Assembly (NCBI GenBank): GCA_018825985.1
Contig: JAHKAP010000002.1
Span: forward strand, 650-64,649
Reading direction: 5' to 3'
From: Candidatus Omnitrophota bacterium
GTDB lineage: Bacteria > Omnitrophota > Gorgyraeia > Gygaellales > Profunditerraquicolaceae
DNA length: 64,000 nt
Part shown: positions 1 through 64,000 of the stretch, one piece after another
Layout of the letters: every line of letters starts with the position of its first letter
Numbering within the stretch: the stretch's first letter is position 1
Notes under the pieces: generated by a model
Databases searched by the model: none
What the model was told of the DNA's origin: nothing
What the model saw: only the letters and a program-made list of their open reading frames with translations
Position numbers and translations under genes: made by a program

Positions 1-3000
1 ATCAGCGATCCTAATAACGCCAATGCCACTGATACCGGCTATGGCAGCTTCCCGATCCGCGGCAACCTTACATTAGACACGCCAGTGGGAAGTGAAAGCT
101 GGAGTGTTGGTTCAGTTCGTCCGGTCAACTGGACTCGTAAAGGTAATATCATAAATGTCAATATATCTTATTCTACGGATGCCGGTTCTACCTACCCGAC
201 AGCCTTAGCTACTAATTATAACGCCTCATTAGGCACCTGGAATTGGTCAATTTCAAATACTACTCCTTTGACTAATCAGGGCCGGATCAAGGTAGCGGAT
301 GCTTCTAACCCGTCGATAGTATTCGCTAATAACACGGTTAATTTTGAAGTTAAAGGAGCGGTAGAATTAATTACACCTTCGGATGCCGGTATATCTATAG
401 CTGTGGGAAATCCCTATAGCGTTAATTGGACTAAAGCCGGAGCAGTAAATGATGTCCAACTGCATTTTTCACCTGACGGCGGCATTGCCGGAAACGGTAC
501 TTATTCGGATTCGGATTTGATCGGAAATTTCTCAGCTACAAATTATACTAAATCCTGGACAGTACCAGATAGGATCGGCAGCACTTTAAGGATACGGGTA
601 AGGGACTTGAATAATACCGGGGTTTGGGATGAATCTAATAATACATTCCAGATCAGGGGTAAGGTATTTGTGGTAGTTCCTAACGGTGATGAAATCTGGT
701 ATAAAGGGGATACCCAGCAGATCCAGTGGATCCCGACCGGGACTTATTCTCAGGTTAAATTGGAGTATTCTACTAACGCTTTTGTCAATGAGACCTTGAC
801 TTATTTGATTGCTAATGTGTCAGCCGGTTCAAGCGGCGCGGTTACCTCTTACAACTGGACTGTCCCGGATAATATCGGTTCTGACCTTATAGTAAGGGTA
901 ACTGATAGAAATAACGCCATGGTTACGGACGTTTCAAATAATACCTTTAATATAAAAGGAAGACTGCATCTAACATCTCCTAACGGAGGAGAGAACTGGA
1001 TAGTTAATTCTACCCAGCCTATTTACTGGCAGCGCACCGGTTCGATCGCTAACGTAAAGTTAGAGTATTCAACTGATTCTGGTGACAGCTATGCTTTTGT
1101 AATCACTAATTCTACTCCGGCCGCCAGCGGAGAATACAACTGGACTGTTCCGGATTCAATAGGGACTAATAAGATCAAAGTAAAAGTTACTGATGCGTCT
1201 GATGCTACGGTTAATGATGATTCTAACGCCACCTTTACCATAAAAGGCGCTTTGCATTTGAGTATCCCTAATGGAGGCGAAAGTTGGGGAGTAGGGACCA
1301 AGTATAATATTACCTGGGAGCGCACCGGTTCGATCGCTAATGTAACTTTGGAATATTCTACTGACGGCGGCGGAAACTATACTAACAGCATTAACGCGAC
1401 TTCCGGAGCAGCAGGTATTTATGAATGGACTATTCCGGATAACCCCGGCTCACAGATCAAAGTCAGGATTAAAGATACGTCTGATGCTTCGGTCAATGAT
1501 CCTTCAGATACTAATTTCAAGATAGTCGGTTTCCTGACATTGACCGCGCCTGACGGAGGAGAGAAGTGGGTGATCAATACCACCCGCCAGATAAACTGGA
1601 CCATGACCGGTTCGATCGCTAACGTAAAATTAGAATATTCGACCGATGGTTCGTCTTATGATAAATTGATCAATTCTTCAGTGCCCGGAGGCAGCTCGCC
1701 ATATTACTGGTTGATACCGGATACTGCAAGCACTACGGCATTGATAAAAGTAACTGATGCTTCAGAATCCAGCGTTTATGATACTTCCAATAATACTTTT
1801 AAACTTCAGGTTAAGTTTAATCTTACTCAGCCTAAGGGCGGAGAGGTCTGGGTAGTTAATGATACCCAATATATTAACTGGACTACTATCGGCACAGCCG
1901 GAACAGTTAATTTGACCTATTCAACCGATAGCGGGTCTAATTTTAACTATAGTATAGCCAATGATGTGCCTAATACGGGATCTTATTCCTGGATAGTGCC
2001 GAATAATATTTACCAGACCTTAAGGCTTAAGGTAGCTGATTCTCAGGATGCAGAAGCGTTTAACGCTTCTACCAGTAATTTTAAGATCAAAGGCGCTGTC
2101 TCTTTAAGCTCACCTGATGGCAACGAGATCTGGATAGTTAATACTACTCATAATATTACCTGGGGCATTACCGGAAGCGTTCAAACAGTAAGGTTGGATT
2201 ATTCCAATGACGCGGGCAGCGATAATTATGAGCATCCTATTACCAGCAACATAACCGCGCCTTTAGGTAATTATAGCTGGCTGGTGCCGGATAATATCGG
2301 AAATTATACCCGGGTAAAGATTACCGATACCTCTGATTCTACTGTTTTTGATAATTCAACCGGTAATTTCTCGATCAAAGGCGCGCTGGACTTAACTGCT
2401 CCTGATGGCGGAGAAAACTGGATAGTCAATGAGACTCAGCGGATCAATTGGACCCGGACCGGAAATATCCCTAATGTTAGAATCGAATATTCCAAGAATT
2501 CCGGCGGAACATATCCGTTTGCAGTCGTTAATTCAACTGACGCCTCAACAGGATATTATAATTGGTTTATCCCGGATGAGCTCTCAACCGGAGTGAGGAT
2601 TAAGATATCTGACGCGTTAGATCCGGCGGTATATGATAATTCTACGGCTGATTTTATAATTGCCGGTAAATTTACCCTAACCTATCCTACCGGCGGCCAG
2701 ATCCTTTATGTAGGAGAGGGTAAGAATATCACCTGGACCAGGGATGGCTCTATTACTAATGCTAAATTACAATATTCCCGGGACGGAGGGTTAAATTACA
2801 ATTATACCATTACTAACGCTACTGATGCGTCTTTAGGATATTCTAGCTGGGTTATTCCCGATGCTATCGGCGATAAAGTCAAAGTGAAAATCAGCGATCC
2901 CGCTAATACCAATGTCAATGATACCTCAGCGAATAATTTTACAATTAAGGGAAGGCTGAATATTACCGCGCCTGTAGGAGAAGAGACCTATATCGTGGAT

Positions 3001-6000
3001 AACGCTCATCCTATAACTTGGTCTCAGTCAGGCTCGATCGCCACCGTTTCGTTAAGTTATTCTACTGATGGCGGCGGGACCTACCCGTTTAGCATTACCA
3101 ATTCCACGGTCAGTAATGGTTCTTATAGCTGGACTGTCCCGAATATTATAGGTAATAAAATAAAGGTCAGGGTTATAGATACTGCGGATTCCAGCGTTTC
3201 CGGAGATTCAGCGGATAACTTTACAGTTAAAGGATCCATACATGTAACTGCGCCTAACGGCGGAGCCGGACAGATGCTTCAGGTAGGAACAGACTATCCT
3301 ATCAACTGGACCAAGACCGGGACAATATCCACGGTTAATATTACCTATTCTACCGACGCAGGGACGACTTATCCTTATACTATCATTGGTTCAACTGACG
3401 CCGCCGCCGGCACATACACCTGGACTAATATTCCCGATACCATATTTGGAACCTGTAAGGTTAAAATAACCAATAATGCCGATTCTTCGGTAAATGATAC
3501 TTCTGATTTTAATTTTAAGATCGCCGGCGTAGTTAATTTAACTCAGCCTGATGGTGGTGAGCGCTGGACAGTAAATGGCACCCAGGATATTAAATGGAAT
3601 ATAACCGGTTCCATGGCTAATGTAAGTTTAGGTTATTCGGTTGACGGCGGAGGTAATTATACTACCATAGTTGGCGCAACTCCTGCCGGATCTAAGAGTT
3701 TGGCTTGGCAAATACCGAATGCCGTATCCAAGTCAGCTAAGGTAAGGATCGCTGACGCCAGTGACAGCGATGTATTTGACGTATCTTCAAATAATTTTAC
3801 TATCCAGGCAGGGTTTAATATGACTTCACCCGGCGGCGGAGAGATCTGGGTAGTAAATTCTACGCATGATATTAACTGGACTACTATCGGGTCAGTCTCG
3901 ACGGTAAAATTAGCTTATTCTACGGACGGCGGCTCAAATTATAATTACACTATTACTAATTCCACCACTAATACCGGCTCATACCCCTGGTTTGTGCCTA
4001 ATAATATCTCTACTACTATGAGGCTTAGGGTCAGCGATTACAATGATCCTTTGGCATACGGTAATTCCACCAGTAATTTTAAGATCCGCGGAGATATTTA
4101 TGTCATTACTCCGAATAATAATGAATCCTGGATTGTCAATAATACCTATAATATTACCTGGGGCATTACCGGTTCCATATCCGCGGTTAACCTTAAATAT
4201 TCATTGGATGGCGGCTCAAATTATAATTATACCATTGCCAGTAATGTCAGCGCTTCTATCGGGAATTACAGCTGGACCATACCGAACAATATTACAGCCG
4301 CGGCCAGGGTAAAGATAATTGACGGAACCGACTCCTCGGTTTATGATGAATCAGACGCTAATTTTAAAATCCGCGGAAGCCTGACCCTTTTGGCTCCTAA
4401 TGGCGGGGATGTTCTAAACGTAGGGGATACTTATAATATTACCTGGAGCAAAGTAGGTTCGATTGAAAATGTAAATTTGAGCTATTCTACTGATAACGGG
4501 CTCACCTATCCAAATTATCTGGCTACGCTGGATGCAACAGGCGGGATGTACCCCTGGGCAGTAAATGATTCTATCAGCAGGAATATCCGGGTTAAAGTAT
4601 CGGATTCATCGGATCCGATAGTCAATGATACCTCGGATTCCAACGTTACTATCCGGGGTGTATTAAGGATTATCTCTCCTAACGGCAATGAGCGTTGGGA
4701 TGTGCTATCCCATCATAATATAACCTGGAATACCACTGGTTCGATCTCTACGGTAAACATAACTTATTCTACCGACGGAGGGGCTAGTTATAACCGTACA
4801 ATTATCAGTTCAATTGCAGCGGTCCCATCGGTTTACGACTGGGAAGTGCCGGATACCATCTCTTCCTTAGTAAAAGTCAAGGTTTCTAATTTAGCGGACG
4901 GCAATGTATTTGATGTTTCGGATGACAATGCCAATATAGTCGGCAAACTTACTTTATCCTCGCCGGACGGAGGAGAAGTCTGGGCAGTAGGTTCTTCCCA
5001 GACCATCAGTTGGACCAAGGTCGGATCATTCAGTAATATTACTTTATCCTATTCAGCTAACGGCGGGATTGATTATAATTATACAATTAACAATGGGAAT
5101 AATGTTTCCGCGGGCGGCGGTTCAGGTTCATACAGCTGGGATGTGCCGGATGTAGTTTCTACTACTTTGAAGGTAAAAGTAGCGAATGCGGCAGATCCGG
5201 TTGTTAACGACACCTCTAATGCTACATTTAAGATCAGGGGCGACCTTGACCTGACTCGTCCTGATGCCCCGGATTTGGTATTCCTGATCGGCTCCACCGA
5301 GAATATTAACTGGGTCAGGCATGGCTCCATAGCCAACGCTAAACTAAGATATTCAACCGATGGAGGCGCAACTTATCCCTATTGTATTACTAATTCGGTC
5401 AATGCTTCTAATGAAACCTTGCAGTGGTCAGTCCCGGACAGGCCTACTCTTCAAGGCAGGGTTAATATTTCCGATGCGGCAGATTCTACGGTGTTTGATA
5501 CCTCTACCAATAACTTTATAATCCGCGGCGGTTTTGTGGTTAATAGCCCTAATGGAGGGGAAGCCTGGGCGGTAAATTCAACCCATGATATTAACTGGAC
5601 CACTTATGGCTCGATTTCTTATGTCCGGCTGGATTATTCTACTAATAACGGGACCGGCTGGACACTGATAACTACAAATACGTCAAATATTAATCGTTAC
5701 AGTTGGACTATTCCCGATGCCATATCCACAAATTGCAGGGTCAAGGTATCGGACGTCAATGACCCGGATGCCTACGATTTCTCAAATACTTCATTTAAGA
5801 TACATGGAATTTTAGGGGTGAGCGTTCCTAACGGCGGCGAGCAGTGGCAGGTAGGTTCTTATAAGGCGGTTAACTGGACCAGGACCGGCTCGATCGGTAA
5901 CGTGAGGATAGAATATTCCACTAATGGCTTTGCCAATGAAACCCTAACGGTGAAGATCACCAATAATACTCCTTCGTCAGCCTTGACTTATAACTGGACA

Positions 6001-9000
6001 GTCCCGTCTATAATCTCCGATTCTATTAAAATCAGGGTCAGCGATGACGTTGATACCTTGGTGAATGATACTTCCGACGGGCCGTTTAAGATAAAAGCAA
6101 GTTTTACTCTCAGCTCGCCAAACGGAGCCGAGGAATGGATCGTGGCGAGTGCCCATAATATTACCTGGACTACGCTTGGCCCGGCGACAAATATTAAACT
6201 TTCTTTCTCATCTAATAGCGGGAGCAGCTGGAGCAATATAACCGCCGGAGGCGTAAATAATACCGGGAGTTTCTTATGGACAATACCTAATATCATCTCC
6301 ACTAACTGTACAGTAAAGGTGGAGGATTCAACAGATAGCGATGCTGCTGATGTATCGGATGGTAACTTTAAGATCCGGGGTGATTTAAGAATAACCGCTC
6401 CCAACGGCGGGGAAAAATTAATCGTAAATACCAGTGATTATCAGATCACCTGGAATATCACCGGCTCAATATCTACTGTAGGATTGCAGTATTCTATCAA
6501 CAACGGCACTTCGTATCTGCCTATTACAACTTCTGCCCCTAACTTTGGCTATTATACCTGGCTGATCCCGAATGTTAAGACTACTCTCGGATTGGTAAAG
6601 ATATATAACACTGAAGATCCAGGTGTGTTGGATGTATCGGATGCGGTATTTAAGATCCAGGGCAGCTTTGCCCTGAATACGCCTAACGGAGGCGAGAGCT
6701 GGCCGGTAGCAACTGTACGTCCGATAAACTGGACCTGGACCGGGCCGATCAATTATGTAAAATTAGAATACTCTAAAGACGGCGGCAATAATTATAATAA
6801 TACGATTATCGCTTCCGTTAACAACACCGGTAATTATAACTGGACTATTCCCGATGATGTATGCACTACCCTAAGATTAATGATCTCTGATGTGAGCGAC
6901 GCTGAGGCTAAGGCTAATTCCGAAGGAAACTTTACTATTAAGGCGGTATTTAATATCAGCGCTCCCAACGGCGGCGAGAATTGGCTGGTCGGGGATTTAA
7001 ATAATATCCTTTGGAATGTTACCGGGACTATTCCTTATGTGCGCCTGATGTATACCCGGAATAATTTCATTAATTCATATAATATATCGACGGAGAATTT
7101 AGGCGGGTTTACCAATGTTACCTCTAACTCTTTTATTTATAACTGGACTGTTCCTGATACGATATCCTCCGGTGCGCAGCTGCGTATCCTTGATCCGGCA
7201 AATACGGATAATTATCTGGATTCAGCGGCTAACTTCAGTATTAAGTCCAGGTTCAATGTGACTTCGCCGGTTGCCGGAGATAAGTGGGATGTAGATAGTG
7301 TCCAGCAGATCAGATGGACCTGGACCGGCTCAGTGCCGGAAGTCCGCCTGCAGTATTCTATTAACGGAGGCACAAGCTATAGCGATCTTGACGACGGGAT
7401 TTATAACACTACAATAAATCCGGGTTATTATAACTGGACCGTACCGGATAATATAACCGCTTCTTTGAAGGTTAAAGTCGCGGATCTGGCTGATTCAACG
7501 GCCAATGACACTTCTGACGGTAATGCTAAGATCCGGGCCAAATTTACTTTATTTACTCCTAATGGCGGACAGGACCTGACTGTAAATGACACCTATAATA
7601 TTACCTGGGAGTCTGTAGGCACGGTTTCTTTTGTCAACCTTACTTATTCGCTAAATAATTATACCAGCTATTCTACTATTATTACTTCAACGCCTAATGA
7701 CGGCTGTTTTACCTGGACAGTGCCTGACGCTATATCAAACAATGTTACGGTGAGGGTAAGAAGCACTTCTGATATTGACGCTTACAATGATTCCAATACC
7801 GCGTTCAGGATCAAGGGTTCATTGAATGTGACTTCTCCTAACGGGAATGAACAATGGAAGATCAACCAGAAATATAATGTGACCTGGGATACTATCGGGA
7901 CAATTCCTGTGGTAAAGATATTGTATTCTACTAACGGCGGAAATAATTTTAACGGGACCATCATATCCGGGACAGCTAATACCGGAATTTATGAATGGAC
8001 GATTCCCGATATACCTACTACCGGCGGAAAAGTGAGGGTTATCGATTATAATGATTCTGCGGTTTATGATGATTCTAACGCTAATTTCAGCATCCAGGGT
8101 AATGTGATATTGGATTCACCGCTGGGTAATGAGATCTGGATAGTGGGAAGTAAATATAATATTACCTGGACCTGGGGCGGGACAATACCGGCTATATATA
8201 TCGCCTATTCCAATAATAGCGGGGCTAATTATGCGGTTGTTAATGCAGCTGCTCCTAATGGAGCAGGCAGTAGCGGCACCCATACTTATGAATGGACTAT
8301 TCCCGATGACATTACAACTCATGCCAGGGTCAGGATACAGGATGCCAACGATACTAATGTTAATTCAACTTCCGCCAGCGATTTCTATATCAGGGGGAAC
8401 CTGACCATTACTTCGCCTAACGGCGGAGAATATTGGGTAGCCCGCAGCAGTGTGCCGATTACCTGGGGCACGGTGGGCACTATACCGAACGTAAAATTGC
8501 AGTATTCTAAGGATAATGTCAATTATACTACTATAACCAATGCCGCTAATATCAGTAATCAGGATTCATTCACTTGGGCTATACCTAATGATCCGTCCGC
8601 TACAGTGAAGATAAAGATAAGTGATACCCGGGATGCCAATGTTACCGACACCTCGGATACTAATTTTACGATAGGTTACTATAATGTTACCTGGAATCTC
8701 AAGGATCTTTTAACCGGGCAGGACCTATCTCAACTGACAGTAAACGCAGTCTCCAACCAGGGAGACGAATGGAAGAATTCCACTATGCCTGATAATCCCA
8801 ACGCCACCCTGGGTTCGCCGGTCAGTAAAGATATGCCTTTTGGTTTCTGGACAGCAACCTGGACCAAGACCGGCTATAGCGATATCCAGACTAGTTTCTT
8901 GGCCAGCAGTAATATGACCGTGCCGACCTTGTTTATGGAAACTTCAGCTATCCATATCTGGAGGGCATATTCGGAATTTAGTTATGATTCGTATTTGGAC

Positions 9001-11154
9001 AAACTTGCTGTTAGTTCCTGGCTGGAAAGGGATGGTTTTGTGGTTACCGGAGGAACACAATGTGATATTTATATTTATTATGCCGGTGAACTGATACAAC
9101 ATTTAACTGATCTTAGTATAGATGACGCTGGTTTCTTCCAGATGTTCTGGGAAAATACCAATACCTTAATAGCCGGAAGGGTATACACTGTAGTAACTAT
9201 AATTAAAAACGCCAGCGGCGCAGAATTCCGGACTCCTACGTCTTTTAGCGTAACTTCGTCTGCTATGTTGCAGCAGACCGTGGATACCGTGGAACGGATG
9301 AGTAACGTTACTTTCCCGGAATTTATTAACCTGACTAATACCACGATTGTTACTCAGATGCAGCAGCAGGCGATATTGATTGGCGGTTATATGACCAATC
9401 AGACTGATATAATCAATGCCAGCATGACTAATATGACCGGCCTTATCAATACCAGCATGGAGAAACAGATTAATCTAATCGTCGGCGATAGAAGCGCTGA
9501 CGATATTATCTCGGGAGGCGGTATGGTGGGTATGCTGCAGTCTTCCTTAAGTAGCTTTGAAACTAATGCTACGGTAGTTATCGGAAGGCTACAGTCCGGC
9601 GCAGATGCTGCGGTTGGCGCCGGCCAGAATCTGACCGCTACAGCTCAAAGATATTCCTGGAACGCGATCTGCGCGCCTAATCCATCGCTGGCCGGGGATA
9701 ATGTAACCATCAGCGTACAGGGCCCGGATTTTTATGTGGATCCGGTAACCAGCTTAGTATCCACGGTTCAACCCATGCTGACTATTTATAGCTGGGATAA
9801 TAAAGCGGTCGTTGAAAATATAGCTGTTCTTAAAACCCAGCCCGGCCTTTACAGTTATACATTCCAGGTAGATAATACGCGCTTCCAGCCGGGCAAGGCC
9901 TATACTTATATAGTCAGCGAGTCGCAGACCGGAGGCCTGGTTTCCGGTTCAGGCATGGTAGAGTCGATGAGCGTTACTTCTATCGCCGGCCTTGCTTCAG
10001 CGGCTCCGGAAGCGGAACGCGCGGCCAAAGCGGCTTTGGAGGGTATCAGGGCTTTGCAAACAATGCTCGGCGCCGGAGGTAATGACGCGACAAATATCAT
10101 GCTTACGCTGCAGAATTTAAAAGAGGCGTTGGATAAGTTGCCGGAACAGATGGCTGAAGATAAACAAGGATTTAAGGCCCTGACTAGTGATCTTGAGGAT
10201 ATGGCTAGCCGTCTGCAGAAAGTTATCGGCGATGAAGGCTACGGTGACCTTGGCAAACTGCTTGAAGAGAAACTTGCGGATTCTCCGACTATGAAGGCTA
10301 TCCGCAGCAAGACCGATTCTATTAAGACAATTATCGAACTTTTACAGATGTTATTTGAGGCTAAGTTAGGTGGAATGGATTCACCGGTTGTTTCAACTTC
10401 TCTTGCTCCGGGCAGCGTTAAGTTCAGGATAGCCGCGGTTAACCCATCGGCAACCAAGACCCAGCGGGTGATGATTAAAACATATCTGCCGCTGGAGGTA
10501 AAAATTAAGGATATTTTAGATAACGCTGGTTTAGACGTCGGATATGATTCCGGGAAATCAATGTATTATGTTTACCGGGATAGTCTTGAACTTGCCCCTA
10601 AAGAGGCCCGGGTTTTCGAAGTAGAGGTAGAGGATATCTGGTTTGTTCCCAAGAAAGTATTGGACCAGCTTAAGGAGCAGACTGCAAAATTAGCTCTCCG
10701 TTTGGAGAAGTCTAAATATGCCCAGGAATCCCGCTCAACCGCCAATACTATTAACCTGGCCCTGGAAGAAATTGCCAAGACTCAGGCCGATGAGTCAGTG
10801 AGCAGGGATCAGCATATCGGCTCGTACAGGCAGAATTTAGAGACCCTGAAAAAGATTAAAGAGGAGATTGTGCGGTTAGAGAAACTTCTCCAGCCTCAGG
10901 AAGGTACGAATGTTCCGGAGATACTCGAGAAGTCTAAATTTAAATTCAATCTGCCTAATAAAACTACTACCTGGCTGATTATCATGGTTATCATAAGCTT
11001 TATGGGGATGTTGGCCGGAGTATTCTTCTTTATTTGGCAGGGACAGATAAAATCCAGCCAGGAAGTTTTAGATTCTGCGCGCAAAGCCGCTTTCCCCGAC
11101 CAAAAAACAGAAAACAAACCCACGCCTCCGCCGCCCGCCGATAAGAAAACTTAA
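1..11154 (+). CDS. Giant repeat-rich surface protein, 5'-truncated by the window edge. About 30 tandem Ig-like/Kre9-KNH-like beta-sandwich repeats of roughly 92 aa, then a non-repeat region, a coiled coil and a C-terminal transmembrane tail anchor.
   Basis: The reading frame is open from nt 1; the track ORF begins only at an internal GTG at 85. The unit L(T/S)xPNGGExWxVG...I(N/T)W...GSIxxVxLxYSxDGGxxYxxxI......GxYxWxVPDxI....xKVxD......DxSxxxFxI(K/R)G recurs about 30 times. A hydrophobic helix WLIIMVIISFMGMLAGVFFFIW lies about 35 aa from the C-terminus, followed by a Pro/Lys tail. Stop is at 11152-11154. Confidence 0.85.
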   Translation: MSDPNNANATDTGYGSFPIRGNLTLDTPVGSESWSVGSVRPVNWTRKGNIINVNISYSTDAGSTYPTALATNYNASLGTWNWSISNTTPLTNQGRIKVADASNPSIVFANNTVNFEVKGAVELITPSDAGISIAVGNPYSVNWTKAGAVNDVQLHFSPDGGIAGNGTYSDSDLIGNFSATNYTKSWTVPDRIGSTLRIRVRDLNNTGVWDESNNTFQIRGKVFVVVPNGDEIWYKGDTQQIQWIPTGTYSQVKLEYSTNAFVNETLTYLIANVSAGSSGAVTSYNWTVPDNIGSDLIVRVTDRNNAMVTDVSNNTFNIKGRLHLTSPNGGENWIVNSTQPIYWQRTGSIANVKLEYSTDSGDSYAFVITNSTPAASGEYNWTVPDSIGTNKIKVKVTDASDATVNDDSNATFTIKGALHLSIPNGGESWGVGTKYNITWERTGSIANVTLEYSTDGGGNYTNSINATSGAAGIYEWTIPDNPGSQIKVRIKDTSDASVNDPSDTNFKIVGFLTLTAPDGGEKWVINTTRQINWTMTGSIANVKLEYSTDGSSYDKLINSSVPGGSSPYYWLIPDTASTTALIKVTDASESSVYDTSNNTFKLQVKFNLTQPKGGEVWVVNDTQYINWTTIGTAGTVNLTYSTDSGSNFNYSIANDVPNTGSYSWIVPNNIYQTLRLKVADSQDAEAFNASTSNFKIKGAVSLSSPDGNEIWIVNTTHNITWGITGSVQTVRLDYSNDAGSDNYEHPITSNITAPLGNYSWLVPDNIGNYTRVKITDTSDSTVFDNSTGNFSIKGALDLTAPDGGENWIVNETQRINWTRTGNIPNVRIEYSKNSGGTYPFAVVNSTDASTGYYNWFIPDELSTGVRIKISDALDPAVYDNSTADFIIAGKFTLTYPTGGQILYVGEGKNITWTRDGSITNAKLQYSRDGGLNYNYTITNATDASLGYSSWVIPDAIGDKVKVKISDPANTNVNDTSANNFTIKGRLNITAPVGEETYIVDNAHPITWSQSGSIATVSLSYSTDGGGTYPFSITNSTVSNGSYSWTVPNIIGNKIKVRVIDTADSSVSGDSADNFTVKGSIHVTAPNGGAGQMLQVGTDYPINWTKTGTISTVNITYSTDAGTTYPYTIIGSTDAAAGTYTWTNIPDTIFGTCKVKITNNADSSVNDTSDFNFKIAGVVNLTQPDGGERWTVNGTQDIKWNITGSMANVSLGYSVDGGGNYTTIVGATPAGSKSLAWQIPNAVSKSAKVRIADASDSDVFDVSSNNFTIQAGFNMTSPGGGEIWVVNSTHDINWTTIGSVSTVKLAYSTDGGSNYNYTITNSTTNTGSYPWFVPNNISTTMRLRVSDYNDPLAYGNSTSNFKIRGDIYVITPNNNESWIVNNTYNITWGITGSISAVNLKYSLDGGSNYNYTIASNVSASIGNYSWTIPNNITAAARVKIIDGTDSSVYDESDANFKIRGSLTLLAPNGGDVLNVGDTYNITWSKVGSIENVNLSYSTDNGLTYPNYLATLDATGGMYPWAVNDSISRNIRVKVSDSSDPIVNDTSDSNVTIRGVLRIISPNGNERWDVLSHHNITWNTTGSISTVNITYSTDGGASYNRTIISSIAAVPSVYDWEVPDTISSLVKVKVSNLADGNVFDVSDDNANIVGKLTLSSPDGGEVWAVGSSQTISWTKVGSFSNITLSYSANGGIDYNYTINNGNNVSAGGGSGSYSWDVPDVVSTTLKVKVANAADPVVNDTSNATFKIRGDLDLTRPDAPDLVFLIGSTENINWVRHGSIANAKLRYSTDGGATYPYCITNSVNASNETLQWSVPDRPTLQGRVNISDAADSTVFDTSTNNFIIRGGFVVNSPNGGEAWAVNSTHDINWTTYGSISYVRLDYSTNNGTGWTLITTNTSNINRYSWTIPDAISTNCRVKVSDVNDPDAYDFSNTSFKIHGILGVSVPNGGEQWQVGSYKAVNWTRTGSIGNVRIEYSTNGFANETLTVKITNNTPSSALTYNWTVPSIISDSIKIRVSDDVDTLVNDTSDGPFKIKASFTLSSPNGAEEWIVASAHNITWTTLGPATNIKLSFSSNSGSSWSNITAGGVNNTGSFLWTIPNIISTNCTVKVEDSTDSDAADVSDGNFKIRGDLRITAPNGGEKLIVNTSDYQITWNITGSISTVGLQYSINNGTSYLPITTSAPNFGYYTWLIPNVKTTLGLVKIYNTEDPGVLDVSDAVFKIQGSFALNTPNGGESWPVATVRPINWTWTGPINYVKLEYSKDGGNNYNNTIIASVNNTGNYNWTIPDDVCTTLRLMISDVSDAEAKANSEGNFTIKAVFNISAPNGGENWLVGDLNNILWNVTGTIPYVRLMYTRNNFINSYNISTENLGGFTNVTSNSFIYNWTVPDTISSGAQLRILDPANTDNYLDSAANFSIKSRFNVTSPVAGDKWDVDSVQQIRWTWTGSVPEVRLQYSINGGTSYSDLDDGIYNTTINPGYYNWTVPDNITASLKVKVADLADSTANDTSDGNAKIRAKFTLFTPNGGQDLTVNDTYNITWESVGTVSFVNLTYSLNNYTSYSTIITSTPNDGCFTWTVPDAISNNVTVRVRSTSDIDAYNDSNTAFRIKGSLNVTSPNGNEQWKINQKYNVTWDTIGTIPVVKILYSTNGGNNFNGTIISGTANTGIYEWTIPDIPTTGGKVRVIDYNDSAVYDDSNANFSIQGNVILDSPLGNEIWIVGSKYNITWTWGGTIPAIYIAYSNNSGANYAVVNAAAPNGAGSSGTHTYEWTIPDDITTHARVRIQDANDTNVNSTSASDFYIRGNLTITSPNGGEYWVARSSVPITWGTVGTIPNVKLQYSKDNVNYTTITNAANISNQDSFTWAIPNDPSATVKIKISDTRDANVTDTSDTNFTIGYYNVTWNLKDLLTGQDLSQLTVNAVSNQGDEWKNSTMPDNPNATLGSPVSKDMPFGFWTATWTKTGYSDIQTSFLASSNMTVPTLFMETSAIHIWRAYSEFSYDSYLDKLAVSSWLERDGFVVTGGTQCDIYIYYAGELIQHLTDLSIDDAGFFQMFWENTNTLIAGRVYTVVTIIKNASGAEFRTPTSFSVTSSAMLQQTVDTVERMSNVTFPEFINLTNTTIVTQMQQQAILIGGYMTNQTDIINASMTNMTGLINTSMEKQINLIVGDRSADDIISGGGMVGMLQSSLSSFETNATVVIGRLQSGADAAVGAGQNLTATAQRYSWNAICAPNPSLAGDNVTISVQGPDFYVDPVTSLVSTVQPMLTIYSWDNKAVVENIAVLKTQPGLYSYTFQVDNTRFQPGKAYTYIVSESQTGGLVSGSGMVESMSVTSIAGLASAAPEAERAAKAALEGIRALQTMLGAGGNDATNIMLTLQNLKEALDKLPEQMAEDKQGFKALTSDLEDMASRLQKVIGDEGYGDLGKLLEEKLADSPTMKAIRSKTDSIKTIIELLQMLFEAKLGGMDSPVVSTSLAPGSVKFRIAAVNPSATKTQRVMIKTYLPLEVKIKDILDNAGLDVGYDSGKSMYYVYRDSLELAPKEARVFEVEVEDIWFVPKKVLDQLKEQTAKLALRLEKSKYAQESRSTANTINLALEEIAKTQADESVSRDQHIGSYRQNLETLKKIKEEIVRLEKLLQPQEGTNVPEILEKSKFKFNLPNKTTTWLIIMVIISFMGMLAGVFFFIWQGQIKSSQEVLDSARKAAFPDQKTENKPTPPPPADKKT

Positions 11155-11158
11155 GCAG

Positions 11159-11282
11159 AAATGGGGTCAGAATTATTTTTTCACAAAAGAATGGGGTCAG
11201 AATTATTTTTTTTCCTTATTTTGTTTTATAAAAAAATAATTCTGACCCCATTTCTAAAAAAATAATTCTGACCCCATTTTTT
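11159..11282. repeat. Composite palindrome: two direct copies of AATGGGGTCAGAATTATTTTTT followed by two inverted copies. Likely a bidirectional terminator or REP-like element. The same 22-mer pair recurs at 60627-60687.
   Basis: Direct copies at about 11160-11181 and 11190-11212; inverted copies AAAAAATAATTCTGACCCCATTT at about 11231-11253 and 11257-11279. Read directly from the sequence. Confidence 0.8.
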
Positions 11283-11317
11283 AAATACCATAAATTAATG
11301 GACTTAGGGATAGAAAA

Positions 11318-11326
11318 TGATATAAT
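11318..11326 (+). promoter_or_regulatory. Candidate extended -10 promoter (TGaTATAAT) for the atp/gsp cluster
   Basis: TG at 11318-19 and TATAAT at 11321-26, 37 nt upstream of the atpC-like start. An AAGG ribosome-binding site lies about 9 nt before the ATG at 11364. No good -35 hexamer. Confidence 0.35.
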
Positions 11327-11363
11327 ATTAAATTGAAAAAGTATATCATTTAAGGCTGAAAAT

Positions 11364-11591
11364 ATGTTTGATGTATTAATCGTAACTACAGAAAAGGTTC
11401 TATTCGAGAATAAGGTAAAGAGCCTGGTTTTGCCCGGGGAACACGGGGTATTCGAAATATTAGATTACCATAAGCCGGTAATGGCCAGGCTTATGGGAGG
11501 CAATATCTTCGCCGGTGTAAACGTATTTAAGATCTGCCGGGGCATAGTTGGTTTTAGTAAAAATAAAGCAACGGTTATCGTCGAACAGTAA
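11364..11591 (+). CDS. atpC: F-type ATPase epsilon subunit, truncated form of 75 aa with the beta-sandwich domain only
   Basis: FDVLIVTTEKVLFENKVKSLVLPGEHGVFEILDYHKPVMARLMGG aligns with the E. coli epsilon N-terminal domain ([41 protein letters not shown]). The C-terminal helical hairpin is absent. Confidence 0.7.
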   Translation: MFDVLIVTTEKVLFENKVKSLVLPGEHGVFEILDYHKPVMARLMGGNIFAGVNVFKICRGIVGFSKNKATVIVEQ

Positions 11592-11603
11592 TTAGGCTAA
11601 GCG

Positions 11604-11680
11604 CAGGGACGGTTCTCATGCCAAAGCTAAAGTGTCCCCGAAAAGGGGACACTTTTAGAACAAATTGAGAACCGTCCCTG
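11604..11680. repeat. Nested palindrome, GGGACGGTTCT family copy A. Outer stem CAGGGACGGTTCTCA/TGAGAACCGTCCCTG; inner hairpin GTGTCCCCgaaaaGGGGACAC.
   Basis: Inverted repeats read directly. Sits between the atpC-like and atpE-like genes. Related copies at 25764-25806 and 37736-37812. Confidence 0.85.
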
Positions 11681-11711
11681 AATTGACTGACGGCAGGCAG
11701 GATGAGGGATC

Positions 11712-11924
11712 ATGGATAAGAACCTATCATTACTATTGATTTTTACCTCTTGTATTATAGGTCCGTGCTGGGTTTTTGCCGCTTGCGCGAAATCCAGCAT
11801 CAATGCTCTTGGACGTAACCCGTCCAGCGCACCCAAGGTTTTTATCGCAATGATCATTACCTTGATTTTCGCTCAGGCAGCGGCCTTGATCGCGATGCTT
11901 ATTGCGTTCCAATTATTCAGTTAA
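11712..11924 (+). CDS. atpE: F-type ATPase c-subunit-like proteolipid, 70 aa and two helices, with Gln at the position of the conserved ion-binding carboxylate
   Basis: Two hydrophobic helices joined by an ALGRNPSSAPK loop (compare ARQPE/ARNPE). The residue 20 positions after the loop Arg is Q (codon cag) where E/D is conserved. Helix 2 contains no acidic residue. A GAGGG ribosome-binding site lies upstream. Confidence 0.65.
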   Translation: MDKNLSLLLIFTSCIIGPCWVFAACAKSSINALGRNPSSAPKVFIAMIITLIFAQAAALIAMLIAFQLFS

Positions 11925-11939
11925 TTAAAGGGGTGATAT

Positions 11940-12668
11940 ATGCTAATTGTGTCTTTAGTAATTTTTCAGATAATAATCTTCATCACCTTGACTGTTGTAT
12001 TGCGTAAGCTGCTCGGACGCAATGTAACCAGCGCTACGGCCCATTTGGATTATTTGTCAGCGGAATTCGCCAGGAAAGAGAAAGAAGTCAAAGCCCAGTA
12101 TGATGAGGCTAAAAGACAGAGCCAGGAGATCCTGGCAAATGCTTTAAAAGACGCCGATTCTCAGAGGGAGAATATATTAAAAGAGGTTCAAAAGGAAAAA
12201 GAGAGAATAATTTCTGAGTCTCAAAATAAGGCTGATGAAATAGTAAAACAGGCGGATAAGGCCAGAGAGAATCTTTTGGCTGATATCAACCATCAGATAC
12301 AGAGTAAATCGCTCCAACAGGCTGTTAACCTGCTTCAATTATCTTTGCCGGAAAATATCAGGGTAGAAATCCACCGGCATTGGGTGGATGATCTAATCAA
12401 TAATACTTTTGAACAGTTAAGTAATATTCATATACCAGAGGGGACAACCGAGGCTAAGATAGTTACCCCTTTTGCGCTTACTCCAAAGCAGCGGGAAGCC
12501 TTAAATTCTAAGATCAAGGAAAAGCTGGGTTTTAATCTGGATCTTAAAGAAGAGATCGAGATGGGAGTAATCGCCGGATTAGTCGTTCATATCGGCAGTT
12601 TAGAATTAGATGGTAGTTTAAGATCTAAAATCCTGGAGGCGGGGCATGCCCAGCAAGCCAATGAATAA
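11940..12668 (+). CDS. atpF: F-type ATPase b-delta fusion: N-terminal TM helix and coiled coil (b), C-terminal OSCP/delta-like domain
   Basis: N-terminal TM helix LIVSLVIFQIIIFITLTVVL, then a charged coiled coil. The C-terminus LTPKQREALNSKIKEKLGFNLDLKEEIEMGVIAGLVVHIGSLELDGSLRSKILE resembles the delta C-terminus (..VDPSLIGG..V..GD.V.DGS....L). Confidence 0.6.
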   Translation: MLIVSLVIFQIIIFITLTVVLRKLLGRNVTSATAHLDYLSAEFARKEKEVKAQYDEAKRQSQEILANALKDADSQRENILKEVQKEKERIISESQNKADEIVKQADKARENLLADINHQIQSKSLQQAVNLLQLSLPENIRVEIHRHWVDDLINNTFEQLSNIHIPEGTTEAKIVTPFALTPKQREALNSKIKEKLGFNLDLKEEIEMGVIAGLVVHIGSLELDGSLRSKILEAGHAQQANE

Positions 12669-14139
12669 CGGCAGTAACGGCGACGCCCTCGTTAAATTTG
12701 ATGTCCGGGAGGCCGGAACTATTAAATCGGTCCGGGAGTGTATTATTCGGGTTAAAGGCCTTCCTTCTTGTATTAACGGCCAGATGATCGAATGCAGCCA
12801 GGGCGGGCAAGGAATGGTTTTAGGATTTAATGAAGAAGAAGCCCATATAATGGTTTTTAAGAGTAATGCCCCGCTACGCGCCGGAGATGAAGTATATAGC
12901 AAGGGCCAATTCCTGAATTTGCCGGTTGGTGAAAAATTTTTAGGCCGGGTAATTGATCCTCTTTGCGAACCGGTGGATAATTTAGGGCCAATCGAGCCGG
13001 ACGCGTTTTTTCCGGTATTCCGCGAGGCCCCTTCAGTTATGGACCGGGTTCCGGTCAAAGAGACATTAGAAACCGGGACCTTGCTTTTGGATGCGATTAT
13101 CCCAATTGCTAAAGGACAGAGGCAGCTTTTGATCGGCGACCGGCTTACCGGGAAGACTACAGTCGGGCTGGATGCTATCCTTAATCAGAAAGAAAGAGAA
13201 GTTATCTGTATTTATTGCAGTATTGGAAAGACATATTCGAGTTTAGTTAAAGTTCTCAATCTTTTTAAGGAAAAAGACGTAATGCCTTATACTATAGTGG
13301 TCAGCGGAGTGGCAGCGATCTCAATGGGTGAACAATACCTGGCTCCTTATACCGCGGTAACCTTAGGTGAATATTTTATGCAAAAAGGCAAGGATGTTTT
13401 TGTGGTTTTTGACGATCTCACCAAGCATGCCTGGATCTACCGGCAGATATCGCTTCTGATGGACCGGGCTCCGGGAAGAGAAGCTTATCCGGGAGATATA
13501 TTTTATATCCATTCTCAGATGATGGAAAGAGCCGGATATTTAAAACCGGAGTTAGGCGGTGGTTCAATGACTTTTTTTCCTATCGTGGATATTTTGCAGG
13601 GGGATGTTACCGGGTATGTCTCCAGTAACCTTATTTCAATGACTGATGGCCAGATCTATTTCTCAAGCGCGCTTTTTAATAAAGGAGTTAAACCGGCTAT
13701 AGACTTTGGGCTTTCAGTATCCCGTATCGGAAACAAGGCCCAATGGCCGGCAATGAAAGCGTTAAGCGGCAGGCTCAGGCTTGAGTATATCCAGTATCAG
13801 GAACTTTTACAGATGACCCAATTAAGGACTACGGGATTATCCAAAGAGGCAGAGGAGAGGATGAAGAGGGGGCAGGCAATGACCAATATCCTGATCCAGG
13901 CGAAGAATAACCCTATCAGTATGGAAACGGAAATAATCTTTTTGTTCGCTTTAAGCATCGGCGTATTGGATAATTTATCTGTAGCGGATGTCAATAAATT
14001 CAGGGTTGATTTTCCTAAACAGGCCCAGGAGTGGTTCCCGGAACTTTACGTTAACCTACGCCAAAGCCAGATCATGGATGATTCGGTGATCGCCCAACTG
14101 TATGAGGGATTGGGCAGGTATTTCCAGTCAACCGCCTAG
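12646..14139 (+). CDS. atpA: F1 ATPase alpha subunit
   Basis: Walker A GDRLTGKTTVGLDAILNQ. Conserved blocks QYLAPYTAVTLGEYF, DDLTKHAWIYRQISLLMDRAPGREAYPGDIFYIHS. Confidence 0.9.
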   Translation: MPSKPMNNGSNGDALVKFDVREAGTIKSVRECIIRVKGLPSCINGQMIECSQGGQGMVLGFNEEEAHIMVFKSNAPLRAGDEVYSKGQFLNLPVGEKFLGRVIDPLCEPVDNLGPIEPDAFFPVFREAPSVMDRVPVKETLETGTLLLDAIIPIAKGQRQLLIGDRLTGKTTVGLDAILNQKEREVICIYCSIGKTYSSLVKVLNLFKEKDVMPYTIVVSGVAAISMGEQYLAPYTAVTLGEYFMQKGKDVFVVFDDLTKHAWIYRQISLLMDRAPGREAYPGDIFYIHSQMMERAGYLKPELGGGSMTFFPIVDILQGDVTGYVSSNLISMTDGQIYFSSALFNKGVKPAIDFGLSVSRIGNKAQWPAMKALSGRLRLEYIQYQELLQMTQLRTTGLSKEAEERMKRGQAMTNILIQAKNNPISMETEIIFLFALSIGVLDNLSVADVNKFRVDFPKQAQEWFPELYVNLRQSQIMDDSVIAQLYEGLGRYFQSTA

Positions 14140-14163
14140 ATAAAATGGAAAATAAATATAGAG

Positions 14164-14243
14164 CACGGATTCTCACGGATTTTTATGCGGATTTACACAG
14201 ATTCATCCGTGTGCGTCCGTTATTTTATCCGTGTATATCCGCG
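14164..14243. repeat. Iteron-like array: CACGGAT-type direct heptamers followed by their inverted copies (ATCCGTG) at about 10-11 bp spacing
   Basis: CACGGAT, CACGGAT, GCGGAT, then ATCCGTG, (G)TCCGT, ATCCGTG, ATCCGCG. Between atpA and atpG. A homologous array lies at 37165-37247. Confidence 0.8.
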
Positions 14244-14269
14244 CCTAAGGCATTATTTATTATAGAAGA

Positions 14270-15121
14270 ATGAGATTACTTGCCCAGATAAAAAAGGACC
14301 TCGATTTTAATAATAATCTCTATAACCTGGTTGAGGTATTAAAGGAAATCTCTATATCCCAATACCGGATCATGGAGAAGAAGATCAAGTCATTTGATAA
14401 GGTTTTTAACGCGCTGGAGAGCCTTTTTGAGATGTTTGACCCGGAAAGCTCTAATCATCCGCTTATCAATACCGGCAACCGGCAGCCGGGAGTGATAGCT
14501 ATAACTTCAGATTCCGGGCTTTTGGGCGGTTTGAATATGCAGGTTATGAATTCAGCGGTTAAAGAAGCAGTTTCCTCCAGGGCTACATTGATAATAATCG
14601 GAGAAAAAGGTAAGGTTTTTGCTAAGGATAGCGGTTTACCTACAGTTAATTTTAAAGGGATCAAGGATGAAACCAGGTATGAGCAGGCCGTGGAGTTAAG
14701 GGATTTTATTGTCAAGGAGGAATTAGCCGGAAGGCTGGGCGCGTTAGAGATGATTTATCCGTATTCAATATCCTTATTTTCCCAACAGGTCCAGGTGATC
14801 AAGCTTTTGCCTTTTTCTAAGGCGGATAATATCCGGGTGAAAAATGAGGGGAGCTTTTATCCGGATATAATTTATGAATCTCCGATCGATGATGTCGTAG
14901 GTTACCTGATCTATCTTTTATTATCCCGTAAGTTTTATGAAACATTCGGCCTGGCCCGCCTGGCTGAGATGTCCGCGCGGTATATTCATTTGGAAAATTC
15001 CAAGACTAAGATTGAGCAGTTAAACAAAGAACTAAAAATGCAGTATTTCCGCACGCGCCATGAACTTATTGACCGGAATATCCGCGAGCTGTTTGCCTCG
15101 CGCTTAGCAGTCCATAATTAA
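14270..15121 (+). CDS. atpG: F1 ATPase gamma subunit (divergent)
   Basis: 283 aa, positioned between alpha and beta. Predicted N- and C-terminal helices (C-terminus LNKELKMQYFRTRHELIDRNIRELFASRLA). Similarity to gamma is weak but consistent. Confidence 0.55.
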   Translation: MRLLAQIKKDLDFNNNLYNLVEVLKEISISQYRIMEKKIKSFDKVFNALESLFEMFDPESSNHPLINTGNRQPGVIAITSDSGLLGGLNMQVMNSAVKEAVSSRATLIIIGEKGKVFAKDSGLPTVNFKGIKDETRYEQAVELRDFIVKEELAGRLGALEMIYPYSISLFSQQVQVIKLLPFSKADNIRVKNEGSFYPDIIYESPIDDVVGYLIYLLLSRKFYETFGLARLAEMSARYIHLENSKTKIEQLNKELKMQYFRTRHELIDRNIRELFASRLAVHN

Positions 15122-15123
15122 TT

Positions 15124-16512
15124 ATGAATAATAATGAAAAAGTAGGCCGTGTAATATCAGTTCAGGGACCGGTTGTGGATGTTAAATTTTCGTCCACAGA
15201 TGAAATACCGGACATACAGGAGAATATTAATACCGCTACCGTGGACGGACAAAGAATAGTTTTAGAGGTTGCCGAACATCTTCCGGGAAATATCGCCAGG
15301 TGTATCGCGATCAACTCCACTTTTAATTTACAGCGCAACTCGCCGGCCCATCCTACGGGCGAGGCGATCAAAGTTCCTGCCGGAGACAGCATTTATGGCA
15401 GGATTATAAATGTCTGGGGCGAGCCTCTTGACCAGAAAGGGCCGATAAACACCACGGAATGGCTTCCGATCCGCAGGCCCAGGTCAGATTTTAAGATCTA
15501 TTCCCAGAAGGAAAAAGTAAAATTTGAGATACTGGAGACCGGGGTTAAAGTAATCGACTTACTTTTCCCGCTGGTCAAGGGGAGCAAAAACGGGATCTTA
15601 GGAGGCGCGGCTTTAGGAAAAAGTATCCTTACCTTAGAGATCATCCATAATATTGTGCGTAAGACCCGGGGTTCCTGCGTCTTCGTGGGCGCGGGAGAGC
15701 GTATCCGCGAAGGTAATGAACTTTATCACGAACTCTCTCACCGTAATATTCTATCCCGCACCGTATTGATATACGGTCAGATGAATGAGCCTCCGGGAGC
15801 GCGTTTTGAAGTGGCGATGAGCGGGGTTACGCTGGCTGAGTCTATCCAGCGCAAGAATCAGGATGTCTTGCTTTTTGTGGATAACATTTTTCGTTTTTTA
15901 CAGGCTGGGGCCGAGATATCCAGCCTTTTAGGCAGGCTTCCTTCTGAAACCGGTTATCAGCCTACCCTGGTGGCTGAAGCCAGCGAGTTCCATGAAAGGA
16001 TCCGCACAACTAAAGAATCCGGGGGTTCCATTACTTCAATTGAAGCGGTTTATATTCCTGCCGATGACATTACAGATCCGGCAGTTGTAACCTTGTTCAG
16101 CTTTATGGATTCGATCATGGTCCTATCCCGTCAGAGAATACAGCTAGGGCTTTATCCGGCAATCGATCCCCTTCTATCTTCGAGCGCCAACCTGGACCCG
16201 GATGTTGTCGGCCGCCGGCATTATGAAATATCCCAGGAAGTTATCCGCGTGCTCCAGAGATACGAGGAATTGCGCCGCATCGTTATGGTTATTGGCATTG
16301 ATGAACTTTCCGCCGGGGACCGGACCATTTATGAAAGGGCCAGGAAGGTCCAGTATTTTATGACCCAGCCGTTCTTTGTCGCGGAGGCCTATACCGGGAA
16401 GATGGGTGAGTATGTTAGTGTAGAGCAGACCATTGAAGGCTGCGAAAAAATAATCTCAGGCCATCTCGATCGCAAGCCTGAGAATGATTTTTACATGATC
16501 GGAAAGGTGTAA
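15124..16512 (+). CDS. atpD: F1 ATPase beta subunit (divergent P-loop GGAALGKS)
   Basis: ETGVKVIDLLFPLVKGSKNGILGGAALGKS, VFVGAGERIREGNELYHE, YGQMNEPPGAR, LLFVDNIFRF.QAGAE.S.LLGR.PS..GYQPTL, IDELSAGDR (DELSEED-like). Confidence 0.9.
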   Translation: MNNNEKVGRVISVQGPVVDVKFSSTDEIPDIQENINTATVDGQRIVLEVAEHLPGNIARCIAINSTFNLQRNSPAHPTGEAIKVPAGDSIYGRIINVWGEPLDQKGPINTTEWLPIRRPRSDFKIYSQKEKVKFEILETGVKVIDLLFPLVKGSKNGILGGAALGKSILTLEIIHNIVRKTRGSCVFVGAGERIREGNELYHELSHRNILSRTVLIYGQMNEPPGARFEVAMSGVTLAESIQRKNQDVLLFVDNIFRFLQAGAEISSLLGRLPSETGYQPTLVAEASEFHERIRTTKESGGSITSIEAVYIPADDITDPAVVTLFSFMDSIMVLSRQRIQLGLYPAIDPLLSSSANLDPDVVGRRHYEISQEVIRVLQRYEELRRIVMVIGIDELSAGDRTIYERARKVQYFMTQPFFVAEAYTGKMGEYVSVEQTIEGCEKIISGHLDRKPENDFYMIGKV

Positions 16513-16516
16513 AAAT

Positions 16517-17005
16517 ATGTCAGGAGATCATAAACGTATCGGAGAGATATTGATCGAAAAAGGGTTGATCACTGAGGCCCAGTTGCATGATGCTTTAATG
16601 GAACAACAGGTAAATTCAAAATTTTTAGGGGCGATTCTGGTAAGCAAAAATTTGATCACCAATGATGATCTGATCGAGTCTTTGGCCAGTCAGTTCGGCA
16701 TCCCGCTGGTAGATATAAAGAGCCATTATGTAGATATGGAACTGGCCCGGAAATTCTCCTCATCGCTTATACTTGACCACAAATGTTTTCCTTTAATTGA
16801 AGATGAGTCAAGCGTGACCGTAGCGATCATTAATCCGCTGGATGCCTTGGCAATCAGCAAGATCGAAGAAGCTTGTATGCCCCGGGAAGTAAAATTAGTC
16901 CTGGTTAAAGAGGAAGATATGAAGAATGTCTTAGCCAGTTTCAGGCTATATATTAATAAGAGCATACAACAGATGCTGAAGAAAGATAAAAAGCCAAATG
17001 AATAA
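16517..17005 (+). CDS. Standalone MshEN / T2SS-E N-terminal domain protein with tandem c-di-GMP-binding-type motifs
   Basis: RIGEILIEKGLITEAQLHDALMEQQ and FLGAILVSKNLITNDDLIESLASQ match the MshEN motif RLGxxLxxxGxIxxxxLxxxLxxQ. The rest resembles the GspE N-terminal domain. Overlaps the next gene by 8 nt (ATGAATAA). Confidence 0.6.
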   Translation: MSGDHKRIGEILIEKGLITEAQLHDALMEQQVNSKFLGAILVSKNLITNDDLIESLASQFGIPLVDIKSHYVDMELARKFSSSLILDHKCFPLIEDESSVTVAIINPLDALAISKIEEACMPREVKLVLVKEEDMKNVLASFRLYINKSIQQMLKKDKKPNE

Positions 17006-19148
17006 AGTTGATTCGCTGCTTTATGACGCCCTGATCAATAAAGGGATAGCCGCAAAAGATACCCTTGACCTCCTGATTAAGGAATCCGATGGGAGTTCCC
17101 AGAACCTGGTATCGATATTAAGTAAGCGGGGCGATTACAGCGAAGCGCAGATACTGAAGGTCTTAGCTGAAAAAACCGGTTTGGCTTTCCTGGACCTTAA
17201 GAATGTTGCTGTGCCTGAAGACATCACGGAGAAAATACCAGTAAAGATCGCCACCTATTATCGATTTCTGCCTATAGAGATAAAAGGCAGGATTTTGATC
17301 TGCGCGGTATCGTATCCATTGGATATCAAGATCCAGGATGAGATCCGCAACCAGCTGGGGTATGATATCGAACTTGTTCTGGCGGTTACCGAGGATATAG
17401 TCGAAGGCTTGAGAAAATATTACGGCCTGGCTGCGGATACTCTTGAGAAAATCGTATCCCAGGTCCCTAAAGATAGCGCTTCTTATCAGGATCCGACTCA
17501 GAAGATCGATGATATTGAGAAATTGGCCGAAGACGCCTCGGTTATAAAATTGGTTAATCAGATAATCCTGGAGGCGTTTCGTAAGCGGGCGACTGATATC
17601 CATATTGAGCCGTTCAGGGAGAGCGTGGCCATCCGTTATCGTATCGACGGATTGCTTTATGACGCGAACATCCCGGCTGAGGTTAGGAATTTTCTGGGGG
17701 CGATCATTTCCAGGATCAAGATCATGTCAAATCTAAATATTGTTGAGCACCGTCTCCCCCAGGACGGAAGGGCAGTAGTAAAGGTCCAGGAGCAGATATT
17801 GGACTTAAGGATTTCTACTATACCTACTCCTTTTGGAGAGAGCGTGGTTATTCGTATTCTTCCGACACAAATGCTTTTCAGCCTGGAAAGACTAGGATTG
17901 TCCAAAGGTGATCTGACTGTATTTGAAGATCTGATCAAAAAACCGCACGGAATAATATTTGTGACCGGGCCTACCGGAAGCGGAAAGACCACTACACTTT
18001 ACGCCTCTTTGACCAGGATCAATACCCGGGACCGTAAAATAATCACTATCGAGGATCCTATTGAATATGAAATGTCCGGGATAACCCAGATCCAGGTAAT
18101 GCCGGAGATTGGCCTGGATTTTGCCAGGGGCCTTAGGAGCATGCTCCGTCATGATCCGGATGTAATAATGGTAGGAGAGGTTCGGGACTTAGAGACTGCG
18201 GAGATCGCTATCCGGGTAGCTCTCACCGGGCATTTGATATTTTCTACACTGCATACTAATGACGCAGCCAGCGGCATAACCCGTTTAGTTGATATCGGTT
18301 TGGAGCCATATTTAGTCGCTTCCAGCATTGAGGCTTTTGTGGCCCAGCGCTTGATCCGGTTGATCTGTCCGGATTGCAAATATGAGGATAAAGTAATCGC
18401 GAACGAAGTCCGGCAGTTGATCGCCGGAGAACTGGGATTAAAATCGCCCCAGGAGGTTAAATTATACCGAGGTAAAGGATGCGCCAACTGTAACTTCAGC
18501 GGATTCTTCGGCCGGACCGCAATCTATGAAATCCTTTTGGTAGATGAACAGACAAAAGAGCTGATTGTGAAGAAGTCAGCTTCTAACCGGATAAAAAATC
18601 TGGCTGTTTCTAAGGGTATGCGCACCTTGCGCCAGGATGGGTGGCAGAAAGTTATCAAGGGCCTGACCACTCCCGAAGAAGTAATGCGGGTAACTTCTAT
18701 AGAGGAGATCAGAGAAAAGCCCCGGGAAGAAATTATTAGTCCGGGTATTGCCATTCGCGAAGATGAACAGAGCCGTCCGCTTTTGGATTCGGAAAGAAGG
18801 ATTTATAATCGTTTAGGAAGCAAGATAAACCTGCGTTATAAACCTTTTAAGAATGTTCAGGAATTGACTGATCGGGGATTTACCCTTGAGCAATTGAGCG
18901 TAACCAGGAATATTTCCGCCGGGGGCATATTATTTGTTTCTTCGGAGATCATTAATATCGGCACTTTCCTGGAATTAAAATTAGAATTGCCGAATAATGA
19001 AGAAGTGGTCAATTGTTTGGCCAGGGTGGTGCGGGTTGAAGAGCTTGCCGAAGGCAAGAGTTATGATGTGGCGGGAGTTTTTCTGGATATTACTTCTGCC
19101 CAGCGGGCCCGTTTAGATAAATATGTAATTAAAGGACTTGAGGAATAA
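16998..19148 (+). CDS. gspE: GspE/PilB-family secretion/pilus assembly ATPase with a C-terminal PilZ domain
   Basis: N-terminal GspE_N-like domain. Walker A GPTGSGKTTTLYA. Tetracysteine CPDC...CANC. The C-terminal roughly 120 aa carry the PilZ motifs RIYNR (RxxxR) and NISAGG (D/NxSxGG). Confidence 0.85.
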   Translation: MNKVDSLLYDALINKGIAAKDTLDLLIKESDGSSQNLVSILSKRGDYSEAQILKVLAEKTGLAFLDLKNVAVPEDITEKIPVKIATYYRFLPIEIKGRILICAVSYPLDIKIQDEIRNQLGYDIELVLAVTEDIVEGLRKYYGLAADTLEKIVSQVPKDSASYQDPTQKIDDIEKLAEDASVIKLVNQIILEAFRKRATDIHIEPFRESVAIRYRIDGLLYDANIPAEVRNFLGAIISRIKIMSNLNIVEHRLPQDGRAVVKVQEQILDLRISTIPTPFGESVVIRILPTQMLFSLERLGLSKGDLTVFEDLIKKPHGIIFVTGPTGSGKTTTLYASLTRINTRDRKIITIEDPIEYEMSGITQIQVMPEIGLDFARGLRSMLRHDPDVIMVGEVRDLETAEIAIRVALTGHLIFSTLHTNDAASGITRLVDIGLEPYLVASSIEAFVAQRLIRLICPDCKYEDKVIANEVRQLIAGELGLKSPQEVKLYRGKGCANCNFSGFFGRTAIYEILLVDEQTKELIVKKSASNRIKNLAVSKGMRTLRQDGWQKVIKGLTTPEEVMRVTSIEEIREKPREEIISPGIAIREDEQSRPLLDSERRIYNRLGSKINLRYKPFKNVQELTDRGFTLEQLSVTRNISAGGILFVSSEIINIGTFLELKLELPNNEEVVNCLARVVRVEELAEGKSYDVAGVFLDITSAQRARLDKYVIKGLEE

Positions 19149-20367
19149 TATGATCTATAAATATAAGGCTAAGAACGGACCGGAAAATTCAGTAGAAGGA
19201 AAGATATCCGCCCAGTCAGAAAATGATGCGATCGAAAAAATTACCCAAATGGGCTATGTGCCGGTAAGCATCCAGGAAGAAGCCCAAAATCAAAGGCAAT
19301 CCAGGGTTTTTAATCTAAATTTTAGCTTCGCCAGGGTTAGTTCTCAAGACATAACGATTTTTAGTTCTCAATTGGCCAGCCTGCTTAAATCCGGAGTGCC
19401 TTTTTTGAATGCCATAAACATAATATCCGAACAGTCGGAGAACCCGAATTTCAAGAATGTTCTTAAGAACATCCACAATATAGTAAAAGAAGGGTCTGAT
19501 TTTTCTACAGCCCTTAGCCAATATCCTTCAGTTTTTTCCCCGCTTTACCTGGCTATGGTGCGCACCGGTGAAAATAGCGGGCAGCTGCCGGAAGTGCTTT
19601 TAAAGATTGCGGAATACCGCAAGAAACAGGAGGAGGTGCTCTCACGCCTGCGCATGGCCATGGCCTATCCGATCCTGATGGTAATCGTTGGTTTAGGGAC
19701 GATTATTTTTATGTTAACTTTTGTTATTCCCCGCCTAACCAGGCTTTATTCGAACATGGGCCAGGTATTACCCCTGCCAACCAGGATCCTGATAGCTTTA
19801 AGCGATGGATTAAGACAGTGGTGGTTATGGATAGTAATATTTTTAGTGCTTTTGGTTACTCTTATCCGGCGTCAGGCTCAGACTGATGCGGGCAGGTTAT
19901 CGATTAGTATCCTTAAACTGCGCCTGCCGATCTTCGGTAAATTAATGCTTAAATCTGAATTAGGCCGGTTTTGCCGGACCCTGGAGTTATTGATAAAAAG
20001 CGGAGTGCCGATCCTGCGGGCGATCCACATAAGTATACCGGTTTTAGGCAATGAGGTTATAAAATTAAAATTCAAGAAAAGCTATAAAGACCTGGAACAG
20101 GGCGGTTCTTTCGGATCAAGCCTTAAGGATTCCAGGGTAATACCGGTATTTATGAGTAATCTCATTATAGTTGGCGAGCAATCCGGCAGGCTTTATGAGG
20201 CCCTGGCTGAAGTCGCGGGTACTTATGAGCGCGATACTGATGAGGCTATTAAGACCATGAGCAGCCTTTTGGAGCCGATAATGGTTTTGGTAATGGGCCT
20301 GGTCGTGGGATTTATTGTAGTAGCTATGCTTTTACCGATATTTGAGATCAATATGATGGTGCGTTAG
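19138..20367 (+). CDS. gspF: GspF/PilC-family inner-membrane platform protein
   Basis: 409 aa. Two T2SS-F-type repeats (..LLKSGVPFLNAI.., ..LIKSGVPILRAI..) and 3 TM segments. Confidence 0.85.
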   Translation: MRNNMIYKYKAKNGPENSVEGKISAQSENDAIEKITQMGYVPVSIQEEAQNQRQSRVFNLNFSFARVSSQDITIFSSQLASLLKSGVPFLNAINIISEQSENPNFKNVLKNIHNIVKEGSDFSTALSQYPSVFSPLYLAMVRTGENSGQLPEVLLKIAEYRKKQEEVLSRLRMAMAYPILMVIVGLGTIIFMLTFVIPRLTRLYSNMGQVLPLPTRILIALSDGLRQWWLWIVIFLVLLVTLIRRQAQTDAGRLSISILKLRLPIFGKLMLKSELGRFCRTLELLIKSGVPILRAIHISIPVLGNEVIKLKFKKSYKDLEQGGSFGSSLKDSRVIPVFMSNLIIVGEQSGRLYEALAEVAGTYERDTDEAIKTMSSLLEPIMVLVMGLVVGFIVVAMLLPIFEINMMVR

Positions 20368-20422
20368 TATGGAAAATATAAAGAGGGTATTTATTACTGA
20401 TAACGGTAAAGAGGCTTAAGTA

Positions 20423-21292
20423 GTGCCTATTATCGTAGTTCCGAAGAAAATAACCCTCCTTTTGCTCATACTTTCAATTCTTTGTTCAATAAACAGCTCA
20501 GCGGCTTCAGACTGGAAAGAATTAAGTAGCGAGCATTTTATACTTTATTATATGAACGATGAAAATTTTTCTTCTCAGGTTTTGAATAAAGCTGAGAATT
20601 ATTATCAGCGGATCGCTTCGGACCTGGGCTATGCCAGGAATTCTAACTTTTGGACCTGGAATAATAGAGCAAAGATATATATATATCCCGATCACGGTTC
20701 TTTTATGAGATCAACCGGCCAGCCTGACTGGTCTAAAGGGATGGCTGATTATAATAAAAAGGAGATAGTCAGCTTTTTGGGTTCGGGAAGTTTTGTAGAA
20801 TCGATATTGCCGCATGAGATGACTCATTTGATCTTTCGGGATTTTGTGGGATTTAAGGGTGAGATCCCGCTCTGGCTGGAAGAGGGCATCGCTCAGTGGG
20901 AAGAAGAGAAAGACAGGGAGATGTTTAGGGATTATCTCGGGAAATATCTGAGCAAGAATCTCCTTATATCCCTAGAAGAGCTCAATGTCCTGGATATACG
21001 AAACATTAAAAAAGAAGACCGGCTTTATTTAAGGGTAATATACGCCGGCGAGTCTAAGGGATTTCCGGTATTCTTAAGCGGGGATAATCTGGTTAAAGTA
21101 TATTATATGGAATCGGTGTCTATAGTAAGTTTTCTTATTGAAATATACGGAACGGATAGTTTTGTTTCCCTCTGCCGCGGATTGCGGGAAGGAAAAACTT
21201 TTGCGGACGCTTTAAAATCAGCTTATTCTCCGTTGATAAATTCTATGTCAGAACTTGAAAATAAATGGATTGAATATCTGCGGAAGTTTTAA
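20423..21292 (+). CDS. Secreted HExxH zinc-metallopeptidase-like protein (HEMTH...EEG), GTG start, signal peptide
   Basis: N-terminal MPIIVVPKKITLLLLILSILCSINSSAASDW resembles a signal peptide. Motifs LPHEMTHLIF and EEGIAQW. Embedded between gspF and gspG. Confidence 0.5.
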   Translation: MPIIVVPKKITLLLLILSILCSINSSAASDWKELSSEHFILYYMNDENFSSQVLNKAENYYQRIASDLGYARNSNFWTWNNRAKIYIYPDHGSFMRSTGQPDWSKGMADYNKKEIVSFLGSGSFVESILPHEMTHLIFRDFVGFKGEIPLWLEEGIAQWEEEKDREMFRDYLGKYLSKNLLISLEELNVLDIRNIKKEDRLYLRVIYAGESKGFPVFLSGDNLVKVYYMESVSIVSFLIEIYGTDSFVSLCRGLREGKTFADALKSAYSPLINSMSELENKWIEYLRKF

Positions 21293-21312
21293 CTAAGCAA
21301 GGGAGGTATTTT

Positions 21313-21717
21313 ATGAAAAGGATTAAAGGCTTTACACTTATCGAATTGATGCTGGTCGTTGTAATTATTGGGGCATTGGTAGCTATGGTAATGCCGCGGC
21401 TGACCGGCAGAAGCGAGCAGGCCAGGACTACCGCCGCTTCAGCTGATATCCAGGCTAATATCGCTACCGCTTTAAAGCTTTACGAACTGGATAACGGCAA
21501 TTTTCCTACCACGGAAGAAGGTTTAAACGCCCTTTTAACCAGGCCGGCTAGCGCGAGGAATTGGAGCGGGCCATATTTAGAGAGAAAGCCGATTGACCCT
21601 TGGGGCAGGGAATATAATTATAAGTGCCCGGGTGAACACCGGCCGGCGGATTATGATTTGTATTCTTTAGGCAAGGATGGCGCAGAAAGCCCCGATGATG
21701 TTAAAAACTGGGAATAA
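21313..21717 (+). CDS. gspG: GspG-like major pseudopilin with prepilin leader
   Basis: KGFTLIELMLVVVIIG prepilin cleavage/methylation motif (G|F, E+5). C-terminal DPWGREYNY..PG....DYDLYSLGKDG..SPDD is GspG-like. Confidence 0.85.
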   Translation: MKRIKGFTLIELMLVVVIIGALVAMVMPRLTGRSEQARTTAASADIQANIATALKLYELDNGNFPTTEEGLNALLTRPASARNWSGPYLERKPIDPWGREYNYKCPGEHRPADYDLYSLGKDGAESPDDVKNWE

Positions 21718-22096
21718 AGGGTTTACACTAATTGAGGTGTTAGTTGCTGCCGCGGTTTTATCCTTGGGATTGGTATTTATTTACGAAGCTTTTTTTATCT
21801 CGTTGGATACCTTTAGATATTATTCGGATTACCTGAATATCGCTCCCAAAGCGGAGGAAATACTCTGGCTCACTCAGGATTCGCTGATCCGTACAGGCGT
21901 GGTTTATAATATGGACCAGGCAGGAGGATCAGTAATAAACGACAGCAGCGGTATTCTCTTGAATTTTAATATAGCCAGTAGCCTTGTAGATGACAAATAC
22001 GGCCTTTACGAGGTTGGTTTAAATGCTGTTTGGAAGAATGGAAAAAGATTGCGCAGCACAACCCGGGACAGTTATGTTATCCGCCAAATTAAATAA
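21695..22096 (+). CDS. Minor pseudopilin with prepilin leader
   Basis: MMLKTGNKGFTLIEVLVAAAVLSLGL. Start placed at the ATG at 21695, in frame with track ORF 21677. Confidence 0.7.
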   Translation: MMLKTGNKGFTLIEVLVAAAVLSLGLVFIYEAFFISLDTFRYYSDYLNIAPKAEEILWLTQDSLIRTGVVYNMDQAGGSVINDSSGILLNFNIASSLVDDKYGLYEVGLNAVWKNGKRLRSTTRDSYVIRQIK

Positions 22097-22151
22097 CCGT
22101 CCCGCACCTTCTAAAAAATTAAATGATTTTAAAACAAATGGTTTTAGTATT

Positions 22152-22730
22152 ATGAATAGAAAAGAAGGTGCGGGGTTCACCCTTATAGAGTTATTGATGG
22201 TTGTTTCAATGCTTTCAGTCATCTCCCTGGCTATTTTTTCTACTTTTAATAACGGGATAAAAATCTGGCAGAAGGTTAATAAACAATCAGATCGCGAGGA
22301 TATCAATATTTTTCTTGATAAGTTTGTCTCGGACTTGAGGAACACCCTTAGTTTTACCGGAATAAGTTTTATCGGGACTGAAAATAAAATCAGCTTTCCC
22401 CGTATAGTTAATAGCAAAAACCTGGTTGTGAATACGGTCGGTAGGATTATTTACAGTTATGATGACGGGGCGCGTTTAATTTTCCGCCAGCAGCAGGATT
22501 TTTCTCAGGTTGCCACAGATAAAGAATCTTTTAACCAGAGAGTATTAGGAAATGTTACATCGTTTAGATTCCAATATTATCATTATGATACCGATAAAAA
22601 AGAATATCTTTGGCTTAAAGAATGGAATAGTTTGCAGACGCCTTTAGCGGTAAGAATCGAATTCGAGAATTTAAATAAAGATAAAAAGGCTGAATTTACA
22701 AGAAGTGTTTTTATACCGGTAGGTTTCTAA
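22152..22730 (+). CDS. Minor pseudopilin (GspJ-like size) with prepilin leader
   Basis: MNRKEGAGFTLIELLMVVSMLSVISLAIF. Start at the ATG at 22152 inside track ORF 22023. Confidence 0.7.
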   Translation: MNRKEGAGFTLIELLMVVSMLSVISLAIFSTFNNGIKIWQKVNKQSDREDINIFLDKFVSDLRNTLSFTGISFIGTENKISFPRIVNSKNLVVNTVGRIIYSYDDGARLIFRQQQDFSQVATDKESFNQRVLGNVTSFRFQYYHYDTDKKEYLWLKEWNSLQTPLAVRIEFENLNKDKKAEFTRSVFIPVGF

Positions 22731-22732
22731 GA

Positions 22733-23749
22733 ATGCTGAAAAAAAATAACCCCGCTCTTAAGGCGAGCATACTAATTATTAGCCTTTGGACGGTTTGTTT
22801 GCTGTCCATATTTTGCGTGTATTTAGGGTATAATGTCCGGCAAAAGATAACTCTGGTCAAGCGCCTGGAAGAGAGGAATAAGCTTTATTATATCGCCGAC
22901 GCGGGGGTAAAAAAAGCGATTGTCTGTTTGTTAGGCGTTGATCCGGAAATTGAGTATATGGCGCTCAATGGTGATTGGGCAGATAACCCCGGGCTATTCC
23001 AGGACATTGATTTTAATGGAGGAAGTTTTAGCGTCGGCTATAATTATTCTTCCGGAGGCGCAACTCAGACCAGATACGGACTGGTAGACGAGGAGCGCAA
23101 GGTGAATATAAACACGGCTGATGCCGGAGTGCTGCGGCGTTTATTTCAATTAGTTCTAAATTTTTCGGAAGGGGAGGCCTCAGGCTTAGCTTATTCGATT
23201 ATTGATTGGAGGGATAGCGACAACCAGTTATCCGACTCCGCAAGAGGAGCAGAGTCCGCCTATTATCATTCGCTTAAATACCCTTATAGCTGCAAGAATT
23301 CCGAATTTGAGATTTTAGAAGAGGTCCTTCTTATTAAAGGAATGAGTGAGGATATTTCTAACAAGATCAAAGACTATATTACTATATACGGCGATGGGCG
23401 GGTAAACATTAATACCGCGTCTTTGGAGGTTTTACTGGCTTTGGGATTAAGCCCGAAGATCTGCGCTGATATAATCGAATTTAGAAAAGGTAAGGACGCG
23501 GCAGAAGGCACAACCGATGATAATTTTTTTTCTCAAAATTCGGATATTGCCACGCGCCTTCAAACAAGGTATAATTTAAACCAAATAGAAATGGCTGAAG
23601 TAGAGAGCGTGGCCTCAAATTACCTGTCGTGTAATTCGTTTTTTTTTATGATCCGCAGTGTCGCCAGGCTCACAGATAAAAAGAATCAACTGGAAGTAAT
23701 TTGCGTTGTCAACAGGTTGGGTGATATTTTATATTGGCGGGAGACGTAA
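22733..23749 (+). CDS. gspK: GspK-like pseudopilin tip protein
   Basis: N-terminal KASILIISLWTVCLL hydrophobic segment lacking E5. Two KVNINTA-type helix-hairpin-helix motifs (RKVNINTADAGVL, RVNINTASLEVL). Confidence 0.7.
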   Translation: MLKKNNPALKASILIISLWTVCLLSIFCVYLGYNVRQKITLVKRLEERNKLYYIADAGVKKAIVCLLGVDPEIEYMALNGDWADNPGLFQDIDFNGGSFSVGYNYSSGGATQTRYGLVDEERKVNINTADAGVLRRLFQLVLNFSEGEASGLAYSIIDWRDSDNQLSDSARGAESAYYHSLKYPYSCKNSEFEILEEVLLIKGMSEDISNKIKDYITIYGDGRVNINTASLEVLLALGLSPKICADIIEFRKGKDAAEGTTDDNFFSQNSDIATRLQTRYNLNQIEMAEVESVASNYLSCNSFFFMIRSVARLTDKKNQLEVICVVNRLGDILYWRET

Positions 23750-25197
23750 TGTTTATATCGGGAATCAGGCGAAGGGACCTGGTAGGAATAGAGTTCGGCG
23801 CTAATAAGCTTAAACTTGCTTATCTGCGTTGTTTAGGCGGCAAACGGGAATTAGCCGGTGTTGTCAGTAAAGATACGCTCGGATGCTCGGATACCGATAT
23901 CTCGGGTGTTATTCTTGCCTTTCTTAACCAGCATAATATCAAGAACCCGGAGTTTATCAGTGTCATATCATCCAGCTCGGTAATAACTAAGAACATAGAA
24001 GTGCCCTCGGTTGATCCCCAAGAGATCAAGGGGATCATAAATCTCCAGGCTGCCAGGCATACGCCTTATTCCCGCGAAGAGATCATCGTCGACTATATAG
24101 ATATAGGTAATTATAAAAATAACTATACCAAAATATTGCTGGTGATAGTAGTCTCGAGCCTTATAAAAAAATACGTTGAAATCTTAGGGGGGGCCGGTTT
24201 AGGGATTGAAAAAGTACTTTTGGCGTCCGAGGGTATGGCCTGGGCCGCTATGCATATCCTTAAAGTCGAAAATAAGGATATCCCTGTTTGCCTTCTGCAC
24301 ATAGATGAGAATTCTAGCGATTTTGCGATTGTCTTTAAGAATAAATTGGCCTTTATCCGCTCTATACCTATAGGGGCTAAGGCGCTATCGGGTGAGTTCG
24401 ATATACAAAAGGATAAATATTGCGAAGAAGTAAAAAAATCCATGGAATCATATCAAGGCGAGGACATAGAAAAAAATCCCGGGAGTATTTTGATTACCGG
24501 GGCTATTGATGGGCTAAAAGGCCTTGAAACCGCTTTATCCCTGGCGTTGAATAAGGATAGCCGGGTGGTCCCGTATTTAAGGAATATTTCTATTTCTAAA
24601 GATCTTTTAAAAAGCATAGATGTATCAGCGGCTTCATATTTTAATCTGGTGAGCCCTCTATTGGCTTGTGATGATATGTTGGTTGATCTTATTCCCGAAG
24701 AGGCAAAGATAAAAAAAGAGCTTGAGGCCAGGGGAAGGGACTTGATTAAAAGCGGGATTCTAGTCCTGACTTTTTTTATTCTGGTATTTTTTATTTTAAT
24801 GAGCAAAATTTATTTTAAAAGTTTTTATTTAAATAAAATCGACTCCCGCTATAAAGGTATCAATCAGGAAGCCTCTAAACTGGAGAAAGATTTTGACCGG
24901 ATAAACCTGATTAAGAATTATCTGGGGAAAAGGGGGTATCCTCTGGAGATCTTGACTGAGATTTACGGACTTTTACCACTGCAGATAGAATTAAGCGATC
25001 TGCGTTTCGACGAACAAGGAAAATTCGTAGTCCGGGGGAGTGCGGAATCGATGTCCACGGTTTTTAGTTTCGTTGACGAAATGGAGAGGTCTAAATATTT
25101 TAAAGACGTAAAGACCAAGTATACCACCCGGCGCAAGCAGGATAAGAAGGATGTTACCGATTTTGAGATAAACTGCCTGCTGGAAAAGGAAGGATAA
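23734..25197 (+). CDS. GspL-like / PilM-PilN fusion: cytoplasmic actin-like domain, TM helix, periplasmic domain
   Basis: N-terminal LVGIEFGANKLKLAYL (PilM-like). TM helix ILVLTFFILVFFILMS near residue 340, then a periplasmic segment of about 130 aa. Confidence 0.6.
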   Translation: MAGDVMFISGIRRRDLVGIEFGANKLKLAYLRCLGGKRELAGVVSKDTLGCSDTDISGVILAFLNQHNIKNPEFISVISSSSVITKNIEVPSVDPQEIKGIINLQAARHTPYSREEIIVDYIDIGNYKNNYTKILLVIVVSSLIKKYVEILGGAGLGIEKVLLASEGMAWAAMHILKVENKDIPVCLLHIDENSSDFAIVFKNKLAFIRSIPIGAKALSGEFDIQKDKYCEEVKKSMESYQGEDIEKNPGSILITGAIDGLKGLETALSLALNKDSRVVPYLRNISISKDLLKSIDVSAASYFNLVSPLLACDDMLVDLIPEEAKIKKELEARGRDLIKSGILVLTFFILVFFILMSKIYFKSFYLNKIDSRYKGINQEASKLEKDFDRINLIKNYLGKRGYPLEILTEIYGLLPLQIELSDLRFDEQGKFVVRGSAESMSTVFSFVDEMERSKYFKDVKTKYTTRRKQDKKDVTDFEINCLLEKEG

Positions 25198-25754
25198 TGA
25201 TAAAACTAGAGGCCATCAATTCATTCCTGGCCCGTTTGAACAAAAGAGAAAAGCTTATCTTGTACTGCGCTCTAGCCGTTATCTCGCTGACCCTCTTGGA
25301 CCGGCTGGTTATAAGTCCGGTAACATCCAGGATCCAGGGATTATCAGCAGAGATTCTTGATAAACATACCGCTATTAAAAGAAGCTTAAAGATCCTATCT
25401 CAAAAAGACAAAATATTGGCTGAGGCCGCTAAGTATAACCCTTATCTCGATGGGTTAAAAAGCGAAGATGAAGAGATGACCAGCATATTAAGGGAGATCG
25501 AAGGGTTGGCGAACAAAAGCTCGGTTTATCTGTTCGATCTCAAACCCTCCGGGGTAAAGGATATGGGCCCGTTTAAGAAATATTTTGTAACCTTAAGCTG
25601 CGAGGCTCAGGTTGAGCAGCTGGTTGGATTTTTTTATGGAATAGAGAATTCCGATAAATTGCTTTCGATCGATAAATATCAATTGATGCCCAAATCCAGC
25701 GAATCATCTGTGGCTAAATGCTCGATGACCATCTCTAAAATGACATTGCCTTAA
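25197..25754 (+). CDS. GspM/PilO-like bitopic inner-membrane component
   Basis: 185 aa. N-terminal TM helix LILYCALAVISLTLL, then a soluble domain. Position after the GspL-like gene. Confidence 0.5.
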   Translation: MIKLEAINSFLARLNKREKLILYCALAVISLTLLDRLVISPVTSRIQGLSAEILDKHTAIKRSLKILSQKDKILAEAAKYNPYLDGLKSEDEEMTSILREIEGLANKSSVYLFDLKPSGVKDMGPFKKYFVTLSCEAQVEQLVGFFYGIENSDKLLSIDKYQLMPKSSESSVAKCSMTISKMTLP

Positions 25755-25763
25755 GAAAACGCC

Positions 25764-25815
25764 GGGACGGTTCTATGCTAAATAGCGATTCGAATAGAAC
25801 CGTCCCTAAATTTTT
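25764..25815 (+). terminator. Intrinsic terminator-like hairpin (GGGACGGTTCT family copy B) followed by a T-run
   Basis: GGGACGGTTCTAT...ATAGAACCGTCCC stem (25764-25776 and 25794-25806), then TAAATTTTT. Ends the atp/gsp cluster. Confidence 0.6.
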
Positions 25816-25825
25816 AAAAAAAAGG

Positions 25826-25854
25826 TTGACAAACTCAAATTCATAGTGTATATT
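25826..25854 (+). promoter_or_regulatory. Consensus sigma70-type promoter upstream of tRNA-Thr
   Basis: TTGACA (25826-31), 17 bp spacer, TATATT (25849-54). An A/T-rich UP-like tract lies upstream (TTTTTAAAAAAAA). Confidence 0.6.
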
Positions 25855-25997
25855 TGCTCGTCTACGTGAAACATAGGGAGCCTTTCCTGGCAGTCAGACG
25901 ATAATTACTTACAGGCTATTCCTAGGCGTAAAAAAAAGAGAATAATTTAAAATTCTTGAGGTGGTTTTTTTTTATTTAAGGCTACATTCAGCATAAT

Positions 25998-26070
25998 GCT
26001 GGAGTAGCTCAGTTGGTAGAGCACGTCCTTGGTAAGGACGGGGTCGCGGGTTCGATTCCCGTCTCCAGCT
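25998..26070 (+). tRNA. tRNA-Thr (anticodon GGT)
   Basis: Cloverleaf GCTGGAG/CTCCAGC acceptor, GCTC..GAGC D-arm, anticodon stem CGTCC/GGACG with loop TTGGTAA, GTTCGATTCC T-arm. No encoded CCA. Confidence 0.9.
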
Positions 26071-26102
26071 TAGCTAATCCAAGATAATTTGAAAAATAAG
26101 TC

Positions 26103-26177
26103 ATGATTCCAGTGATTAAAAGGCAGATTACGGAGAATAAAACAATCGCTGAAATCTTATTTAAAATCTTTGTAATC
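26103..26177. repeat. Conserved intergenic element ATGATTCCAGnGATTAAAAGnCAGATTAC...AATCGCTGnAATCTT...AAAATCTTTGTAATC, copy 1 of 3
   Basis: Highly similar copies at 47061-47137 and 55277-55367. Contains AGATTAC/GTAATCT-type inverted segments. Confidence 0.8.
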
Positions 26178-26190
26178 AGTAACTAATAAT

Positions 26191-26340
26191 ATGCGTGAAA
26201 TTATTACATTAGAGTGTACGGTCTGTAAAAACAGAAATTACACTACGACCAAAAATAAGAAGAAGCACCAGGAAAAACTTGAAATTAAGAAATTCTGCAA
26301 GTGTTGCCGCAAGCATACTGTGCATAAAGAAATAAAATAG
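26191..26340 (+). CDS. rpmG: 50S ribosomal protein L33
   Basis: Translates to [49 protein letters not shown]. Not in the ORF track because it is short. Confidence 0.85.
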
Positions 26341-26360
26341 CTCTAGTTAGTTCGGGTAAT

Positions 26361-26431
26361 AGGAGCGTCGGTTAATGGCAAACCAACGGTCTCCAAAACC
26401 GTAACTGCAGGTTCGACTCCTGCCGCTCCTG
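26361..26431 (+). tRNA. tRNA-Trp (anticodon CCA)
   Basis: AGGAGCG/CGCTCCT acceptor, anticodon stem ACGGT/ACCGT with loop CTCCAAA, T-arm GCAGGTTCGACTCCTGC. Classic position before secE. Confidence 0.85.
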
Positions 26432-26459
26432 AAAAAAAGAGCCGGGCTTAAAGAAAAAA

Positions 26460-26654
26460 ATGATAGCGATAATTAGTAAACCCATAAATTTTTTAAAAGA
26501 GGCTAAGGTCGAGCTATCCAAAGTTGCCTGGTCCACTAGGCAGGAATTAACCGGGGCGACCGTGGTAGTGATCGCCATTACTTTGATATTAGGAATTTTT
26601 ATCGGTATAATCGATCTTCTGCTTTCAAAGGGTTTAAGCTTAATATTAAAATGA
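26460..26654 (+). CDS. secE: Preprotein translocase subunit SecE
   Basis: 64 aa, single C-terminal TM helix. KVAWSTRQEL motif (compare KV.WP.R.E). Confidence 0.8.
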   Translation: MIAIISKPINFLKEAKVELSKVAWSTRQELTGATVVVIAITLILGIFIGIIDLLLSKGLSLILK

Positions 26655-27178
26655 AAAATTGGTACGTCGTCCACACCCAAACAGGATTAGAGGATAAAGT
26701 AAAGGCTGTATTGGAAAAGAAAATAATATCCAATAGCCTGCAGGAATTGATTTTTAAAATAGTCATACCTACTGAACAGATTTCCGAGGTCCGTTCGGGC
26801 AAACGCCGGGTCTCCGAGAGAAGGTTTTTTCCGGGCTATGTCATGGTAGAAATGGAGATGGACGATAAAACTTATTCATTCATTAAGAGCATACCCGGAG
26901 TTACCGGATTTATCGGTTCAGGCAGAAAACCTACGCCCCTGCCCCCCAGAGAAGTCGAGAACATCTTAAAAAGAACAGAAGAGACTAAAGCTAAGCCGTC
27001 CCCCCGGATAATTTTTGAAAAAGGCGAACAAGTGAGGGTCAAAGAAGGTCCATTTATGAATTTTAACGGCAGTATTGAAGAGATCCATCCGGAAAAAGGC
27101 AAACTAAAGGTTAGTATTTCCATATTCGGCAGGTCAACTCCGGTTGAATTGGAGTATTGGCAGGTGGAGAAGATATAA
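26651..27178 (+). CDS. nusG: Transcription antitermination factor NusG
   Basis: [18 protein letters not shown]-terminal NGN domain and C-terminal KOW. Follows secE. Confidence 0.9.
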
Positions 27179-27603
27179 TGGCAAAAAAGATTACCGCGCA
27201 GATTAAATTGCATGTTCCGGCGGCCCAGGCTAATCCAGCGCCTCCAGTAGGCCCGGCATTAGGACAACACGGGGTTAACATAATGCAGTTTTGTAAACAG
27301 TTTAACGATCAGACCAAAGGAAGGGACGGTTTGATCCTACCTGTTGTTATCAGTGTTTATGAGGACAGGACCTTCACCTTTATAATAAAGAGCCCTCCTT
27401 CATCGGTACTTTTAAAACGATCGGCGAATCTGGCTAAGGCATCGGGGACCGCCGGCAGAGAAGTTATCGGTAAGGTAACTTTAAAGCAGGTCGAAGAGAT
27501 AGCTAAACTTAAAATGAAGGACCTAAATACCTCTGATCTAGACGAGGCCATTAAAACAGTAAAAGGCACTGCCCGTAGCATGGGTTTAGCGGTTGAGGGA
27601 TAG
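27178..27603 (+). CDS. rplK: 50S ribosomal protein L11
   Basis: [43 protein letters not shown]. Start at the ATG at 27178 (TAATG overlap with nusG). Confidence 0.9.
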
Positions 27604-27608
27604 TAAAT

Positions 27609-28289
27609 ATGAAAGCGCGCAGCAAAAGGTATAAGGAATCTGAAAAACAGGCAGATAAAAATAAGGTATATTCGCTTAAAGAAGCGGTGGCCTGCATTAA
27701 AAAGTCAGCGTCGCCGAAATTTGACGCTTCAATCGATATTCATTTCATGCTTAATATTGATCCTAAAAAATCCGAACAAATGGTAAGAGGCACAGTCCTT
27801 CTGCCTCATGGGACCGGAAAACAGGTCAGGGTGGCGGTTTTTTGCAAAGGAGAATTTGAGCAGCTGGCTAAAGAAGCCAAAGCCGACTTAGTCGGTTCTA
27901 ACGAACTTATTGATAAAGTAGCCGGCGGTTTTTTAGATTTTGACTGTGTTATCGCAACTCCGGACATGATGAAAGACCTGAGTAAATTAGGCAAGGTTTT
28001 GGGGCCCAGGGGGCTGATGCCTTCGCCAAAAACCGGAACCGTAACTAATGATATTGTTAAAGCAATTAATGACGTAAAAAAAGGAAAAGTCGAGTTCAGG
28101 GTGGATAAACAGGGCGGCATTCATTTATCCGTAGGCAAGGTTTCATTCTCCGAAGAGAAGATAACGGAAAACGCCTCCTGCGTAATCAAGGCCGTTAATG
28201 AAGCGAAACCAACGACTATAAAAGGTAAGTTCGTCGAAGGTTTATCAATTTCATCAACTATGAATCCCGGGTTTAAGCTGGAAATATAA
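27609..28289 (+). CDS. rplA: 50S ribosomal protein L1
   Basis: 226 aa, KRYKESEKQADKNKVYSLKEAV...; follows rplK. Confidence 0.9.
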   Translation: MKARSKRYKESEKQADKNKVYSLKEAVACIKKSASPKFDASIDIHFMLNIDPKKSEQMVRGTVLLPHGTGKQVRVAVFCKGEFEQLAKEAKADLVGSNELIDKVAGGFLDFDCVIATPDMMKDLSKLGKVLGPRGLMPSPKTGTVTNDIVKAINDVKKGKVEFRVDKQGGIHLSVGKVSFSEEKITENASCVIKAVNEAKPTTIKGKFVEGLSISSTMNPGFKLEI

Positions 28290-28291
28290 AT

Positions 28292-28816
28292 ATGAAAAAA
28301 ATCGGATTAGTATTTAAGGAGGTTTCGTCAAATCGCATCAAAAATGCCATAGAAGGTTCTGAGAGTTTTTTTGTGATCAAATATTCAGGCCTTTCCTCAC
28401 CAGACCTGTCATCTTTGAGGCAGGCATTGAAAGCTGAAAGCGCCTCCTGTTTTGTGGTAAGGAATAAAGTGGCTCAAAAGACCTTAAAGGATAAATCGCT
28501 GGATAGCCTGATCAAACTTATCGAGGGGCCTTGCGGCCTGGTATTTATTAAGGATGAACCGGTAAGCGTATCCAAACTTTTGTGTAATTTTGCCAAGGAC
28601 CATGAAAAACTAATATTAGAAGGTGGGTATTTAAAAGACAAAATCATAGAGAAAAAAGATATTTTAGCGATGGCTAAGCTTCCTGGTAAGGACGCCCTAA
28701 GGGCTCAGGTAGTGATGACCTTAAATTCACCGATTGTCAAATTGGTGATGGTATTGAATGGAAATTTAAGGAAATTGGTCAGTTGTTTAGATCAAATAAA
28801 GAAGAAAAAACAATAA
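28292..28816 (+). CDS. rplJ: 50S ribosomal protein L10
   Basis: 174 aa, position between rplA and rplL. Confidence 0.85.
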   Translation: MKKIGLVFKEVSSNRIKNAIEGSESFFVIKYSGLSSPDLSSLRQALKAESASCFVVRNKVAQKTLKDKSLDSLIKLIEGPCGLVFIKDEPVSVSKLLCNFAKDHEKLILEGGYLKDKIIEKKDILAMAKLPGKDALRAQVVMTLNSPIVKLVMVLNGNLRKLVSCLDQIKKKKQ

Positions 28817-28900
28817 CTGAATATCCTTAGACCCGCTCTCGCGGGGCTAAAGGATCAATTTTCCTGCGGTAACGCGGGAGAAAATTGAGGAGGAAGTAAA

Positions 28901-29284
28901 ATGGCAAAGTTAGAGGAAATGATCAAATCGATCGAAGAAATGACAGTCCTGGAACTGGCGGATCTGGTCAAGGCTTTGGAAGATAAATTCGGGGTTCAGG
29001 CAAATATGCCGATGATGGCAGCTCCAATGGCAGGCGGACAAGCTGGCGGGGCCTCTCCTGTTGCGGAGGAGAAGACTGCTTTTACCGTAGTATTAGCAAG
29101 CGCTGGCGGAAGCAAGATCTCTGTAATTAAAGAGGTAAGAGCGATGACCAGTTTAGGATTAAAGGAAGCTAAGGACCTGGTTGACGCTGCTCCTAAGCCG
29201 GTTAAAGAGGGCGTTACAAAAGAAGAAGCTGAAGATATGAAGAAGAAACTGGAAGCGGCCGGCGCAACAGTAGAATTAAAATAA
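28901..29284 (+). CDS. rplL: 50S ribosomal protein L7/L12
   Basis: [32 protein letters not shown]...[43 protein letters not shown]. Confidence 0.95.
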
Positions 29285-29314
29285 CAGATCCTTTACCTAT
29301 ATATAGCATAGAAT

Positions 29315-32300
29315 ATGCTTAATAAGCGCAAAAATTTCGCTAAATTCAAAGAGATATACGATCTGCCTAATTTTCTGGATATACAGACCGAGTCTTACCG
29401 TGAGTTCCTTCAGATTAATGCCGCTCAAGGGGATATAAAAACTCAAGGGTTGCAGGAGGTTTTTGAAGACACCTTCCCGATCGAGAATACTGACCGGACT
29501 GTGCGCCTGGAATTCGTAAATTATACCCTTGGCAAGCCTAAATACAATGTTGGTGAATGTAAAAAAAGGTCGTTGACTTATGCTGCTCCGCTTAAAGTTA
29601 GATTCCGCTTAACTACTCCTCAGGAGATCAAAGAGCAAGATGCTTATTTTGGGGAGCTGCCTTTGATGACCGATACCGGAAGTTTTATTATTAACGGAGA
29701 TGAGCGTGTAGTAGTTAGCCAGTTACAGCGTTCACCTGGAGTTTCTTTTGAGGAAGAGGAGCATCCAACTGGAAAGAGCGTGTATCAGGGCAGGATTATA
29801 CCCTACCGCGGGGCTTGGCTAGAATTCAAATATGACCTTTCTGAGACCATCCTGGCTTATGTGGATAGGCGCAGGAATTTTCCAGCTACCCAGATCTTAA
29901 GGATTTTAGGCTATTCAACTGACAACGATATTATTTCCGCATTCTCAAAGGATTTTCCGGAAATTAGAAATACCCTGAAAAAAGATTATACTAAAAACAA
30001 GGAAGAGGCCTATCTTGATTTCTACCGTAAAATGCGGCCGACTGATCCGATAACCAAGGAGGCGGCAGAGGCTTTATTCTATCGTCTATTTTTTGACCCT
30101 AATCGTTACGATCTAGAGAGAGCAGGAAGGTTTGTGCTTAACCGTAAATTAGAGATGGAAGTTTCTTTAGATAAGAGGATCCTGGATTCAGCCACAGTAA
30201 TTAAAGTAATAGAATATTTGATCAAGCTTAAAGAAGGTGAAGGAAAAATCGATGATATCGATCATTTAGGCAATCGCAGGATCAAGACTGTCGGCGAACT
30301 GGTCCAAAATCAGGTCAGGATCGGGATGAGCCGGATCGAGCGTTCGATCAGGGAGAAGATCGGTGTATTAAGCGATCTAAGCGCATTAAATGTGCATACC
30401 CTGATAAATTCGAAATTATTTTCCACCCAGCTGCATGATTTTTTCGGCCGCAGCCAGTTGTCTCAGTTTATGGATCAGGTTAACCCCTTAGCTGAAATTA
30501 CCCATAAACGCAGGTTAAGCGCTTTAGGACCTGGCGGGTTATCCCGCGAACGGGCTGGATTTGAAGTCAGGGATATCCATCCTTCGCATTACGGAAGAGT
30601 CTGCCCTATAGAAACTCCTGAGGGCCCGAATATCGGCTTGATTGCTTCTTTAAGTACCTATGCCCGGGTTAATCCTTTAGGCTTATTGGAGACTCCTTAT
30701 AGGAAAGCCGAAGATGGCAGGGTTACTAAAAAGATTGAATATCTGACTGCCGATATTGAAGAAGGGAAGATAATTGCTCAGGCTAACGTGCCCTTGGATG
30801 GCGATGGTTATTTCGTAGAAAAAGAGGTTTCTTGTCGTTTTAAAGGCGATTTTCCTAAAGTAAGCCCTAAACAGGTTGAATATATGGATGTTTCTCCAAA
30901 ACAGCTGGTCTCGGTTGCCGCTTCATTGATTCCGTTTTTAGAGCATGATGACGCTAACCGGGCGCTTATGGGTTCAAACATGCAGAGGCAGGGCGTTCCC
31001 TTGATGATTAATGAATCTCCGATCGTAGGTACGGGTATGGAAGAAAAAGTTGCTTATGATTCAGGCACTGTTGTTATTGCTGAGGAATCAGGTAAGGTCA
31101 CCAGGGTTGACGGAGCCTCTATAACCGCAGGCAAGAAAACGTATGCTTTAAAGAAATTCCTGCGTACTAATGCCGATACCTGTTTAAATCAAAGGCCGAT
31201 AGTTAAGCTTGGTGAGCATGTGGAAAAAGGCCAGGTTATTGCCGATGGTATGTGTACCAAAAACGCTGAATTGGCCTTAGGCAAAAATGTTATGGTGGCT
31301 TTTATGCCCTGGAGAGGGTTTAATTTTGAGGATGCTATTGTTATCAGCGAGAAACTGGTAAAGGAGGATGTATTTACCTCTATTCATGTAAAAGAATTTG
31401 AGATTGAGGCTATTGAGACCCGGTTAGGTAATGAAGAAATTACCCGCGATATTCCCAATGTCAGCGAAGATTCATTAAACAACCTGGATCAGGATGGTAT
31501 TGTCCGGATCGGGGCTGAAGTAGGCCCTGGAGATATATTGGTAGGTAAGGTTACTCCAAAAACTGAATCCGAGCTTTCCCCTGAAGAAAGGCTCTTAAGG
31601 GCTATATTCGGCGAAAAGGCTTCGGATGTCCGGGATACTTCCTTAATCGTTCCGCCGGGAGTTGAAGGCGTAGTGGTAGACGTGCATATATTCCAGCGCA
31701 AGGACCGGGGCAGGAAGTCTAAAGAAGAAAAAAGCAAAGAACTGGCCAAGGTCAGAGAGTTGAAAGCTTACTATAAGCAGGAAGTTGAATTCCTGCAAGT
31801 TGAGAAGGCCAGCCGCCTGGCCCATCTTTTAGGCATTGATAAGTCTAAGATCGAGAAAATAGATTTTGAAGAGAGTGATAATGAAGAAGCCAAAATAGTG
31901 GCTAATTCATATGATGAGCAGATCCGTGAGCTGTTGAATGAACAGCAGCAGGAAATAGATAAAGTAAGGCGCGGAGATGAATTGCCTCCGGGCGTATTAA
32001 AGCGGGTTGTGGCTTATGTTGCTACCAAAAGAAAGCTTGCCGTAGGCGATAAACTATCGGGCCGCCACGGCAACAAAGGCGTGGTAGCCAAGATATTGCC
32101 TGAATACAGTATGCCTTATCTGCCGGACGGAACTCCGGTGGAAATGATCTTAAATCCATTAGGCGTGCCTTCACGTATGAACGTGGGGCAGATATTAGAG
32201 ACCCATTTAGGCTGGGCAGCCAAAGCTTTAGGGATCAGTATTATGACTCCGGTATTTGATGGGGCTAAAGAAATCGAGGTCAAAGAGATGTTAAAAAAAG

Positions 32301-32731
32301 CAGGCCTGCCTGAAGATGGCAAGACCATGCTTTTTGACGGATACACCGGCGAATCATTTAATCAGACGATCACCGTTGGTTATATTTATATGATGAAATT
32401 GATCCATTTGGTGGACGAAAAGATACATGCCCGCTCTATCGGCCCATATTCATTGGTAACTCAGCAGCCTTTGGGCGGCAAAGCCCAGTTTGGCGGCCAG
32501 AGGTTAGGTGAAATGGAAGTTTGGGCCCTGGAAGCTTACGGCGCTGCTTTTACTTTGCAAGAGATGTTGACGGTGAAAAGCGATGACGTAAACGGAAGAA
32601 CTAAGATCTACGAAGCAATAGTTAAAGGAGAACAACATTTAACTCACGGCACTCCTGAATCCTTTAATGTTCTGGTAAAGGAATTACAGGGTTTAGGATT
32701 AGATGTCCGTTTAGAGAAAGCAGCCAAATAA
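29315..32731 (+). CDS. rpoB: DNA-directed RNA polymerase beta subunit
   Basis: 1138 aa. Conserved blocks [72 protein letters not shown]. Confidence 0.95.
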
Positions 32732-35700
32732 TGCCAGAAAATCTAGCATTTGATAGTATAACGATTAAATTAGCTTCGCCGGCAGTCATCCATTCATGGT
32801 CTAAGGGAGAAGTCAGAAAGGCTGAAACTGTAAATTACCGGACTTTAAAACCGGAAAAGGACGGCCTCTTCTGCGAAAAGATTTTTGGGCCGGTCAGGGA
32901 CTGGGAATGTAACTGCGGTAAATATAAAGGAATAAAATTTAAAGGTATTACCTGCGACCGCTGCGGTGTTATAGTGGATCATTCCTCAATAAGAAGAGAG
33001 CGGATGGGCCATATCGAGTTAGCCGCGCCTGTAATGCATATCTGGTTTTTTAAGGTAGTCCCCAGCAGGCTTTCAGCGCTATTGGATATAAACTTAAGAG
33101 AACTGGAAAAAGTTATATATTATGAAGAGTATGTGGTTATTGACCCCGGGACCACCCCTTTAAAGAAAAAAGAATTACTTACTGAAGATAAGTACCAGGA
33201 GGCATTTGATAAATACGGCTCTAAATTCAAGGCAAAAATGGGAGCGGAAGCAGTTCAGGACCTGTTAAAAGAAGTTGATCTTGATGCCGCCTGCCGCAAA
33301 CTTCGCCGGGATCTGGAAAAATCCAAGGAGGTCCTGAGCAATCGTAAATCATTAAAAAATCTAAAGATAGTCGAAGATTTCCGTAAATCCGCAAACAAGC
33401 CGGAATGGATGATCATGGATGTTCTGCCGGTAATTCCTCCTGATTTAAGACCGTTAGTTCCTTTAGAGGGGGGCAGATTCGCTACATCTGATCTTAATGA
33501 TCTATACCGCAGGGTAATCAACCGGAATAACCGTTTAAAGAAACTAATTGAATTAAGCGCGCCCGATATAATCGTGCGTAATGAGAAGCGCATGCTTCAG
33601 GAGGCAGTTGACGCGCTTTTAGATAATGGAAGGCATGGCCGGGCAGTCGTGGGCAGTAATAACCGTCCTTTAAAATCGCTCTCTGATATGCTTAAAGGTA
33701 AACAGGGCCGGTTCCGCCAGAATCTTTTAGGTAAGCGCGTAGATTATTCCGGCCGTTCGGTAATTGTAGTGGGCCCTGAGTTAAAACTGCATGAATGCGG
33801 GCTTCCTAAGCAGATGGCCCTGGAATTATTTGAGCCGTTTATAATTAAGAAATTAAAAGAAAAGGGGTTTGTCCATACTATTAAAGGCGCGCGCAGGATG
33901 GTTGGCCATGGAAAAATAGAGGTCTGGGATATGCTGGATGAGGTGATCAAAGACCACCCTGTGCTTTTAAACCGCGCTCCTACATTGCATCGTTTAAGCA
34001 TCCAGGCGTTTCAGCCTGTTTTGATCGAAGGAAAGGCGATTAAGATCCATCCTTTAGTCTGCGCCGGGTTTAATGCTGATTTTGACGGCGACCAGATGGC
34101 AGTGCATGTCCCCTTGTCTATCGAGTCCCAGACTGAATGTAAAGTTTTAATGCTATCGGTTAATAATGTTTTTTCTCCTGCCCATGGCCGGCCGGTGGTC
34201 ACGCCCAGCCAGGATATAGTTTTAGGGCTTTCTTATCTATCCAAGGAAAGGCCCGGGGCAAAAGGTGAAAATAAATTATTCGCGAATAATGACGAAGTTA
34301 TCGTGGCAAATAATGATAAAGAAGTAGAACTTAATGCTAAGATAAAATTAAGAGTATATTCGGTATATGACCTATCCGAAAAGAAAGTGATTTCCGGCAG
34401 ACAGATCATAAATACCACTGTAGGCAGAGTTATATTCAATCAGATCCTTCCCGATGGTTTTGGTTTTGTAAATCGGGAATTAAATAAGAGTAATGTAGGA
34501 GAGGTAGTTGCTGAATGCTATAAACGGTTCGGACACGAGCGGGCGATCCAGCTATTAGATGATATCAAGGGTTTGGGTTTTGAGGCCGCCACGCTCGGCG
34601 GCATTTCAATAGGTATTGATGATTTGGTAATTCCAAAAGCTAAACAGGAAGTATTAAAGGAAGCCAGGGCCGAGGTGGCAAAAGTCGAGGATCAGTACCG
34701 TAAAGGTATTATTACCGACCGGGAACGTTTTAATAAGGTTATTGATATCTGGACTCATGTTACGGATAAAGTTTCAGATATGTTGTTCAAAGAGATGGAG
34801 CCTTTTAATCCTATATTTATGATGGCTGATAGCGGCGCCAGGGGTTCGAGGATGCAGGTCAGACAGTTAGCCGGGATGAGAGGGTTAATGGCTAAGCCAT
34901 CGGGCGAGATTATTGAAAACCCGATTACCGCGAATTTCAAAGAAGGATTGACGGTTTTGGAATATTTTATTTCTACCCACGGCGCCAGGAAGGGTTTGGC
35001 TGATACCGCCCTTAAGACCGCTGACGCCGGATACCTGACCCGCAGGTTGGTTGATGTTTGTCAGGAGATAATTATTACTGAAGATGACTGTGGCACCTTA
35101 AACGGTATAACTGTCCAGGCTATTACTGAGGGAAATGAATTAGTAGTAAGTTTGAAGGATCGGATTGTTGGCAGGGTGGCCTTGGATAATATAGTTGATA
35201 TTATTACCGATGAAGTCATTGTTGAACAAGGCGAGCAGATTACCGATGAAAAAGCCGATATGATCGATAAATTAGGGATCGAGAAGATCCGGATCCGCAG
35301 TGTCCTTACCTGCGAATCTGAACGGGGCGTATGCATTAAGTGTTACGGCCGCAATCTCGCTACCGGCAGATTAGTAGAAGCAGGCGAGGCAGTGGGTGTA
35401 ATTGCCGCCCAAAGCATCGGCGAACCCGGTACCCAGCTCACCCTTAGGACTTTCCATATCGGTGGAACGGCTTCCCGCAGCGTTGAACAGTCACGGATTA
35501 ATGCCAAGAATAAAGGTTTTATCAAGTACCACAATTTAAGGATCGCTCCCAAGAAAAAAGAATTTGTACTTTTAAATCGTAATGGTTCAATAAGCATTAA
35601 TGATAAAGACGGCCGGGAGTTAGAGCGTTATCTCGTGCCCCAGGGCTCTTTTATCGCTTTTAATGATGGTGATGAGATCAATAAGGGGATTTCATTCGTT

Positions 35701-36774
35701 CATTGGGATCCATATACCGCGCCCATACTTACCGAGGTTAGCGGGATCGTAAAATATGAAGATTTAAAGGAAAAGGTCTCGGTTGTCCAGGAAGTTAATC
35801 CGGTTACTAAGTCAATTGAGCAGGTGGTAGTTGAGCACAAAGCGGATTACCATCCTCAGATCGTTATATTGGATAATAAAAAAGAAGTTATGGGTATTTA
35901 TCCTATTCCTATCGGCGCGCACATTCTGGTTAAAGATGGCCAGGCTATTGAGGCCGGCGATCTTTTGGCTAAGATACCTCGTTTAACCGTAAAGACCAGG
36001 GATATTACCGGTGGTCTGCCTAGAGTCGCTGAATTATTTGAAGCCAGGAGGCCTAAGGACCCGGCAGTTATCAGTGAAATAGATGGTTTTGTCGAGTTCG
36101 GAGAGACTAAAAAAGGACAGAGAGTGATCGTAGTTAAATCTCCTACCGGCATGCAAAGGGAATATGTAATTCCTCACGGTAAACATCCTAATGTTTATAA
36201 GGGTGATAGGGTTACTGCCGGCCAGCAGTTAACCGACGGTCCGGTCGTATTGCAGGATATTTTAAGGGTCTGCGGGGACAAGGTCCTGCAGGAATACCTG
36301 GTTAATGAAGTCCAGGAAGTATACCGGCTTCAGGGCGTGCATATTAACGATAAGCATATCGAGTTAATCATCCGCCAGATGCTGAAAAAAATCAGAGTGG
36401 AAGATCCAGGCGATACTGAATTCCTGGCTCTGCAGCAGGTGGATAAATGGAGATTTCAGAAAGAGAATGCCCGGGTGATCAAGAAAGGCGCTAAGCCGGC
36501 CCAGGCCACTCCTTTATTATTGGGTATAACCAAGGCCTCTTTGACCACTGAGAGTTTTATCTCCGCGGCCAGTTTTCAGGAGACCACCCGCATGCTTACT
36601 GACGCGGCCACGTCTGGAAAACGCGATGAACTTTTCGGATTAAAAGAGAATATTATTGTCGGCCACCTAATTCCGGCGGGAACCGGTTATCCTATACATC
36701 GGGATATCACAGTAGTAAAATTAAATAAAGAAACCAAGGAAAAAGAAACCTCTAAAGAAACTAAAAAGGAATAA
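32731..36774 (+). CDS. rpoC: DNA-directed RNA polymerase beta' subunit
   Basis: 1347 aa. Zn finger CNCGKYKG...CDRCGV, catalytic [16 protein letters not shown], trigger loop and other conserved blocks. Confidence 0.95.
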
Positions 36775-36779
36775 AAGTT

Positions 36780-37157
36780 ATGCCTACTATCTCACAACTG
36801 ATTAGATTCAGCCGTAATTCCAAGGTGAAGAAATCCAAATCCATGGCTTTAAAGTCCTGCCCGCAGCGCAGGGGTGTTTGCATTCAGGTTAAGACTATGA
36901 CACCGAAAAAGCCGAATTCAGCGCTGAGAAAGATCGCCAGGGTGAGGCTTACCACTGGGATCGAGGTAACCGCTTATATTCCCGGAGAAGGCCATAATTT
37001 ACAGGAGCATTCCATAGTATTAGTAAGAGGCGGCAGGGTAAAAGACCTTCCGGGTGTAAGATATCATATAGTCAGAGGAACTCTGGATGCGGCAGGAGTA
37101 AATCAGCGAAGGAAATCCCGCTCAAAATACGGGGCAAAAATGCCGAAGGCAGCATAA
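36780..37157 (+). CDS. rpsL: 30S ribosomal protein S12
   Basis: [62 protein letters not shown]. Confidence 0.95.
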
Positions 37158-37164
37158 AAAAGGG

Positions 37165-37247
37165 CACGGATACACGCGGATAAAAGAACGGATTAACACG
37201 GATAAAATCTGTGAAAATTCCGTGTAAAAAATCCGTGGAAATCGGTG
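37165..37247. repeat. Iteron-like array: four CACGGAT-type direct heptamers then four inverted copies (ATCCGTG) at about 10-11 bp spacing
   Basis: CACGGAT, CGCGGAT, AACGGAT, CACGGAT, then ATCTGTG, TTCCGTG, ATCCGTG, ATCGGTG. Inside the str operon between rpsL and rpsG. Confidence 0.8.
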
Positions 37248-37254
37248 TAAAAAA

Positions 37255-37725
37255 ATGAGAAGAAAAAGGGTATTCAGAAAAGAAACTTTATCAGATCCTA
37301 AATATAACAATAAGATAGTCGGTAAATTTATTAATATGGTTATGTTGGAAGGTAAAAAGTCCGTGGCAGAAAGGATAGTTTACGGAGCGTTTGAATCCGT
37401 AAAAAAGCACCTCAATGAACCGGATGTGATAAAAGTATTTAATAAGGCTATTGATAATGTGCGTCCCCGCCTGGAGGTAAAGCCCCGCAGGGTGGGAGGC
37501 GCGACATACCAGGTTCCGATCGAGGTCAGGCAGGACCGCGGGGCATCAATCGCTTTACGCTGGATACGGGATTTTGCCAAGAATAAAAAAGGTAAATCCA
37601 TGAAAGAAAAACTAGCCGACGAGATCATGTCTGCTTATAAAGGCGAAGGTTCGGCGATCAAGAAAAGGGATGATACGCATAAAATGGCGGATTCAAATAA
37701 GGCCTTTGCCCATTTTAGGTGGTAA
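37255..37725 (+). CDS. rpsG: 30S ribosomal protein S7
   Basis: 156 aa. MRRKRVFRKETLSDPKYNN.IVGKFIN.VM..GKKS.AERIVY. Confidence 0.95.
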   Translation: MRRKRVFRKETLSDPKYNNKIVGKFINMVMLEGKKSVAERIVYGAFESVKKHLNEPDVIKVFNKAIDNVRPRLEVKPRRVGGATYQVPIEVRQDRGASIALRWIRDFAKNKKGKSMKEKLADEIMSAYKGEGSAIKKRDDTHKMADSNKAFAHFRW

Positions 37726-37735
37726 GCTTTAAATG

Positions 37736-37812
37736 CAGGGACGGTTCTGAAACTGATCTTAAACTGTCCCCAAAAAAGGGACACTTTAGCTTTGATTTCA
37801 GAACCGTCCCTG
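37736..37812. repeat. Nested palindrome, GGGACGGTTCT family copy C. Outer stem CAGGGACGGTTCTGA/TCAGAACCGTCCCTG; inner hairpin CTGTCCCCaaaaaaGGGACAC.
   Basis: Read directly. Sits 11 nt upstream of the fusA start codon, inside the normally contiguous rpsG-fusA junction. Confidence 0.85.
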
Positions 37813-37823
37813 ACTGAAAGAAT

Positions 37824-39920
37824 ATGGATAGACACATACCATTAGAGAGAATCAGGAATATCGGGATCATCGCCCATATTGACGCTGGAAAGACCACGAC
37901 TACCGAACGGATCCTTTATTATACCGGAAGGACCTATAAGATAGGCGAGGTTAATGAGGGTACGGCGACAATGGATTGGATGGTCCAGGAACAGGAGAGA
38001 GGCATAACTATTACTGCGGCAGCTACTACCTGTTTATGGAAAGATTTTTATATTAGTATTATTGATACTCCCGGGCACGTTGATTTTACCGTAGAAGTAG
38101 AGAGATCGCTTAAAGTTTTAGACGGAGCAGTGGTGGTTTTTTGCGGAGTAGGCGGGGTTGAACCTCAGTCAGAAACGGTCTGGCGGCAGGCGGATCGTTA
38201 TGGCGTACCCAGGATCGCTTTTGTCAACAAGATGGACCGCACTGGCGCGAATTTCATAGAAACAATCGACCAGATGCATAAAAGGTTAGGGGCAAACGCC
38301 GGAGCTATCCAGCTTCCCTATGGAGTGGCAGAGAATTTTAACGGTATTATTGATTTGATTGAAAATAAGCTTATATCTTATACTGAAGTAACCGGAAAGG
38401 AATTTGAGGTTATAGAGATACCTGAAGACGCAAAGAAGGATGCTGAGCATTACCGTAATCTGCTGATTGAAAAATTGGCTGAGGCTGATGATGAAATGCT
38501 GGATATCTATCTTCACCAAAAAGAAATTACCACTGCTAAAATAAAGGAAGTTATCCGCCGGACAGTGGTCCAAAATAAATTTATTCCGGTTCTTTGCGGT
38601 TCCTCATTCAGGAATAAGGGCGTGCAGATGCTATTGGATGCGGTGGGAGATTACCTGCCTTCCCCTAAGGACGTTCCTCCGATTAAAGGGACTAATCCTA
38701 AGACTGAGGAATTTGAGGAAATCGTTGTTAGCGAGAAAGCTCCTTTTTGCGCTTTTTGTTTTAAGGTCGCCACTGATCCTTTTGTGGGCAAACTAAATTA
38801 TATCCGGGTGTATTCTGGTACCCTGAATTCAGGTAAATACATCTATAATTCCAGTAAAAGGGAAAAAGAGCGGATAACTAAACTTTTAAGGATGCATGCT
38901 AATCGTCAGGAGATCATTGAGGCTGCATATGCCGGGGATATCGTGGCCGCGGTTGGTTTAAAGGAGACTAAGACCGGCGATACTCTCTGCGAAGAATCTA
39001 ATCAGATATTAATCGAGGCAATGCGTTTTCCTGAGCCGGTTATCCAGCAGGCGATCGAGCCTAAAACTAAGAATGATCAGGAAAGGCTGGGTATGGCTTT
39101 GCACAAGTTAGTGGAAGAAGATCCGTCATTCAGGGTTAATTATAATCACGAAACCGGCCAGACCGTAATATCAGGGATGGGGCAATTGCATCTTGAGATT
39201 ATTGCCGATAGGATTTTAAGGGAATTTAATGTTCAGGTCCAGACCGGATTTCCGGAAGTCGCGTACCGCGAGACCATTACTAAAAAAGTCAGCTCTACTG
39301 GTAAATTTATTCAGCAGTCCGGAGGCAGGGGCCAATACGGCCATGTCGTGATTGAGTTAGAGCCTCAGGAGGCTCCGGGTGCCGGTATCACATTTGAAAA
39401 TAAGATAAAAGGCGGAGCGATCCCCCAGGAATTTATTCCGTCGGTAAAAGACGGAATATTTGACTGCGCCAAGAGCGGGGTATTAGCCAATTATCCGGTT
39501 ACCGATGTTAAAGTTATCCTGGTGGACGGGTCATTCCATGAGGTGGATTCTTCGGAAATGGCTTTTAAAATGGCCGCCAGTATCGCTTTATCCGACGGCA
39601 TGCGCAAGGCCCATCCGGTATTACTGGAACCGATCATGGATATGGAGATAATCGTACCCGAAGAATTTATGGGAGTGATAATCGGCGATTTAAGTTCCCG
39701 CCGGGCAAAGATAGTCTCGATCAACCCCAGGGCAAATGTCCGGGCGATCAAGACTTTCGTCCCCCTGGCTGAAATATTTAATTACGCGACCGTATCAAGG
39801 TCATTAACTCAGGGCCGCGCGTCTTATACAATGGAGCCCTCATATTACACTGAGGTGCCTTTATATATATCTGAAAAAATTATATCGGGTTTTGCCTCTT
39901 CAGGACAAAAACAACGTTAA
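37824..39920 (+). CDS. fusA: Elongation factor G
   Basis: 698 aa. [52 protein letters not shown]. Confidence 0.95.
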
Positions 39921-39947
39921 GCCTTATTAAAATCAGGAGGTGATGTA

Positions 39948-41153
39948 ATGGCTAAAGAAAAGTTTGTAAGAAATAGGCCTCACGTAAACATCGGGACAAT
40001 CGGACACATCGATCACGGTAAAACTACTTTGACCGCGGCTATTACCCATGTCTTGGCAAAGTTAGGCAAGGCTACTGCCCGTGATTACGCGGATATCGCT
40101 AAAGGCGGGACAGTAAGGGATGAGACCAAGGTAGTTACTATTTCAGTTGCCCATGTTGAATATGAAACCGATAATCGCCATTATGCCCATATTGACTGTC
40201 CGGGGCATGCGGATTACATTAAAAATATGATAACCGGAGCCGCTCAGATGGACGGCGCGATCCTGGTGGTTTCAGCTGTTGACGGTCCGATGCCTCAGAC
40301 CAGAGAGCACATTCTTTTAGCCCGTCAGGTCAATGTGCCTTCAATGGTAGTATTTTTGAATAAAGTAGATATTGTTACTGATCCGGAATTGATCGATCTG
40401 GTTGAGATGGAAGTAAGAGATCTTTTGACCAAATATGGTTATCCGGGAGATAAAACTCCGGTCATTAGAGGAAGTTCATTAAAGGCTATGCAGGCGGCAG
40501 GAGATCCTAATTCACCCGATGTCAAGCCTATACTGGACCTGATGAAGGCCTGCGATGAATTTATACCTTTGCCGGTTAGAGAATTAGATAAGCCTCTGTT
40601 GATGGCGGTTGAAGACGTATTCACCATCGAAGGAAGAGGGACTGTAGGCACCGGCAGGATTGAGCGCGGCAAAGTCAAACTCAATGATGAGGTAGAGATA
40701 ATCGGGTTAAAACCGGAGATCAAGAAATCAGTTGTTACCGGTATTGAAATGTTCCGCAAGCTTTTGGAAGAAGGACAGGCCGGCGATAACGTAGGGCTCT
40801 TATTAAGAGGCGTGGATAAGAATGATATTGAGCGCGGGATGGTTATTGCTGCCCCTAAATCCATTACTCCTCATACTAAGTTCAAGGCCCAGGTTTACAT
40901 ATTGACCAAAGAAGAAGGCGGAAGGCATACACCGTTCTTTTCAGGTTACAGGCCGCAGTTTTATTTTCGGACCACCGATGTAACCGGATCGTCAAAACTT
41001 CCTCAGGGAGTGGAGATGGTTATGCCCGGTGATAATGTTACGCTGGAGATCGAGTTGATCCAGCCTGTTGCCATGGAAAAGGAATCCCGTTTCGCCATCC
41101 GCGAAGGCGGGCATACAGTGGGAGCGGGCGTTGTTACTGAAATTACAGCATAA
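39948..41153 (+). CDS. tuf: Elongation factor Tu
   Basis: 401 aa. [61 protein letters not shown]. Confidence 0.95.
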
Positions 41154-41167
41154 CCGACTAAATAAAT

Positions 41168-41467
41168 ATGCAAAAAATCAGAATAAAATTAAAGGCATAT
41201 GACCACCGCCTGTTAGATCAGGCGACAGAGGAGATAGTGGATACTGTTAAACGAACAGGAGCTTCTATCTGTGGCCCACTGCCGCTTCCTACTAAAAGGG
41301 AGGTTTATACGGTTTTGACTTCGCCGGTCATCGATAAGAAATCGCGCGAGCAATTTCAGATATCTACACATAAGCGGCTTATCGATATATATGAACCGAC
41401 ATCCAAGACTATTGACGCCTTGAGGAAGTTAAATCTTCCTGCTGGAGTGGACGTAGAAATAAAGTAA
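41168..41467 (+). CDS. rpsJ: 30S ribosomal protein S10
   Basis: [72 protein letters not shown]. Confidence 0.95.
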
Positions 41468-41568
41468 GCGTTCTTTAGCACAAATGGACACGCATTATCC
41501 CGACGTTTCGTGAAGTCAGCCGGGATCCCGCGTGACTATCAGGATTTGCCGCGGGGTGAGGCGAACAT

Positions 41569-41668
41569 ACACGAATTTATTTGTGTAAATTTGTGTGAGT
41601 TGTAAATTATTTAATTGCTGATTGCGAATTAGTGATAATTCGTGCTAAGAATAGGATAGGTTAAGATA
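41569..41668. promoter_or_regulatory. Conserved leader element ACACGAATTtATTTGTGTAAATTtGTGTGAG...GCGAATTaGTGaTAATTCGTGCTaAgAA...ATAATG upstream of rplC. Homologous copy upstream of rplQ.
   Basis: About 100 nt, nearly co-linear with 56421-56546. Contains direct ACACGAA repeats and the inverted GCGAATTA/TAATTCGTGC. Confidence 0.7.
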
Positions 41669-42340
41669 ATGATAAGTATATTGGGAAAAAAAGTTGGAAT
41701 GACGCACGTTTTTAGCGAAGACGGGCGGATGGTCCCGGTTACGGTCGTGGAAGCCGGGCCCTGTCCGGTTTTAGCGGTCAGGGAAAAGTCTGTTCAGGTA
41801 GGATTTGACCCGGTTAGCGAAAAGAAACTTAAAAAGCCCCAAGCCGGTTATTTTAAGAAATTAAACATCGCCCCGCAAAAAATTATCCGGGATCTTCAAA
41901 AAGAACCGGGTAAAGAGTATAAAGCCGGCGATGAATTAAAAGCGGATATATTTAAGCCCGGCGATTTTGTGGATGTCTCCGGGGTTAGTATAGGTAAAGG
42001 ATTCCAGGGCGGTATGAAACGCTGGCATTGGAAGGGCGGGCCTATGACTCACGGTTCGACTTCGCATCGAAGGGTAGGGTCGATGGGCTCTACTACTACT
42101 CCAGGAAGAGTATGGAAAGGGCACCATCTTCCCGGGCATATGGGCGCGGGTAAAGTTACGGTCCAGAGCCTGGAGATAATCAAGGTTGACCCGGCAAATA
42201 ATTTATTGGCGATCAAGGGCGCTGTTCCCGGGTATAATGATAACTATTTGGTGATTAAAACCGCTAAAAAGAAGAAGGCCAAGGTAGCTCCCGCGGTTTC
42301 TTTAAAAACGGAAAAACAACCAGCTAAAAAGAAATCATGA
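41669..42340 (+). CDS. rplC: 50S ribosomal protein L3
   Basis: 223 aa. MISILGKKVGMTHVFSEDGRMVPVTVVEAGPC.V..FKPGD.VDVSG.S.GKGFQG.MKRW. Confidence 0.95.
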   Translation: MISILGKKVGMTHVFSEDGRMVPVTVVEAGPCPVLAVREKSVQVGFDPVSEKKLKKPQAGYFKKLNIAPQKIIRDLQKEPGKEYKAGDELKADIFKPGDFVDVSGVSIGKGFQGGMKRWHWKGGPMTHGSTSHRRVGSMGSTTTPGRVWKGHHLPGHMGAGKVTVQSLEIIKVDPANNLLAIKGAVPGYNDNYLVIKTAKKKKAKVAPAVSLKTEKQPAKKKS

Positions 42341-42969
42341 ATATAACTGTATATAACACCGACGGAAAAGAAGTTGATTCATTAAAGATCGACGATTCGA
42401 TCATTAATGAAGGCATAAACAAAGCGGCGGTCCATCAGGTGGTGAAGTGTTACCTCGCAAATCAGCGCAAGGGCCTGGCCTCAACCAAGACTAGGGGCGA
42501 GGTGTCAGGCGGCGGTAAAAAGCCCTGGAAGCAAAAAGGCACCGGCCGGGCCAGGATCGGTTCTATACGTTCCCCGCTCTGGCGCCACGGCGGAGTAGTA
42601 TTCGGGCCTCACCCAAGAGATTTTACTTATACCCTTTCGAATAAGATAAAACAAGCGGCTTTAAAAACAGTAGTGGCAGAAAAAATCAGAAATAATTGCC
42701 TGTTGCTTTTGGATAATTTAAAAATTGAGATTCCTAAGACTAAGGAGGCGGTTAAGATCTTAGGAAATTTAAAGGTCAATCACCGCAAAGAAAAGATCTT
42801 AGTTTTATTGGCGAAAATGGATAATGATTTGAAACGTTCGTTTCATAATATCGATTCGTTGATCCTGGATCTCGCCAGAAATAGCAACACCTATCAGATC
42901 CTGAACGCCGATAAGATTATTATTACCAAAGATAGCTTTAAGGAATTAATAGAGAGGGTTAGAAAATGA
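42337..42969 (+). CDS. rplD: 50S ribosomal protein L4
   Basis: 210 aa. Position and KPWKQKGTGRARIGSIRSPLWRHGGVVFGP. Confidence 0.9.
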   Translation: MNITVYNTDGKEVDSLKIDDSIINEGINKAAVHQVVKCYLANQRKGLASTKTRGEVSGGGKKPWKQKGTGRARIGSIRSPLWRHGGVVFGPHPRDFTYTLSNKIKQAALKTVVAEKIRNNCLLLLDNLKIEIPKTKEAVKILGNLKVNHRKEKILVLLAKMDNDLKRSFHNIDSLILDLARNSNTYQILNADKIIITKDSFKELIERVRK

Positions 42970-43244
42970 TTTCTCCTTACGATGTAATCAGGTCTTTGAT
43001 CAGGACCGAAAAATCAAGTTTGCAGGAGCCCGACGGTAAATATCTATTCCTGGTTGAAAAGTCGAGCAACAAGAGCCAGATCAAGCGGGCGGTTGAGGAA
43101 GTTTATAAAGTAAAGGTTACAGATGTAAATACTATAATATCCCCGGGAAAATTGACCCGGGTCAGGTATCAGTACGGGAAAAAGCCTGATTTTAAAAAAG
43201 CAATAGTAACCCTTAAAAAGGGCCAAAAGATCGAGACGGCATAA
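42966..43244 (+). CDS. rplW: 50S ribosomal protein L23
   Basis: 92 aa. [12 protein letters not shown]......[31 protein letters not shown]. Confidence 0.9.
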
Positions 43245-43245
43245 C

Positions 43246-44079
43246 ATGGGAATAAAAAAATACAGACCAACTACGCCTTCAAGGCGTTTTATGAACGGCC
43301 ATGATTTTTCTGATATAACCAAGACCGAGCCGGAAAAATCCTTGACCGCTCCGATCAAGAAAACCGGTGGCAGGAATAATTACGGCCGGATTACTTCAAG
43401 GTGGCGCGGCGGCGGGCATAAGCGGATGTTAAGACTTATTGATTTTAAAAGGAATATACTGGATACTCCGGCAAAGGTTATGACTATTGAATATGATCCT
43501 AACCGTACTGCCAGGATCGCCCTGGTAGAATATCCTAATAAGGAGAAGAGATATATCCTGGCCCCGATTGGATTAAAGGCCGGCGATGAAATTATTACCT
43601 CTAATCAGAAGTCTACTGAAATCAAGGTGGGAAATTGCCTGATTTTAAGAAATATTCCTCAAGGGACAATGATCCACAATATCGAATTAACTCCCGGAAA
43701 AGGCGGTCAGATCGTCAGGAGCGCTGGAACATCCGCTCAGATCATGGCTAAAGAAGGCGCGTTTGCCCATTTAAAGCTGCCATCTGGCGAGGTAAGATTG
43801 GTTAATTTGGATTGCCATGCCACAATAGGCCAGTTAAGTAATGCTGAAAATGGAGCGATTAATATCGGTAAAGCGGGAAGGAATCGTTGGTTAGGCTTTA
43901 TGCCTAGAGTGAGAGGTTTGGCTATGAACCCGGTGGATCATCCGCACGGAGGCGGAGAAGGAAAGTCAGGACAGGGTAACCCCCATCCGGTAACTCCCTG
44001 GGGTAAGCCTACCAAAGGCTATAGGACGCGTAACCGCACTAAATATTCAAATAAATTTATTATTAAAAGGAGAAAATAA
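43246..44079 (+). CDS. rplB: 50S ribosomal protein L2
   Basis: 277 aa. [47 protein letters not shown]. Confidence 0.95.
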
Positions 44080-44085
44080 AGGCCT

Positions 44086-44373
44086 ATGCCACGCTCATTA
44101 AAAAAAGGACCGTATGTTGAAGAGAAATTGATTAAAAAAGTCGACCGGATGCGTATCTCCGGAGGCCGCCAGGCGATTAAGACCTGGTCCAGACGTTCAA
44201 CCATTATACCTGATTTCGTCGGTTTTACTTTTGCGGTTTATGACGGGAAAAAACACATCCCGGTTTTTGTGACTGAAAATATGGTTGGGCATAAATTGGG
44301 TGAATTTGCTTTTAGCCGGATATTTAGAAAACACGGCGGTGTCAAGGCTAAGAAAGCCCCCGAAAAGACGTAA
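44086..44373 (+). CDS. rpsS: 30S ribosomal protein S19
   Basis: [19 protein letters not shown]........[54 protein letters not shown]. Confidence 0.95.
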
Positions 44374-44375
44374 AG

Positions 44376-44598
44376 GCTGTAGGTAGTATGTAGTAGATAG
44401 TAGGCAGGGATTAAATTTCCCCTAAATACTACCTACTAAATACTATCTACTAAGTAAAAGCAGTATGTAGCATATAGTAGGTAGGGATTAGGATATCCCG
44501 GAGAAGCCTACTAAACAAAAAAATAAACAACAATGTAAGTAGAAAAAAGGGGATCAGGGTATCCCTACATACTACCTACTAACTACTATCTACTAAAA
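44376..44598. repeat. Repeat-rich insertion of about 225 bp between rpsS and rplV. TAGTAG / TACTACCTACTAA-word arrays form two palindromic modules, each around a GGGAT...ATCCC hairpin.
   Basis: GTAGGTAGTATGTAGTAGATAGTAGG ... GGGATTAAATTTCCC ... CTAAATACTACCTACTAAATACTATCTACTAAG, and again GTAGGTAGGGATTAGGATATCCC ... GGGGATCAGGGTATCCCTACATACTACCTACTAACTACTATCTACTAA. Confidence 0.8.
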
Positions 44599-44602
44599 TA
44601 AA

Positions 44603-44935
44603 ATGATTGTAAAAGCTGAAAATAAGCATATAAAAATTTCACCGAGCAAGATGCGCGAGGTGATGGATTTGATCCGAAATAAGGATGTTCAGGAGGCAGA
44701 GGCGATCCTGATAAATTTAAATAAAAGGCCCAAAGAAAGTTTAATAAAAGTCTTGCGCTCGGCGATCGCTAATGCTAAAATTAAAGGCTTTGAACCTCGG
44801 CAATTATACATATCTAAGGTCATTTGTAATGTTGGGCCAGCCTGGAAGAGGTATAAGGCCGCGGCATTCGGCAGGGCAACGCCGATAAAAAGAAGGACCT
44901 CGCATATCAAAATCGAACTGGATTTGAAAGGATAA
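44603..44935 (+). CDS. rplV: 50S ribosomal protein L22
   Basis: 110 aa. AENKHIKISPSKMREVMDLIRNKDVQEAEAIL. Confidence 0.9.
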   Translation: MIVKAENKHIKISPSKMREVMDLIRNKDVQEAEAILINLNKRPKESLIKVLRSAIANAKIKGFEPRQLYISKVICNVGPAWKRYKAAAFGRATPIKRRTSHIKIELDLKG

Positions 44936-44938
44936 AAA

Positions 44939-45607
44939 ATGGGACAAAAAGTAAGCCCTTTGTTATTAAGAATAGGTTTTACCAAAAATTGGCATAGCCG
45001 CTGGTTTGCCGGTAAGAAGGATTTTGCCAGATTTGTATCCGAGGATTTTAATATCCGTAAATACATTAAATCAAAATTCAAACAGGCAGCAGTAGCGCGG
45101 GTTATAATCGAGAGGCTTACCGAAAAAGTTAAGATCCGGATCCAGTCAGCCCGGCCGGGTATTATTATAGGCCGCCACGGAGCTGATATAGAGCGCTTAA
45201 GAGAAGATATAAATAGCATGGTTAAAAGAGAGGTTTCGATAGATATAGAAGAGATAAAAAATCCGGCTATGGATGCTCAGTTGGTATCTGAAAATATCGC
45301 GATGCAAATAGAGAAAAGGGTTGCTTTCCGCAGAGCGGTAAAAAGGGCCATTGAACAGACAATGTCCGCGGGGGCAAAAGGAGTAAAGATATCTACTGCC
45401 GGCAGGTTAAACGGCGCTGAAATGTGCCGCACTGAAACCTATAAACAGGGGAAGGTTCCGCTACAGACTTTTCGTGCGGATATTGATTATGGTTTTTCCG
45501 AGGCTTTCACAACCTATGGGTTGATCGGAGTCAAGGTTTGGCTTTATAAAGGCGATATATTAGGTAAGCCTATTGCACCGCGGGATGCGCGCCAGCAGGG
45601 CGCGTAG
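44939..45607 (+). CDS. rpsC: 30S ribosomal protein S3
   Basis: 222 aa. MGQKVSPLLLRIGFTKNWHSRWFA, KH and S3-C domains. Confidence 0.95.
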   Translation: MGQKVSPLLLRIGFTKNWHSRWFAGKKDFARFVSEDFNIRKYIKSKFKQAAVARVIIERLTEKVKIRIQSARPGIIIGRHGADIERLREDINSMVKREVSIDIEEIKNPAMDAQLVSENIAMQIEKRVAFRRAVKRAIEQTMSAGAKGVKISTAGRLNGAEMCRTETYKQGKVPLQTFRADIDYGFSEAFTTYGLIGVKVWLYKGDILGKPIAPRDARQQGA

Positions 45608-45704
45608 GTTGTAAATTAAAAGCGTAATCTTTTAAAATCAAAACCCCGCACCTTCCAACAGGGTATTCTGGGAAGGTGAGGGATAAACAAAAAGCGAGAT
45701 TGAT

Positions 45705-46121
45705 ATGGCATTAATGCCCAAAAGGGTTAAATTCAGGAAGCTGCAAAAGGGTCAACGACGCGGTATTGCCAGCAGAGGTTCGGAATTGGCGTTCGGCGAG
45801 TTCGGGTTAAAAGTGTTAGCAAACGGTTGGCTTAAGAATAATCAGATTGAGGCCTGCCGCGTGGTTCTGGCCAGGCAGTTACATAAAGGCGGAAGACTAT
45901 GGATCAGGGTTTTTCCGGATAAATCTATAACCAAAAAACCGGCGGAAGTTCGCATGGGTAAAGGCAAAGGGGATATCGACCATTGGGTATGTGTTATTAA
46001 GAGAGGCCGTATCCTTTTTGAATTAAGCGGTGTGCATGAAGAATATGCCCGCAGGTGTTTCAGGTTGATAGCCTACAAGCTTCCTTTTAGGGCAAAGTTC
46101 GTAACCAGGGCGCATAAGTAA
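45705..46121 (+). CDS. rplP: 50S ribosomal protein L16
   Basis: 138 aa. [61 protein letters not shown]. Confidence 0.95.
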
Positions 46122-46201
46122 ATGAACCCCGCACCTTCTAAAGAATTCAGTTATAATAAGGTAAAAGGTGCCGGGTCCATGAATAAGAGAGAAGGTGCGG
46201 G

Positions 46202-46402
46202 GTGAAAATACAAGAGCTGCGTAATTTATCAAGAGAAGAATTAATAAATAAGGAAAAATCCCTGAAAGAGGAATTGTATAAAATGAATCTTCAGCGTTAC
46301 GGCGGACAGGTAGAAAAACCGCACAAGTTCTCTTTGATCAAGAGGGATATTGTCAGGATCAAAACAATTCTATCGGAAAAGAAAGAGAAAATAAATGGGT
46401 AA
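46202..46402 (+). CDS. rpmC: 50S ribosomal protein L29
   Basis: 66 aa. MKIQELRNLSREELINKEKSLKEELYKMNLQR. Confidence 0.85.
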   Translation: MKIQELRNLSREELINKEKSLKEELYKMNLQRYGGQVEKPHKFSLIKRDIVRIKTILSEKKEKING

Positions 46403-46676
46403 GCGCAAATTATTTACAGGCGTCGTAGTCAGCGATAAAATGATGAAGACAGTTATCGTGAAGATTATGCATTTAAGCAAGCATCCCAAGTATGGTAGGA
46501 TCATGAAAAGGTATAATAAATTTAAGGCTCATGATGAGTCAAACAATGCTAAGGTAGGCGATACTGTCAAAATCGAGGAAACCAGGCCTATATCTAAAGA
46601 TAAACGTTTTCGGGTCTTGGAGATCGTTAAAAAAGCCAAGATGCTGCACGTTGAATCAAAGGATGAGGTAAAATGA
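46395..46676 (+). CDS. rpsQ: 30S ribosomal protein S17
   Basis: 93 aa. [46 protein letters not shown]. Confidence 0.9.
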
Positions 46677-47041
46677 TCCAATTACGTACTATTTTGGATG
46701 TGGCGGATAATAGCGGCGCGAGAAAAGCGTCTTTGATCGGTGTATTAGGAAAGAAAAACAGTTTGACTGCCGTTATCGGGGACGTTGTTAATGTTAATAT
46801 TAAGGAATCATCGCCGGATGGGGTGGTTAAAAAAGGAGAGGTGGCAAAGGCGGTGATAGTCAGGACCAAGGAAGCGATCAGGCGCGCCGACGGTTCGATA
46901 TTGAGATTCGACCGTAATGCCGTAGTTATTATTGACGCTCAGATGAATCCCAGGGGGACAAGAGTTTTCGGGCCGGTAGCGAAAGAATTAAGGGAGAAGA
47001 ACTTTACAAAAATCATTTCCCTGGCCCCGGAAGTCATATAG
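46673..47041 (+). CDS. rplN: 50S ribosomal protein L14
   Basis: 122 aa. [26 protein letters not shown]. Confidence 0.95.
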
Positions 47042-47060
47042 AAAGCTGTAAAAAAATATT

Positions 47061-47137
47061 ATGATTCCAGAGATTAAAAGACAGATTACAGAGATAAAGC
47101 TATAATCGCTGTAATCTTTTCTAAAATCTTTGTAATC
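47061..47137. repeat. ATGATTCCAG-family intergenic element, copy 2 (between rplN and rplX)
   Basis: ATGATTCCAGAGATTAAAAGACAGATTACAGAGATAAAGCTATAATCGCTGTAATCTTTTCTAAAATCTTTGTAATC. Perfect 9-bp inverted AGATTACAG/CTGTAATCT. Confidence 0.8.
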
Positions 47138-47157
47138 GCCGTAAAAAAGGAAGCAGA

Positions 47158-47472
47158 ATGTTAAAGATAAAAAAAGGCGATACAGTTCAGGCGATTAAAG
47201 GTAAGGATAAAGGAAAAAAAGGCAAGGTGTTAAACGTATTAGCCAAGGAAAGCCGGATCATAGTTGAGGGTATAAACCTGGCAAAAAAAGCGATGCGAAA
47301 AACACAAACTAATCAACAAGGCGGGATAGTTTCTATCGAGAGGCCTTTACACATATCCAACGTGATGTATTTCTGTAAGGGCTGCAGCCGGCCTTCCCGC
47401 GTAGGGTTTAAGCTTCTGGAAGATAAAACTAAGGTAAGATTTTGCAAAAATTGCAGCGAAAACATACAATAA
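47158..47472 (+). CDS. rplX: 50S ribosomal protein L24 with C-terminal CxxC...CxxC zinc-ribbon-like tail
   Basis: [27 protein letters not shown] (KOW). C-terminus [33 protein letters not shown]. Confidence 0.9.
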
Positions 47473-47483
47473 GGAACCATATT

Positions 47484-48038
47484 ATGATACCTAGATTGCT
47501 GGAAAAATACCGTAATGAAATATCCCCGATAATGATGGAGCAATTTAAACTTAAAAACAAGTACGCTGTCCCTAAGATTGAGAAAATAGTAGTGAATATG
47601 GGGGTCGGTGAGGCTCTTGGCGATATTAAGATACTGGAAAAGGCAATGGATGACCTGGCCCTTATTACTGGCCAAAAACCGATCATGCGCCGGGCCAAAA
47701 AAGCTATCGCAAATTTTAAGATCAGGGATGGTTTGCCCATAGGCTGCAAGGTAACGCTTAGAAAAACAATGATGTACGAGTTTATGGACCGGTTGTTAAA
47801 TGTGGCCCTTCCGCGTATCCGGGATTTCCGGGGAGTGCCGGAGAGGTCTTTTGATAAAGCCGGTAATTATACGCTGGGGCTCTCTGAACAGGGGATTTTT
47901 CCGGAAATAGATTATGACCGGATCACCCGGGTCCAGGGCATGGATGTAACCTTTGTAATCAAAAATGCCAAAACCGCGGAAGAGGCTAGGGAATTCTTAA
48001 GATTATTTGGCATGCCTTTTTCCCGCAAAAACGAATAA
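47484..48038 (+). CDS. rplE: 50S ribosomal protein L5
   Basis: Start at ATG 47484 ([15 protein letters not shown]), preceded by AAGGAACC. The track ORF 47442 start overlaps rplX. Confidence 0.9.
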
Positions 48039-48118
48039 AAATTGGGCGGGATCCCGCTTGAGGAAGAATGAAATGAGCGGTAAAGACTAAGAAACAATAA
48101 GGAGAATATTTTAAAGAT

Positions 48119-48304
48119 ATGGCTAAGACATCACAGATAAACAGATGGAAGGGTAAAAAGAAATTTTCAACCCGAGAATATAACCGTTGCCGCATCTGCG
48201 GCCGCTCAGGCGGATATTTAAGGAGATTTCAGCTTTGCCGCATATGTTTTCTGGAATTAGCCTGGCAGGGACTGATCCCCGGGGTCAAAAAATCCAGTTG
48301 GTAA
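48119..48304 (+). CDS. rpsZ: 30S ribosomal protein S14, type Z (zinc-binding)
   Basis: 61 aa. [48 protein letters not shown]. Confidence 0.9.
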
Positions 48305-48330
48305 ATTAAAATAAAGGAGAAACTATATAA

Positions 48331-48726
48331 ATGTCTAGGACAGATTCGATAGCTGACGCCTTTACCGTGATCAGAAACGCGATCATGGCTAAGAAGGAGA
48401 ATTTGGATATTCCTGCTTCCAGGGTTATAACAGTTATCCTGGAAATACTTAAAAAGGAAGAATACATAGATAACTTTAAGTCTATAGAGGATAAAAAACA
48501 GGGGATTTTGAGGGTATATCTTAAATACGTCGGAAAGAAATGCGTGATCGGCGGCATAAAACGCATCTCCACCCCCGGCTTACGCAAGTATGTGACTCAT
48601 GATAAGATCCCCTATGTTTTACGAGGCAGGGGCCTGGCTATAATTTCGACCTCAAAGGGGATTCTAACGGATAAAGAAGCCAGGGAGCAAAGGTGCGGCG
48701 GCGAGGTTATTGGGTATATTTGGTAA
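48331..48726 (+). CDS. rpsH: 30S ribosomal protein S8
   Basis: 131 aa. DSIADAFTVIRNA.MAKKE..., ISTSKGILTDKEAREQRCGGEVIGYIW. Confidence 0.9.
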   Translation: MSRTDSIADAFTVIRNAIMAKKENLDIPASRVITVILEILKKEEYIDNFKSIEDKKQGILRVYLKYVGKKCVIGGIKRISTPGLRKYVTHDKIPYVLRGRGLAIISTSKGILTDKEAREQRCGGEVIGYIW

Positions 48727-48741
48727 GGAGGGATAGGTTTC

Positions 48742-49290
48742 ATGTCTAGAATCGGAAGAAAGCCAGTAAATCTACCTAAAGATGCTAAGGTAGAGATTAA
48801 AGGCAGTTTTATTTCTGTTGAGGGTCCAAAGGGGAAATTAGCCCGGACCTTTAGCGACAGGATAGGTATGGAGGTTAAGGATAACCAGATTTTTGTTACC
48901 CGGGCTGGGGACACAAAGCTGGATAAGGGTCAGCAGGGTTTAGTCAGGGCCTTGGTCGGGAATATGCTTAAGGGCGTGACCGAAGGCTATGTCAAGGAAT
49001 TAGAGATAAACGGCGTTGGTTTTAAGGCTTTGGTTCAGGGAAATATCCTGACCATGAATTTGGGATTTTCTCACCCGGTTATTTTCAATGTACCCGAGGG
49101 TATAAAAATAGAGGTTCCTAAGCCGACTCAGATTGTGATCCGGGGTATCGATAAGGAAAAGGTCGGGGAACTGGCGGCTGAGATACGTTCGGTATACCCG
49201 CCTGAACCGTATAAAGGTAAAGGTGTGCGTTATTTAGGAGAATACGTAAAGAAAAAAGTCGGAAAGGCCCAGGCAACTGGCGGAAAGTAA
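48742..49290 (+). CDS. rplF: 50S ribosomal protein L6
   Basis: 182 aa. MSRIGRKPVNLPKDAKVEIKGSFISVEGPKG. Confidence 0.9.
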   Translation: MSRIGRKPVNLPKDAKVEIKGSFISVEGPKGKLARTFSDRIGMEVKDNQIFVTRAGDTKLDKGQQGLVRALVGNMLKGVTEGYVKELEINGVGFKALVQGNILTMNLGFSHPVIFNVPEGIKIEVPKPTQIVIRGIDKEKVGELAAEIRSVYPPEPYKGKGVRYLGEYVKKKVGKAQATGGK

Positions 49291-49291
49291 T

Positions 49292-49654
49292 ATGAAAAAT
49301 AAAAAATTAATAAAGCAAATTGGAAGGCATACGCGTATCCGTTTGCGTATAAAAGGCAATGGTGAACGCCCTCGTTTAGTGCTTAACCGGGGATTGAAGA
49401 ATATTTTTGCCCAATTGGTCGATGATACCAAGAATAAAACGGTATTTTCCTTATCGACTCTGGATAAAGAAATAAAATCGAAATTTCCCGCTGCCGGCAA
49501 TATCAAGGCCGCGGAGTTTTTCGGGGAGATTTTCGCCCGCCGGGCAGTGGAAAAAGGGATCAAAAAAATCGTTTTTGACCGGGCGGGGTATTTATATCAC
49601 GGAAGGGTCAAGGCTTTTGCCGATTCCTTAAGAAAAGCAGGATTGGAGTTTTAA
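49292..49654 (+). CDS. rplR: 50S ribosomal protein L18
   Basis: 120 aa. RHTRIRLRIKGNGERPRLVLNRGLKNIFAQLVDD, FDRAGYLYHGRVKAFADSLRKAGLEF. Confidence 0.9.
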   Translation: MKNKKLIKQIGRHTRIRLRIKGNGERPRLVLNRGLKNIFAQLVDDTKNKTVFSLSTLDKEIKSKFPAAGNIKAAEFFGEIFARRAVEKGIKKIVFDRAGYLYHGRVKAFADSLRKAGLEF

Positions 49655-50113
49655 ATGCGCGAAGTAAATATACAACAGCAATCAGAGCTAAGCGAGAAAA
49701 TAGTTTCAATTAACAGGGTTACTAAGGTTACTAAGGGCGGGAAAAAGATGTCTTTCAGCGCCCTGGTAGTTGTCGGTGATAGGAACGGCCGGGTTGGTTA
49801 TGCCTTAGGAAAGGCAAATGAAGTTGCCGATGCCATACGTAAAGGCTTAGGCAGGGCTAAAAAGGATTTAGTCAAGATCGGCGTAGAGGATTCAACTATA
49901 CCCCATGAAGTGATCGGTAAATATGCCGGAGCTAAAGTTCTTTTGAAGCCGGCTTCCGAAGGCACGGGAGTAATCGCCTGCGGCCCGGTCCGGGCCGTAT
50001 GCGAATCATGCGGGATAAAGGACATTCTTACTAAATCTTTAAAATCCAATAATCCTATCAATGTAATTAAGGCTACTATGGCCGCGTTATCGAATTTAAA
50101 AGGAAAAAAATAA
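49655..50113 (+). CDS. rpsE: 30S ribosomal protein S5
   Basis: 152 aa. [40 protein letters not shown]. Confidence 0.9.
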
Positions 50114-50656
50114 ATGCTTAAAACTAAAAAGACAGTTAAGGCTGAACCAAAGGCCGAGAAATCCGTTAAACAGCCGATTCCTGCTCAGGAAGCGGATAAA
50201 TCTGTATATAAAATCGGCCTGCATAATTTAAGGGCTCCTTTTGGGTCGCATAAAAAAAGAAAATTATTGGGAAGAGGCGCAGGTTCCGGACACGGAAAAA
50301 CATCTACCCGGGGAAGTAAGGGCGCGACTTCGCGTTCAGGTCCTGGCGTTTACCTGGGACACGAAGGAGGCCAGTCTCCATTGATCCGCAAAATGCCCAA
50401 ACGGGGATTTAACAGCAGGACTCCGCTAAAATACCAGGTCGTTAACCTTGAATCGTTAGTTAAGATTAAAGAAGATATTATTAATCCTTCCTTATTGCTG
50501 GAAAAGGGTTTTATCAAAAGTAAGTCTGTCCCGGTTAAGATACTGGGAAACGGCGAGCTTAAGGCCGCGAAGACGTTCCAGGCCCACGCTTTTTCAAAAA
50601 AGGCCCAGGAGAAGATAAAAAATACAGGTGGTAAAGTAGAGGTTATTAATGCTTAG
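50114..50656 (+). CDS. rplO: 50S ribosomal protein L15 (immediately follows rpsE; no L30 gene between them)
   Basis: 180 aa. LHNLRAPFGSHKKRKLLGRGAGSGHGKTSTRGSKG. Confidence 0.85.
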   Translation: MLKTKKTVKAEPKAEKSVKQPIPAQEADKSVYKIGLHNLRAPFGSHKKRKLLGRGAGSGHGKTSTRGSKGATSRSGPGVYLGHEGGQSPLIRKMPKRGFNSRTPLKYQVVNLESLVKIKEDIINPSLLLEKGFIKSKSVPVKILGNGELKAAKTFQAHAFSKKAQEKIKNTGGKVEVINA

Positions 50657-51995
50657 CGCGCTGGTAAATTCTTTTAAGATACCGGATTTAAAGCGCAGGT
50701 TAATAATTACCGGGATGCTTATTGCGGTTTATCGTATCGGCTGCTATGTTCCTACTCCCGGTATTGACGGGGTCGCCTTGGGGGAGTTTTTTAACCGGAT
50801 CGCCAAGACCCAGGGCGGTACGCTCTTTGGCATAATGAATATGTTCTCCGGCGGCGCTATGGAGAGATTGACTATTTTTGCTTTAGGGATCATGCCCTAT
50901 ATATCAGCCTCAATTATTATGCAGCTTTTGACTGCGGTTATCCCGCAACTAGAAAAAATAGCCAAAGAAGGCAAGGCCGGATATGAAAAGATAAATCAGT
51001 TTACCCGCTGCGGCACGGTAGCCCTGGCTTTGATCCAGTCTTTTTTCATCGCTATGTGGCTTGAGAATCCGGCTCGTTTCGAGGGACTGAAAATAGTAAT
51101 GCAGCCTGGTATCGGATTTCGGATATTGACGGTTTTCACCCTTACTACCGGGACTATATTTATTATGTGGCTGGGGGAACAGATCCAGGAACGGGGGATC
51201 GGAAACGGCATATCGCTGGTTATCACCGCTGGCATTATATCGCGTATCCCCGCGGCTATCGCTCAATTATGGGTGTTGATTTCTCCTTTTTCACCGGCCC
51301 GCAGGCAGATCCAGCCTTTGACCATTTTAGTCATGCTGGTCCTTTTATGCGCGGTTGTTTTTGCGGTAATCATGATCATTCAAGGGCAAAGGAAGATACC
51401 GGTGCAATACGCCCGCAGGGTAGTGGGTAGAAAGATCTACGGGGGGCAGTCAACGTATATACCCTTAAAGGTAGATACTTCGGGAGTCATCGCTATTATC
51501 TTTGCCCAATCTATAATATTGTTTCCGGCGACCCTAGCTTCTTTTATACCAAATCCGGCTTTTCAGATGTGGGCTCAAAATCTGGTTAGAGGGCACTTTC
51601 TTTATACCATGGTTTATTCGCTCCTGATCATATTTTTTTGTTATTTCTACACCGCGATTGTTTTTAATCCAATAGATATTTCAGAGAATATGAAAAAATA
51701 CGGTGGTTTTATACCGGGGATCCGGCCGGGAAATCCGACATCCGAATACCTGGATTTTGTTATGACCAGGATCACTTTGGCCGGAGCAATTTTTATCGCT
51801 ATTATCGCCATTCTACCTGATTTTATTATGGCCTGGCTTAAAGTTCCCTATTTGATCGCTTCTTTTGCCGGAGGCACCAGTATATTGATCGTGGTCGGGG
51901 TTATGCTGGATACTATAAAACAGATCGAGTCTCATTTAGTAATGCATAATTATGAAGGGTTTATTAAAGGCGCCAAAATCAAGGGTAGAAGGTAG
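50649..51995 (+). CDS. secY: Preprotein translocase SecY
   Basis: 448 aa. 10 TM segments, GIMPYISASIIMQLL, position after rplO. Confidence 0.95.
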   Translation: MLSALVNSFKIPDLKRRLIITGMLIAVYRIGCYVPTPGIDGVALGEFFNRIAKTQGGTLFGIMNMFSGGAMERLTIFALGIMPYISASIIMQLLTAVIPQLEKIAKEGKAGYEKINQFTRCGTVALALIQSFFIAMWLENPARFEGLKIVMQPGIGFRILTVFTLTTGTIFIMWLGEQIQERGIGNGISLVITAGIISRIPAAIAQLWVLISPFSPARRQIQPLTILVMLVLLCAVVFAVIMIIQGQRKIPVQYARRVVGRKIYGGQSTYIPLKVDTSGVIAIIFAQSIILFPATLASFIPNPAFQMWAQNLVRGHFLYTMVYSLLIIFFCYFYTAIVFNPIDISENMKKYGGFIPGIRPGNPTSEYLDFVMTRITLAGAIFIAIIAILPDFIMAWLKVPYLIASFAGGTSILIVVGVMLDTIKQIESHLVMHNYEGFIKGAKIKGRR

Positions 51996-52634
51996 ATGAA
52001 AATTATTTTTTTAGGAGCGCCCGGCGCCGGCAAGGGCACACAGGCAAAAAAAGTCGCCCAAAAAATGAATATACTGCATATTTCTACCGGCGACTTGTTG
52101 AGGCAGAATGTAACTAATAGTACTTCTTTGGGCCGGCAGGCCAAGGATTTCATGAATAAAGGGGCTTTGGTTCCGGATGAGCTGGTTACTCAGATGCTGA
52201 TTGACCGGCTGAGCCGGCCGGATATTGAAAAAGGATTTATTTTAGACGGGTACCCCCGCAATCTGAACCAGGCGAAAAAGTTGGATGAGGTGCTGGCAGA
52301 TAAAAATCGAAGTATAGATAAAGTGATTTACCTGGATGCCAGCGAACCGGTAATTATACAGCGGATCACCGGAAGGCTGGTCTGCAGGTCCTGCGGAGCA
52401 AATTTTCATATTAAGAATATGCCTCCGAAGAAAAACATGGTTTGCGATCATTGCGGGGGTGAGCTGTATCAAAGAAGCGATGATAAAGAAGAGACGGTCA
52501 GGAAACGTTTGGAAGTTTACCGTCAGGAAGCAGCCTGTTTAATAGATTATTACTCTAATACCGGCAGGTTAATCAAGATCAAGGCCGATGATGAAGCTGA
52601 GCCGGTCCTGAAAGAGATATTCGCGGTTATATAA
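51996..52634 (+). CDS. adk: Adenylate kinase with zinc-binding lid
   Basis: MKIIFLGAPGAGKGTQAKKVA. Lid CRSCGANFH...CDHCGGEL. Confidence 0.95.
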   Translation: MKIIFLGAPGAGKGTQAKKVAQKMNILHISTGDLLRQNVTNSTSLGRQAKDFMNKGALVPDELVTQMLIDRLSRPDIEKGFILDGYPRNLNQAKKLDEVLADKNRSIDKVIYLDASEPVIIQRITGRLVCRSCGANFHIKNMPPKKNMVCDHCGGELYQRSDDKEETVRKRLEVYRQEAACLIDYYSNTGRLIKIKADDEAEPVLKEIFAVI

Positions 52635-52642
52635 TAATAGCA

Positions 52643-53389
52643 ATGATTCCTATAAAGTCCGAGCAAGAGCTGGAGGTTATGCGTCAGGCAGGCAGGATAA
52701 TAGCGGGGATAGCAGCTAAATTGCGGGAAAGTGTAAAGCAAGGAACAACAACGGGCCGGATCAGCGATTTAGCTTTAAAATATATGGAGGCTGAAGGAGT
52801 AGTCTCTGCTTTTAAAAATTACCGGGGTTATCCCGGAAATATTTGCATATCAGTAAACGAAGAAATCGTTCATGGTATCCCCAAGGATAGACAGCTGGCC
52901 GAAGGAGATATTGTAAGCATAGATTTAGGAATTAAGTATAATGGTTATTTCTCAGATATGGCGTTTACCGTGGGTGTGGGAAGTATCAGCTCTCGGGCTA
53001 AAAAGCTCATAGATGTAGCCAGAAAATCTTTAGTTTTCGGCATAAAACAAGCTAAGGCGGATAATCGTTTATCGGATATATCTTATGCCATTCAGCATTA
53101 TGTTGAAAATAATGGATTTTCCGTGGTCAGGCAGTTTGTAGGCCATGGCATAGGCAGAGATTTACACGAAGAACCTGAAATTCCTAATTTCGGAGCGCCT
53201 AATCAGAAAGAAGTTTTAAGGCCCGGAATGGTTCTGGCTATTGAGCCGATGGTGAACATGGGGAATTGGGATTGCCGAGTCTTGAAGGACGGTTGGACAG
53301 CGGTTACAGCGGACGGCCTGCCTTCAGCTCATTTTGAACATACAGTAGCTATTACTGAAAAAGGCGCCGAGATCCTGACTAGCGTATAA
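52643..53389 (+). CDS. map: Methionine aminopeptidase type I
   Basis: 248 aa. Pita-bread fold motifs [29 protein letters not shown]. Confidence 0.9.
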
Positions 53390-53400
53390 TCTGGAGGGAT

Positions 53401-53619
53401 ATGGGCAAGGAAGAACTTATAGAAACAGAAGGCAAGGTTGTAGAAGCTTTACCCAATGCCGTATTTAAGGTAGAATTGGAAAACGGTCATATAGTAACCG
53501 CGCATGTGTCCGGAAAAATGAGGATGAATTTTATCAGGATACTGCCGGGGGATAAAGTAAAACTTGAACTTTCTCCTTATGATTTAGGGCGGGGGAGAAT
53601 CACATTTAGAGTAAAATAA
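53401..53619 (+). CDS. infA: Translation initiation factor IF-1
   Basis: 72 aa. [61 protein letters not shown]. Confidence 0.95.
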
Positions 53620-53677
53620 AAAGATATAGGTAGAGGTAAAGGTATAGATTGAGATAAAGAATAGAGAGGATAATAAA

Positions 53678-53791
53678 GTGAAAGTAAAAGCATCGGTCAG
53701 GAAAATATGCGATAAGTGCAAAGTTATTAAACGTAGAAGAATTGTTAGGGTTATATGTTCTAATCCTAAGCATAAACAGCGCCAAGGATAG
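53678..53791 (+). CDS. rpmJ: 50S ribosomal protein L36 (GTG start)
   Basis: Translates to [37 protein letters not shown]. Not in the ORF track because it is short. Confidence 0.85.
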
Positions 53792-53802
53792 GAGGAAATA
53801 AC

Positions 53803-54186
53803 GTGCCCAGGCTTTTAGGTGTAGATATACCCAAGGAAAAAAGAATTGAAATATCGTTGACTTATATATACGGTGTCGGCAGGTATTTGTCTAACCAGAT
53901 ACTTAAAGAGGCCCAGATCTCTCCGGATAAACGGGCAAAGGATTTGACCGAAGAGGAGATCTCCCGCATTGTTAACATAATCCAAAAAGGAAATTATAAA
54001 GTAGAGGGCGATCTGCGCCGGGACATTTCCCAGAATATTAAAAGATTAATGGATATAGGTTCATACCGCGGTATGCGTCATAAAAGAGGGCTTCCTTGCC
54101 GCGGTCAAAGGACCAGGACTAACGCCCGGACCAGAAAAGGCCCGCGTAAAGGCAATATTGCCATAGCTAAAGCCAAGAAGGAATAA
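53803..54186 (+). CDS. rpsM: 30S ribosomal protein S13 (GTG start)
   Basis: 127 aa. [36 protein letters not shown]. Confidence 0.9.
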
Positions 54187-54188
54187 AA

Positions 54189-54629
54189 ATGACTGAAAAA
54201 CCAGCAACCCCAGCAACCCCAGAAACTACAGCAACGCCGGCTCAAACGCCAACAACCAGTAAAAAAAAGAAAAACCTTAAAGGCGTAACTTTAGGGATAG
54301 CTCATATTCAAGCGAGTTTTAATAATACCCTCATTACTATTACAGATAAGCAGGGTAACACTATAGCCTGGTCATCGCCGGGAATCGTAGGTTACAGCGG
54401 ATCTAAAAGGTCTACTCCTTTTGCCGCTCAGACAGCTGCCGGCGACGCCGCAAAAAAGGCTAAGGATCTGGGCTTGCAGGAAGTGGAAGTTTGGGTAAAA
54501 GGCCCTGGCCCGGGAAGGGAATCGGCTATCAGGGCTTTGCAGGCCGCCGGTTTAGTAATAACTTCGATCAAAGACGTTACTCCTATCCCGCACAACGGTT
54601 GTCGTCCGAAAAAGAAAAGGAGAGTATAA
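54189..54629 (+). CDS. rpsK: 30S ribosomal protein S11
   Basis: 146 aa. [47 protein letters not shown]. Confidence 0.9.
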
Positions 54630-54634
54630 TATAT

Positions 54635-55267
54635 ATGGGAAGGTATACAGGTCCAACATGTAGATTGTGTAGAAGAGAGCAGCAAAAGCTGTTCCTTAAA
54701 GGTACCAGGTGCAGCACTGAAAAATGCGGCCTGGCTAAAAGAGATTACGTCCCCGGCCAGCACGGAGAGGCAAAGGCCCGGATTAAGCTTTCAAATTACG
54801 GCTTGCAATTGAGGGAGAAGCAAAAGGTAAAAAGAATGTACGGGCTTTTTGAAAAGCAGTTCCGCCGTTATTTTAAGATTGCTTCTAAGACCAAAGGCGT
54901 AACCGGTAAAGTATTGTTGCAGCTTTTAGAGAGAAGGCTGGATAATGTGATATTTCGTTTAGGGTTGGCTACGTCCCGGGCCCAGGCCAGGCAGGTAGTC
55001 CGCCACAATTTTATCTTTGTCAATTCCAAGCGGGTGAACATACCTTCTTATTTAATCGTTAAAGACGATATCGTCCAGTTAAAGGCCAAAGATAAGGCTA
55101 TGGCCAAGATTAAAGATAACCTTGAAATTAGCAAGGACAGGACTGTGCCTTCCTGGCTTGAATTTAATCCTGCCCAGGCCCAGGCCAAGGTCCTGCGCCT
55201 TCCGGAGAAAGACGATATTCAGCTTCCGATCCAGGAACAGTTAATAGTCGAGTTGTATTCAAAATAA
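54635..55267 (+). CDS. rpsD: 30S ribosomal protein S4
   Basis: Start at ATG 54635 (MGRYTGPTCRLCRREQQKLFLKG). The track ORF 54491 start overlaps rpsK. Confidence 0.9.
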   Translation: MGRYTGPTCRLCRREQQKLFLKGTRCSTEKCGLAKRDYVPGQHGEAKARIKLSNYGLQLREKQKVKRMYGLFEKQFRRYFKIASKTKGVTGKVLLQLLERRLDNVIFRLGLATSRAQARQVVRHNFIFVNSKRVNIPSYLIVKDDIVQLKAKDKAMAKIKDNLEISKDRTVPSWLEFNPAQAQAKVLRLPEKDDIQLPIQEQLIVELYSK

Positions 55268-55276
55268 AGGCTGTCA

Positions 55277-55367
55277 ATGATTACACTGATTAAAAAGCAG
55301 ATTCCAGAGATTAAAACATATAACAGAAACAATCGCTGTAATCTTCTTTTAGGAATCTGTGGAATCA
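55277..55367. repeat. ATGATTCCAG-family intergenic element, copy 3 (between rpsD and rpoA)
   Basis: ATGATTACACTGATTAAAAAGCAGATTCCAGAGATTAAAACATATAACAGAAACAATCGCTGTAATCTTCTTTTAGGAATCTGTGGAATCA. Confidence 0.75.
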
Positions 55368-55419
55368 ACAATTAAAAAGATTTTAGCAACAGTTTGTAAA
55401 AAATAAAGGAGCCAAGAAA

Positions 55420-56409
55420 ATGGGTATAAAGTGGAGAGATTTTCAATTACCAAAAAAATTGGAGTGCGAAGAGTCCAGCTATACCGGAAATTACGGAAAA
55501 TTTTTCGCCGCTCCTTTTGAAAGAGGCTATGGCGTTACTTTAGGAAACGCCATAAGAAGGCTGCTATTGTCGTCCATTGAGGGCAGCGCCGTAACATCAG
55601 TAAAGATATCCGGAGTGCAGCATGAGTTCTCCACTATTCCTGGCGTACTCGAAGACGTCCCGGAGATAATCTTAAACCTTAAAAGCCTGATTCTAAAATC
55701 GCATTCCAAAGTATCGAAGACGCTTTATATCAAAAAGAATACTAAGGGCGAGGTCAAGGCCAAGGACATCCAGACCGATGAAAGCGTGGAGGTTATCAAT
55801 CCCGATCTTCACATCGCAACTATCACCGATGATATAAAGCTTAATATGGAGATTGAGGTTTCAAAAGGCAGGGGTTATGTCCCCCAGGATGCGAACAAAA
55901 GAGATGACCAGGTTATCGGGACGATCCCGATTGATTCCATATTTTCTCCGGTAAAAAAGGTCAACTTTAATGTGGAAAATACCCGGGTGGGCCAGAAAAC
56001 CGATTATGACAAACTTATACTTGAGATCTGGACCAATGGAGCAGTAAGCCCTAAAGACGCGCTTTTATATGCTTCAAATATATTACAGAGGCATCTTGAT
56101 ATTTTTGTTAACTTCGGTCAGTTGCCTGATGAGGAAGAGGAAGAACCGGAGATGACCAAGGAAGAGATCGCTCTGTATGAAAAACTCAGACTACCGATCT
56201 CCGAACTTGAACTGTCGGTGAGAAGTTCGAACTGTTTAAGGGAAGCCAATATAAAGACCATAGCGGACCTGGTAAAGAGAGGGGAAGAAGAAATGCTTGG
56301 TTTTAAGAATTTTGGCAAGAAATCTTTAACTGAGATCAAGGAGCTTTTGACCGGGATGAGTTTAAACTTGGGGATGCAGATAGACATCAAGAAACTTAAG
56401 AAATCTTAA
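55420..56409 (+). CDS. rpoA: DNA-directed RNA polymerase alpha subunit
   Basis: 329 aa. N-terminal domain GNAIRRLLLSSIEGSAVTSVKI and C-terminal domain ELSVRSSNCLREANIKTIADL. Confidence 0.95.
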   Translation: MGIKWRDFQLPKKLECEESSYTGNYGKFFAAPFERGYGVTLGNAIRRLLLSSIEGSAVTSVKISGVQHEFSTIPGVLEDVPEIILNLKSLILKSHSKVSKTLYIKKNTKGEVKAKDIQTDESVEVINPDLHIATITDDIKLNMEIEVSKGRGYVPQDANKRDDQVIGTIPIDSIFSPVKKVNFNVENTRVGQKTDYDKLILEIWTNGAVSPKDALLYASNILQRHLDIFVNFGQLPDEEEEEPEMTKEEIALYEKLRLPISELELSVRSSNCLREANIKTIADLVKRGEEEMLGFKNFGKKSLTEIKELLTGMSLNLGMQIDIKKLKKS

Positions 56410-56420
56410 GATTAGAAAGG

Positions 56421-56546
56421 ACACGAACAGACACGAATTTCACACGAACAGACACGAATTAATTTGTGTAAATTAGTGTGAGCCGCGAAAATTTAAAAAG
56501 TAATGGCGAATTGGTGTAAATTCGTGCTTAAAACAAGGATACAATA
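56421..56546. promoter_or_regulatory. Conserved leader element upstream of rplQ: four ACACGAA(C/T) direct repeats at about 10-11 bp period, then ACACGAATTAATTTGTGTAAATTAGTGTGAG...GCGAATTGGTGTAAATTCGTGCTTAAAACAAGGATACAATAATG. Homologous to 41569-41668.
   Basis: Read directly and aligned by eye with the rplC leader. Confidence 0.7.
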
Positions 56547-57128
56547 ATGAGACATAATAAAGCTAAAAATCAGCTCAACCGGTTCACTAGTTGGCGCAGG
56601 GCCACGATCTTAAGCCTGGCCAGGAGCTTGTTTATTTATCAGCGGATCTCTACGACCGCGGCCAGGGCTAAAGCAGTCAGGCCTACGATAGATAAACTTA
56701 TTACCATGGGTAAACATAATACTCTGGCAAAAAAAAGGCAGGCCTTTGAGTTATTAGGGGACCATAAATTAGTCGGTATGCTTTTTAATGATATAGCCCC
56801 GCGTTTTGCTAAGAGGCAGGGTGGATATACCCGCTTGCTTTTACTGGGAAAAAGGCGCGGCGACGATGCTCAGCTGGCTATTTTAGAGTTGACTGAGATA
56901 AAAGAAAAAGTCAAAAAAGTTAAGAAGAATAAAGATAAAGAATCCAAGCCCGCGTCAGCAACAGGTGTTGTTGAAGGAAAGACCGAGGTTGCGCAGGATA
57001 CGCCGGTCGAAGTAAAATCCAAGACTGAAAACGCGGTTAAAGAAAGGCCCCCTGTTATTAAAAAACCAGCCAAGAAATTCTTCAGCGGCATTAAGAATAT
57101 CTTTAAAAAAGAGAGAGACTCTCTTTAA
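56547..57128 (+). CDS. rplQ: 50S ribosomal protein L17 with a Lys-rich C-terminal extension of about 70 aa
   Basis: MRHNKAKNQLNRFTSWRRATILSLARSLFIYQRI.TT..RAKAVRP. The extension KEKVKKVKKNKDKESKP... lies beyond about residue 120. Confidence 0.9.
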   Translation: MRHNKAKNQLNRFTSWRRATILSLARSLFIYQRISTTAARAKAVRPTIDKLITMGKHNTLAKKRQAFELLGDHKLVGMLFNDIAPRFAKRQGGYTRLLLLGKRRGDDAQLAILELTEIKEKVKKVKKNKDKESKPASATGVVEGKTEVAQDTPVEVKSKTENAVKERPPVIKKPAKKFFSGIKNIFKKERDSL

Positions 57129-57133
57129 TACCG

Positions 57134-58309
57134 ATGCGTATTGACAGCCGGTTATCTGAACGCTTATTAAAAGTAAAGCCTTCTTCAACCCTTGCCATCA
57201 CCTCCAAAGCCAAAAAGCTTAAAGGTGAGGGCAGGGATGTGGTTACTTTTGCGGCAGGAGAACCGGATTTTGATACTCCGGATGCGATTAAAGAAGAGGC
57301 TATCTTGGCCATCCGTTCGGGATTTACCAAATACACCCCCACCACCGGCATACCGGAATTAAAAAAACTAATATGCGAAAAATTCAAAAAAGACAATTCA
57401 TTAGATTATCAGCCTAACCAGATCGTTGTCTCTTGCGGGGCAAAACACAGCATTTTTAATACCCTTTTTGTTTTAATTGACCACGGTGACGAAGTCTTGA
57501 TCCCTTCTCCTTATTGGGTAAGTTATCCGGAAATGGTTAATCTCTGCGAAGGCGCGCCCCGCTTTATCAATTCCCGGCCTGAAAATAATTTTAAGATCAA
57601 TATAGAAGATCTGGAAAAACACATCGGTTCCAAAACCAAGGTATTTATTTTAAACTCGCCTTCTAACCCCACTGGCTGTGTATACGATAAAGATGAGCTT
57701 AAAGAGATCGCCAGGATCTGCGTCGAGCGGAAGATTTTTGTGATTAGTGATGAAATATACGAGAAGATAATTTTCGACAATTTAAAACATATATCCATCG
57801 GGTCCCTCGGTAAAGATATTTATGATTATACTATTACCGTTAATGGGCTCTCCAAGAGTTATTCTATGACCGGTTGGCGTATTGGATATTTAGCCGGGCC
57901 GGTTGATATAGTTGAGGCAGTATCTAAATTCCAGGATCATTCTACTTCTAATCCAACTTCTATATCTCAAAAAGCGGCATTAGCGGCCCTGAGCCTAACC
58001 GATGACTTTAGCAGGACAATGTGCTTGGAATTTTCCAAGAAAAGGGATTATATAATCAGCCGGTTGAATAAAATAAAAAAAATTGGTTATTGTAAGCCCA
58101 GCGGCGCGTTCTATATATTTTGTGATATTTCTAAAACAGGTTTAGATTCAGTCCAATTTTCCAGCCGTCTATTGGATGAGATGATGGTTGCAGTCATACC
58201 CGGCGATCCATTCGGTAGAAATGATTATATCCGTTTAAGTTTTGCCACTAGCCTTAATGAAATTGAAAAAGGGATGGACCGAATTGAAGGGTGGGTCAAT
58301 AAATTATGA
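57134..58309 (+). CDS. Class I/II (aspartate-family) aminotransferase
   Basis: 391 aa. LKGEGRDVVTFAAGEPDFDTPDAIKEEA; a Lys-containing SKSYSMTGWRIGY motif characteristic of PLP binding. Confidence 0.85.
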   Translation: MRIDSRLSERLLKVKPSSTLAITSKAKKLKGEGRDVVTFAAGEPDFDTPDAIKEEAILAIRSGFTKYTPTTGIPELKKLICEKFKKDNSLDYQPNQIVVSCGAKHSIFNTLFVLIDHGDEVLIPSPYWVSYPEMVNLCEGAPRFINSRPENNFKINIEDLEKHIGSKTKVFILNSPSNPTGCVYDKDELKEIARICVERKIFVISDEIYEKIIFDNLKHISIGSLGKDIYDYTITVNGLSKSYSMTGWRIGYLAGPVDIVEAVSKFQDHSTSNPTSISQKAALAALSLTDDFSRTMCLEFSKKRDYIISRLNKIKKIGYCKPSGAFYIFCDISKTGLDSVQFSSRLLDEMMVAVIPGDPFGRNDYIRLSFATSLNEIEKGMDRIEGWVNKL

Positions 58310-59562
58310 CGGGTAAGACTATAGCGGAAAAAATATTAAGCAGCCATTCTGGGAGGTCTTTGAAGGCCGGTGATTTTGCGGTATGCAAAGTTGATTTTAC
58401 CTTTGGACAGGATGGGACGTCGTCGATAATAATCGACCGTGTTAAAGAGCTGGGGATAGATAAATTAAAAACTAAGTTTTGTATGGTCATCGATCACAGC
58501 GCTCCTTCTCCGAATGAAGGCGTATCCAGGGTGCATAAAAAGATGCGCCGATTTTCGGCTGATTTTAGGTCTCGCCTTTACGATGTGGGCTGCGGGGTAT
58601 GCCATCAGGTCATACCGGAGTCCGGGTATATATTGCCCGGAGACTTGGTTTTGGGGGCTGATTCACATACCTGTACGTATGGGGCAATAGGTGTTTTTGC
58701 TACCGGCGTCGGCTCTACTGACTTGGCTGTAGCCTTGGCCACCGGAAAAAACTGGTTTAAAGTGCCCGAGACAATAAAAATCATAGTGCAAGGAAAGCAG
58801 CCTAAGGGGATTTTCGCAAAAGATATTATCCTTTATATAATAGGAGGAATTGGGGCTAACGGAGCTACTTATAAAGCTGTTGAATTCTCTGGAGAGGTAA
58901 TTGACCAGTTGGATATGGACGGCCGTTTTACCTTTTGCAATATGGTGGTTGAAATGGGGGCTAAGGCTGGTTTTATGCCTCAGGATAAAAAAACCATTGC
59001 CTGGCTCAAAGGCGTTTCGGGGATTAAGCGGGAGATTAAAACAGTCTCTCCTGACAAAAACGCTGAATATTGCGATACTATTGAATTTGATATCTCAAAA
59101 CTTAAGCCCCAGGCTTCAATCCCTCACAATGTCGATACAACCGTGGATGCGGCAAAACTAAGAAATGTTTTGATAAATGAAGCCTTTTTGGGCACCTGTA
59201 CCAATGGCAGACTGGCTGACCTTAGAGTGGCCGCCTCAATACTAAAATCAAGAAAAGTTTCTCCGCGGGTTAAATTTATTGTTGCTCCCGCCTCAAGGAG
59301 CATTTTTTTAGAGGCTTTAAAAAACGGAATTATTGATACCCTGGTTCGATCCGGCGCAGTAGTAGTTGCTCCTGGATGCGGTCCATGCGTAGGCACCCAT
59401 AATGGTGTGCCTGCGGACGGAGAAATAGTTATATCAACCGCAAACCGTAATTTTAAAGGCAGAATGGGGAACCCTAAAGCTTTTATATATCTGGCCTCTC
59501 CGGCTACCGTTACTGCTTCAGCTATTGAGGGCAGGATAACCGATCCCCGAAAGTATCTTTAA
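58306..59562 (+). CDS. leuC: Aconitase-family large subunit, archaeal-type LeuC (3-isopropylmalate/homoaconitate dehydratase large subunit)
   Basis: 418 aa. MTGKTIAEKILSSHSGRSLKAGDFAV. Cys ligands GTCTNGR and PGCGPCVG. Confidence 0.8.
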   Translation: MTGKTIAEKILSSHSGRSLKAGDFAVCKVDFTFGQDGTSSIIIDRVKELGIDKLKTKFCMVIDHSAPSPNEGVSRVHKKMRRFSADFRSRLYDVGCGVCHQVIPESGYILPGDLVLGADSHTCTYGAIGVFATGVGSTDLAVALATGKNWFKVPETIKIIVQGKQPKGIFAKDIILYIIGGIGANGATYKAVEFSGEVIDQLDMDGRFTFCNMVVEMGAKAGFMPQDKKTIAWLKGVSGIKREIKTVSPDKNAEYCDTIEFDISKLKPQASIPHNVDTTVDAAKLRNVLINEAFLGTCTNGRLADLRVAASILKSRKVSPRVKFIVAPASRSIFLEALKNGIIDTLVRSGAVVVAPGCGPCVGTHNGVPADGEIVISTANRNFKGRMGNPKAFIYLASPATVTASAIEGRITDPRKYL

Positions 59563-59577
59563 TACGGAGGACTAAAA

Positions 59578-60624
59578 ATGGAAATACGCGACCTATTGTT
59601 ATTGTGTATCGAAAAGCAAGCTTCTGATCTTCATCTTACAGATAATGAGCCGCCGATATTACGTATTGACGGAAGGCTGCAAAGGACAAACCTGCCGGTC
59701 TTAAATAAAGAAATCCTTAAAAAGATTATTTATAGTGTTTTGAATGATACTCAGAAAGAAACGTTTGAGAAAGATATGGAATTGGATTTTTCTCTGGCTC
59801 TTCCCGCATTGGATAGGTTCCGGGTAAATGTACATCTGCAAAAAGGCTCAGTTGAGGCTGCTTTTAGACGGGTGCCCTTGAAAATTCCGGTCATCGCAGA
59901 TATAGGCTTACCGCCCATAGCAATTGAGTTAGCCCGTAAACCCAATGGTTTAGTTCTGGTTACCGGTCCTACCGGAGTTGGTAAAACCACTACTTTAGCG
60001 GCAATGATCGACCTTATAAATAATGAGAGAGAATGTATGGTTATGTGCGTTGAGGACCCGATCGAATTTATTCATTCTAATAAAAAGAGCGTAATAAAAC
60101 AAAGAGAGATTTATGCGGATACCCGTTCATTTGCCGATTCTTTACGCCATGCCTTGCGTCAGGACCCCAATGTTATAGTTGTCGGAGAGATGAGGGATTT
60201 GGAAACTATTTCCACAGCGCTTACAGCCGCAGAAACCGGGCATTTGGTTTTGGCTACCCTGCATACTCCTGACGCCCCGCAAACCGTGGAAAGGATTATT
60301 GATGTATTTCCTCCTCATCAGCAGACCCAGGTTAAACTACAGTTATCCGATTGTTTACAGGGCGTAATTTCGCAGTTGCTCCTTCCCCATATCTCCGGAA
60401 AGGGTAGAGTTTTAGCTACCGAGATAATGATTGCTACTTCGGGGATAAGAAACCTTATTCGTGAACAGGAGATCGAGCAGATCCCTACTTTGATGCAGAC
60501 CGGAAGTCAGTATGGGATGAAGACAATGGATAAATGTTTAAAAGAATTGTATCAACAAGGGTTGATATCTTTGGATGTGGCTATGTCCAAGGCTAAGAAT
60601 ATCGAGGAATTCCGCCAGCTATGA
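59578..60624 (+). CDS. pilT: PilT-family twitching-motility/retraction ATPase
   Basis: 348 aa. GLVLVTGPTGVGKTTTLAAMID, VEDPIEF, NVIVVGEMRDLETISTALTAAETGHLVLATLHT, GIRNLIREQ. Confidence 0.9.
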   Translation: MEIRDLLLLCIEKQASDLHLTDNEPPILRIDGRLQRTNLPVLNKEILKKIIYSVLNDTQKETFEKDMELDFSLALPALDRFRVNVHLQKGSVEAAFRRVPLKIPVIADIGLPPIAIELARKPNGLVLVTGPTGVGKTTTLAAMIDLINNERECMVMCVEDPIEFIHSNKKSVIKQREIYADTRSFADSLRHALRQDPNVIVVGEMRDLETISTALTAAETGHLVLATLHTPDAPQTVERIIDVFPPHQQTQVKLQLSDCLQGVISQLLLPHISGKGRVLATEIMIATSGIRNLIREQEIEQIPTLMQTGSQYGMKTMDKCLKELYQQGLISLDVAMSKAKNIEEFRQL

Positions 60625-60626
60625 GA

Positions 60627-60687
60627 AATGGGGTCAGAATTATTTTTTTATTCTATGTAATCGTAAAAAATAATTCTGACCCCATTT
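60627..60687. terminator. Hairpin from one direct plus one inverted copy of the AATGGGGTCAGAATTATTTTTT 22-mer (same family as 11159-11282). Likely bidirectional terminator or REP-like.
   Basis: AATGGGGTCAGAATTATTTTTT (60627-48), a 16-nt loop, then AAAAAATAATTCTGACCCCATTT (60665-87). Starts 3 nt after the pilT stop. Confidence 0.7.
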
Positions 60688-60708
60688 CCCCCATTTATCC
60701 CTAAGTAT

Positions 60709-61209
60709 ATGAACATTAAAGGTAAAACCATTAAAATAGGCGATAATATCAATACTGATTTCATTATTTCAGGAAGGTACAAATTTTCCATTACCGACAT
60801 AAAAGAATTAGCTAAGCATATAATGGAGGATATCGACCCTGATTTTTATAATAAGATAATACCGGGCGAGTCTATATTAGCGGCTGGGAAAAATTTCGGA
60901 ATGGGCTCAAGCCGGGAGCAGGCGCCCCTGGTTATAAAGGAATCCGGGATCAGGGCGGTATTGGCAAAATCATTTGCCAGGATATTCTTCAGGAATAGTT
61001 TTAATATAGGATTGCTTCTGGTTGAAACCGATACCGACAAAATCGGGCAAGGCGATATTATCGAACTGGACTTGAATAGAGGAAAAGTCTGGAATGTTAC
61101 AAAGAATATCTATTTGAATATTAAGCCTTTGCCGGGATTTATGCAGGAATTATTGAAAGAAGGCGGCATAGTCAATTACATAAAAAAACACGGAGAATTA
61201 AAAATATAA
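60709..61209 (+). CDS. leuD: Aconitase-family small subunit, archaeal-type LeuD
   Basis: 166 aa. [33 protein letters not shown]. Confidence 0.8.
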
Positions 61210-62291
61210 TGGCGTATAAAATTACATTTATACCCGGAGACGGTACCGGCCCGGAGATTGCCGAGGCCGCCAGGCGTTGTATTGAGGCCACAGGTGTTAA
61301 AATCGATTGGGATGAAAAGTATGCCGGGGAAGAAGCCCAAGCTAAATATGGGTCGCTTTTGCCTGAGGCGACTATCGCTTCGATAAAGAAAAATAAAGTT
61401 GCCATCAAGGGCCCGATCACAACCCCCATAGGGGGTGGTTTTCGTTCGGTTAATGTGGCCTTGCGCCAGACCCTGGATCTTTACGCCTGCGTGCGTCCGG
61501 TGAAATACTATCCCGGAGTTAAGTCTTTTTATAAAGATATTGACTTGGTTATCATCAGGGAAAACAGCGAAGACCTCTATGCCGGAATAGAATTTGAAGA
61601 AGGCGCTCCGGAAACTCGCAAATTAATTAAAGAGATCGAAGGTTTTTCCAATAAAACGGTGCGGCCCGATTCCGGTATCTCTATCAAGCCGATTTCAAAG
61701 TCGGCAAGCGAAAAAATAGCCAGGTTCGCATTTGAGTATGCACTTATTAATAACCGTAAAAAAGTTACTTGCATAACCAAAGCCAATATAATGAAATTTA
61801 CCGACGGGCTATTTTTAAAGATTGCCCGGGAAATCGCCGCTTCTTATGAAGGTAAGATCGCGTTTGAGGAGGCTTTAGTCGATAATATGGCTATGCAGTT
61901 GGTGCAAAAGCCGCTCAACTACGATTGCCTGCTTCTGCCTAATCTTTACGGCGATATTCTTTCTGACCTTTGCGCCGGTTTAGTCGGAGGCTTAGGGGTT
62001 GCCCCAGGAGCGAATGTAGGAGATGGCATGGCGGTTTTTGAGCCTGTCCATGGCTCAGCCCCTAAATATAAAGGAATGAATAGGGTTAATCCTACGGCTA
62101 TGATACTTTCAGGCGTTCTAATGCTAAGATATATTAAAGAGGGCGCGGCTGCGGATAGATTGGAAAAAGCTGTTAAAGAAGTTTTGACCGAAGGCATATC
62201 CGTTACTTACGATCTAAAACCTGACCCTAAGGATCCAACTGCTGCAGGAACAAAAGAAATGGCCGACGCCATCATTAAAAAACTTAAATAG
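61209..62291 (+). CDS. Isocitrate/isopropylmalate dehydrogenase family (NAD(P)-dependent beta-decarboxylating dehydrogenase)
   Basis: 360 aa. [36 protein letters not shown]. Confidence 0.85.
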
Positions 62292-62342
62292 GGACAGCGA
62301 CTATTTTTTAGATTTAGCAAATTAAAAAATAGTCGCTGTCCC
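62291..62342. terminator. Perfect 20-bp-stem hairpin GGGACAGCGACTATTTTTTA/TAAAAAATAGTCGCTGTCCC between icd/leuB and mdh. A GGGAC...GTCCC palindrome; terminator-like.
   Basis: Read directly. Loop gatttagcaaat. Confidence 0.75.
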
Positions 62343-62351
62343 TAATAAACT

Positions 62352-63275
62352 ATGAAAATATCAATAATAGGCGCTGGTAACGTAGGAAGCCTTACTACTC
62401 TGCGGATAGCTCAGCAGGGCTTGGGAGAAGTTTATCTGATCGATGTGGCCAAGGGCCTGGCCTGCGGCAAGGCATTTGACCTGGAAGACGCGCGATCGCT
62501 GATCAAATCTGACTATAAGATTACGGGAAGCGAAGATATTAATCAAGTTCTGGGTTCAGATATAGTAGTAATGACTGCTGGATTAGCCCGTAAACCGGGA
62601 ATGACCCGAGAGGACCTGGTTAGCAAAAATGCCCAGATAATTAAAGAAGTCTGCCTAAATATAAAAACCCTGGCTCCTAAAGCTATAGTAATTGTGGTTA
62701 CTAATCCTTTGGATGTAATGACTTACCTGGCCCTAAAAACAACCGGTTTTAGTTCTAGCAGGGTTTTTGGCATGGGCGCAAGCCTCGACGCGGCCAGGTT
62801 CAATAATTTAATAAGTAAAGAATTAAAGATAGCGGCTCGGGATGTTGAAGGCATGGTGATCGGTTGCCATGGCGAGGCAATGATTCCTTTGCCCAGGTTC
62901 AGTTATATAAAGGGTAAACCGCTCCCGGAGATCATCGACGAAAAAACCATGGAAGACCTGGTAAATAAGACTAAGGCCAGGGGCCTGGAGATCGTGTCTT
63001 TATTAGGCAACGGAAGCGCTTTTTTCGCTCCATCGGCGGCAATTACTGAGCTGGTGGCGGAGATTATTAAAAATGAAAAACGCACCATTGGGGTTTCAGC
63101 TTACCTGAACGGAGAGTATGGGGTTAAGGATGTTACGATTGGGGTACCCTGTGTCATAGGCAAAAAAGGTATCGAGGATATTGTGGAGCTGAGTTTGAGC
63201 CCTGAAGAGAAAAACAAATTCCATGAATCTGCGCAGTCCATCCGTCAGCTGATCTCCCAGATAAATATTTTATAA
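62352..63275 (+). CDS. mdh: Malate (or lactate) dehydrogenase, LDH/MDH family
   Basis: 307 aa. MKISIIGAGNVGS, catalytic-loop GLARKPGMTRED, IGCHG. Confidence 0.85.
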   Translation: MKISIIGAGNVGSLTTLRIAQQGLGEVYLIDVAKGLACGKAFDLEDARSLIKSDYKITGSEDINQVLGSDIVVMTAGLARKPGMTREDLVSKNAQIIKEVCLNIKTLAPKAIVIVVTNPLDVMTYLALKTTGFSSSRVFGMGASLDAARFNNLISKELKIAARDVEGMVIGCHGEAMIPLPRFSYIKGKPLPEIIDEKTMEDLVNKTKARGLEIVSLLGNGSAFFAPSAAITELVAEIIKNEKRTIGVSAYLNGEYGVKDVTIGVPCVIGKKGIEDIVELSLSPEEKNKFHESAQSIRQLISQINIL

Positions 63276-63276
63276 T

Positions 63277-64000
63277 ATGTATGATCTAGCCATAATCGGC
63301 TCAGGTTGGGCCGGAGTAAATGCCGCATTAAAAGCCAAAGAATTAGGTTTGAACCCTGTAATTATAGAAAAATCAAATCTGGGAGGCGCCTGTCTTAATC
63401 AAGGGTGTATCCCCACCAAGTCATTGATCCAGTCGGCGAAAATCTATACTTTGGCCCAGAAATCCAGCGCGTTTGGTATTGATAATAGCGGAGTTTTGTC
63501 AGTAAATTTACCGCAGATCCAGGCCCGTAAAGAAAAAATAATCAGGCAATTGCGCCAGGGGTTGGAATTTATGCTTAAAGGCGTTAAGATTATCTATGCC
63601 CCGGCGGAATTTATTTCTGTGGATACCTTGAAAGCAGGCTCGGATGAAATACAAGCCAAAGCTATCTTGATAGCTTCCGGCTCAGTCCCCCTGGAATTGA
63701 AAAGCCTGAAATTCGATAATAATAAGGTAGTTTCCAGTAATGAAATTTTAAATTTAAAAGAATTACCCGCATCGATATTAATTATTGGCGCAGGGGTTAT
63801 TGGATGCGAATTCGCAAGCCTCTTTTCTAATTTAGGGGTTAGGGTTAAATTGGTTGAATTGACCCCTCAGGTCTTGCCTGAGTATGACCTGGATGTTGCT
63901 AACAGGATTAAGGGGCTTCTAGAGAAAAAAGGAGTTGAGATAAATACCTCAACTAATGCCGCGGACATTAACCTGCAAAATTTCGATCTGGTTCTTGTTT
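63277..64000 (+). CDS. lpd: Dihydrolipoyl dehydrogenase-like pyridine nucleotide-disulfide oxidoreductase (3'-truncated by the window end)
   Basis: MYDLAIIGSGWAGVNAALKA, GGACLNQGCIPTK redox-active disulfide motif. Frame open to nt 64000. Confidence 0.8.
   Translation, partial: MYDLAIIGSGWAGVNAALKAKELGLNPVIIEKSNLGGACLNQGCIPTKSLIQSAKIYTLAQKSSAFGIDNSGVLSVNLPQIQARKEKIIRQLRQGLEFMLKGVKIIYAPAEFISVDTLKAGSDEIQAKAILIASGSVPLELKSLKFDNNKVVSSNEILNLKELPASILIIGAGVIGCEFASLFSNLGVRVKLVELTPQVLPEYDLDVANRIKGLLEKKGVEINTSTNAADINLQNFDLVLV

Follow-up and report, generated by a model that had tools for sequence, protein, structure and literature searches.

The giant open reading frame that opens the DNA analysed here (64,000 nucleotides of a Candidatus Omnitrophota contig, hereafter the window) appears, with somewhat better than even confidence, to encode an adhesive fibre of about 6,000–8,000 aa, exported by Sec and anchored in the inner membrane, of which the C-terminal 3,717 aa lie in the window. 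By comparison with its relatives, the complete protein would begin with a Sec signal peptide, followed by a head domain of about 400 aa as the far end, a rod of about 40–70 Ig-like (Kre9/KNH-like) beta-sandwich domains, and a conserved C-terminal module in which four beta-sandwich domains are interspersed with helical segments; a single stop-transfer transmembrane (TM) helix would lie in the cytoplasmic membrane, with a short conserved tail in the cytoplasm. Such a fibre is most likely an adhesin or a spacer reaching other cells, a role that would fit the host-dependent lifestyle proposed for the phylum. The protein belongs to a previously undescribed family of about 60 species, conserved in sequence, architecture and genomic position.

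Whole-frame translation showed frame 1 open from nt 1 to a TAA stop, with 3,717 codons and no internal stop (Table 1). The first-pass annotation had described a giant protein of >3,700 aa, which the visible codons bear out, and had set the visible part at 3,689 aa, a figure counted from the first in-frame GTG (nt 85), before which the frame is already open. Truncation at the 5' edge, where a partial repeat is found, was recognised correctly, and so was the larger size upstream; in fact only about half of the protein is visible, the relatives having 5,594–8,192 aa, from which the size of the whole is estimated. When upstream extension was attempted by exact-protein look-ups, all public contigs with the gene ended inside it, the longest gaining 118 nt. 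Since the contig, in a near-identical public assembly, begins 118 nt upstream of window nt 1, the N-terminus is not recoverable; at locus L069 the same gene occupies contig positions 26–11272.

Table 1. Features of the giant gene and its downstream neighbours (window coordinates).
Feature	Position (nt)	Strand	Remarks
Partial repeat, C-terminal 21 aa, cut by window edge	1..63	+	Repeat HMM positions 73–93 = aa 1–21
30 tandem Ig-like (Kre9/KNH-like) beta-sandwich repeats	73..8676	+	HMM, AlphaFold2, Foldseek; each with 3–7 N-x-S/T sequons
Micro-heterogeneity cluster	313..373	+	All 5 differences from GCA_043820065.1; the three longest short-read contigs stop near nt 318
Beta-sandwich domains A (aa 2892–2983) and B (aa 2987–3083), module start	8674..9249	+	AlphaFold2 pLDDT 85–92; conserved in 30 homologues
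First long helical segment, aa 3087–3218	9259..9654	+	AlphaFold2, low confidence, pLDDT ~50–60
Beta-sandwich domain C, aa 3221–3321	9661..9963	+	Most conserved sequence of the family, GKAYTY...GSGMVES
Second helical segment, aa 3337–3456	10009..10368	+	Ends ...KLGG, the end point of the giant gene in split-type species
Anchor module, aa 3459–3717	10375..11151	+	Separate gene with own signal peptide in ~15 species
Beta-sandwich D of anchor module	10387–10629	+	AlphaFold2 model
Helical stalk of anchor module	10651–10890	+	AlphaFold2 model
TM helix, aa 3658–3679	10972–11037	+	Kyte-Doolittle
Cytoplasmic tail (predicted)	11038–11151	+	38 aa; recurring motif S.E.L..A+..AFP
Stop codon TAA	11152..11154	+	
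Double hairpin, ~49 bp, terminator-like	11157..11283	+	Two direct and two inverted copies of ATGGGGTCAGAATTATTTTT, then T-run
Sigma-70-like promoter match	11299..11326	+	TGGACT, 16-nt spacer, TATAAT, TG-extended; consensus match only; upstream of ATPase operon
F-type ATPase operon, conserved	11364..16512	+	Epsilon N-domain (75 aa), c, b/delta fusion, alpha, gamma, beta; no a subunit
T2SS-like cluster, conserved	16517..25754	+	MshEN protein, GspE (MshEN and PilZ domains), GspF, peptidase MA, GspG, pseudopilin(s), GspJ, GspK, PilM-PilN fusion, GspM

Repeat Array

The HMM built from the protein itself delimited 30 complete repeats (aa 25–2892) besides the one cut by the window edge, each 90–98 aa long (about 94 aa), separated by spacers of 3 aa, one of 4 aa, and scoring between E 1e-26 and 1e-40. 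Their consensus, ..LT.PNGGE.W.V.....I.W..TGSI..V.L.YStD.G..Y...I........G.Y.WTvPD.I.....VKV.D..D..V.D.S..NF.I.G, agrees with the one read at first pass, as does the count of about 30 tandem beta-sandwich units. Mean pairwise identity was 38% for protein and 50% for nucleotides (maxima 63% and 67%), and neighbouring copies resembled each other no more than distant ones. Tandem Repeats Finder reported no nucleotide array at the repeat period, which rules out a recent expansion or collapse. Judged by these comparisons, the repeats are far beyond chance, yet old and diverged and not recent copies.

Structure prediction by AlphaFold2 for two consecutive repeats gave an all-beta model with a pLDDT of 95.3. 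Its Foldseek matches in the PDB, at E values as low as 2.4e-8, were domains of the FN3, Ig and macroglobulin types, an Ig-like beta-sandwich fold as expected of a Kre9/KNH-like domain. The earlier guess of Kre9/KNH was supported by the Pfam scan of single repeats, where this family (PF10342) was the sole recurring one and matched 20 of the 30 at E ≤ 0.1 (best 1.5e-6), any other family being found in at most 7 of the 30. When family membership was taken as a score of at least the gathering score of 24.6 bits, multi-repeat segments of the window protein stayed below it (13.5 and 17.7 bits) and the N-terminal repeats of a relative, P0031, passed with 33.7 bits. An NCBIfam search with a two-repeat segment gave no match, and the best hit of the repeat profile against PDB sequences (E 0.63) was treated as noise. 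The repeats look like distant Kre9/KNH-like domains.

C-Terminal Module and Membrane Topology

The last 826 aa are non-repeat, as proposed at first pass (roughly 800 aa). The AlphaFold2 model does not follow the accompanying description of one domain and one long coiled coil; it contains four beta-sandwich domains with two long helical segments interposed, and a further helical segment ahead of the TM helix. The module was modelled as a monomer, and its helical parts had pLDDT values of about 50–80. These 826 aa gave no significant match in Pfam and no match in NCBIfam; neither a ligand-binding domain nor an outer-membrane targeting signal could be identified in what is visible of the protein.

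The expected single C-terminal TM helix with a short tail was found at aa 3658–3679, the sole window of the whole visible protein with a Kyte-Doolittle value above 1.6, and is followed by the 38-aa sequence QGQIKSSQEVLDSARKAAFPDQKTENKPTPPPPADKKT. The helix and the tail motif recur in the aligned anchors, the motif in most of them. With respect to topology, the term "tail-anchored" used by the first-pass annotation does not hold in its strict sense: the TM helix was located in the window protein, whose N-terminus is missing, and signal peptides were read on the N-termini of full-length relatives, which begin with cleavable Sec signal peptides, and on anchors encoded separately, which have their own. 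Because both carry signal peptides, the protein, with its single C-terminal TM helix and short, would-be cytoplasmic tail, is predicted to be a membrane protein of type I, held by a stop-transfer helix.

Full-Length Relatives

The C-terminal module was found in 30 protein matches and 62 genomic loci, nearly all labelled Candidatus Omnitrophota. Full-length relatives (5,594–8,192 aa) begin with a Sec signal peptide and a distal head, followed by 42 to about 69 repeats ahead of the module. Five of them (P0031, P0033, P0035, P0036 and P0039) have 5,594–6,941 aa, 42–58 repeats and signal-peptide-like N-termini. In another, encoded on one 676-kb contig (L080/L010), the start lies 24,579 nt from an in-frame stop, corresponding to 8,192 aa. 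The 7,806 aa of these that were read are open and hold 65 repeats, and the protein has an N-terminal signal peptide. The distal heads comprise about 380–420 aa without a Pfam match; in a more distant branch the head is made of four Laminin_G_3 lectin-like domains. From these relatives, whose C-terminal modules are 25–50% identical to that of the window, we infer a signal peptide and a head for the window gene.

The apparent N-termini of L018, L022, L023, L050 and L068 were rejected owing to N runs or in-frame stops within repeats (the L018 and L068 ORFs carry X runs after 2 aa and 16 aa); all five lead into or begin within repeats and none has a signal peptide.

N-x-S/T Sequons

The visible protein contains 149 N-x-S/T sequons against 68.0 ± 6.7 expected (z = 12, 2.2-fold enrichment), 117 of them N-x-T and 32 N-x-S, and the reversed sequence used as control contains 74. 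They are distributed over about 15 positions of the repeat and occur in all repeats. The enrichment is seen in the window lineage and in one other clade and is absent in most species. The WWDYG motif of oligosaccharyltransferases was not found in six-frame translations of the window and of the loci fetched through L072, no glycosyltransferase of the relevant kind was found within the window, and a literature search on N-glycosylation in Omnitrophota returned nothing relevant; an oligosaccharyltransferase gene need not be nearby. Going by the sequons, the fibre of the window lineage is probably heavily N-glycosylated, and a general system for N-glycosylation at plain N-x-T sequons may exist in the bacteria of this lineage and of the other clade.

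Split Anchors and Likeness to SlaB

In about 15 species the last ~250 aa are encoded by a separate gene. At the split loci (L036, L038, L046, L050–L056, L058, L059, L061, L065 and L066) the giant ORF stops at or before module residue ~575–605; tblastn on nine of them placed the anchor in a different reading frame, and the two anchor ORFs examined each had their own signal peptide. As the anchor is an independent subunit in some lineages, it would be a separable stalk to which the fibre is either fused or docked. The existence of fused and split forms offers a natural "Rosetta stone" that ties a small stalk protein of the membrane to the fibre.

Among PDB folds, the C-terminal module matched 8qox_B best, the archaeal S-layer anchor SlaB (Foldseek E 2.2e-8, 353 aligned columns), with low TM-scores of 0.12 and 0.20. 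SlaB was not among the hits when a profile built from nine anchors was run against all PDB sequences; the best, DsbD at E 0.14, was treated as noise. In SlaB, which is N-glycosylated, a signal peptide and three beta-sandwiches are combined with a 132-aa coiled-coil helix and a C-terminal TM helix; its chain in 8qox is itself an AlphaFold model fitted into the map (PMC10903991). Both anchors combine a signal peptide (present here in the separate anchors), beta-sandwich domain(s), a long helical stalk and a C-terminal TM helix, both are rich in N-x-S/T sequons, and in some Omnitrophota lineages the anchor is likewise separate from the large outer component. They differ in that no sequence similarity is detectable, Omnitrophota are bacteria, with relatives carrying secretin genes, and the outer component is a linear array of 40–70 domains instead of a compact lattice protein. 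On the predicted model, the last ~250 aa share the SlaB design of beta-sandwich, helical stalk and TM helix, which could be convergence on a simple design.

The likeness raises the question of a two-component glycosylated S-layer-like coat in place of a projecting fibre, with the Ig-repeat chain running along the surface as a canopy or "veil" and the SlaB-like stalk, fused or separate, setting its distance from the membrane, an arrangement like that of SlaA and SlaB in Sulfolobus. The fold match would suit such a coat, the fused and split organisation parallels a canopy protein with an anchor protein, the sequon enrichment recalls archaeal S-layer glycoproteins, and a cultured relative has been named "coated coccus", a giant protein being proposed as its coat by Seymour et al. 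(PMC10066038). We nevertheless consider a coat rather unlikely: dozens (40–70) of near-equivalent Ig-like domains in line with short spacers are a trait of rod-like adhesins and not of lattice formers, the lectin-like Laminin_G_3 heads at the far end of distant members suit a reach-and-bind role, most species are without the sequon enrichment, and the weak SlaB match has no support in sequence.

Position Relative to the Outer Membrane

Genes for a secretin and a TPR protein lie upstream of the giant gene at 9 of the 22 loci with at least 6.7 kb of upstream sequence, and also at L072; no secretin was found in the window. These genes point to an outer membrane, in which case an inner-membrane anchor would confine a rod of up to ~250 nm to a thin periplasm unless the rod crosses the outer membrane. 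A plausible route for the adhesive fibre would be Sec export followed by passage through the putative secretin, with the C-terminus kept in the inner membrane. The inner-membrane anchor, together with the failure to identify an outer-membrane targeting signal, would also agree with a scaffold or tether inside the envelope, lying between the membranes or round the cell body as a spacer without contact to other cells. Such an internal position is improbable, since a rod of up to ~70 domains far exceeds the width of the periplasm, distant relatives have lectin-like heads, the sequon enrichment suggests a glycan shield, commoner on exposed surfaces, and secretin genes adjoin in a subset of relatives.

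Neighbouring Genes

The giant gene had been placed next to the pseudopilus/secretion cluster; the conserved gene order holds, but direct adjacency does not, as a six-gene F-type ATPase operon intervenes; the role of secretion cargo, which the first pass also considered, is hypothetical. The order giant gene, F-type ATPase operon, T2SS genes was found at essentially all related loci, a block conserved throughout the phylum. The atpC gene follows the giant gene or its anchor at 60 of 62 loci, the remaining two being without downstream sequence, often after a gap of just 0–30 nt, and GspE and GspF are encoded downstream at 46 of the 47 loci having at least 7 kb there. In the window, the double hairpin after the giant gene (MFE −62.6 kcal/mol, z = −12.6) looks like its terminator; this hairpin and the promoter-like site between the genes make co-transcription with the ATPase operon doubtful in the window genome. 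The conserved order may reflect nothing more than the stability of a core-genome backbone; operons for rpoBC and for ribosomal proteins are located just downstream.

Taking GspD, E, F, G, the minor pseudopilins and GspL/M as the T2SS core, GspG scored 143.5 bits against the T2SS pseudopilin equivalog (cut-off 88.85), GspE was slightly below the cut-off of its NCBIfam model (588.7 vs 630.25), and GspF, J, K, the PilM-PilN fusion and GspM were found by Pfam. The ATPase alpha and beta subunits passed the NCBIfam cut-offs for atpA (510.7, cut-off 484.45) and atpD (565.6, cut-off 462.85) and stayed below those of the Mycoplasma gliding models glide_MMOB1660/1670 (407.3 vs 600 and 404.5 vs 850) and of MSC_0619/0618 (310.5 vs 520 and 393.1 vs 570). 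Their best PDB sequence matches were ordinary F1 complexes, M. mobile G1 beta scoring far lower. The adjoining ATPase was consequently rejected as a Mycoplasma-type gliding motor (type 2/3). The a subunit signature (R-x-F-G-N...) was not found in six-frame translations of the window and of the loci through L072, which is weak negative evidence.

A parallel is known from Mycoplasma mobile, where an F1-like ATPase drives the giant surface "legs" Gli349 and Gli521. That the Omnitrophota fibre and anchor form one machine with their neighbours, coupled mechanically or energetically to the F-type ATPase without an a subunit and to the pseudopilus, or extended through the secretin by a pseudopilus piston, is highly improbable. 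The conserved order of giant gene (with anchor), ATPase and GspE/F/G with its gaps of 0–30 nt in many species would suit such coupling, as would the recurring motif of the membrane-proximal cytoplasmic tail in most aligned anchors and the a subunit undetectable in the window or any fetched locus. Seymour et al. group the Omnitrophota alpha subunit with Mycoplasma type 2/3 ATPases and propose a role in attachment to hosts or motility on them (PMC10066038). Against it stand the model scores and PDB matches given above, the c subunit and b/delta stalk, present as in a normal F1Fo, and the terminator-like hairpin; in addition, the a subunit may be encoded elsewhere. Also improbable is the wider proposal that the fibre, the SlaB-like anchor, the ATPase without an a subunit and the secretin/pseudopilus are one new Omnitrophota envelope machine, with a possible N-x-T glycosylation system as a second surprise. 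An inner-membrane-tethered, glycan-coated fibre would then be pushed through the secretin, or moved by the ATPase, to grab or move along host cells, as an analogue of the M. mobile leg and motor made of T2SS and F-ATPase parts.

Integrity of the Giant Gene

The giant gene is real and not an assembly artefact. Three contigs from independent Logan SRA runs showed no mismatch to the window over 9,789 nt compared in each, two shorter contigs (one Logan, one NCBI) also matched, over 7,608 and 1,866 nt, and GCA_043820065.1 differed at 5 positions in 21,154 nt. Six other assemblies carry the gene in identical or nearly identical form, none with an internal stop. All short-read assemblies break within the gene and the variable sites between two assemblies are confined to nt 313–373, but that the gene is a pseudogene, or the product of a repeat collapse in assembly or of a chimeric contig, has a negligible probability in view of 3,717 codons without an internal stop, identical sequences in several independent assemblies, repeats with ~50% nucleotide identity, too low for collapse, and the same architecture in relatives from about 60 species.

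Comparison with Known Giant Proteins

Staphylococcus aureus Ebh is a giant repeat adhesin with a C-terminal membrane anchor. It shares with the Omnitrophota family a signal peptide, dozens of ~100-aa tandem repeats forming a rod, one C-terminal TM helix, a short charged cytoplasmic tail and a length of several thousand residues. Its repeats, however, are helical (FIVAR/GA) and not Ig-like, its host is a monoderm in which a membrane anchor is directly at the surface, and it is not known to have a SlaB-like stalk, split-anchor variants or an ATPase/T2SS neighbourhood.

The RTX-type giant adhesins of Gram-negatives (LapA, SiiE, MpIBP), secreted by type I systems, likewise use tens of ~100-aa Ig-like domains as an extender that holds binding domains at a distance from the cell, in diderm hosts. 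They differ in that they are not known to have a Sec signal peptide and that they carry C-terminal RTX repeats with a T1SS signal and an N-terminal outer-membrane plug, a polarity that is reversed in the Omnitrophota family with its C-terminal, inner-membrane anchor. The Pfam matches of the C-terminal 817 aa included no RTX family, and NCBIfam gave no match; with a TM helix present and Sec signal peptides in the relatives, an RTX/T1SS adhesin was rejected. A phage fibre was also rejected, phage genes being absent from the window.

Within the phylum, co-located "symbiotic" F-ATPase and type IV pilus loci are described, and giant ORFs proposed as adhesins, in the accessible text of Seymour et al. 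2023 (PMC10066038). This type of locus (ATPase/type IVa pilus), which is reported there in every class, is matched by the ATPase and pilus/T2SS genes of the window. That text does not report a conserved giant Ig-repeat gene 5' of the ATPase operon, and its "giant ORFs" are those of >20 kb, handled separately; in contrast to its loci, the window alpha and beta subunits score as canonical atpA/atpD and the pilin as the T2SS pseudopilin GspG.

The Archaeovorins and Dockerin-type giants of Omnitrophota, as described in two preprints, range from >10,000 to 147,000 aa and carry TM helices by the tens to hundreds, together with SecA-like, dockerin, TSP3 or multi-enzyme parts (bioRxiv 10.1101/2023.11.21.568195, 10.64898/2026.06.07.730766). 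The Ig-repeat family resembles them, so far as they are described there, in phylum, very long ORFs, T2SS or type IV pilus neighbours and proposed contact with a host or prey, and differs in its 5,600–8,200 aa, single TM helix and composition of nearly all one repeat type plus a conserved anchor. In size it does not reach the 10-kAA cut-off of the 2026 catalogue (10.64898/2026.06.07.730766), and the accessible text of the two preprints does not mention it. Taking >30,000 aa, many TM helices and SecA DEAD-like and/or dockerin and TSP3 domains as defining, membership was rejected, as the relatives have 5,594–8,192 aa and one TM helix and gave no such Pfam match.

Significance

Bacterial N-glycosylation might be sought in the two lineages in which N-x-T is strongly enriched. 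For cell biology, the family poses the question of how an inner-membrane-anchored fibre longer than the cell would be displayed by a secretin-encoding, presumably outer-membraned bacterium. Omnitrophota are widespread, ultra-small and apparently host-dependent, and the published focus so far has been on extreme giant proteins of >10,000 aa, which are poorly conserved. The Ig-repeat family is by contrast conserved, with a clear topology and a place inside the ATPase/pilus locus already proposed to mediate symbiosis, and these properties make it a tractable candidate for a structure by which Omnitrophota attach to other cells.

Giant Gene and Repeat Array

Translation of window nt 1–11154 in frame 1 gave 3,717 codons with a single stop at the extreme end. 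The start in the ORF list is a GTG at nt 85, giving 3,689 aa as in the first-pass annotation, and the frame is already open from nt 1. With a profile made from the giant protein itself, 30 complete repeats of 90–98 aa were found at aa 25–2892 (E from 1e-26 to 1e-40 per repeat), separated by spacers of 3 aa (once 4 aa), and the cut 5′ end holds the final 21 aa of one further repeat. Past aa 2892 the sequence character shifts; the sole strongly hydrophobic window in the whole visible protein, a single helix, lies at aa 3658–3679 and is followed by a 38-aa Lys/Pro-rich tail. These results are in agreement with the first-pass annotation, which had described a frame open from nt 1, tandem repeats, one hydrophobic helix and a Lys/Pro-rich tail.

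Support from Pfam for a specific repeat family was weak but consistent. Multi-repeat segments fell below the Pfam threshold for Kre9_KNH; when the repeats were scanned singly, 20 of the 30 matched this family at E ≤ 0.1 (best 1.5e-6), the second-ranking family matching seven. A relative also passes the curated Kre9_KNH cut-off. On all this evidence, the earlier guess of Kre9/KNH-like domains provides the best available label, the repeats being distant members.

The mean identity among repeat copies was 38% at the amino acid and 50% at the nucleotide level (maxima 63% and 67%), and adjacent copies were no more similar than remote ones. No array with the repeat period came out of Tandem Repeats Finder. 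For these reasons the array is old, and an assembly collapse of repeats in the visible part of the gene is unlikely. The rival reading of the gene as an artefact has this evidence against it, together with the recovery of the same gene in four Logan assemblies from separate SRA runs and three NCBI MAGs.

Zero mismatches with the window were found in three Logan contigs (9,789 nt compared for each), and two shorter contigs, one from Logan and one from NCBI, also matched exactly (7,608 and 1,866 nt). The near-identical public assembly GCA_043820065.1 (contig JBDREG010000044.1, 72,996 bp) showed five differences in 21,154 nt, all within nt 313–373 and four of them non-synonymous. This segment may be a hot spot of strain variation or of inter-repeat recombination. 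The three longest short-read contigs stop near nt 318, which is 10,837 nt short of the giant gene's stop codon, and the three shorter ones end deeper in the gene or 3′ of it. The assembly is least certain upstream of about nt 373. Contig JBDREG010000044.1 starts 118 nt before the window, and the N-terminus of the gene for this strain was not recoverable from public data.

Full-Length Relatives

Scanning of the C-terminal module (the last 826 aa) against one genome per species gave 62 loci, and almost all homologues of the module were labelled Candidatus Omnitrophota or Omnitrophica. In almost all 62 loci the ORF was still open at the 10-kb flank limit, corresponding to more than 4,100–4,280 aa; the apparent ORF starts that were inspected turned out to be N-gaps or stops inside repeats. 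Full-length members came from an exhaustive HMMER search over 1.84 billion representative proteins, namely P0031 (6,457 aa), P0033 (6,941 aa), P0035 (6,203 aa), P0036 (5,594 aa) and P0039 (6,910 aa), which contain 42–58 repeats. Each of the five starts with a typical Sec signal peptide, as exemplified by ...VLLGVVLLDATSAHA followed by VQIKKVQ.

In a closer relative the head (locus L080) and the tail (locus L010) share one 676-kb contig. The C-terminal module of L010 is 49% identical to that of the window and has the anchor fused. The distance from start to stop is 24,579 nt, in frame, corresponding to 8,192 aa, of which 7,806 aa with 65 repeats were observed as open; the N-terminus is MITKITRSKVFFGIVFLLAAACFGIFFSPPDASA followed by VQIKRVQ. 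Behind the signal peptide, the relatives carry a head of about 380–420 aa in which Pfam gave no match, and in a more distant branch a head of some 1,190 aa that includes four Laminin_G_3 lectin-like domains. Judged from the lengths and N-termini of these relatives, the window shows about half, the membrane-proximal one, of a protein some 6–8 kaa long.

C-Terminal Module and Anchor

The AlphaFold2 model of the C-terminal module, built with 30 homologues, had a pLDDT of 72.8 and contained four β-sandwiches alternating with helical parts (see the table). Its top fold match in the PDB was 8qox chain B (E 2.2e-8, 353 columns, 17% identity), which is SlaB, the membrane stalk of the Sulfolobus acidocaldarius S-layer (PMC10903991). 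SlaB carries a signal peptide and three β-sandwich domains; its 132-aa helix assembles into a trimeric coiled coil, residues 448–470 of 475 make up a TM helix, and the protein is N-glycosylated (PMC10903991). A rival reading of the giant protein as an S-layer-like coat is to be set beside both this match and its limits: the fold-match TM-scores were low, profile search gave nothing at the sequence level, and the likeness to SlaB is one of design.

The anchor, the final ~250 aa (aa 3459–3717, window nt 10375–11151), is separable, and the gene structure provides independent support for it. In about 15 species the giant ORF stops at or before module residue ~575–605. By tblastn on nine of these, the last ~240 aa were found in a separate frame downstream in all nine loci, with gaps of about 100–550 nt, and in five of the nine the break lies at residue ~573–577 (...GG(I/M)DxPVV), the split-type giant chain terminating in ...GGIDxPVVHVxY. 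The difference between fused and split anchors is a gene fusion/fission event. Two separate anchor ORFs were read (283 and 308 aa); they overlap the giant gene's end by some 30 nt, and both proteins have their own signal peptide. The presence of these signal peptides shows that the β domain and stalk face outward and the tail the cytoplasm. The giant protein is thus a type I membrane protein, and the earlier description of it as tail-anchored does not hold in the strict sense. Right behind the TM helix, the tail carries a motif, S.E.L..A(K/R)..AFP, which recurs in most aligned anchors and suggests binding by a cytoplasmic partner.

Features of the window, the C-terminal module and related loci
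Feature	Position	Remarks
Giant gene	window nt 1–11154	5′ end cut
Complete repeats	window nt 73–8676	own profile
Tail motif	window nt 11038–11100	
20-mer ATGGGGTCAGAATTATTTTT	window nt 11157–11283	two direct and two inverted copies
F-type ATPase operon	window nt 11364–16512	first gene a 75-aa epsilon, N-domain only
MshEN protein and GspE-like ATPase	window nt 16517–19148	162 and 716 aa
Peptidase_MA_2 protein	window nt 20423–21292	between gspF and gspG
tRNA-Thr, tRNA-Trp		after the T2SS-like cluster
nusG, L11, L1, L10, L12, rpoB, rpoC, fusA, tuf, ribosomal proteins, secY		assigned from ORF size and order
rpoA, L17		core region, confirmed by Pfam
PilT-like ATPase	window nt 59578–60624	348 aa, T2SSE family
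20-mer ATGGGGTCAGAATTATTTTT	window nt 60628–60685	inverted pair
β-Sandwich A	module residues 1–92	AlphaFold2
β-Sandwich B	module residues 96–192	AlphaFold2
Helical segment	module residues 196–327	AlphaFold2
β-Sandwich C	module residues 330–430	AlphaFold2
Helical segment	module residues 446–565	AlphaFold2
β-Sandwich D	module residues 572–652	AlphaFold2
Helices	module residues 660–739	AlphaFold2
TM helix and juxtamembrane helix	module residues 763–806	AlphaFold2
Disordered end	module residues 806–826	AlphaFold2
Glycan-synthesis cluster	L080 nt 1–9894	upstream of the giant gene
Separate-anchor loci		L036, L038, L046, L050–L056, L058, L059, L061, L065, L066, L070, L071

Genomic Setting

Outside the giant gene, the window is a bacterial core region that starts with an F-type ATPase operon followed by a T2SS-like cluster. 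Gene order was read in the window and, up to the end of their downstream sequence, in the related loci, and the downstream context of the giant gene was strikingly constant: giant gene (and anchor if separate), epsilon, c, b/delta fusion, alpha, gamma and beta, followed by the MshEN protein, GspE, GspF, peptidase MA and GspG. The next gene was atpC in 60 of the 62 loci, the remaining two being without downstream sequence, and GspE and GspF followed in 46 of the 47 loci whose downstream sequence reaches 7 kb or more. From the giant-gene stop to atpC there are 0–30 nt in many species and 209 nt in the window. A rival reading, a single machine that the giant protein would form with the ATPase and the pseudopilus, has this constancy in its favour and the canonical scores of the alpha and beta subunits, given below, against it.

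In the 209-nt gap, the copies of ATGGGGTCAGAATTATTTTT lie just past the stop codon and make up a perfect double hairpin (about 49 bp; −62.6 kcal/mol, z = −12.6), which is followed by a T-run and, 3′ of it, a promoter-like site, so the giant gene and the ATPase operon may be transcribed separately in the window. The 20-mer occurs again after the PilT-like gene, which itself sits between the genes for large and small subunits of aconitase/isopropylmalate isomerase type, and looks like a REP-like or terminator element that recurs across the genome.

The make-up of the ATPase operon is unusual, and neither the 64-kb window nor any fetched locus yielded an a subunit. The alpha and beta subunits of the window score above the NCBIfam cut-offs for canonical atpA and atpD and below those of the gliding and MSC models, and their top PDB matches are ordinary F1 complexes; a "Mycoplasma-type" label for this ATPase was rejected on these grounds. 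The pilin of the window is a GspG equivalog. The GspE-like ATPase has an N-terminal MshEN and a C-terminal PilZ domain, and the separate MshEN protein lies 5′ of it. Since MshEN and PilZ domains both bind c-di-GMP, control of the secretion or pilus ATPase by c-di-GMP is probable. The position of the Peptidase_MA_2 gene is kept in many related loci.

The upstream context is known from relatives only. A Y1_Tnp-like (IS200/RAYT-like) protein of about 400–450 aa is encoded just 5′ of the giant gene in most relatives searched, and a small secreted protein of about 155–165 aa precedes it in about half. Further upstream, a secretin and a TPR protein were found in 9 of the 22 loci with enough sequence; in L072, a distant family member, their genes are directly upstream and no ATPase lies downstream. 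The glycan-synthesis cluster of L080 encodes a radical SAM/SPASM protein, a GT4 glycosyltransferase, WbqC, a PIG-L deacetylase and a WecA-like Glycos_transf_4 protein, and is followed by the Y1_Tnp-like gene and the gene for a 155-aa secreted protein; this species shows no enrichment in the sequons described below.

N-x-S/T Sequons

The repeat region contained 149 N-x-S/T sequons as compared with 68.0 ± 6.7 in residue shuffles (2.2-fold, z = 12.1), 117 of them N-x-T and 32 N-x-S, and the reversed pattern [ST]-x-N was found 74 times, about chance level. Every repeat has 3–7 sequons, over about 15 positions. Campylobacter PglB needs D/E at position −2 of the sequon; only 13 sequons have it. Among 44 homologues the observed/expected ratio was bimodal, being 0.7–1.5 in 38 and 2.7–3.0 in loci L026, L032, L035, L043 and L064, with 2.2 for the window. 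A tree of the C-terminal module groups L026, L032 and L035 with L024 and L033 in a single clade and places the window on a separate branch. The enrichment is asymmetric in direction and confined to certain lineages, and both features point to selection for N-glycosylation sites in two or more lineages. Lineage-specific N-glycosylation is thereby suggested.

Relation to Published Work and Proposed Function

In every Omnitrophota class, Seymour et al. 2023 reported F-type ATPases, called "symbiotic", that are co-located with genes for type IVa pili, and likened these ATPases to the Mycoplasma gliding ATPases (PMC10066038). The window locus fits this description of co-located ATPase and pilus genes, and the accessible portions of that paper make no mention of a conserved Ig-repeat giant gene beside the locus. 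West-Roberts et al. 2023 and Nielsen and Lui 2026 described Omnitrophota giant proteins of a different class, which have lengths of >10–147 kaa and many TM helices and contain SecA-like, dockerin or multi-enzyme parts. Already known are giant Ig-repeat adhesins, the giant ORFs of Omnitrophota and the ATPase/pilus locus. The searchable literature held no record of a conserved giant Ig-repeat family with polarity opposite to that of RTX adhesins, of its SlaB-like anchor fused or split by lineage, of its fixed place heading the ATPase/T2SS block, or of the lineage-specific sequon enrichment.

The visible part of the architecture is, with high confidence, a Sec-exported, inner-membrane-anchored Ig-like string, and the distal head and N-terminal part derived from the relatives are likely. 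After export by Sec, the giant protein would be held in the inner membrane by its C-terminal anchor. At about 4 nm per domain, an estimate, the rod would measure up to ~250 nm, and a rod of this length on an inner-membrane anchor would need to cross the outer membrane, for which the flanking secretin/T2SS genes offer a possible route. A periplasmic scaffold, which would stay inside the outer membrane, shares the inner-membrane anchor and has the length of the rod against it. We lean slightly towards an adhesive or spacer fibre that would contact other cells, on four grounds: the analogy with other giant repeat adhesins, the lectin-like heads seen in distant members, the way of life proposed for the phylum, and the genomic setting.

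Follow-up and report, generated by a model that had tools for sequence, protein, structure and literature searches.

The locus described here occupies the first part of a 64,000-nucleotide stretch of Candidatus Omnitrophota DNA, the whole of which we call the window, and its features are collected in Table 1. The open reading frame calls, together with Pfam and NCBIfam identities, bear out the original prediction of sixteen consecutive plus-strand genes from 11364 to 25754, as well as its 4-nt spacing between the beta stop (16512) and the start of the MshEN gene (16517).

Table 1. Genes and other features at the locus, in window coordinates
Feature	Position	Strand	Description
Giant gene, 3' part	1-11154	+	at least 3,717 codons, open to window start; ORF and frame check
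Double hairpin and U run, giant gene-epsilon gap	11157-11282	.	-62.6 kcal/mol, z -11.5
Sigma-70-like promoter candidate	11299-11326	+	TGGACT, 16 nt, TATAAT, upstream TG; consensus match only
Epsilon subunit	11364-11591	+	75 aa; Pfam ATP-synt_DE_N 3e-10, model positions 2-78 of 80
REP-like nested palindrome, epsilon-c gap	11604-11680	.	-52.8 kcal/mol, z -6.4
c subunit	11712-11924	+	70 aa; Pfam ATP-synt_C 9e-8; Gln55 replaces ion-binding Glu/Asp
b/delta fusion	11940-12668	+	242 aa; Pfam OSCP 1e-13 (residues 153-231), ATP-synt_B 6e-5 (residues 4-117)
Alpha subunit	12646-14139	+	497 aa; Pfam; TIGR00962 atpA passed, 510.7 vs cut-off 484.45
Palindromic insert, alpha-gamma gap	14151-14261	.	22-nt periodic ATCCGTG-type arms; -41.6 kcal/mol, z -4.7
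Gamma subunit, divergent	14270-15121	+	283 aa; Pfam ATP-synt 5e-35; TIGR01146 failed, 92.5 vs 194.45
Beta subunit	15124-16512	+	462 aa; TIGR01039 atpD passed, 565.6 vs 462.85
Stand-alone MshEN protein	16517-17005	+	162 aa; Pfam MshEN 1e-13; NCBIfam c-di-GMP_motif 64.8 vs cut-off 38
GspE-type assembly ATPase	16998-19148	+	716 aa; Pfam T2SSE 5e-130, N-terminal MshEN, C-terminal PilZ
GspF/PilC-type platform protein	19138-20367	+	Pfam T2SSF 4e-62
MA-clan zinc metallopeptidase	20423-21292	+	289 aa; Pfam Peptidase_MA_2 4e-15; hydrophobic N-terminus
Major pseudopilin GspG	21313-21717	+	134 aa; TIGR01710 GspG passed, 143.5 vs 88.85
Minor pseudopilin	21677-22096	+	prepilin-type N-terminus; Pfam N_methyl 6e-8
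GspJ-like minor pseudopilin	22023-22730	+	Pfam T2SSJ 2.5e-6 and N_methyl
GspK-like minor pseudopilin	22733-23749	+	Pfam T2SSK_1st 3e-16; NCBIfam T2SS_GspK 88.3, below cut-off 130
PilM-PilN fusion, GspL-like architecture	23734-25197	+	Pfam PilM_2 3e-11, PilN 1e-8
GspM/PilO-like protein	25197-25754	+	Pfam T2SSM_b 2.7e-4; NCBIfam GspM 33.9, below cut-off 60
Terminator-like hairpin and T/A run	25764-25822	+	REP-like palindrome copy

Among the ATPase genes, epsilon encodes the N-terminal beta-sandwich only and the C-terminal inhibitory helices are absent; stop-to-stop open frames of epsilon across the family run from 74 to 122 (median 80). The b/delta protein has an N-terminal TM helix, then a b-like helix and a C-terminal OSCP/delta-like domain, and the NCBIfam model alt_F1F0_F0_B spans its residues 7-228 with a score under that model's cut-off. 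The gamma subunit has 353 homologues, and among the matches listed all those with a source name are from Omnitrophica/Omnitrophota. In the pseudopilus part of the cluster, the top NCBIfam model for the assembly ATPase is GspE (588.7, cut-off 630.25), ahead of PilB (549.7), and its MshEN-GspE-PilZ architecture is common to its best 120 homologues; the platform protein likewise scores higher with GspF (384.8, cut-off 424) than with PilC (304.7). The most conserved gene of the cluster is that for GspG (median identity 78%), and its short length and high conservation suggest that the pseudopilus is periplasmic. GspC, the GspD secretin, the GspO prepilin peptidase and a retraction ATPase were found neither in the locus nor in the 64-kb window. 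Motif residues G9, L12, L23 and Q30 of the stand-alone MshEN protein are invariant in 53 loci, and in the PilZ domain of GspE RxxxR is invariant and NxSxxG nearly so; the cluster thus has two predicted c-di-GMP receptors, the free MshEN protein and the PilZ domain. Finally, the HExxH motif and downstream Glu of the MA peptidase are invariant in 43 loci.

Upstream of epsilon lies a giant gene that the original prediction overlooked. As a neighbour it is no less conserved than the pseudopilus genes, a homologue occupying this position in 41 of 41 loci. Its product is a repetitive beta-sandwich/coiled-coil protein with a Pfam Kre9_KNH Ig-like match (4e-16) and one C-terminal TM helix followed by a tail of about 35 aa; the sole hydrophobic segment of the visible part is at aa 3626-3654. 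An AF2 model of the last 799 aa has beta-sandwiches alternating with long helical segments and then the TM helix, and the best Foldseek matches to it, with low TM-scores, are large bacterial adhesin repeats and macroglobulin domains.

The spaces between the genes are less uniform than had been supposed. The gaps were said to be 100 bp or less throughout and free of terminator-like structure before 25764, whereas those between epsilon and c (120 nt) and between alpha and gamma (130 nt; about 0-3 nt in relatives) are longer and both hold strong hairpins. The element between the giant gene and epsilon is built of a repeated unit of about 22 nt, present in two direct and two inverted copies, and is absent from relatives; the corresponding gap is 3 nt in locus L091 and about 19 nt in locus L092. 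Elements in the epsilon-c gap and at 25764 share the arms GGGACGGTTCT...AGAACCGTCCC of one REP-like family, a third copy of which lies inside the rpsG-fusA gap (37738-37810). A terminator at 25764 had been proposed, and there is indeed a 13-bp GC-rich hairpin (25764-25806; -25.7 kcal/mol, z -4.2) followed by a T/A run, but the same repeat family recurs inside the cluster. Similarly, a promoter-like site does lie at the proposed position of 11318, but that it is the single promoter is not demonstrable from sequence, since consensus matches in the region are near chance (promoter-like, 41 against 34 expected; terminator-like, 23 against 16). The hairpins between the giant gene and epsilon and between epsilon and c make expression from a single transcript uncertain here.

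Comparison with related genomes, which had been suggested as a check on the linkage of the atp and gsp genes, found it conserved across Omnitrophota. GspE lies 3' of beta in all 57 species-level loci with room downstream, at gamma identities of 40-63%; GspF was found in 48 of 49 loci, the MA peptidase in 40 of 46, and the c subunit in all 53 that cover its position. The reciprocal test agrees, in that all three contexts chosen by GspE (L091, L092 and one ENA contig) have F1-like genes upstream. Between the giant gene and alpha, epsilon, c and b/delta stand alone in every locus but L011, where the single insertion is a toxin-antitoxin-like pair. The gene cluster is real and strongly conserved in Omnitrophota.

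Conservation of this kind can be read in more than one way. The ATPase, the pseudopilus and the giant protein might be separate machines that are co-regulated and remain neighbours through a shared condition of need, for example an attached or high-c-di-GMP state. We found no gene fusions joining these modules, lineage-specific hairpins and regulatory-gene insertions are tolerated between the genes, and there are promoter-like sites inside the cluster, all of which favour such an explanation. Against it, the genes stand in the same order at 57 of 57 and 41 of 41 loci, even where gamma identity has fallen to 40%, and often with gaps of 0-4 nt, and gene order conserved over such a distance is usual for interacting products; on balance we consider separate machines a serious but rather unlikely explanation.

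The nature of the ATPase bears on what the modules might do together. Across 72 loci there is no variation in the P-loop, E192/R193, D253 and DELSxxD of beta or in the P-loop and Arg finger (R360) of alpha, and the F1 head (alpha3beta3-gamma) looks catalytically intact, with its torque-transmitting motifs apparently kept. Alignments to solved c subunits place Gln55 on the ion-binding carboxylate position, a column that in the family holds 28 Glu, 22 Gln, two each of Val, Leu and Ser, and one each of Ala and Phe, and that on an NJ tree has changed independently at least 17 times; the subunit is otherwise conserved (median 66% identity, RNP loop kept). No a-subunit gene was found in this locus or in any family locus examined, and the membrane part comes down to this c subunit, which lacks an obligatory carboxylate for ion binding, and one stalk protein, the b/delta fusion. 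Because the locus has no a gene, Gln55 occupies the c ion site and the column varies, the ATPase of the window is very likely incapable of ion translocation, as the original prediction held. The Glu retained in about half of the family may allow residual ion binding there. Most Gorgyraeia carry V/A-type ATPase genes, so a separate chemiosmotic enzyme is on offer.

By analogy with FliI6-FliJ-FliH, such a complex could conceivably be not a motility motor but an ATPase that exports or unfolds the giant protein or the substrates of the pseudopilus. The giant gene is always adjacent, b/delta would be FliH-like and gamma FliJ-like in role (an analogy already drawn in the original prediction), and homology of the FliH and FliJ families with b/delta and gamma is established. 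We nevertheless think this improbable: a complex that has kept a heteromeric alpha/beta head, a c subunit and the DELSxxD torque loop is more likely to rotate against a rotor in the membrane than to dock on an export gate, the locus contains no export-gate homologue, and matches to FliI and SctN models are far below cut-offs. An ordinary chemiosmotic F1Fo ATP synthase with atpB (subunit a) elsewhere, simply lying beside a T2SS-like operon, is already disfavoured and highly improbable, for although alpha and beta exceed the canonical atpA and atpD cut-offs and 28 of 58 family members keep the c Glu, gamma, epsilon, c, b and delta all fall under theirs, epsilon is truncated, c has Gln55 here and V, L, A, S or F in other genomes, no locus has an a gene, and alpha was placed in a 'symbiotic' and not a 'respiratory' clade (PMC10066038).

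That clade comes from Seymour et al. (2023, Nat Microbiol, PMC10066038), who described non-respiratory F-type ATPase genes adjoining type-4 pilus clusters in Omnitrophota, so the statement that no such system was known does not stand. According to that paper, the alpha subunits fall in a 'symbiotic' clade distinct from the 'respiratory' one, 'symbiotic' F-type ATPase (sF-ATP)/type-4 pilus loci occur in every Omnitrophota class, the ATPase is within 10 kb of type IV filament genes on 57 of 66 contigs, and the proposed role is host attachment and motility. The window locus is one instance of this Omnitrophota 'symbiotic' F-type ATPase/type IV filament locus. The terms 'c-ring' and 'subunit a' do not occur in the main text of PMC10066038, which discusses giant ORFs apart from the sF-ATP/pilus loci; in those portions of the literature that we examined we found no description of the absence of subunit a, of the ion-blind c subunit or of the obligate giant-protein neighbour.

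Our preferred reading, which we hold to be probable though with only modest confidence, is that ATPase, pseudopilus and giant protein would be coupled in an ATP-driven, c-di-GMP-gated host-contact apparatus. The F1-like complex would hydrolyse ATP and work as a rotary or mechanical motor, with an ion-blind c-ring (rotor) and b/delta (stator) keeping it in the inner membrane, and its torque would be taken by some membrane partner that replaces subunit a. Together with the adhesin-like giant protein and a pseudopilus machine gated by c-di-GMP, this motor would act as one cell-surface apparatus, the likely task of which would be to contact, hold or move on host or prey cells. In principle, F1-like ATPases working for surface systems in mycoplasmas may offer a parallel.

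As in canonical F1Fo, the scores of alpha and beta exceed the equivalog cut-offs for atpA and atpD, homologues of gamma, epsilon, c, b and delta are present, and the genes follow one another in a circular permutation of a-c-b-delta-alpha-gamma-beta-epsilon; unlike canonical F1Fo, the locus is without an a subunit, c does not conserve the carboxylate, a single protein combines b and delta, epsilon has no C-terminal domain, and gamma, epsilon, c, b and delta are below curated cut-offs. With type II secretion (Gsp) systems it shares GspE, F, G, J, K and M homologues and a GspL-like PilM-PilN protein, and it differs from them in the C-terminal PilZ of GspE, in the MshEN protein and MA peptidase embedded in the cluster, and in that most components are under equivalog cut-offs. 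An F1-related ATPase that would serve a secretion or assembly machine instead of ATP synthesis recalls FliI-FliH-FliJ, by analogy only; the ATPase of the T3SS is homohexameric and has no c-ring, unlike the alpha/beta and c set here, and the window proteins score about 160-190 bits against FliI and SctN cut-offs of about 600.

Gli349 and Gli521 of Mycoplasma mobile are very large TM-anchored surface (leg) proteins. The gliding motor of that species is an F1-derived ATPase (Type 2 F1-like/G1-ATPase, MMOB1660/1670; PMC8406192), and the window likewise combines an F1-derived ATPase, here a putative mechanical motor, with a very large TM-anchored surface protein. Nonetheless, the window alpha and beta are below the cut-offs of that motor family (407 against 600 and 404 against 850), beta matches canonical F1 better (about 490 bits) than it does the solved G1-ATPase beta 9io5 (338 bits), and mycoplasmas have no T2SS-like cluster, to which the window ATPase genes are linked. 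The mycoplasma Type 3 'F1-like X0' ATPase co-occurs systematically with MIB-MIP genes (Beven 2012, PMC3369863; Berlureau 2026, PMC12994834); it is encoded beside that surface system, is required for it and co-purifies with it (PMC3369863; PMC12994834). The window resembles it in having an atypical F-type ATPase cluster beside surface-system genes, but X0 is a 12-TM protein plus others without recognisable c, b or delta, whereas c and b/delta are clearly recognisable here; alpha and beta are below the MSC_0619 and MSC_0618 cut-offs (310 against 520; 393 against 570), and the partner is a pseudopilus machine and giant protein rather than an Ig-binding protein and protease pair. For the Omnitrophota sF-ATP loci of PMC10066038 the partner named is a type-4a pilus, whereas the window GspG passes an equivalog cut-off for T2SS, and GspE and GspF fit T2SS models better than those of PilB and PilC; phylum, co-location (57 of 66 contigs within 10 kb there, 57 of 57 loci here) and proposed role are the same.

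ORF analysis of positions 11364-25754 finds 16 consecutive ORFs, all on the plus strand, and their matches to Pfam and NCBIfam profiles, judged against curated NCBIfam cut-offs, bear out the ATPase and pseudopilus identities that the original prediction gave them. Because the intergenic distances are mostly short or negative (120, 15, -23, 130, 2, 4, -8, -11, 55, 20, -41, -74, 2, -16 and -1 nt in gene order), the cluster is tight overall. The predicted packing stands to this extent, and the gap between beta and the MshEN gene is indeed 4 nt, but the claim that all gaps are 100 nt or less is wrong, as two of them (120 and 130 nt) exceed that length. GspE lies about 0.5 kb past the beta stop.

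Features of the ATPase-pseudopilus region and its surroundings in the window (gene identities from Pfam/NCBIfam)
Feature	Position	Strand	Details
Giant ORF	window start to 11154	+	at least 3,717 codons
Double hairpin, giant gene-epsilon gap	11157-11282		-62.6 kcal/mol, z -11.5
Promoter-like site	11299-11326
epsilon	1st of 16 genes	+	75 aa, beta-sandwich domain only
REP-like nested palindrome, epsilon-c gap	11604-11680		-52.8 kcal/mol, z -6.4
c subunit	2nd gene	+	70 aa
b/delta fusion	3rd gene	+	242 aa; C-terminal match is OSCP
alpha, gamma, beta	4th-6th genes, in that order	+
2+2 palindromic insert, alpha-gamma gap	14151-14261		-41.6 kcal/mol, z -4.7
MshEN-only protein	7th gene	+	162 aa; passes c-di-GMP-motif model
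GspE-type ATPase	8th gene	+	716 aa; N-terminal MshEN domain, C-terminal PilZ domain
GspF	9th gene	+
MA-clan metallopeptidase	10th gene	+	289 aa
GspG	11th gene	+
Two more prepilin-type proteins	12th-13th genes	+	one GspJ-like
GspK	14th gene	+
PilM-PilN fusion	15th gene	+	GspL-like architecture
GspM-like protein	16th gene	+
REP-like nested palindrome	25764-25806
REP-like nested palindrome	37738-37810

A scan of one genome per species with a gamma profile found a relative in 104 genomes, and we kept 80 loci, whose gamma identities run from 63 to 40% and whose titles are mostly Omnitrophota. Neighbours were counted by tblastn with the window proteins, the denominators being the loci with room for the gene in question. 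GspE lies downstream of beta in 57/57 loci, a homologue of the giant protein's C-terminus lies upstream of epsilon in 41/41, and c stands between epsilon and b/delta in 53/53; GspF was found in 48 of 49 loci, the MA peptidase in 40 of 46 and GspG in 38 of 46. In a reverse test, three contexts were picked through GspE homologues, and in all three GspE is preceded by MshEN, the six ATPase genes and the giant gene; in one of them (L091) 3 nt separate the end of the giant gene from epsilon. Since the tblastn counts and the reverse GspE test agree, the giant protein, the F1-like ATPase and the pseudopilus system constitute a conserved unit, and the atp-gsp linkage of the original prediction holds in relatives, the two modules being unlinked in none of the loci with room. 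No Rosetta-stone fusion of ATPase and pseudopilus genes occurs in the 80 loci, and no GspE-PilZ outgroup without the linkage was reached, the best 120 homologues listed all having the same architecture. An identical beta is present on NCBI assembly GCA_018827765.1, and among the matches listed, homologues with a source name are labelled Candidatus Omnitrophica/Omnitrophota.

Several records with an Omnitrophota-type locus (L012, L021, L024, L038 and others, together with the giant-protein homologue record P0244) bear the titles 'uncultured Planctomycetales/Planctomycetia', 'Deltaproteobacteria' or 'Patescibacteria group'; the taxonomy assigned to these MAGs is probably imprecise or mistaken. 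In several relatives GspF is followed by signalling genes of two-component, PAS/GAF or RR-PilZ type. In L008 (16276-18477), in L091 (14398-22133) and on an ENA ERZ1426844 contig, genes for sensor kinases, PAS/GAF proteins, response regulators and RR-PilZ proteins separate GspF from the MA peptidase. After its MA peptidase L091 has an outer-membrane beta-barrel gene (Alginate_exp) and further signalling genes, and it has no pseudopilin genes within the stretch fetched.

The ATPase head appears catalytically normal. Alpha and beta pass the canonical NCBIfam cut-offs for atpA and atpD, and in 72 loci the P-loop, Glu192/Arg193, Asp253 and the DELSxxD loop of beta are invariant, as are the P-loop and Arg finger of alpha. 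By contrast with the canonical enzyme, no gene for subunit a (atpB) was found in the window locus or in any related locus, and every related locus that covers the stretch from the giant gene to alpha has only epsilon, c and b/delta there, an insertion in L011 aside. Two other places for subunit a were considered. The enlarged gaps of relatives offer a sole insertion between c and b/delta, that of L011 (1401-3002), which is a nucleotidyltransferase/HEPN-like pair with the look of a toxin-antitoxin system, as judged from its sequence; a RelE/ParE-like ORF, judged in the same way, lies upstream of epsilon in that locus. A subunit-a-like domain in the C-terminus of the giant protein was rejected, as there is one TM helix and no ATP-synt_A match.

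In HMMER alignments Gln55 of the window's c subunit is aligned with the ion-binding Glu of solved c subunits. This column varies widely, reading E in 28, Q in 22, V, L and S in two each and A and F in one each of 58 family members, with at least 17 changes on a neighbour-joining tree of alpha+beta. The median identity of c is nevertheless 66%, versus 46% for epsilon, 45% for gamma and 38% for b/delta, and its ALGRNPS loop is conserved. These patterns show a head predicted to be intact for hydrolysing ATP and driving gamma, and a structurally conserved c whose ion site appears to be dispensable; the ion-translocation-incompetent rotary ATPase of the original prediction thus seems well supported, with no a gene in the loci and a variable c carboxylate. 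We infer that the complex would work as a motor powered by hydrolysis, not as a synthase. That epsilon has lost its C-terminal helices fits such a motor, since in canonical enzymes those helices inhibit hydrolysis. A 2026 preprint finds V/A-type ATPase genes in most Gorgyraeia and gamma only rarely under strict KO thresholds, data that are consistent with a separate chemiosmotic enzyme alongside a divergent F1-like set.

The filament module scores best against type II secretion models. GspG passes TIGR01710 (143.5 versus a cut-off of 88.85), GspE (588.7 versus 630) and GspF (384.8 versus 424) are best matches just under their cut-offs, and GspK (88 versus 130) and GspM (34 versus 60) are best matches that fall below theirs. 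GspE and GspF have T2SS scores above their PilB (549.7 versus a cut-off of 675.65) and PilC (304.7 versus 700) scores, both of which miss the cut-offs. Pfam and NCBIfam models find no secretin GspD, GspC or prepilin peptidase GspO among the 16 genes, and the locus has neither a PilT retraction ATPase nor a PilQ secretin; GspD, GspC and GspO may be encoded elsewhere. The analysis as a whole suggests that the module is T2SS-like rather than T4aP-like. No gene of the cluster is more conserved than GspG (median identity 78%), which we ourselves take to be more in keeping with an internal pseudopilus than with an exposed pilus. Since the MshEN motif and the RxxxR and NxSxxG motifs of PilZ are conserved, control of the machine by c-di-GMP is likely.

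Ig-like domains occur in the giant protein, whose one TM helix is C-terminal and leaves a tail of about 35 residues beyond it. When the last 799 residues are modelled with AF2, beta-sandwich domains alternate with long helices, and Foldseek gives this model weak, generic similarity (TM about 0.1) to beta-sandwiches of macroglobulins and of the repeats in large bacterial adhesins. A search for full-length homologues returned 34 partial 'hypothetical' fragments. Downstream of the cluster are tRNA-Thr and tRNA-Trp, and past them runs a series of plus-strand ORFs whose sizes and order, judged without a domain scan, suggest a secE-nusG-ribosomal-rpoBC cluster. The 16-gene cluster ends directly before the tRNA-Thr, tRNA-Trp and secE-/nusG-like ORFs (25998-26654), and since a distant relative (L092, 20493-22145) has annotated secE-nusG-rplK at the equivalent position, the locus keeps its place on the chromosome in at least one such relative. 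Nearly all long ORFs of the window (1-64000) are on the plus strand, every 2-kb bin has a positive GC skew and cumulative skew climbs monotonically; from ORF strand and skew we read the window as lying on the leading strand.

Both long gaps within the cluster are occupied by strongly folding palindromic inserts. The one between epsilon and c shares GGGACGGTTCT arms with the hairpin at the 3' end of the cluster that had been named a terminator, and a third copy lies between two ORFs directly upstream of the presumed fusA. The shared arms and the third copy therefore define a REP-like element family. Its three copies, all intergenic, have outer arms CAGGGACGGTTCT...AGAACCGTCCCTG, two of them contain an inner GTCCCC-loop-GGGAC hairpin, and the arm has 7 matches where 0.7 are expected. 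The insert between alpha and gamma is of a different kind, with ATCCGTG-type arms at 22-nt spacing. The absence of any terminator-like structure before 25764, as had been claimed, is contradicted by the REP-like copy in the epsilon-c gap. In relatives the epsilon-c and alpha-gamma gaps are about 0-3 nt, and the two inserts are thus lineage-specific. The double hairpin directly 3' of the giant gene contains four copies of AATGGGGTCAGAATTATTTTTT, two of them direct and two inverted, and is likewise absent from relatives. Consensus promoter matches in the region around the promoter-like site are near chance. No c-di-GMP riboswitch or other Rfam element is present in the window, where the only Rfam matches are the two tRNAs.

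Rotary F-type ATPases are usually viewed as ion-coupled enzymes. The Omnitrophota are a widespread phylum of uncultured, ultra-small bacteria that are probably predators or parasites. They appear to have kept an F1 that is catalytically intact, together with a recognisable c and stalk, and to have dropped the ion path, and their ATPase genes are locked to those of a giant surface protein and a pseudopilus machine. What was first noted in the window is real, and the linkage is robust; that the modules are also physically coupled is what we infer. One reading, which we put forward tentatively and think rather unlikely, is that the F-type ATPase is itself a working mechanical part of the apparatus, with an ion-blind c-ring that passes torque to a partner that replaces subunit a. 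ATP would drive rotation of gamma/epsilon and the ion-blind c-ring against b/delta, and torque would pass within the inner membrane to that partner, candidates being the GspF/GspL/GspM platform or the TM segment that anchors the giant adhesin at its C-terminus. If this is true, diderms would have a counterpart of the mycoplasma F1-like surface motors, and for the first time a classical c-ring would be seen to serve as a torque transducer, not an ion turbine. If the modules act together, an ATP synthase would have been re-purposed into a mechanical motor with its rotor kept, which could account for the way in which Omnitrophota attach to host cells or attack them. The sequence evidence for lost ion coupling and the obligate giant-protein neighbour sharpen this hypothesis and make it directly testable.

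Among known systems, canonical F1Fo shares with the window a catalytic alpha3beta3 with P-loops, catalytic Glu and Arg finger, whereas the window locus has no subunit a, no ion-binding carboxylate in c helix 2, a delta fused to b and an epsilon without C-terminal helices. It misses the N-ATPase cut-offs for alpha (492 versus 750), beta (497 versus 752), gamma (34 versus 282) and b (41 versus 225), and N-ATPases have AtpQ, AtpR and a, whereas the window has no such extra genes between epsilon and c. Against FliI/SctN-type ATPases of T3SS and flagella it reaches about 165-190 bits, under cut-offs of 380-620. Of T2SS the window has GspG at model level and lacks GspC, GspD and GspO among the 16 genes, and of the type IVa pilus its locus lacks PilB and PilC at equivalog level, PilT and PilQ.

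The mycoplasma Type 3 F1-like X0 ATPase, on which the MIB-MIP surface system depends and with which that system co-purifies (PMC12994834), is the closest functional precedent, and the M. mobile gliding motor is another. As judged by HMM cut-offs and PDB bit scores, the window proteins fall below both Type 2 (MMOB1660/1670; alpha 407.3 versus 600, beta 404.5 versus 850) and Type 3 (MSC_0619/0618; alpha 310.5 versus 520, beta 393.1 versus 570), and beta resembles canonical F1 more than it does the solved G1-ATPase beta; PMC10066038 reports tree-based clustering that bears on this comparison. The Tad/T2SS-like locus of West-Roberts et al. 2023 is a different one, in which gspD and rcpC lie beside multi-TM giant genes, and that paper leaves ATP synthase unmentioned. 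The system that the window matches is the Omnitrophota sF-ATPase/type IV filament locus, as it is an Omnitrophota genome with the ATPase within 10 kb of filament genes. Seymour et al. 2023 (PMC10066038) reported non-respiratory F-type ATPase genes adjoining type-4a pilus clusters in 56/111 Velamenicoccia species and in every Omnitrophota class, with co-location within 10 kb in 57/66 contigs. The association of ATPase and filament is thus already published, and the central novelty claim of the original prediction, that no such system had been described, fails for this reason. The main text of that paper treats giant ORFs apart from these loci and does not contain the terms 'c-ring' and 'subunit a'. 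Relative to the literature found, our analysis adds an ion site in c that appears dispensable family-wide while the F1 head is predicted to be intact, the apparent lack of subunit a from all loci, and the giant tail-anchored protein as an obligate neighbour.

Follow-up and report, generated by a model that had tools for sequence, protein, structure and literature searches.

The 70-residue F-type ATPase c subunit described here carries glutamine at the ion-binding position of its second helix, is the only c subunit of an operon without an a subunit, and is probably part of an F-type motor, widespread in Omnitrophota, that hydrolyses ATP and is not chemiosmotic. It is encoded in a 64,000-nucleotide stretch of DNA from a Candidatus Omnitrophota bacterium, the whole of which was analysed and is called the window in the following (table 1); the operon is kept in more than 80 Omnitrophota species genomes. 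Few functional residues in bioenergetics are as conserved as the carboxylate of the c-ring, and no functional single-hairpin c subunit is known to lack it. As judged from the sequences compared, its loss is a recurrent state of the whole Omnitrophota family and not an isolated case.

Table 1. Features of the operon in the window (positions count from the first base of the window).
Feature	Position	Strand	Basis
Giant repeat surface protein	1-11154	+	Frame open from base 1
F-type epsilon, N-terminal beta-sandwich only, 75 aa	11364-11591	+	PF02823, E 3e-10, residues 3-74
Nested palindromic intergenic element, 15-bp outer and 11-bp inner stem	11604-11680		MFE -54.8 kcal/mol, z -6.4
c subunit (proteolipid), 70 aa	11712-11924	+	PF00137 match, RNP loop, Gln55
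Short b-delta fusion, 242 aa	11940-12668	+	OSCP E 1.2e-13; ATP-synt_B E 6e-5
F1 alpha, 497 aa	12646-14139	+	Arg-finger SVSRIG; best PDB match canonical bacterial F1 alpha
F1 gamma, 283 aa	14270-15121	+	PF00231, E 4.8e-35, full length
F1 beta, 462 aa	15124-16512	+	Catalytic motifs; best PDB match canonical F1 beta
Stand-alone MshEN-domain protein	16517-17005	+	PF05157, E 1.4e-13; follows beta in most loci
GspE/PilB-type secretion ATPase, N-terminal MshEN and C-terminal PilZ	16998-19148	+	T2SSE 4.8e-130, MshEN 2.3e-16, PilZ 8e-11
GspF/PilC platform protein	19138-20367	+	T2SSF 4.1e-62
Peptidase_MA_2 family protein	20423-21292	+	3.6e-15; follows GspF in most loci
Pseudopilin/assembly genes: GspG-like, N_methyl protein, GspJ-like, GspK-like, PilM-PilN fusion, GspM-like	21313-25754	+	Pfam

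The c ORF (11712-11924, + strand) is intact and preceded, at a distance of 6 nt, by the Shine-Dalgarno sequence GAGG; its product, MDKNLSLLLIFTSCIIGPCWVFAACAKSSINALGRNPSSAPKVFIAMIITLIFAQAAALIAMLIAFQLFS, matches the Pfam profile PF00137 (ATP-synt_C) over residues 11-66 with 32.6 bits (E 9.4e-8), above the gathering cut-off of 24 bits. In a MAFFT alignment with the c subunits of E. coli, Bacillus PS3, spinach chloroplast and I. tartaricus, R35-N36-P37 falls on the RQP loop and Gln55 (cag, 11874-11876) on E. coli D61, PS3 E56, chloroplast E61 and I. tartaricus E65, no other, acidic residue being placed in the ion-binding column. Helix 2, PKVFIAMIITLIFAQAAALIAMLIAFQLFS, contains no Asp or Glu at all; indeed, the sole acidic residue across the whole protein is Asp2, so neither helix has an alternative carboxylate to offer. 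In helix 1, GPCWVFAACA (family consensus LGPCAVFAA) replaces the GxGxGxG packing motif; Phe stands where I. tartaricus has its helix-1 Gln, and Ala comes next after the carboxylate position. The profile match and the loop motif make the protein a member of PF00137, one that fails the carboxylate and glycine-motif features. The sequence-only reading from which this work started had identified a c subunit, with Gln 20 residues beyond the loop Arg and a helix 2 free of acidic residues, and on all of these points the profile match and the alignment bear it out. Its further claim, that a homomeric ring of such subunits should move neither H+ nor Na+, draws support from the laboratory mutations cD61N and cD61G of E. 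coli, which inactivate an enzyme that needs proton transport.

The same reading had raised the worry that cag lies one base from gag, so that a sequencing error might be at work. Contigs of two further assemblies, GCA_018827765.1 and GCA_018827565.1, share stretches of 4.7 and 3.7 kb with the window at 100% identity, the cag codon included; as both probably derive from the same population, they show reproducibility more than independence. In an unrelated Logan assembly, a protein of 91% identity has Gln at this site too, and among 82 non-redundant loci 32 have it, the Gln codons being both CAG (26) and CAA (7). On such comparative grounds a sequencing error is excluded, and the worry can be laid to rest. 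That the Gln reflects an error of sequencing or assembly, or that the gene is a decaying pseudogene, thus has next to no probability: the single-base distance from a Glu codon is the point in its favour, against which stand the identical DNA in the two assemblies, the use of both Gln codons in other loci, a dN/dS of 0.12 among Q-type genes and an intact ORF with its Shine-Dalgarno sequence.

Relatives were found in 109 genomes in a scan of one genome per GTDB species. The states at site 55 are Glu in 70, Gln in 47, Met in two and Gly in one of the first 120 homologues; Glu in 103, Gln in 69, Met in two, Gly in one and Ser in one of 176 distinct clusters at 90% identity; and, at the 82 non-redundant loci, Glu in 44, Gln in 32, Val in three, and Phe, Ser and Gly in one each. 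None of the 73 non-Glu members of the 176-cluster set (0/73) has a compensating acidic residue in helix 1 or helix 2. When the states are placed on a neighbour-joining tree built from the linked alpha subunits, with 72 tips, Fitch parsimony requires at least 17 changes at the site and puts Glu at the root. The protein is otherwise constrained: the remaining hairpin is 60-79% identical across the phylum, the R-N-P loop (in 120 family members) and Q67 are invariant, and the median dN/dS of the c gene (NG86, pairs with dS 0.2-1.5) is 0.118 for Q-Q pairs versus 0.233 for E-E pairs. The substitution of Glu, Gln, Val, Phe, Ser, Gly and Met for one another under purifying selection therefore makes the carboxylate one of the few freely varying positions of a constrained protein. 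No residue convincingly tracks the alternation between Glu and non-Glu in b-delta, epsilon, gamma or the cytoplasmic tail of the neighbouring module X (see below); the best uncorrected Fisher p, about 1e-4, does not exceed what is expected from phylogeny. About 55% of the c family members keep Glu and so do, among members of the basal clades examined, 16 of 16, so that a residual role of the carboxylate is possible there and Glu may keep some function in those clades.

In its motifs, the catalytic part of the enzyme is an intact F1. The best PDB match of both alpha (2.5e-124 by phmmer) and beta (3.4e-146) is a canonical bacterial F1 (2qe7), and in beta Walker A (GGAALGKS), GERIRE, LLFVDNIFR, IPADD and the DELS loop are intact. 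Across the family, Walker A, GERxRE, DNxxR and PADD are found in 33 of 33 non-Glu and 28 of 28 Glu loci, and the Arg-finger motif SVSRxG of alpha in all 37 non-Glu loci (37/37); by motif conservation the alpha3beta3-gamma assembly is, therefore, rated catalytically competent. The parts that surround it are trimmed. Epsilon is without its C-terminal regulatory helices, a short length that is kept in related loci. The b-delta fusion begins with a b-type transmembrane (TM) helix and a stalk helix (residues 4-117 match ATP-synt_B) and continues with the C-terminal half of delta/OSCP only: residues 153-231 match positions 88-165 of the 172 of the OSCP profile, and the fusion is too short to hold the N-terminal domain of delta as well. 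Alpha is likewise without its N-terminal delta-binding helix; its N-termini are short and unconserved family-wide. Two features expected of a chemiosmotic F1Fo enzyme are, thus, lacking, namely an a subunit (PF00119) in cis and a full peripheral stalk with delta N-domain and alpha N-terminal helix.

The a subunit was sought in several ways. A phmmer search with E. coli AtpB (--max) gave no credible match, and a scan for the RxxGN motif no match at all, in the window and loci L001-L007; in loci L001-L087 neither phmmer nor a scan for polytopic ORFs that had escaped annotation brought one to light, and ATP-synt_A is absent from the precomputed Pfam tables of the loci that were looked up. The only polytopic ORFs of the 64-kb window are GspF and SecY, to which the fetched loci add sensor histidine kinases as the only other multi-TM ORFs near the cluster. 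Taken together, 91 loci with 10 kb on each side, and the whole of the window, yielded no a subunit in a search that combined a single E. coli query with motif and TM heuristics and that a very divergent stator protein with fewer than three TM helices would escape. An a subunit in cis was accordingly rejected for the window and the fetched loci, the phmmer, RxxGN and hydrophobicity scans having all come out empty.

It could be argued that the a subunit is encoded elsewhere in the genome, and that the complex is a canonical chemiosmotic synthase in which E-type members pump normally and Q-type members are inactive, regulatory or endowed with an unrecognised mode of ion binding. Split atp operons do occur in other bacteria, c, b-delta, gamma and epsilon are still F-type by Pfam, and Glu is kept in somewhat more than half of the members and throughout the basal ones examined. 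This explanation is, however, unlikely in view of the empty neighbourhoods of the 91 loci and the empty window, the trimmed stator, and the pattern at site 55 itself, where at least 17 state changes are combined with a purifying selection on Q-type c that is at least as strong as that on E-type c. Furthermore, F1 motifs are intact in all Q-type loci, the non-Glu members are without an alternative acidic residue, and replacements such as Val, Phe, Gly and Met cannot bind ions.

The sequence-only reading had also suggested that c paralogues might form a mixed ring. In this case the Q-type subunit would be a non-binding spacer, in the style of A. woodii, next to a carboxylate-bearing c encoded elsewhere, with a lower ion/ATP ratio as the outcome. 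Carboxylate-free hairpins are natural in hybrid F/V rings and in V-type proteolipids, and some genomes contain two copies of the cluster (loci L019/L021 and L035/L083). Both copies of each pair have, however, the same state at site 55 (Q/Q and E/E), no second c paralogue was found in the loci, each of which holds exactly one single-hairpin c gene, and a mixed ring would still require the a subunit, for which the search was negative. The suggestion is, thus, left unsupported, and a mixed ring is considered very unlikely. As a side observation on the c gene neighbourhood, in locus L009 a MNT/HepT toxin-antitoxin cassette is inserted between c and b-delta.

The ATPase genes are embedded in a larger and stable arrangement. 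The order giant-protein C-terminus (giantC), epsilon, c, b-delta, alpha, gamma, beta, (MshEN), GspE, GspF, (Peptidase_MA_2) and pseudopilins is shared by almost all of some 85 loci, in which the median gaps between genes are 0-52 nt, and a match to giantC lies directly 5' of epsilon in 70 loci. As its frame is open at the first base, the giant gene continues upstream of the window, within which it encodes more than 3,700 residues made of beta-sandwich repeats of about 90 residues and, finally, of a conserved C-terminal module at about 10069-11151, here called module X; its one TM helix is C-terminal and is followed by a short cytoplasmic tail whose last residues form a conserved SAFP motif. 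Module X, which in most cases is joined to the end of a giant repeat protein in this way, has 50 homologues and is predicted by AF2 (mean pLDDT 81) to consist of a beta-sandwich, a three-helix bundle and the TM helix; no informative structural relative of it was found. In the basal clades it is a separate protein of 436-462 residues, immediately adjoining the genes of the a-less ATPase, and the stand-alone form of locus L084 has an N-terminal signal peptide; the pairing of stand-alone module X with an a-less ATPase includes a metagenome-assembled genome (MAG) labelled Kiritimatiellia. On the other side of the ATPase, the downstream genes bear T2SS-type Pfam signatures (T2SSE, F, G, J and K, a PilM-PilN fusion and T2SSM_b), and Pfam detected no secretin in the window up to 25.7 kb. 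The palindrome between epsilon and c has a second copy at 37736-37812 with a compensatory stem change; it is, therefore, a dispersed palindromic repeat (second copy at 37.7 kb), and was rejected as an operon-specific attenuator or terminator.

Such tight coupling of gene order to GspE/GspF and MshEN could also mean that c is a static membrane anchor or scaffold, with F1 tethered by c and b-delta as a regulated ATPase or as a docking platform for GspE/GspF, and no functional rotation of a ring. The reduced b-delta stalk and alpha N-terminus, and the absence of an a subunit, which leaves no obvious membrane stator for torque, would fit this explanation. On the other hand, the elements that couple rotor to ring (gamma, the N-domain of epsilon and the c loop GRNP, with R-N-P invariant) are kept, the b-type TM helix is retained, and a ring-forming hairpin conserved at 60-79% identity is not needed by a mere anchor. 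A static scaffold is, thus, regarded as improbable, about to the same degree as an a subunit encoded in trans.

The preferred reading, that of a non-chemiosmotic hydrolytic motor, would account for the state of site 55 as follows. The complex would consist of an intact F1 (alpha3beta3-gamma-epsilon), a c-ring and the trimmed b-delta stalk, with no a subunit, and such a ring would have neither half-channels nor the Arg that forces deprotonation. As there would then be no ion path, the mid-membrane carboxylate would be deprived of its role in ion transfer and, as a consequence, be free to drift to Gln and, occasionally, to Val, Phe, Ser, Gly or Met. The Glu that faces the lipid in a normal ring is neutral, being protonated. 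Gln, isosteric with this protonated form, would mimic it and, being also one nucleotide away, would dominate the replacements. We infer that the ring translocates no ions and that ATP hydrolysis is the working direction of the enzyme, the c-ring acting as a membrane-embedded rotor or anchor that would carry no ions. More speculatively, the output may be mechanical and aimed at module X and the giant protein, and at the c-di-GMP-linked GspE/GspF/pseudopilin apparatus, a mechanical delivery for which the F1-like ATPases of Mycoplasma would be the precedent by analogy. A more specific version of this proposal, which is possible and at present rather doubtful, takes the complex for a true mechanical rotor that has discarded ion translocation, so that the ATP-driven turning of the c-ring, or of F1 against the ring, would itself be the direct output; it might put tension on, or move, the C-terminally anchored giant fibre, or power a T2SS/T4P-like pseudopilus, or both, while the cell attaches to host cells or preys on them.

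The type of locus has already been published, and carboxylate loss and the a-less composition are new within the searchable literature, in which no description of a carboxylate-free single-hairpin c in Omnitrophota was found. The searchable text of Seymour et al. 2023 (PMC10066038) has no mention of the c-subunit carboxylate or of a missing a subunit; the terms c-ring, proton and rotor do not occur in its searchable main text, nor subunit c and atpE in the supplements that were searched. In the accessible part of its KO table, one genome has the KOs of alpha and beta but none for a, b, c, delta, epsilon and gamma, and another has the full set. In the accessible part of a 2026 preprint on 176 complete Omnitrophota genomes (bioRxiv 10.64898/2026.06.07.730766), F1 alpha and beta are reported in 125 and gamma, at strict thresholds, in only 30, and subunits of a V/A-type ATPase in 70-99% of class Gorgyraeia outside the order Pluralincolimonadales. 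There an alternative chemiosmotic enzyme would exist, which would fit the divergent F-type cluster not being the chemiosmotic one.

The family is large, comprising more than 100 genomes at species level and metagenomic sequences in the hundreds to thousands. The absent a subunit and the variable carboxylate are sequence-level evidence that speaks directly for an F-type rotor uncoupled from ion transport and kept for another purpose, and they provide a molecular basis for the claim, previously based on phylogeny only, of a ‘symbiotic’, non-respiratory F-ATPase in Omnitrophota. When the metabolism of Omnitrophota, or of related MAGs, is reconstructed, caution is also called for before such genes are scored as ‘ATP synthase present’, and the family offers a natural system for asking what the role of an ion-free c-ring is, and how rotary ATPases are recruited to surface machinery.

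When known systems are considered, the c subunit resembles canonical AtpE in being a two-helix hairpin of about 70 residues, whose loop reads R-[QN]-P and whose helix 1 has a G-P, and in adjoining homologues of b, delta, alpha, gamma, beta and epsilon; it differs in having neither the helix-2 carboxylate nor GxGxGxG, and in belonging to an operon that lacks an a subunit. In E. coli cD61N and cD61G the carboxylate of this position is neutralised as well, but in the family of the window the change is natural, recurrent and under purifying selection. A natural exchange of Glu for Gln, or another loss, at the ion-binding position of a c-type hairpin is shared with c1 of A. woodii, where the Gln, placed in the first hairpin by the sequence-only reading, would be Gln162 of the second, and with V-type and some archaeal A-type c subunits. 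All of these retain one carboxylate or more per polypeptide or ring and operate together with an a subunit, unlike the operon of the window, whose only c is a single hairpin without a carboxylate. Hybrid F/V rings are defined by a duplicated, four-helix c1 together with ordinary c paralogues in one operon; an A. woodii-type hybrid ring was rejected, each locus having one single-hairpin c. N-ATPases are defined by an operon with atpQ, atpR and an a subunit, and by a c with a Na+-binding motif; this class was also rejected, as both an a subunit and additional genes for small membrane proteins are missing, and the Na+-site residues differ (Phe, Ala).

Among Omnitrophota, the locus appears identical in type to the ‘symbiotic’ F-ATPase/T4aP cluster of Seymour et al. 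2023 (PMC10066038), the searchable text of which describes, in every Omnitrophota class, a non-respiratory F-type ATPase within 10 kb of GspE/PilB-GspF/PilC-pilin genes, defines the cluster by the phylogeny of alpha and beta only, and proposes a role in attachment or motility. In the window, the host of which is likewise an omnitrophotan, beta ends at 16512 and GspE starts at 16998. What the present analysis adds is the loss of the carboxylate, the absence of the a subunit, the trimming of b-delta, epsilon and the N-terminus of alpha, the giant-protein/module X partner, which is obligatory, and the finding that the ‘pilus’ genes are T2SS-like by Pfam signature.

The closest functional parallel is offered by the Type 2 and Type 3 ‘F1-like X0’ ATPases of Mycoplasma (the gliding G1-ATPase and the MIB-MIP-associated enzyme). 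According to the accessible parts of the two reports (PMC3369863, PMC12994834), they are hydrolases and not synthases, which power gliding or are needed by the MIB-MIP surface system, and they are encoded in seven-gene clusters with alpha-, beta-, gamma- and epsilon-like subunits, a 12-TM protein and a 2-3-TM protein, and with no c, b or delta. Both they and the present system comprise an F-type module repurposed for a cell-surface function (on our reading, in the latter case) and linked, genetically or physically, to large surface proteins, and have an alpha or alpha-like subunit without the N-terminal delta-binding helix; the window differs in having c and b-delta and no 12-TM ORF. Furthermore, beta of the window matches M. 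mobile G1 beta (9io5_A) with 6.2e-100, and the canonical F1 betas listed are all better matches (3.4e-146 to 1.9e-122). On gene content and beta similarity, membership of Mycoplasma Type 2/3 was, therefore, rejected in favour of an analogous system that is not of the same family. If the output should indeed prove to be mechanical rotation, the complex would represent a diderm counterpart of the F1-like gliding motor of Mycoplasma, in which the Fo rotor has been kept.

At the position of the rotor-ring subunit c of the F-type ATPase normally held by the carboxylate, where the protein of the window carries Gln55, some lineages have a wholly non-polar or small residue (Val, Phe, Ser, Gly or Met; see the table for the loci and homologous c proteins concerned). 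The three Val loci cluster together on the alpha tree, which suggests stable inheritance of the non-polar state. In some MAGs two complete clusters of giant-protein, ATPase and GspE/PilB-GspF/PilC (GspEF) genes are found on different contigs: in isolate STD1_64 (L019 and L021) both copies belong to the main clade of related loci and both have Gln, and isolate NC_groundwater_961 (L035 and L083) combines one main-clade and one basal-clade copy, both with Glu.

Features of the window and of related ATPase loci
Feature	Source	Coordinates
Giant repeat-protein ORF	window	1-11154
Palindromic element, ~77 nt, nested, intergenic, between epsilon and c	window	11604-11680
Palindromic element, second copy, nested, intergenic, between ORFs 37255-37725 and 37824-39920	window	37736-37812
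Short b-delta fusion	window	11940-12668 (+)
Alpha N-terminal region	window	12646-12730
T2SS-type genes	window	16998-25754
Basal-clade locus	L084	5114-6502
Basal-clade locus	L088	10001-14228
Basal-clade locus	L087	2856-5813
Basal-clade locus	L091	2887-5762
Toxin-antitoxin pair	L009	1537-2999
Val at c carboxylate position	L062, L067, L069	
Phe at c carboxylate position	L074	
Ser at c carboxylate position	L065	
Gly at c carboxylate position	L034	
Met at c carboxylate position	P0099, P0101	

In the basal clade the gene order differs (X, alpha, epsilon, c, b-delta, gamma, beta), and module X, the conserved C-terminal module of the giant surface protein, is a stand-alone protein of 436-462 aa, which in L084 begins with a signal peptide and has a TM helix at its C-terminus; L087 and L088 have two alpha-like genes in tandem. 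The source MAG of L088 is labelled Kiritimatiellia; this label may be wrong, or the system may not be confined to Omnitrophota.

In one species (L009) c is separated from b-delta by an inserted MNT/HepT-type toxin-antitoxin pair (Polbeta nucleotidyltransferase and HepT-like RNase), and in L003 a 645-bp non-coding insertion separates epsilon and c. In the window, what looks like a REP/MITE-like dispersed hairpin is formed by an outer stem of 15 bp (CAGGGACGGTTCTCA) and an inner one of 11 bp (RNA MFE -54.8 kcal/mol, z -6.4); a compensatory change separates the outer stems of the two copies (TCTCA/TGAGA versus TCTGA/TCAGA).

The giant ORF is already in open frame at base 1, which makes the gene longer than the listed 3,689 aa, and the window shows neither an N-terminus nor a signal peptide. 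The protein consists of dozens of ~90-aa repeats (W.V......I.W...G.I..V.I.YS.DGG..Y), and a homologue gives a weak Pfam match to Kre9_KNH. The "type-4a pilus" genes adjoining the ATPase match T2SS families of Pfam (T2SSE, T2SSF, T2SSG, T2SSJ, T2SSK and T2SSM_b, besides a PilM-PilN fusion), with no secretin gene after them. The MshEN N-terminal and PilZ C-terminal domains of GspE, along with an MshEN-only protein encoded directly before it, suggest control by c-di-GMP.

Family-wide (loci L003-L087), b-delta is devoid of the delta N-terminal domain and alpha of the N-terminal helix that binds that domain, the same helix that is missing from the alpha-like subunit of the Mycoplasma Type 3 ATPase (PMC12994834).

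Follow-up and report, generated by a model that had tools for sequence, protein, structure and literature searches.

The stretch of DNA analysed here (the window; 64,000 nucleotides of a Candidatus Omnitrophota bacterium) carries, all on the + strand, a giant ORF, the atp operon, rpoBC and the str, S10, spc and alpha operons. We identified a palindromic element in nearly all operon-internal gaps of 60 nt or more. The first-pass annotation had recognised iteron-like arrays of a CACGGAT heptamer in two gaps only; the window in fact holds at least nine elements of this design, belonging to four word families: CACGGAT (two elements), CACGAA (two), CAGATTA/GACAGAT (three) and GTAGGTA (two). The two CACGGAT arrays are one instance of a genome-wide feature. 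A search of the whole window with Rfam 15 at the gathering score returned two tRNAs only, the arrays matching no RNA family, and the window contains no rRNA. An identical S7 protein occurs in GCA_018827765.1 and in several sequencing runs, and its close relatives are all from Omnitrophota MAGs. The heptamer-array elements of the window are the following.

14164–14243, − strand: CACGGAT-family hairpin, ORF-less, 4+4 heptamers, in the atpA–atpG gap
26102–26180, + strand: CAGATTA-family heptamer hairpin, downstream of the tRNA at 25998–26070
37165–37247, + strand: CACGGAT-family hairpin, ORF-less, 4+4 heptamers with A-rich spacers, filling the rpsL–rpsG gap
41475–41648, + strand: second CACGAA-family element, in the rpsJ–rplC gap, with outer arms at 41475–41496 and 41627–41648
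44376–44455, + strand: GTAGGTA-family array hairpin, in the gap at 44374–44602
44468–44600, + strand: second GTAGGTA-family hairpin, composite, with small GC hairpins nested in it, in the same gap (44374–44602)
47060–47140, + strand: CAGATTA/GACAGAT-family heptamer hairpin, in the gap preceding the ORF at 47158
55276–55372, + strand: CAGATTA-family heptamer hairpin, in the gap preceding the ORF at 55420
56421–56527, + strand: CACGAA-family 4+4 heptamer hairpin, upstream of rplQ

Both CACGGAT arrays lie where they had originally been placed, but each contains four direct and four inverted heptamers rather than three to four. The array at 14164–14243 is composed of CACGGAT, CACGGAT, TGCGGAT and CACAGAT, then ATCCGTG, GTCCGTT, ATCCGTG and ATCCGCG, with start-to-start spacings of 10, 12, 10 / 9 / 10, 12, 10. 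The array at 37165–37247 is composed of CACGGAT, CGCGGAT, AACGGAT and CACGGAT, then ATCTGTG, TTCCGTG, ATCCGTG and ATCGGTG, spaced 10, 12, 10 / 10 / 11, 13, 10. Spacing within an arm is thus mostly 10-12-10 (11-13-10 in the right arm of the 37165 array); the true repeat unit of both arrays is ~22 nt long and consists of two heptamers, a short spacer and a long spacer. The 37165 array begins 7 nt past the rpsL stop and finishes 7 nt ahead of the rpsG start. The 14164 array is antisense to the atp operon, and its spacers are for this reason T-rich on the mRNA strand.

The count of the exact word CACGGAT in the window is not significant alone (nine, where 4.96 ± 2.06 are expected; 4 of 100 shuffles also gave nine), and the same holds for exact-word enrichment of CACGAAT. 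The significant feature is instead the clustering of direct and inverted heptamers: a detector for at least three direct plus at least three inverted 7-mers picked up five arrays in the window, whereas three shuffles of 282 kb yielded none. The suggestion that the arrays could form a long interrupted hairpin in RNA is supported by their predicted folds, which reach −39.3 kcal/mol for the 14164 array (z = −5.9 against shuffles) and, for the 37165 array, −32.5 kcal/mol in the sense and −21.3 in the antisense direction (z = −8.3). Within the window the folding asymmetry between strands is mixed, the 14164 copy folding about equally well in either direction and the GTAG family favouring antisense. 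Alignment of the reverse complement of 14155–14255 to 37158–37254, spacers included, gave a score of 85, compared with 42 in the same orientation and a shuffle maximum of 19. Both arrays are copies of a single ~85-nt element that went in with opposite orientations relative to transcription.

The repeats upstream of rplQ (ACACGAA x 4 at 56421–56460) are present as described, but they do not constitute a direct-repeat leader, because four inverted partners at 56461–56481 and 56509–56527 complete a 4+4 hairpin. Its left arm contains the four ACACGAA copies and its right arm ATTTGTGT, TTAGTGTG, a 27-nt insert, TTGGTGT and ATTCGTG; the predicted fold is −32.0 sense versus −27.4 antisense. This element is homologous, in the same orientation, to the copy at 41560 (score 93 vs 27), which belongs to the element in the rpsJ–rplC gap. 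There, a nested GC-rich hairpin interrupts the element at ~41497–41563, and the core folds at −24.4 sense versus −12.0 antisense. The three CAGATTA-family copies are likewise mutually homologous in the same orientation (scores 73–112).

The CACGGAT element is dispersed well beyond the window. A metagenome scan with a pattern of the positions common to both window copies matched at least 120 stretches, and among the matches listed, whose selection the pattern biases, we identified ~35 full elements of near-identical sequence on many different contigs. An nhmmer profile built solely from metagenome copies, leaving out those of the window, found at least 34 unique full copies on metagenome contigs. 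The same profile recovered the window arrays in their respective orientations, scoring 63.2 bits on the minus strand and 33.5 on the plus strand at 14164–14242, and 56.9 bits on the plus strand and 23.7 on the minus strand at 37165–37247. Typically a copy fills its gap, lying 0–40 nt from the upstream stop and 0–40 nt from the next start. The metagenome contigs also hold tandem copies (at the same locus, two in contig L160 and three in L173), truncated copies and copies into which other palindromes are nested, and a viral contig scan with the element pattern gave two chance matches only. The flanks of 32 copies showed neither a target-site duplication nor any other mark of insertion; they prolong the palindrome, with a T-run and A on one side and T and an A-run on the other.

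From copy to copy the heptamers hardly change, while the spacers vary freely. The predicted stem comprises ~28–29 pairs in four helices of 6–8 bp each, separated by unpaired, mostly A-rich internal loops, and in 32 non-redundant full copies 92% of the pairing at the 29 arm pairs is Watson-Crick. Leaving aside positions that the scan pattern fixes, the information content in these copies is 1.78 bits for paired columns and 0.78 for unpaired ones. Compensated pairs amount to one in 910 pair cells; RNAalifold proposed 28 pairs at −37 kcal/mol with none compensated and a covariation term of −0.03. Because there is no covariation within the family, the case for an RNA structure rests on conservation, fold energy and covariation between subfamilies, and a DNA-level inverted repeat would share all three. 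The heptamer word is conserved far beyond what pairing by itself demands. Sequence-specific recognition by a protein, possibly the nuclease that some relatives of the element encode, is therefore plausible, and to this extent the original proposal of binding sites survives.

Relative to their flanking genes, 26 of 30 independent copies are in the sense direction (p = 6e-5), the atpA–atpG copy of the window being one of the four that are opposite. The strand preference, mixed in the window, could be interpreted once 32 copies were taken together: on the element strand there are 30 G.U pairs and 12 A.C mismatches. Both the orientation bias and the G.U excess point to the transcript, although transcription-linked mutation bias or a gene-carrying ancestry could also explain them; for the G.U excess this could be transcription-associated C>T and A>G mutation on the sense strand.

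The positions of these elements differ between species. In contigs L001–L006, which belong to the same species as the window (99.8–100% identical), the rpsL–rpsG array is identical, with no array variation, so that these contigs carry no information on its evolution. In every other Omnitrophota species examined the CACGGAT array is absent from this junction. L197, which is syntenic with the window at ~80% amino acid identity, also lacks it there and has CACGGAT copies at rplL–rpoB and at rpoB–rpoC, two genes that abut in the window. Other gaps of L197 hold a CAGATTA array (rplJ–rplL), CCGGTT-type arrays (rpoC–rpsL and fusA–tuf) and, at rpsL–rpsG, unrelated hairpins. Since the array is absent from the same junctions in relatives, it turns over like a mobile element and is not a conserved operator, the species having array families in common and not their positions. 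Conservation in related genomes had been named at the outset as a check on the arrays, and a lack of it, or a nature as simple repeat-type hairpins, as an argument against their being binding sites; the absence from rpsL–rpsG elsewhere and the hairpin-forming repeats found here are largely that outcome.

In L111, L144 and L159 the match to the profile was split in two, the left-arm half immediately preceding a 124-aa ORF and the right-arm half immediately following it. The junctions are exact: the start codon comes straight after the final heptamer of the left arm (CACGGAT|ATGGG) and the TAA overlaps the first right heptamer (GGA TAA TCCGTG). The ORF product belongs to PF13366, PDDEXK_3 (E = 1e-35 to 1e-37), and to TIGR04256, “GxxExxY protein”. 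PF13366 is listed as a family of function unknown (PMC3424549). Residues E30, P68, D69, E79 and K81, corresponding to the nuclease catalytic residues, are invariant in 51 homologues. The structural model (pLDDT 94.7) shows a minimal PD-(D/E)XK nuclease domain; a fold search with it gave only weak, generic PD-(D/E)XK matches (TM ~0.55), and a sequence search of the PDB found no relative. Judged by these residues the active site is intact, and the model supports assignment to the PD-(D/E)XK fold and to nothing more specific. A tblastn search found no nuclease gene in the window itself.

Arms are present around all 15 PDDEXK_3 ORFs of a first set and around both of its ORFs for IVP, the PF05635 protein described below. 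ORF flanks were scored against 400 control ORFs; this scoring replaced a loose array-gene-array search (3+3 copies, one mismatch), which was too noisy. Of the 17 PDDEXK_3/IVP ORFs, 13 are preceded by at least three copies of a word and followed by at least three of its reverse complement, an arrangement seen in none of the controls (0/400), and six additional cassettes likewise have arms. The arms pair across the ORF in all 12 of 12 MFE folds of cassettes. Every further PDDEXK_3 cassette context shows sense orientation between housekeeping genes. An Endomicrobiales MAG has a cassette between nifS and nifU with near-canonical CACGGAT arms around a 72%-identical protein, and with arms this close to identical the cassette is spread across phyla. 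The words of the two arms covary between subfamilies (CACGGAT/ATCCGTG, CGCGGAT/ATCCGCG, CGCAGAT/ATCTGCG and GGTTAAG/CTTAACC), and the word shifts with divergence of the nuclease: identities of at least 72% go with CACGGAT, 63% with CGCGGAT, and a paralogue further removed with CGCAGAT. Some of the cassette-bearing contigs also carry an rnc gene.

Cassettes and ORF-less arrays are directly linked in L213, a related Omnitrophota whose AtpA and AtpD are 77% and 80% identical to the window proteins. Its atp operon reads atpE-[PDDEXK_3]-atpH-atpA-[PDDEXK_3]-atpG-[ORF-less copy]-atpD, so that the atpA–atpG junction is occupied in this organism as well as in the window. The solo copy between atpG and atpD is identical to the arms of the neighbouring cassette at 56 of 57 positions on the left and 52 of 56 on the right, and lacks exactly the 373-nt ORF interior; therefore, ORF-plus and ORF-minus forms coexist in one operon. 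Together with the split matches of L111, L144 and L159, this provides what is looked for in a homing-type element, namely ORF-plus and ORF-minus alleles of one carrier with precise junctions.

Hairpins of the same design also enclose genes of a second family, PF05635 (23S_rRNA_IVP, “four helix bundle protein”), in L217, L190 and four further contexts; contigs with PF05635 cassettes include L220, L223 and L225. These genes are wedged into operons, for example as fabG-IVP-acpP and thrS-IVP-infC. Their arms are heptamer arrays followed by the inverse arrays, mostly in tandem with a period of 7. Helical phasing is specific to PDDEXK_3-type arms and not general to the class.

This second cargo connects the elements with 23S rRNA, since PF05635 is the protein of its classical intervening sequences (IVSs). 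In Coxiella the 23S IVS is closed by a terminal stem of 28 bp, within which RNase III cuts, and its loop holds an S23p ORF; directly before the ATG it has three tandem GACAGAT heptamers and a degenerate fourth, their number varying between strains (PMC4990558). Insertions with and without an ORF coexist in rRNA, and IVSs are cut without ligation (PMC11270868). The present elements resemble the IVSs of Coxiella burnetii, Leptospira and Salmonella as selfish stem-loop insertions in highly transcribed units. In the predicted folds their terminal inverted repeats pair into a long stem around the remainder of the element; a small loop ORF is optional, being S23p/PF05635 in the sister hairpins, and ORF-less forms coexist. 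Direct heptamer repeats stand immediately upstream of the ORF start, and GACAGAT itself is common to Coxiella and the window, where the exact heptamer occurs in the CAGATTA family (47060–47140). In both cases the distribution is sporadic and looks horizontally transferred. The elements differ from rRNA IVSs in lying in spacers between protein-coding genes rather than in helix 25 or 45 of 23S rRNA, in that the CACGGAT family carries a PD-(D/E)XK nuclease (PF13366) as cargo rather than S23p, and in that the CACGGAT heptamers are spaced 10–12 nt apart with unpaired A-rich loops between them, where those of Coxiella are tandem.

The reading that best accounts for the family membership, the ORF-plus/ORF-minus dimorphism, the positional turnover, the sense bias, the predicted hairpin and the intact nuclease residues is that the window arrays are ORF-less copies of a mobile, selfish IVS-type hairpin cassette that resides in mRNA spacers. 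We consider this probable, at roughly 70%. The two arms of four heptamers would pair into an interrupted stem, with the cargo gene, where there is one, exactly in the hairpin loop. Because cassettes are sense-oriented in the spacers of housekeeping operons, they would depend on host transcription. The stem would form in the polycistronic mRNA and be cut by RNase III as in rRNA IVSs; such cleavage, demonstrated for rRNA IVSs and assigned to the window elements by analogy only, would render an insertion between cistrons tolerable or harmless. Spread would involve homing of the nuclease into empty hairpins of the same family, for which the conserved heptamers would serve as both recognition and homology sequence. 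Homing would thereby explain why the heptamer word is conserved beyond pairing. RNase III does not explain this conservation because it has little sequence specificity. For the atp and ribosomal-protein genes, the window copies would have no regulatory role beyond that of a stable or cleavable intercistronic structure.

A cassette of this kind would be comparable to homing-endonuclease genes in self-splicing introns. In both, a small nuclease ORF sits precisely in the loop of a structured RNA whose fold it leaves undisturbed. ORF-plus and ORF-minus forms coexist (in L213, in adjacent gaps), and the cargo is sense-oriented, transcription-dependent and distributed across phyla. Unlike these introns, the elements have no ribozyme and there is no ligation, and the carrier would be cut out and not spliced; it would therefore be confined to gaps between cistrons or to rRNA helices that tolerate fragmentation. 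A wider formulation, which we put forward tentatively and at somewhat less than even odds, is that heptamer-array hairpins are a general IVS-like class of carriers in operon spacers, excised by RNase III and housing selfish PF13366 or PF05635 genes. In this formulation the PF13366 nuclease would home via the repeated heptamers, the 23S rRNA IVS would be the rRNA-resident special case, and RNase III excision would take the place of splicing, making the hairpins safe havens in the way that introns are for homing endonucleases.

Of the alternatives, the one that survives best, though we regard it as unlikely, holds that the arrays act as DNA-level sites for a sequence-specific protein, most plausibly the PD-(D/E)XK nuclease of the element bound as a multimer on 4+4 sites. 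The hairpin or cruciform would then matter in DNA, for mobility or homing, and the RNA structure would be incidental; this overlaps the homing part of the hairpin-cassette reading. It is favoured by the contrast between heptamers and spacers (1.78 vs 0.78 bits), by the near absence of compensated pairs (1 in 910 cells, 0 in RNAalifold), by the intact nuclease active site and by the shift of the arm word with protein divergence, and the ~10–12 bp spacing of PDDEXK_3-type arms would place the sites on one face of B-DNA. However, hairpins of the same design enclose the unrelated, non-nuclease PF05635 with tandem heptamers of period 7, so the architecture is not tied to one protein or to helical phasing, and the sense-orientation bias and the excess of G.U over A.C point to the transcript.

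It is improbable that the arrays are ordinary REP/REPIN- or MITE-type repeats, mobilised in trans by a RAYT or IS transposase and carrying the nuclease and IVP genes as chance passengers. The elements do resemble REP/BIME/REPIN sequences and MITEs (Correia, ERIC, RUP, Nezha) in being short, intergenic, palindromic, multi-copy, nested, variable between genomes and species, and assembly-breaking; assemblies break at another repeat family in this genome, and a GTAG-rich family is also present. The CACGGAT family, however, has neither a GTAG nor a CGTC head, starting with (A)CACGGAT over a length of ~85 nt, and it shows no terminal inverted repeat with target-site duplication. Its arms are internally repetitive, with four heptamers each. 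No RAYT or IS transposase was seen adjoining any copy in a non-exhaustive look at ~2 Mb, nor did any parent resembling an IS come to light; a PD-(D/E)XK nuclease gene or an IVP gene is what the longer, autonomous relatives carry, and the arm-flanked genes are PF13366 or PF05635 and not Y1 transposases. The ORF–arm junctions are precise and reproducible in at least 20 cassettes from two protein families, which favours a co-evolved unit over chance passengers.

We give still less weight to a domesticated mRNA element, that is, a stabiliser, processing site or attenuator that sets the expression of atpA relative to atpG and atpD, or of rpsL relative to rpsG. Stable hairpins (−32 to −39 kcal/mol) placed exactly between cistrons, the last heptamer 7 nt from the rpsG start, would fit such a role, and the REP hairpins of E. 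coli are known mRNA stabilisers. But relatives do not share the elements at these junctions, the two copies have opposite orientations, and a simple scan found no sense-strand terminator. A stoichiometric logic is also missing, rpsL:rpsG being 1:1 and atpD lying downstream of atpG.

The model originally favoured, iteron-like operators bound cooperatively by a dimeric host regulator that controls the atp and str operons, is highly improbable: the two-fold symmetry, the ~10–12 bp spacing and the conserved heptamer do recall iterons and phased operators (plasmid Rep iterons, Pho boxes), with their short direct repeats at about one helical turn, conserved cores and variable spacers, but both arrays belong to a single dispersed repeat and face opposite ways, each direct array being followed by its inverse, with at least 34 copies between unrelated genes on many contigs, tandem, truncated and nested ones included; the site is absent at the same junctions in all other species examined, where other families occur instead; the same arms flank a nuclease gene; and the arrays lie in dozens of unrelated gaps, at neither an origin nor a promoter (a simple promoter/terminator scan found no promoter-like sense-strand site at the arrays) and with no adjacent Rep or regulator gene. 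Helical periodicity had been taken as the sign of an operator; the sister cassettes, by contrast, use tandem heptamers of period 7, as does the Coxiella IVS (PMC4990558).

Four further classes of known elements were considered and set aside. In the simple scan neither array contains a sense-strand candidate for an intrinsic terminator, and sense-oriented copies are followed by UAAAAA. The GGA of CsrA-type sites is paired here and is absent from the sister families. Integron attC sites do not fit, as the flanking genes are core operon genes and not cassettes, nor do Tn7/Mu-type multi-site transposon ends, as no transposase is present.

In the open-access literature on GxxExxY, PF13366, PF05635/S23p outside rRNA and Omnitrophota repeats, we found no description of these elements. 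If the hairpin-cassette reading is correct, it would explain why periodic heptamer hairpins fill the operon gaps in this Omnitrophota genome, as they do in some genomes of Acidobacteriota, Elusimicrobiota and Planctomycetota, and it would provide a genomic context, and hence a testable function, for two very large uncharacterised families, PF13366 and PF05635. The rRNA intervening sequences would then be one habitat of a broader class that lives wherever cutting of the RNA is harmless. For annotation, it follows that the arrays are not to be labelled operators, iterons or leaders. The arrays also break metagenome assemblies, and the small ORFs inside them lie within essential operons.

Across some subfamilies of the PDDEXK_3 nuclease (PF13366, GxxExxY), whose gene lies in the hairpin loop between CACGGAT-type arms in relatives, the heptamers of the right arm encode the final 10-15 nuclease codons (L213:3377-3423 and L217:3355-3396, both among the mostly metagenomic loci compared with the window). 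The resulting C-terminal extension reads, for example, ...DNPRTISAVISD, and arm sequence and protein tail are thus coupled. The second cassette type, in which the hairpin carries the gene for the 23S rRNA IVS protein (IVP, PF05635), was localised within the fabG-acpP-fabF-rnc cluster (L219-L222 and L228-L229, about 2501-5155). An IVS-type insertion thus shares its transcript with the RNase III gene, which follows three genes further along; the proximity of cassette and rnc probably reflects just the common fab-rnc linkage.

The CACGGAT elements themselves differ in number at the same locus, with two tandem elements in L160 (1712-1881) versus three in L173 (700-956) at a period of 87 nt, which is copy-number variation via unequal exchange or slippage. 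Further CACGGAT elements have an insert in the centre or right arm, either a different small palindrome or an array of the CCGGTT type, and the elements appear to have inserted into one another:

L169:4230-4382, CACGGAT element with insert
L177:212-322, the same
L191:2569-2683, the same
L208:4804-4911, the same
L121:5397-5507, the same

Tandem-heptamer hairpins without an ORF, such as (GATTCGA)x4 followed by (TCGAATC)x4, also fill ribosomal-protein operon gaps in L049, a MAG from the unrelated phylum Acidobacteriota (MFD01476.bin.2.38), which suggests that this class is widespread. Another Omnitrophota species (L014) carries 4+4 arrays of CGCAAAA/CGCGAAA with TTTTGCG partners, with G.U on the sense strand and one of the two arrays immediately 3' of rpsG.

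L049:3354-3423, 14114-14182, 14813-14888, 16974-17039, 19058-19127 and 19513-19591, tandem-heptamer hairpins
L014:1375-1498 and 10474-10576, CGCAAAA/CGCGAAA arrays

Separate from the heptamer arrays, we identified a family of near-perfect GGGACGGTTCT ... AGAACCGTCCC hairpins (-45 to -55 kcal/mol), two copies of which contain an inner GTGTCCCC...GGGGACAC hairpin. The rpsG-fusA gap holds this hairpin both in the window and in another species (L008); the family keeps this gap in both, whereas the heptamer arrays do not keep theirs. Position 37807, within this repeat, is the end point of several independent assemblies.

Window 11604-11680, 25764-25807 and 37736-37812, GGGACGGTTCT/AGAACCGTCCC hairpins
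L008:10472-10530, the same

The window starts with a giant ORF, typical of Omnitrophota. After this ORF comes the first of the AATGGGGTCAGAATTATTTTTT hairpins, which are flanked on either side by runs of A and T and look like bidirectional terminators, duplicated or nested:

Window 85-11154, giant ORF, 3689 aa
Window 11157-11282, nested 2+2 perfect AATGGGGTCAGAATTATTTTTT hairpin, -62.6 kcal/mol
Window 60625-60688, single AATGGGGTCAGAATTATTTTTT hairpin 3' of an ORF ending at 60624
L087:754-817, AATGGGGTCAGAATTATTTTTT hairpin

GTAG-rich arrays (GTAGGTAGTATGTAGTAGATAGTAGG...), reminiscent of GTAG-tagged REP repeats, fold slightly better on the antisense strand; L087 has direct-only versions, followed by a terminator-like hairpin. 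One more small repeat family, CCCCGCACCTTC ... GAAGGTGCGGGG, occurs in one gap of the S10/spc region and again in the next.

Window 44374-44602, L087:6843-6880 and the L011 rpsL-rpsG gap, GTAG-rich arrays
Window 45644-45682 and 46126-46203, CCCCGCACCTTC ... GAAGGTGCGGGG hairpins
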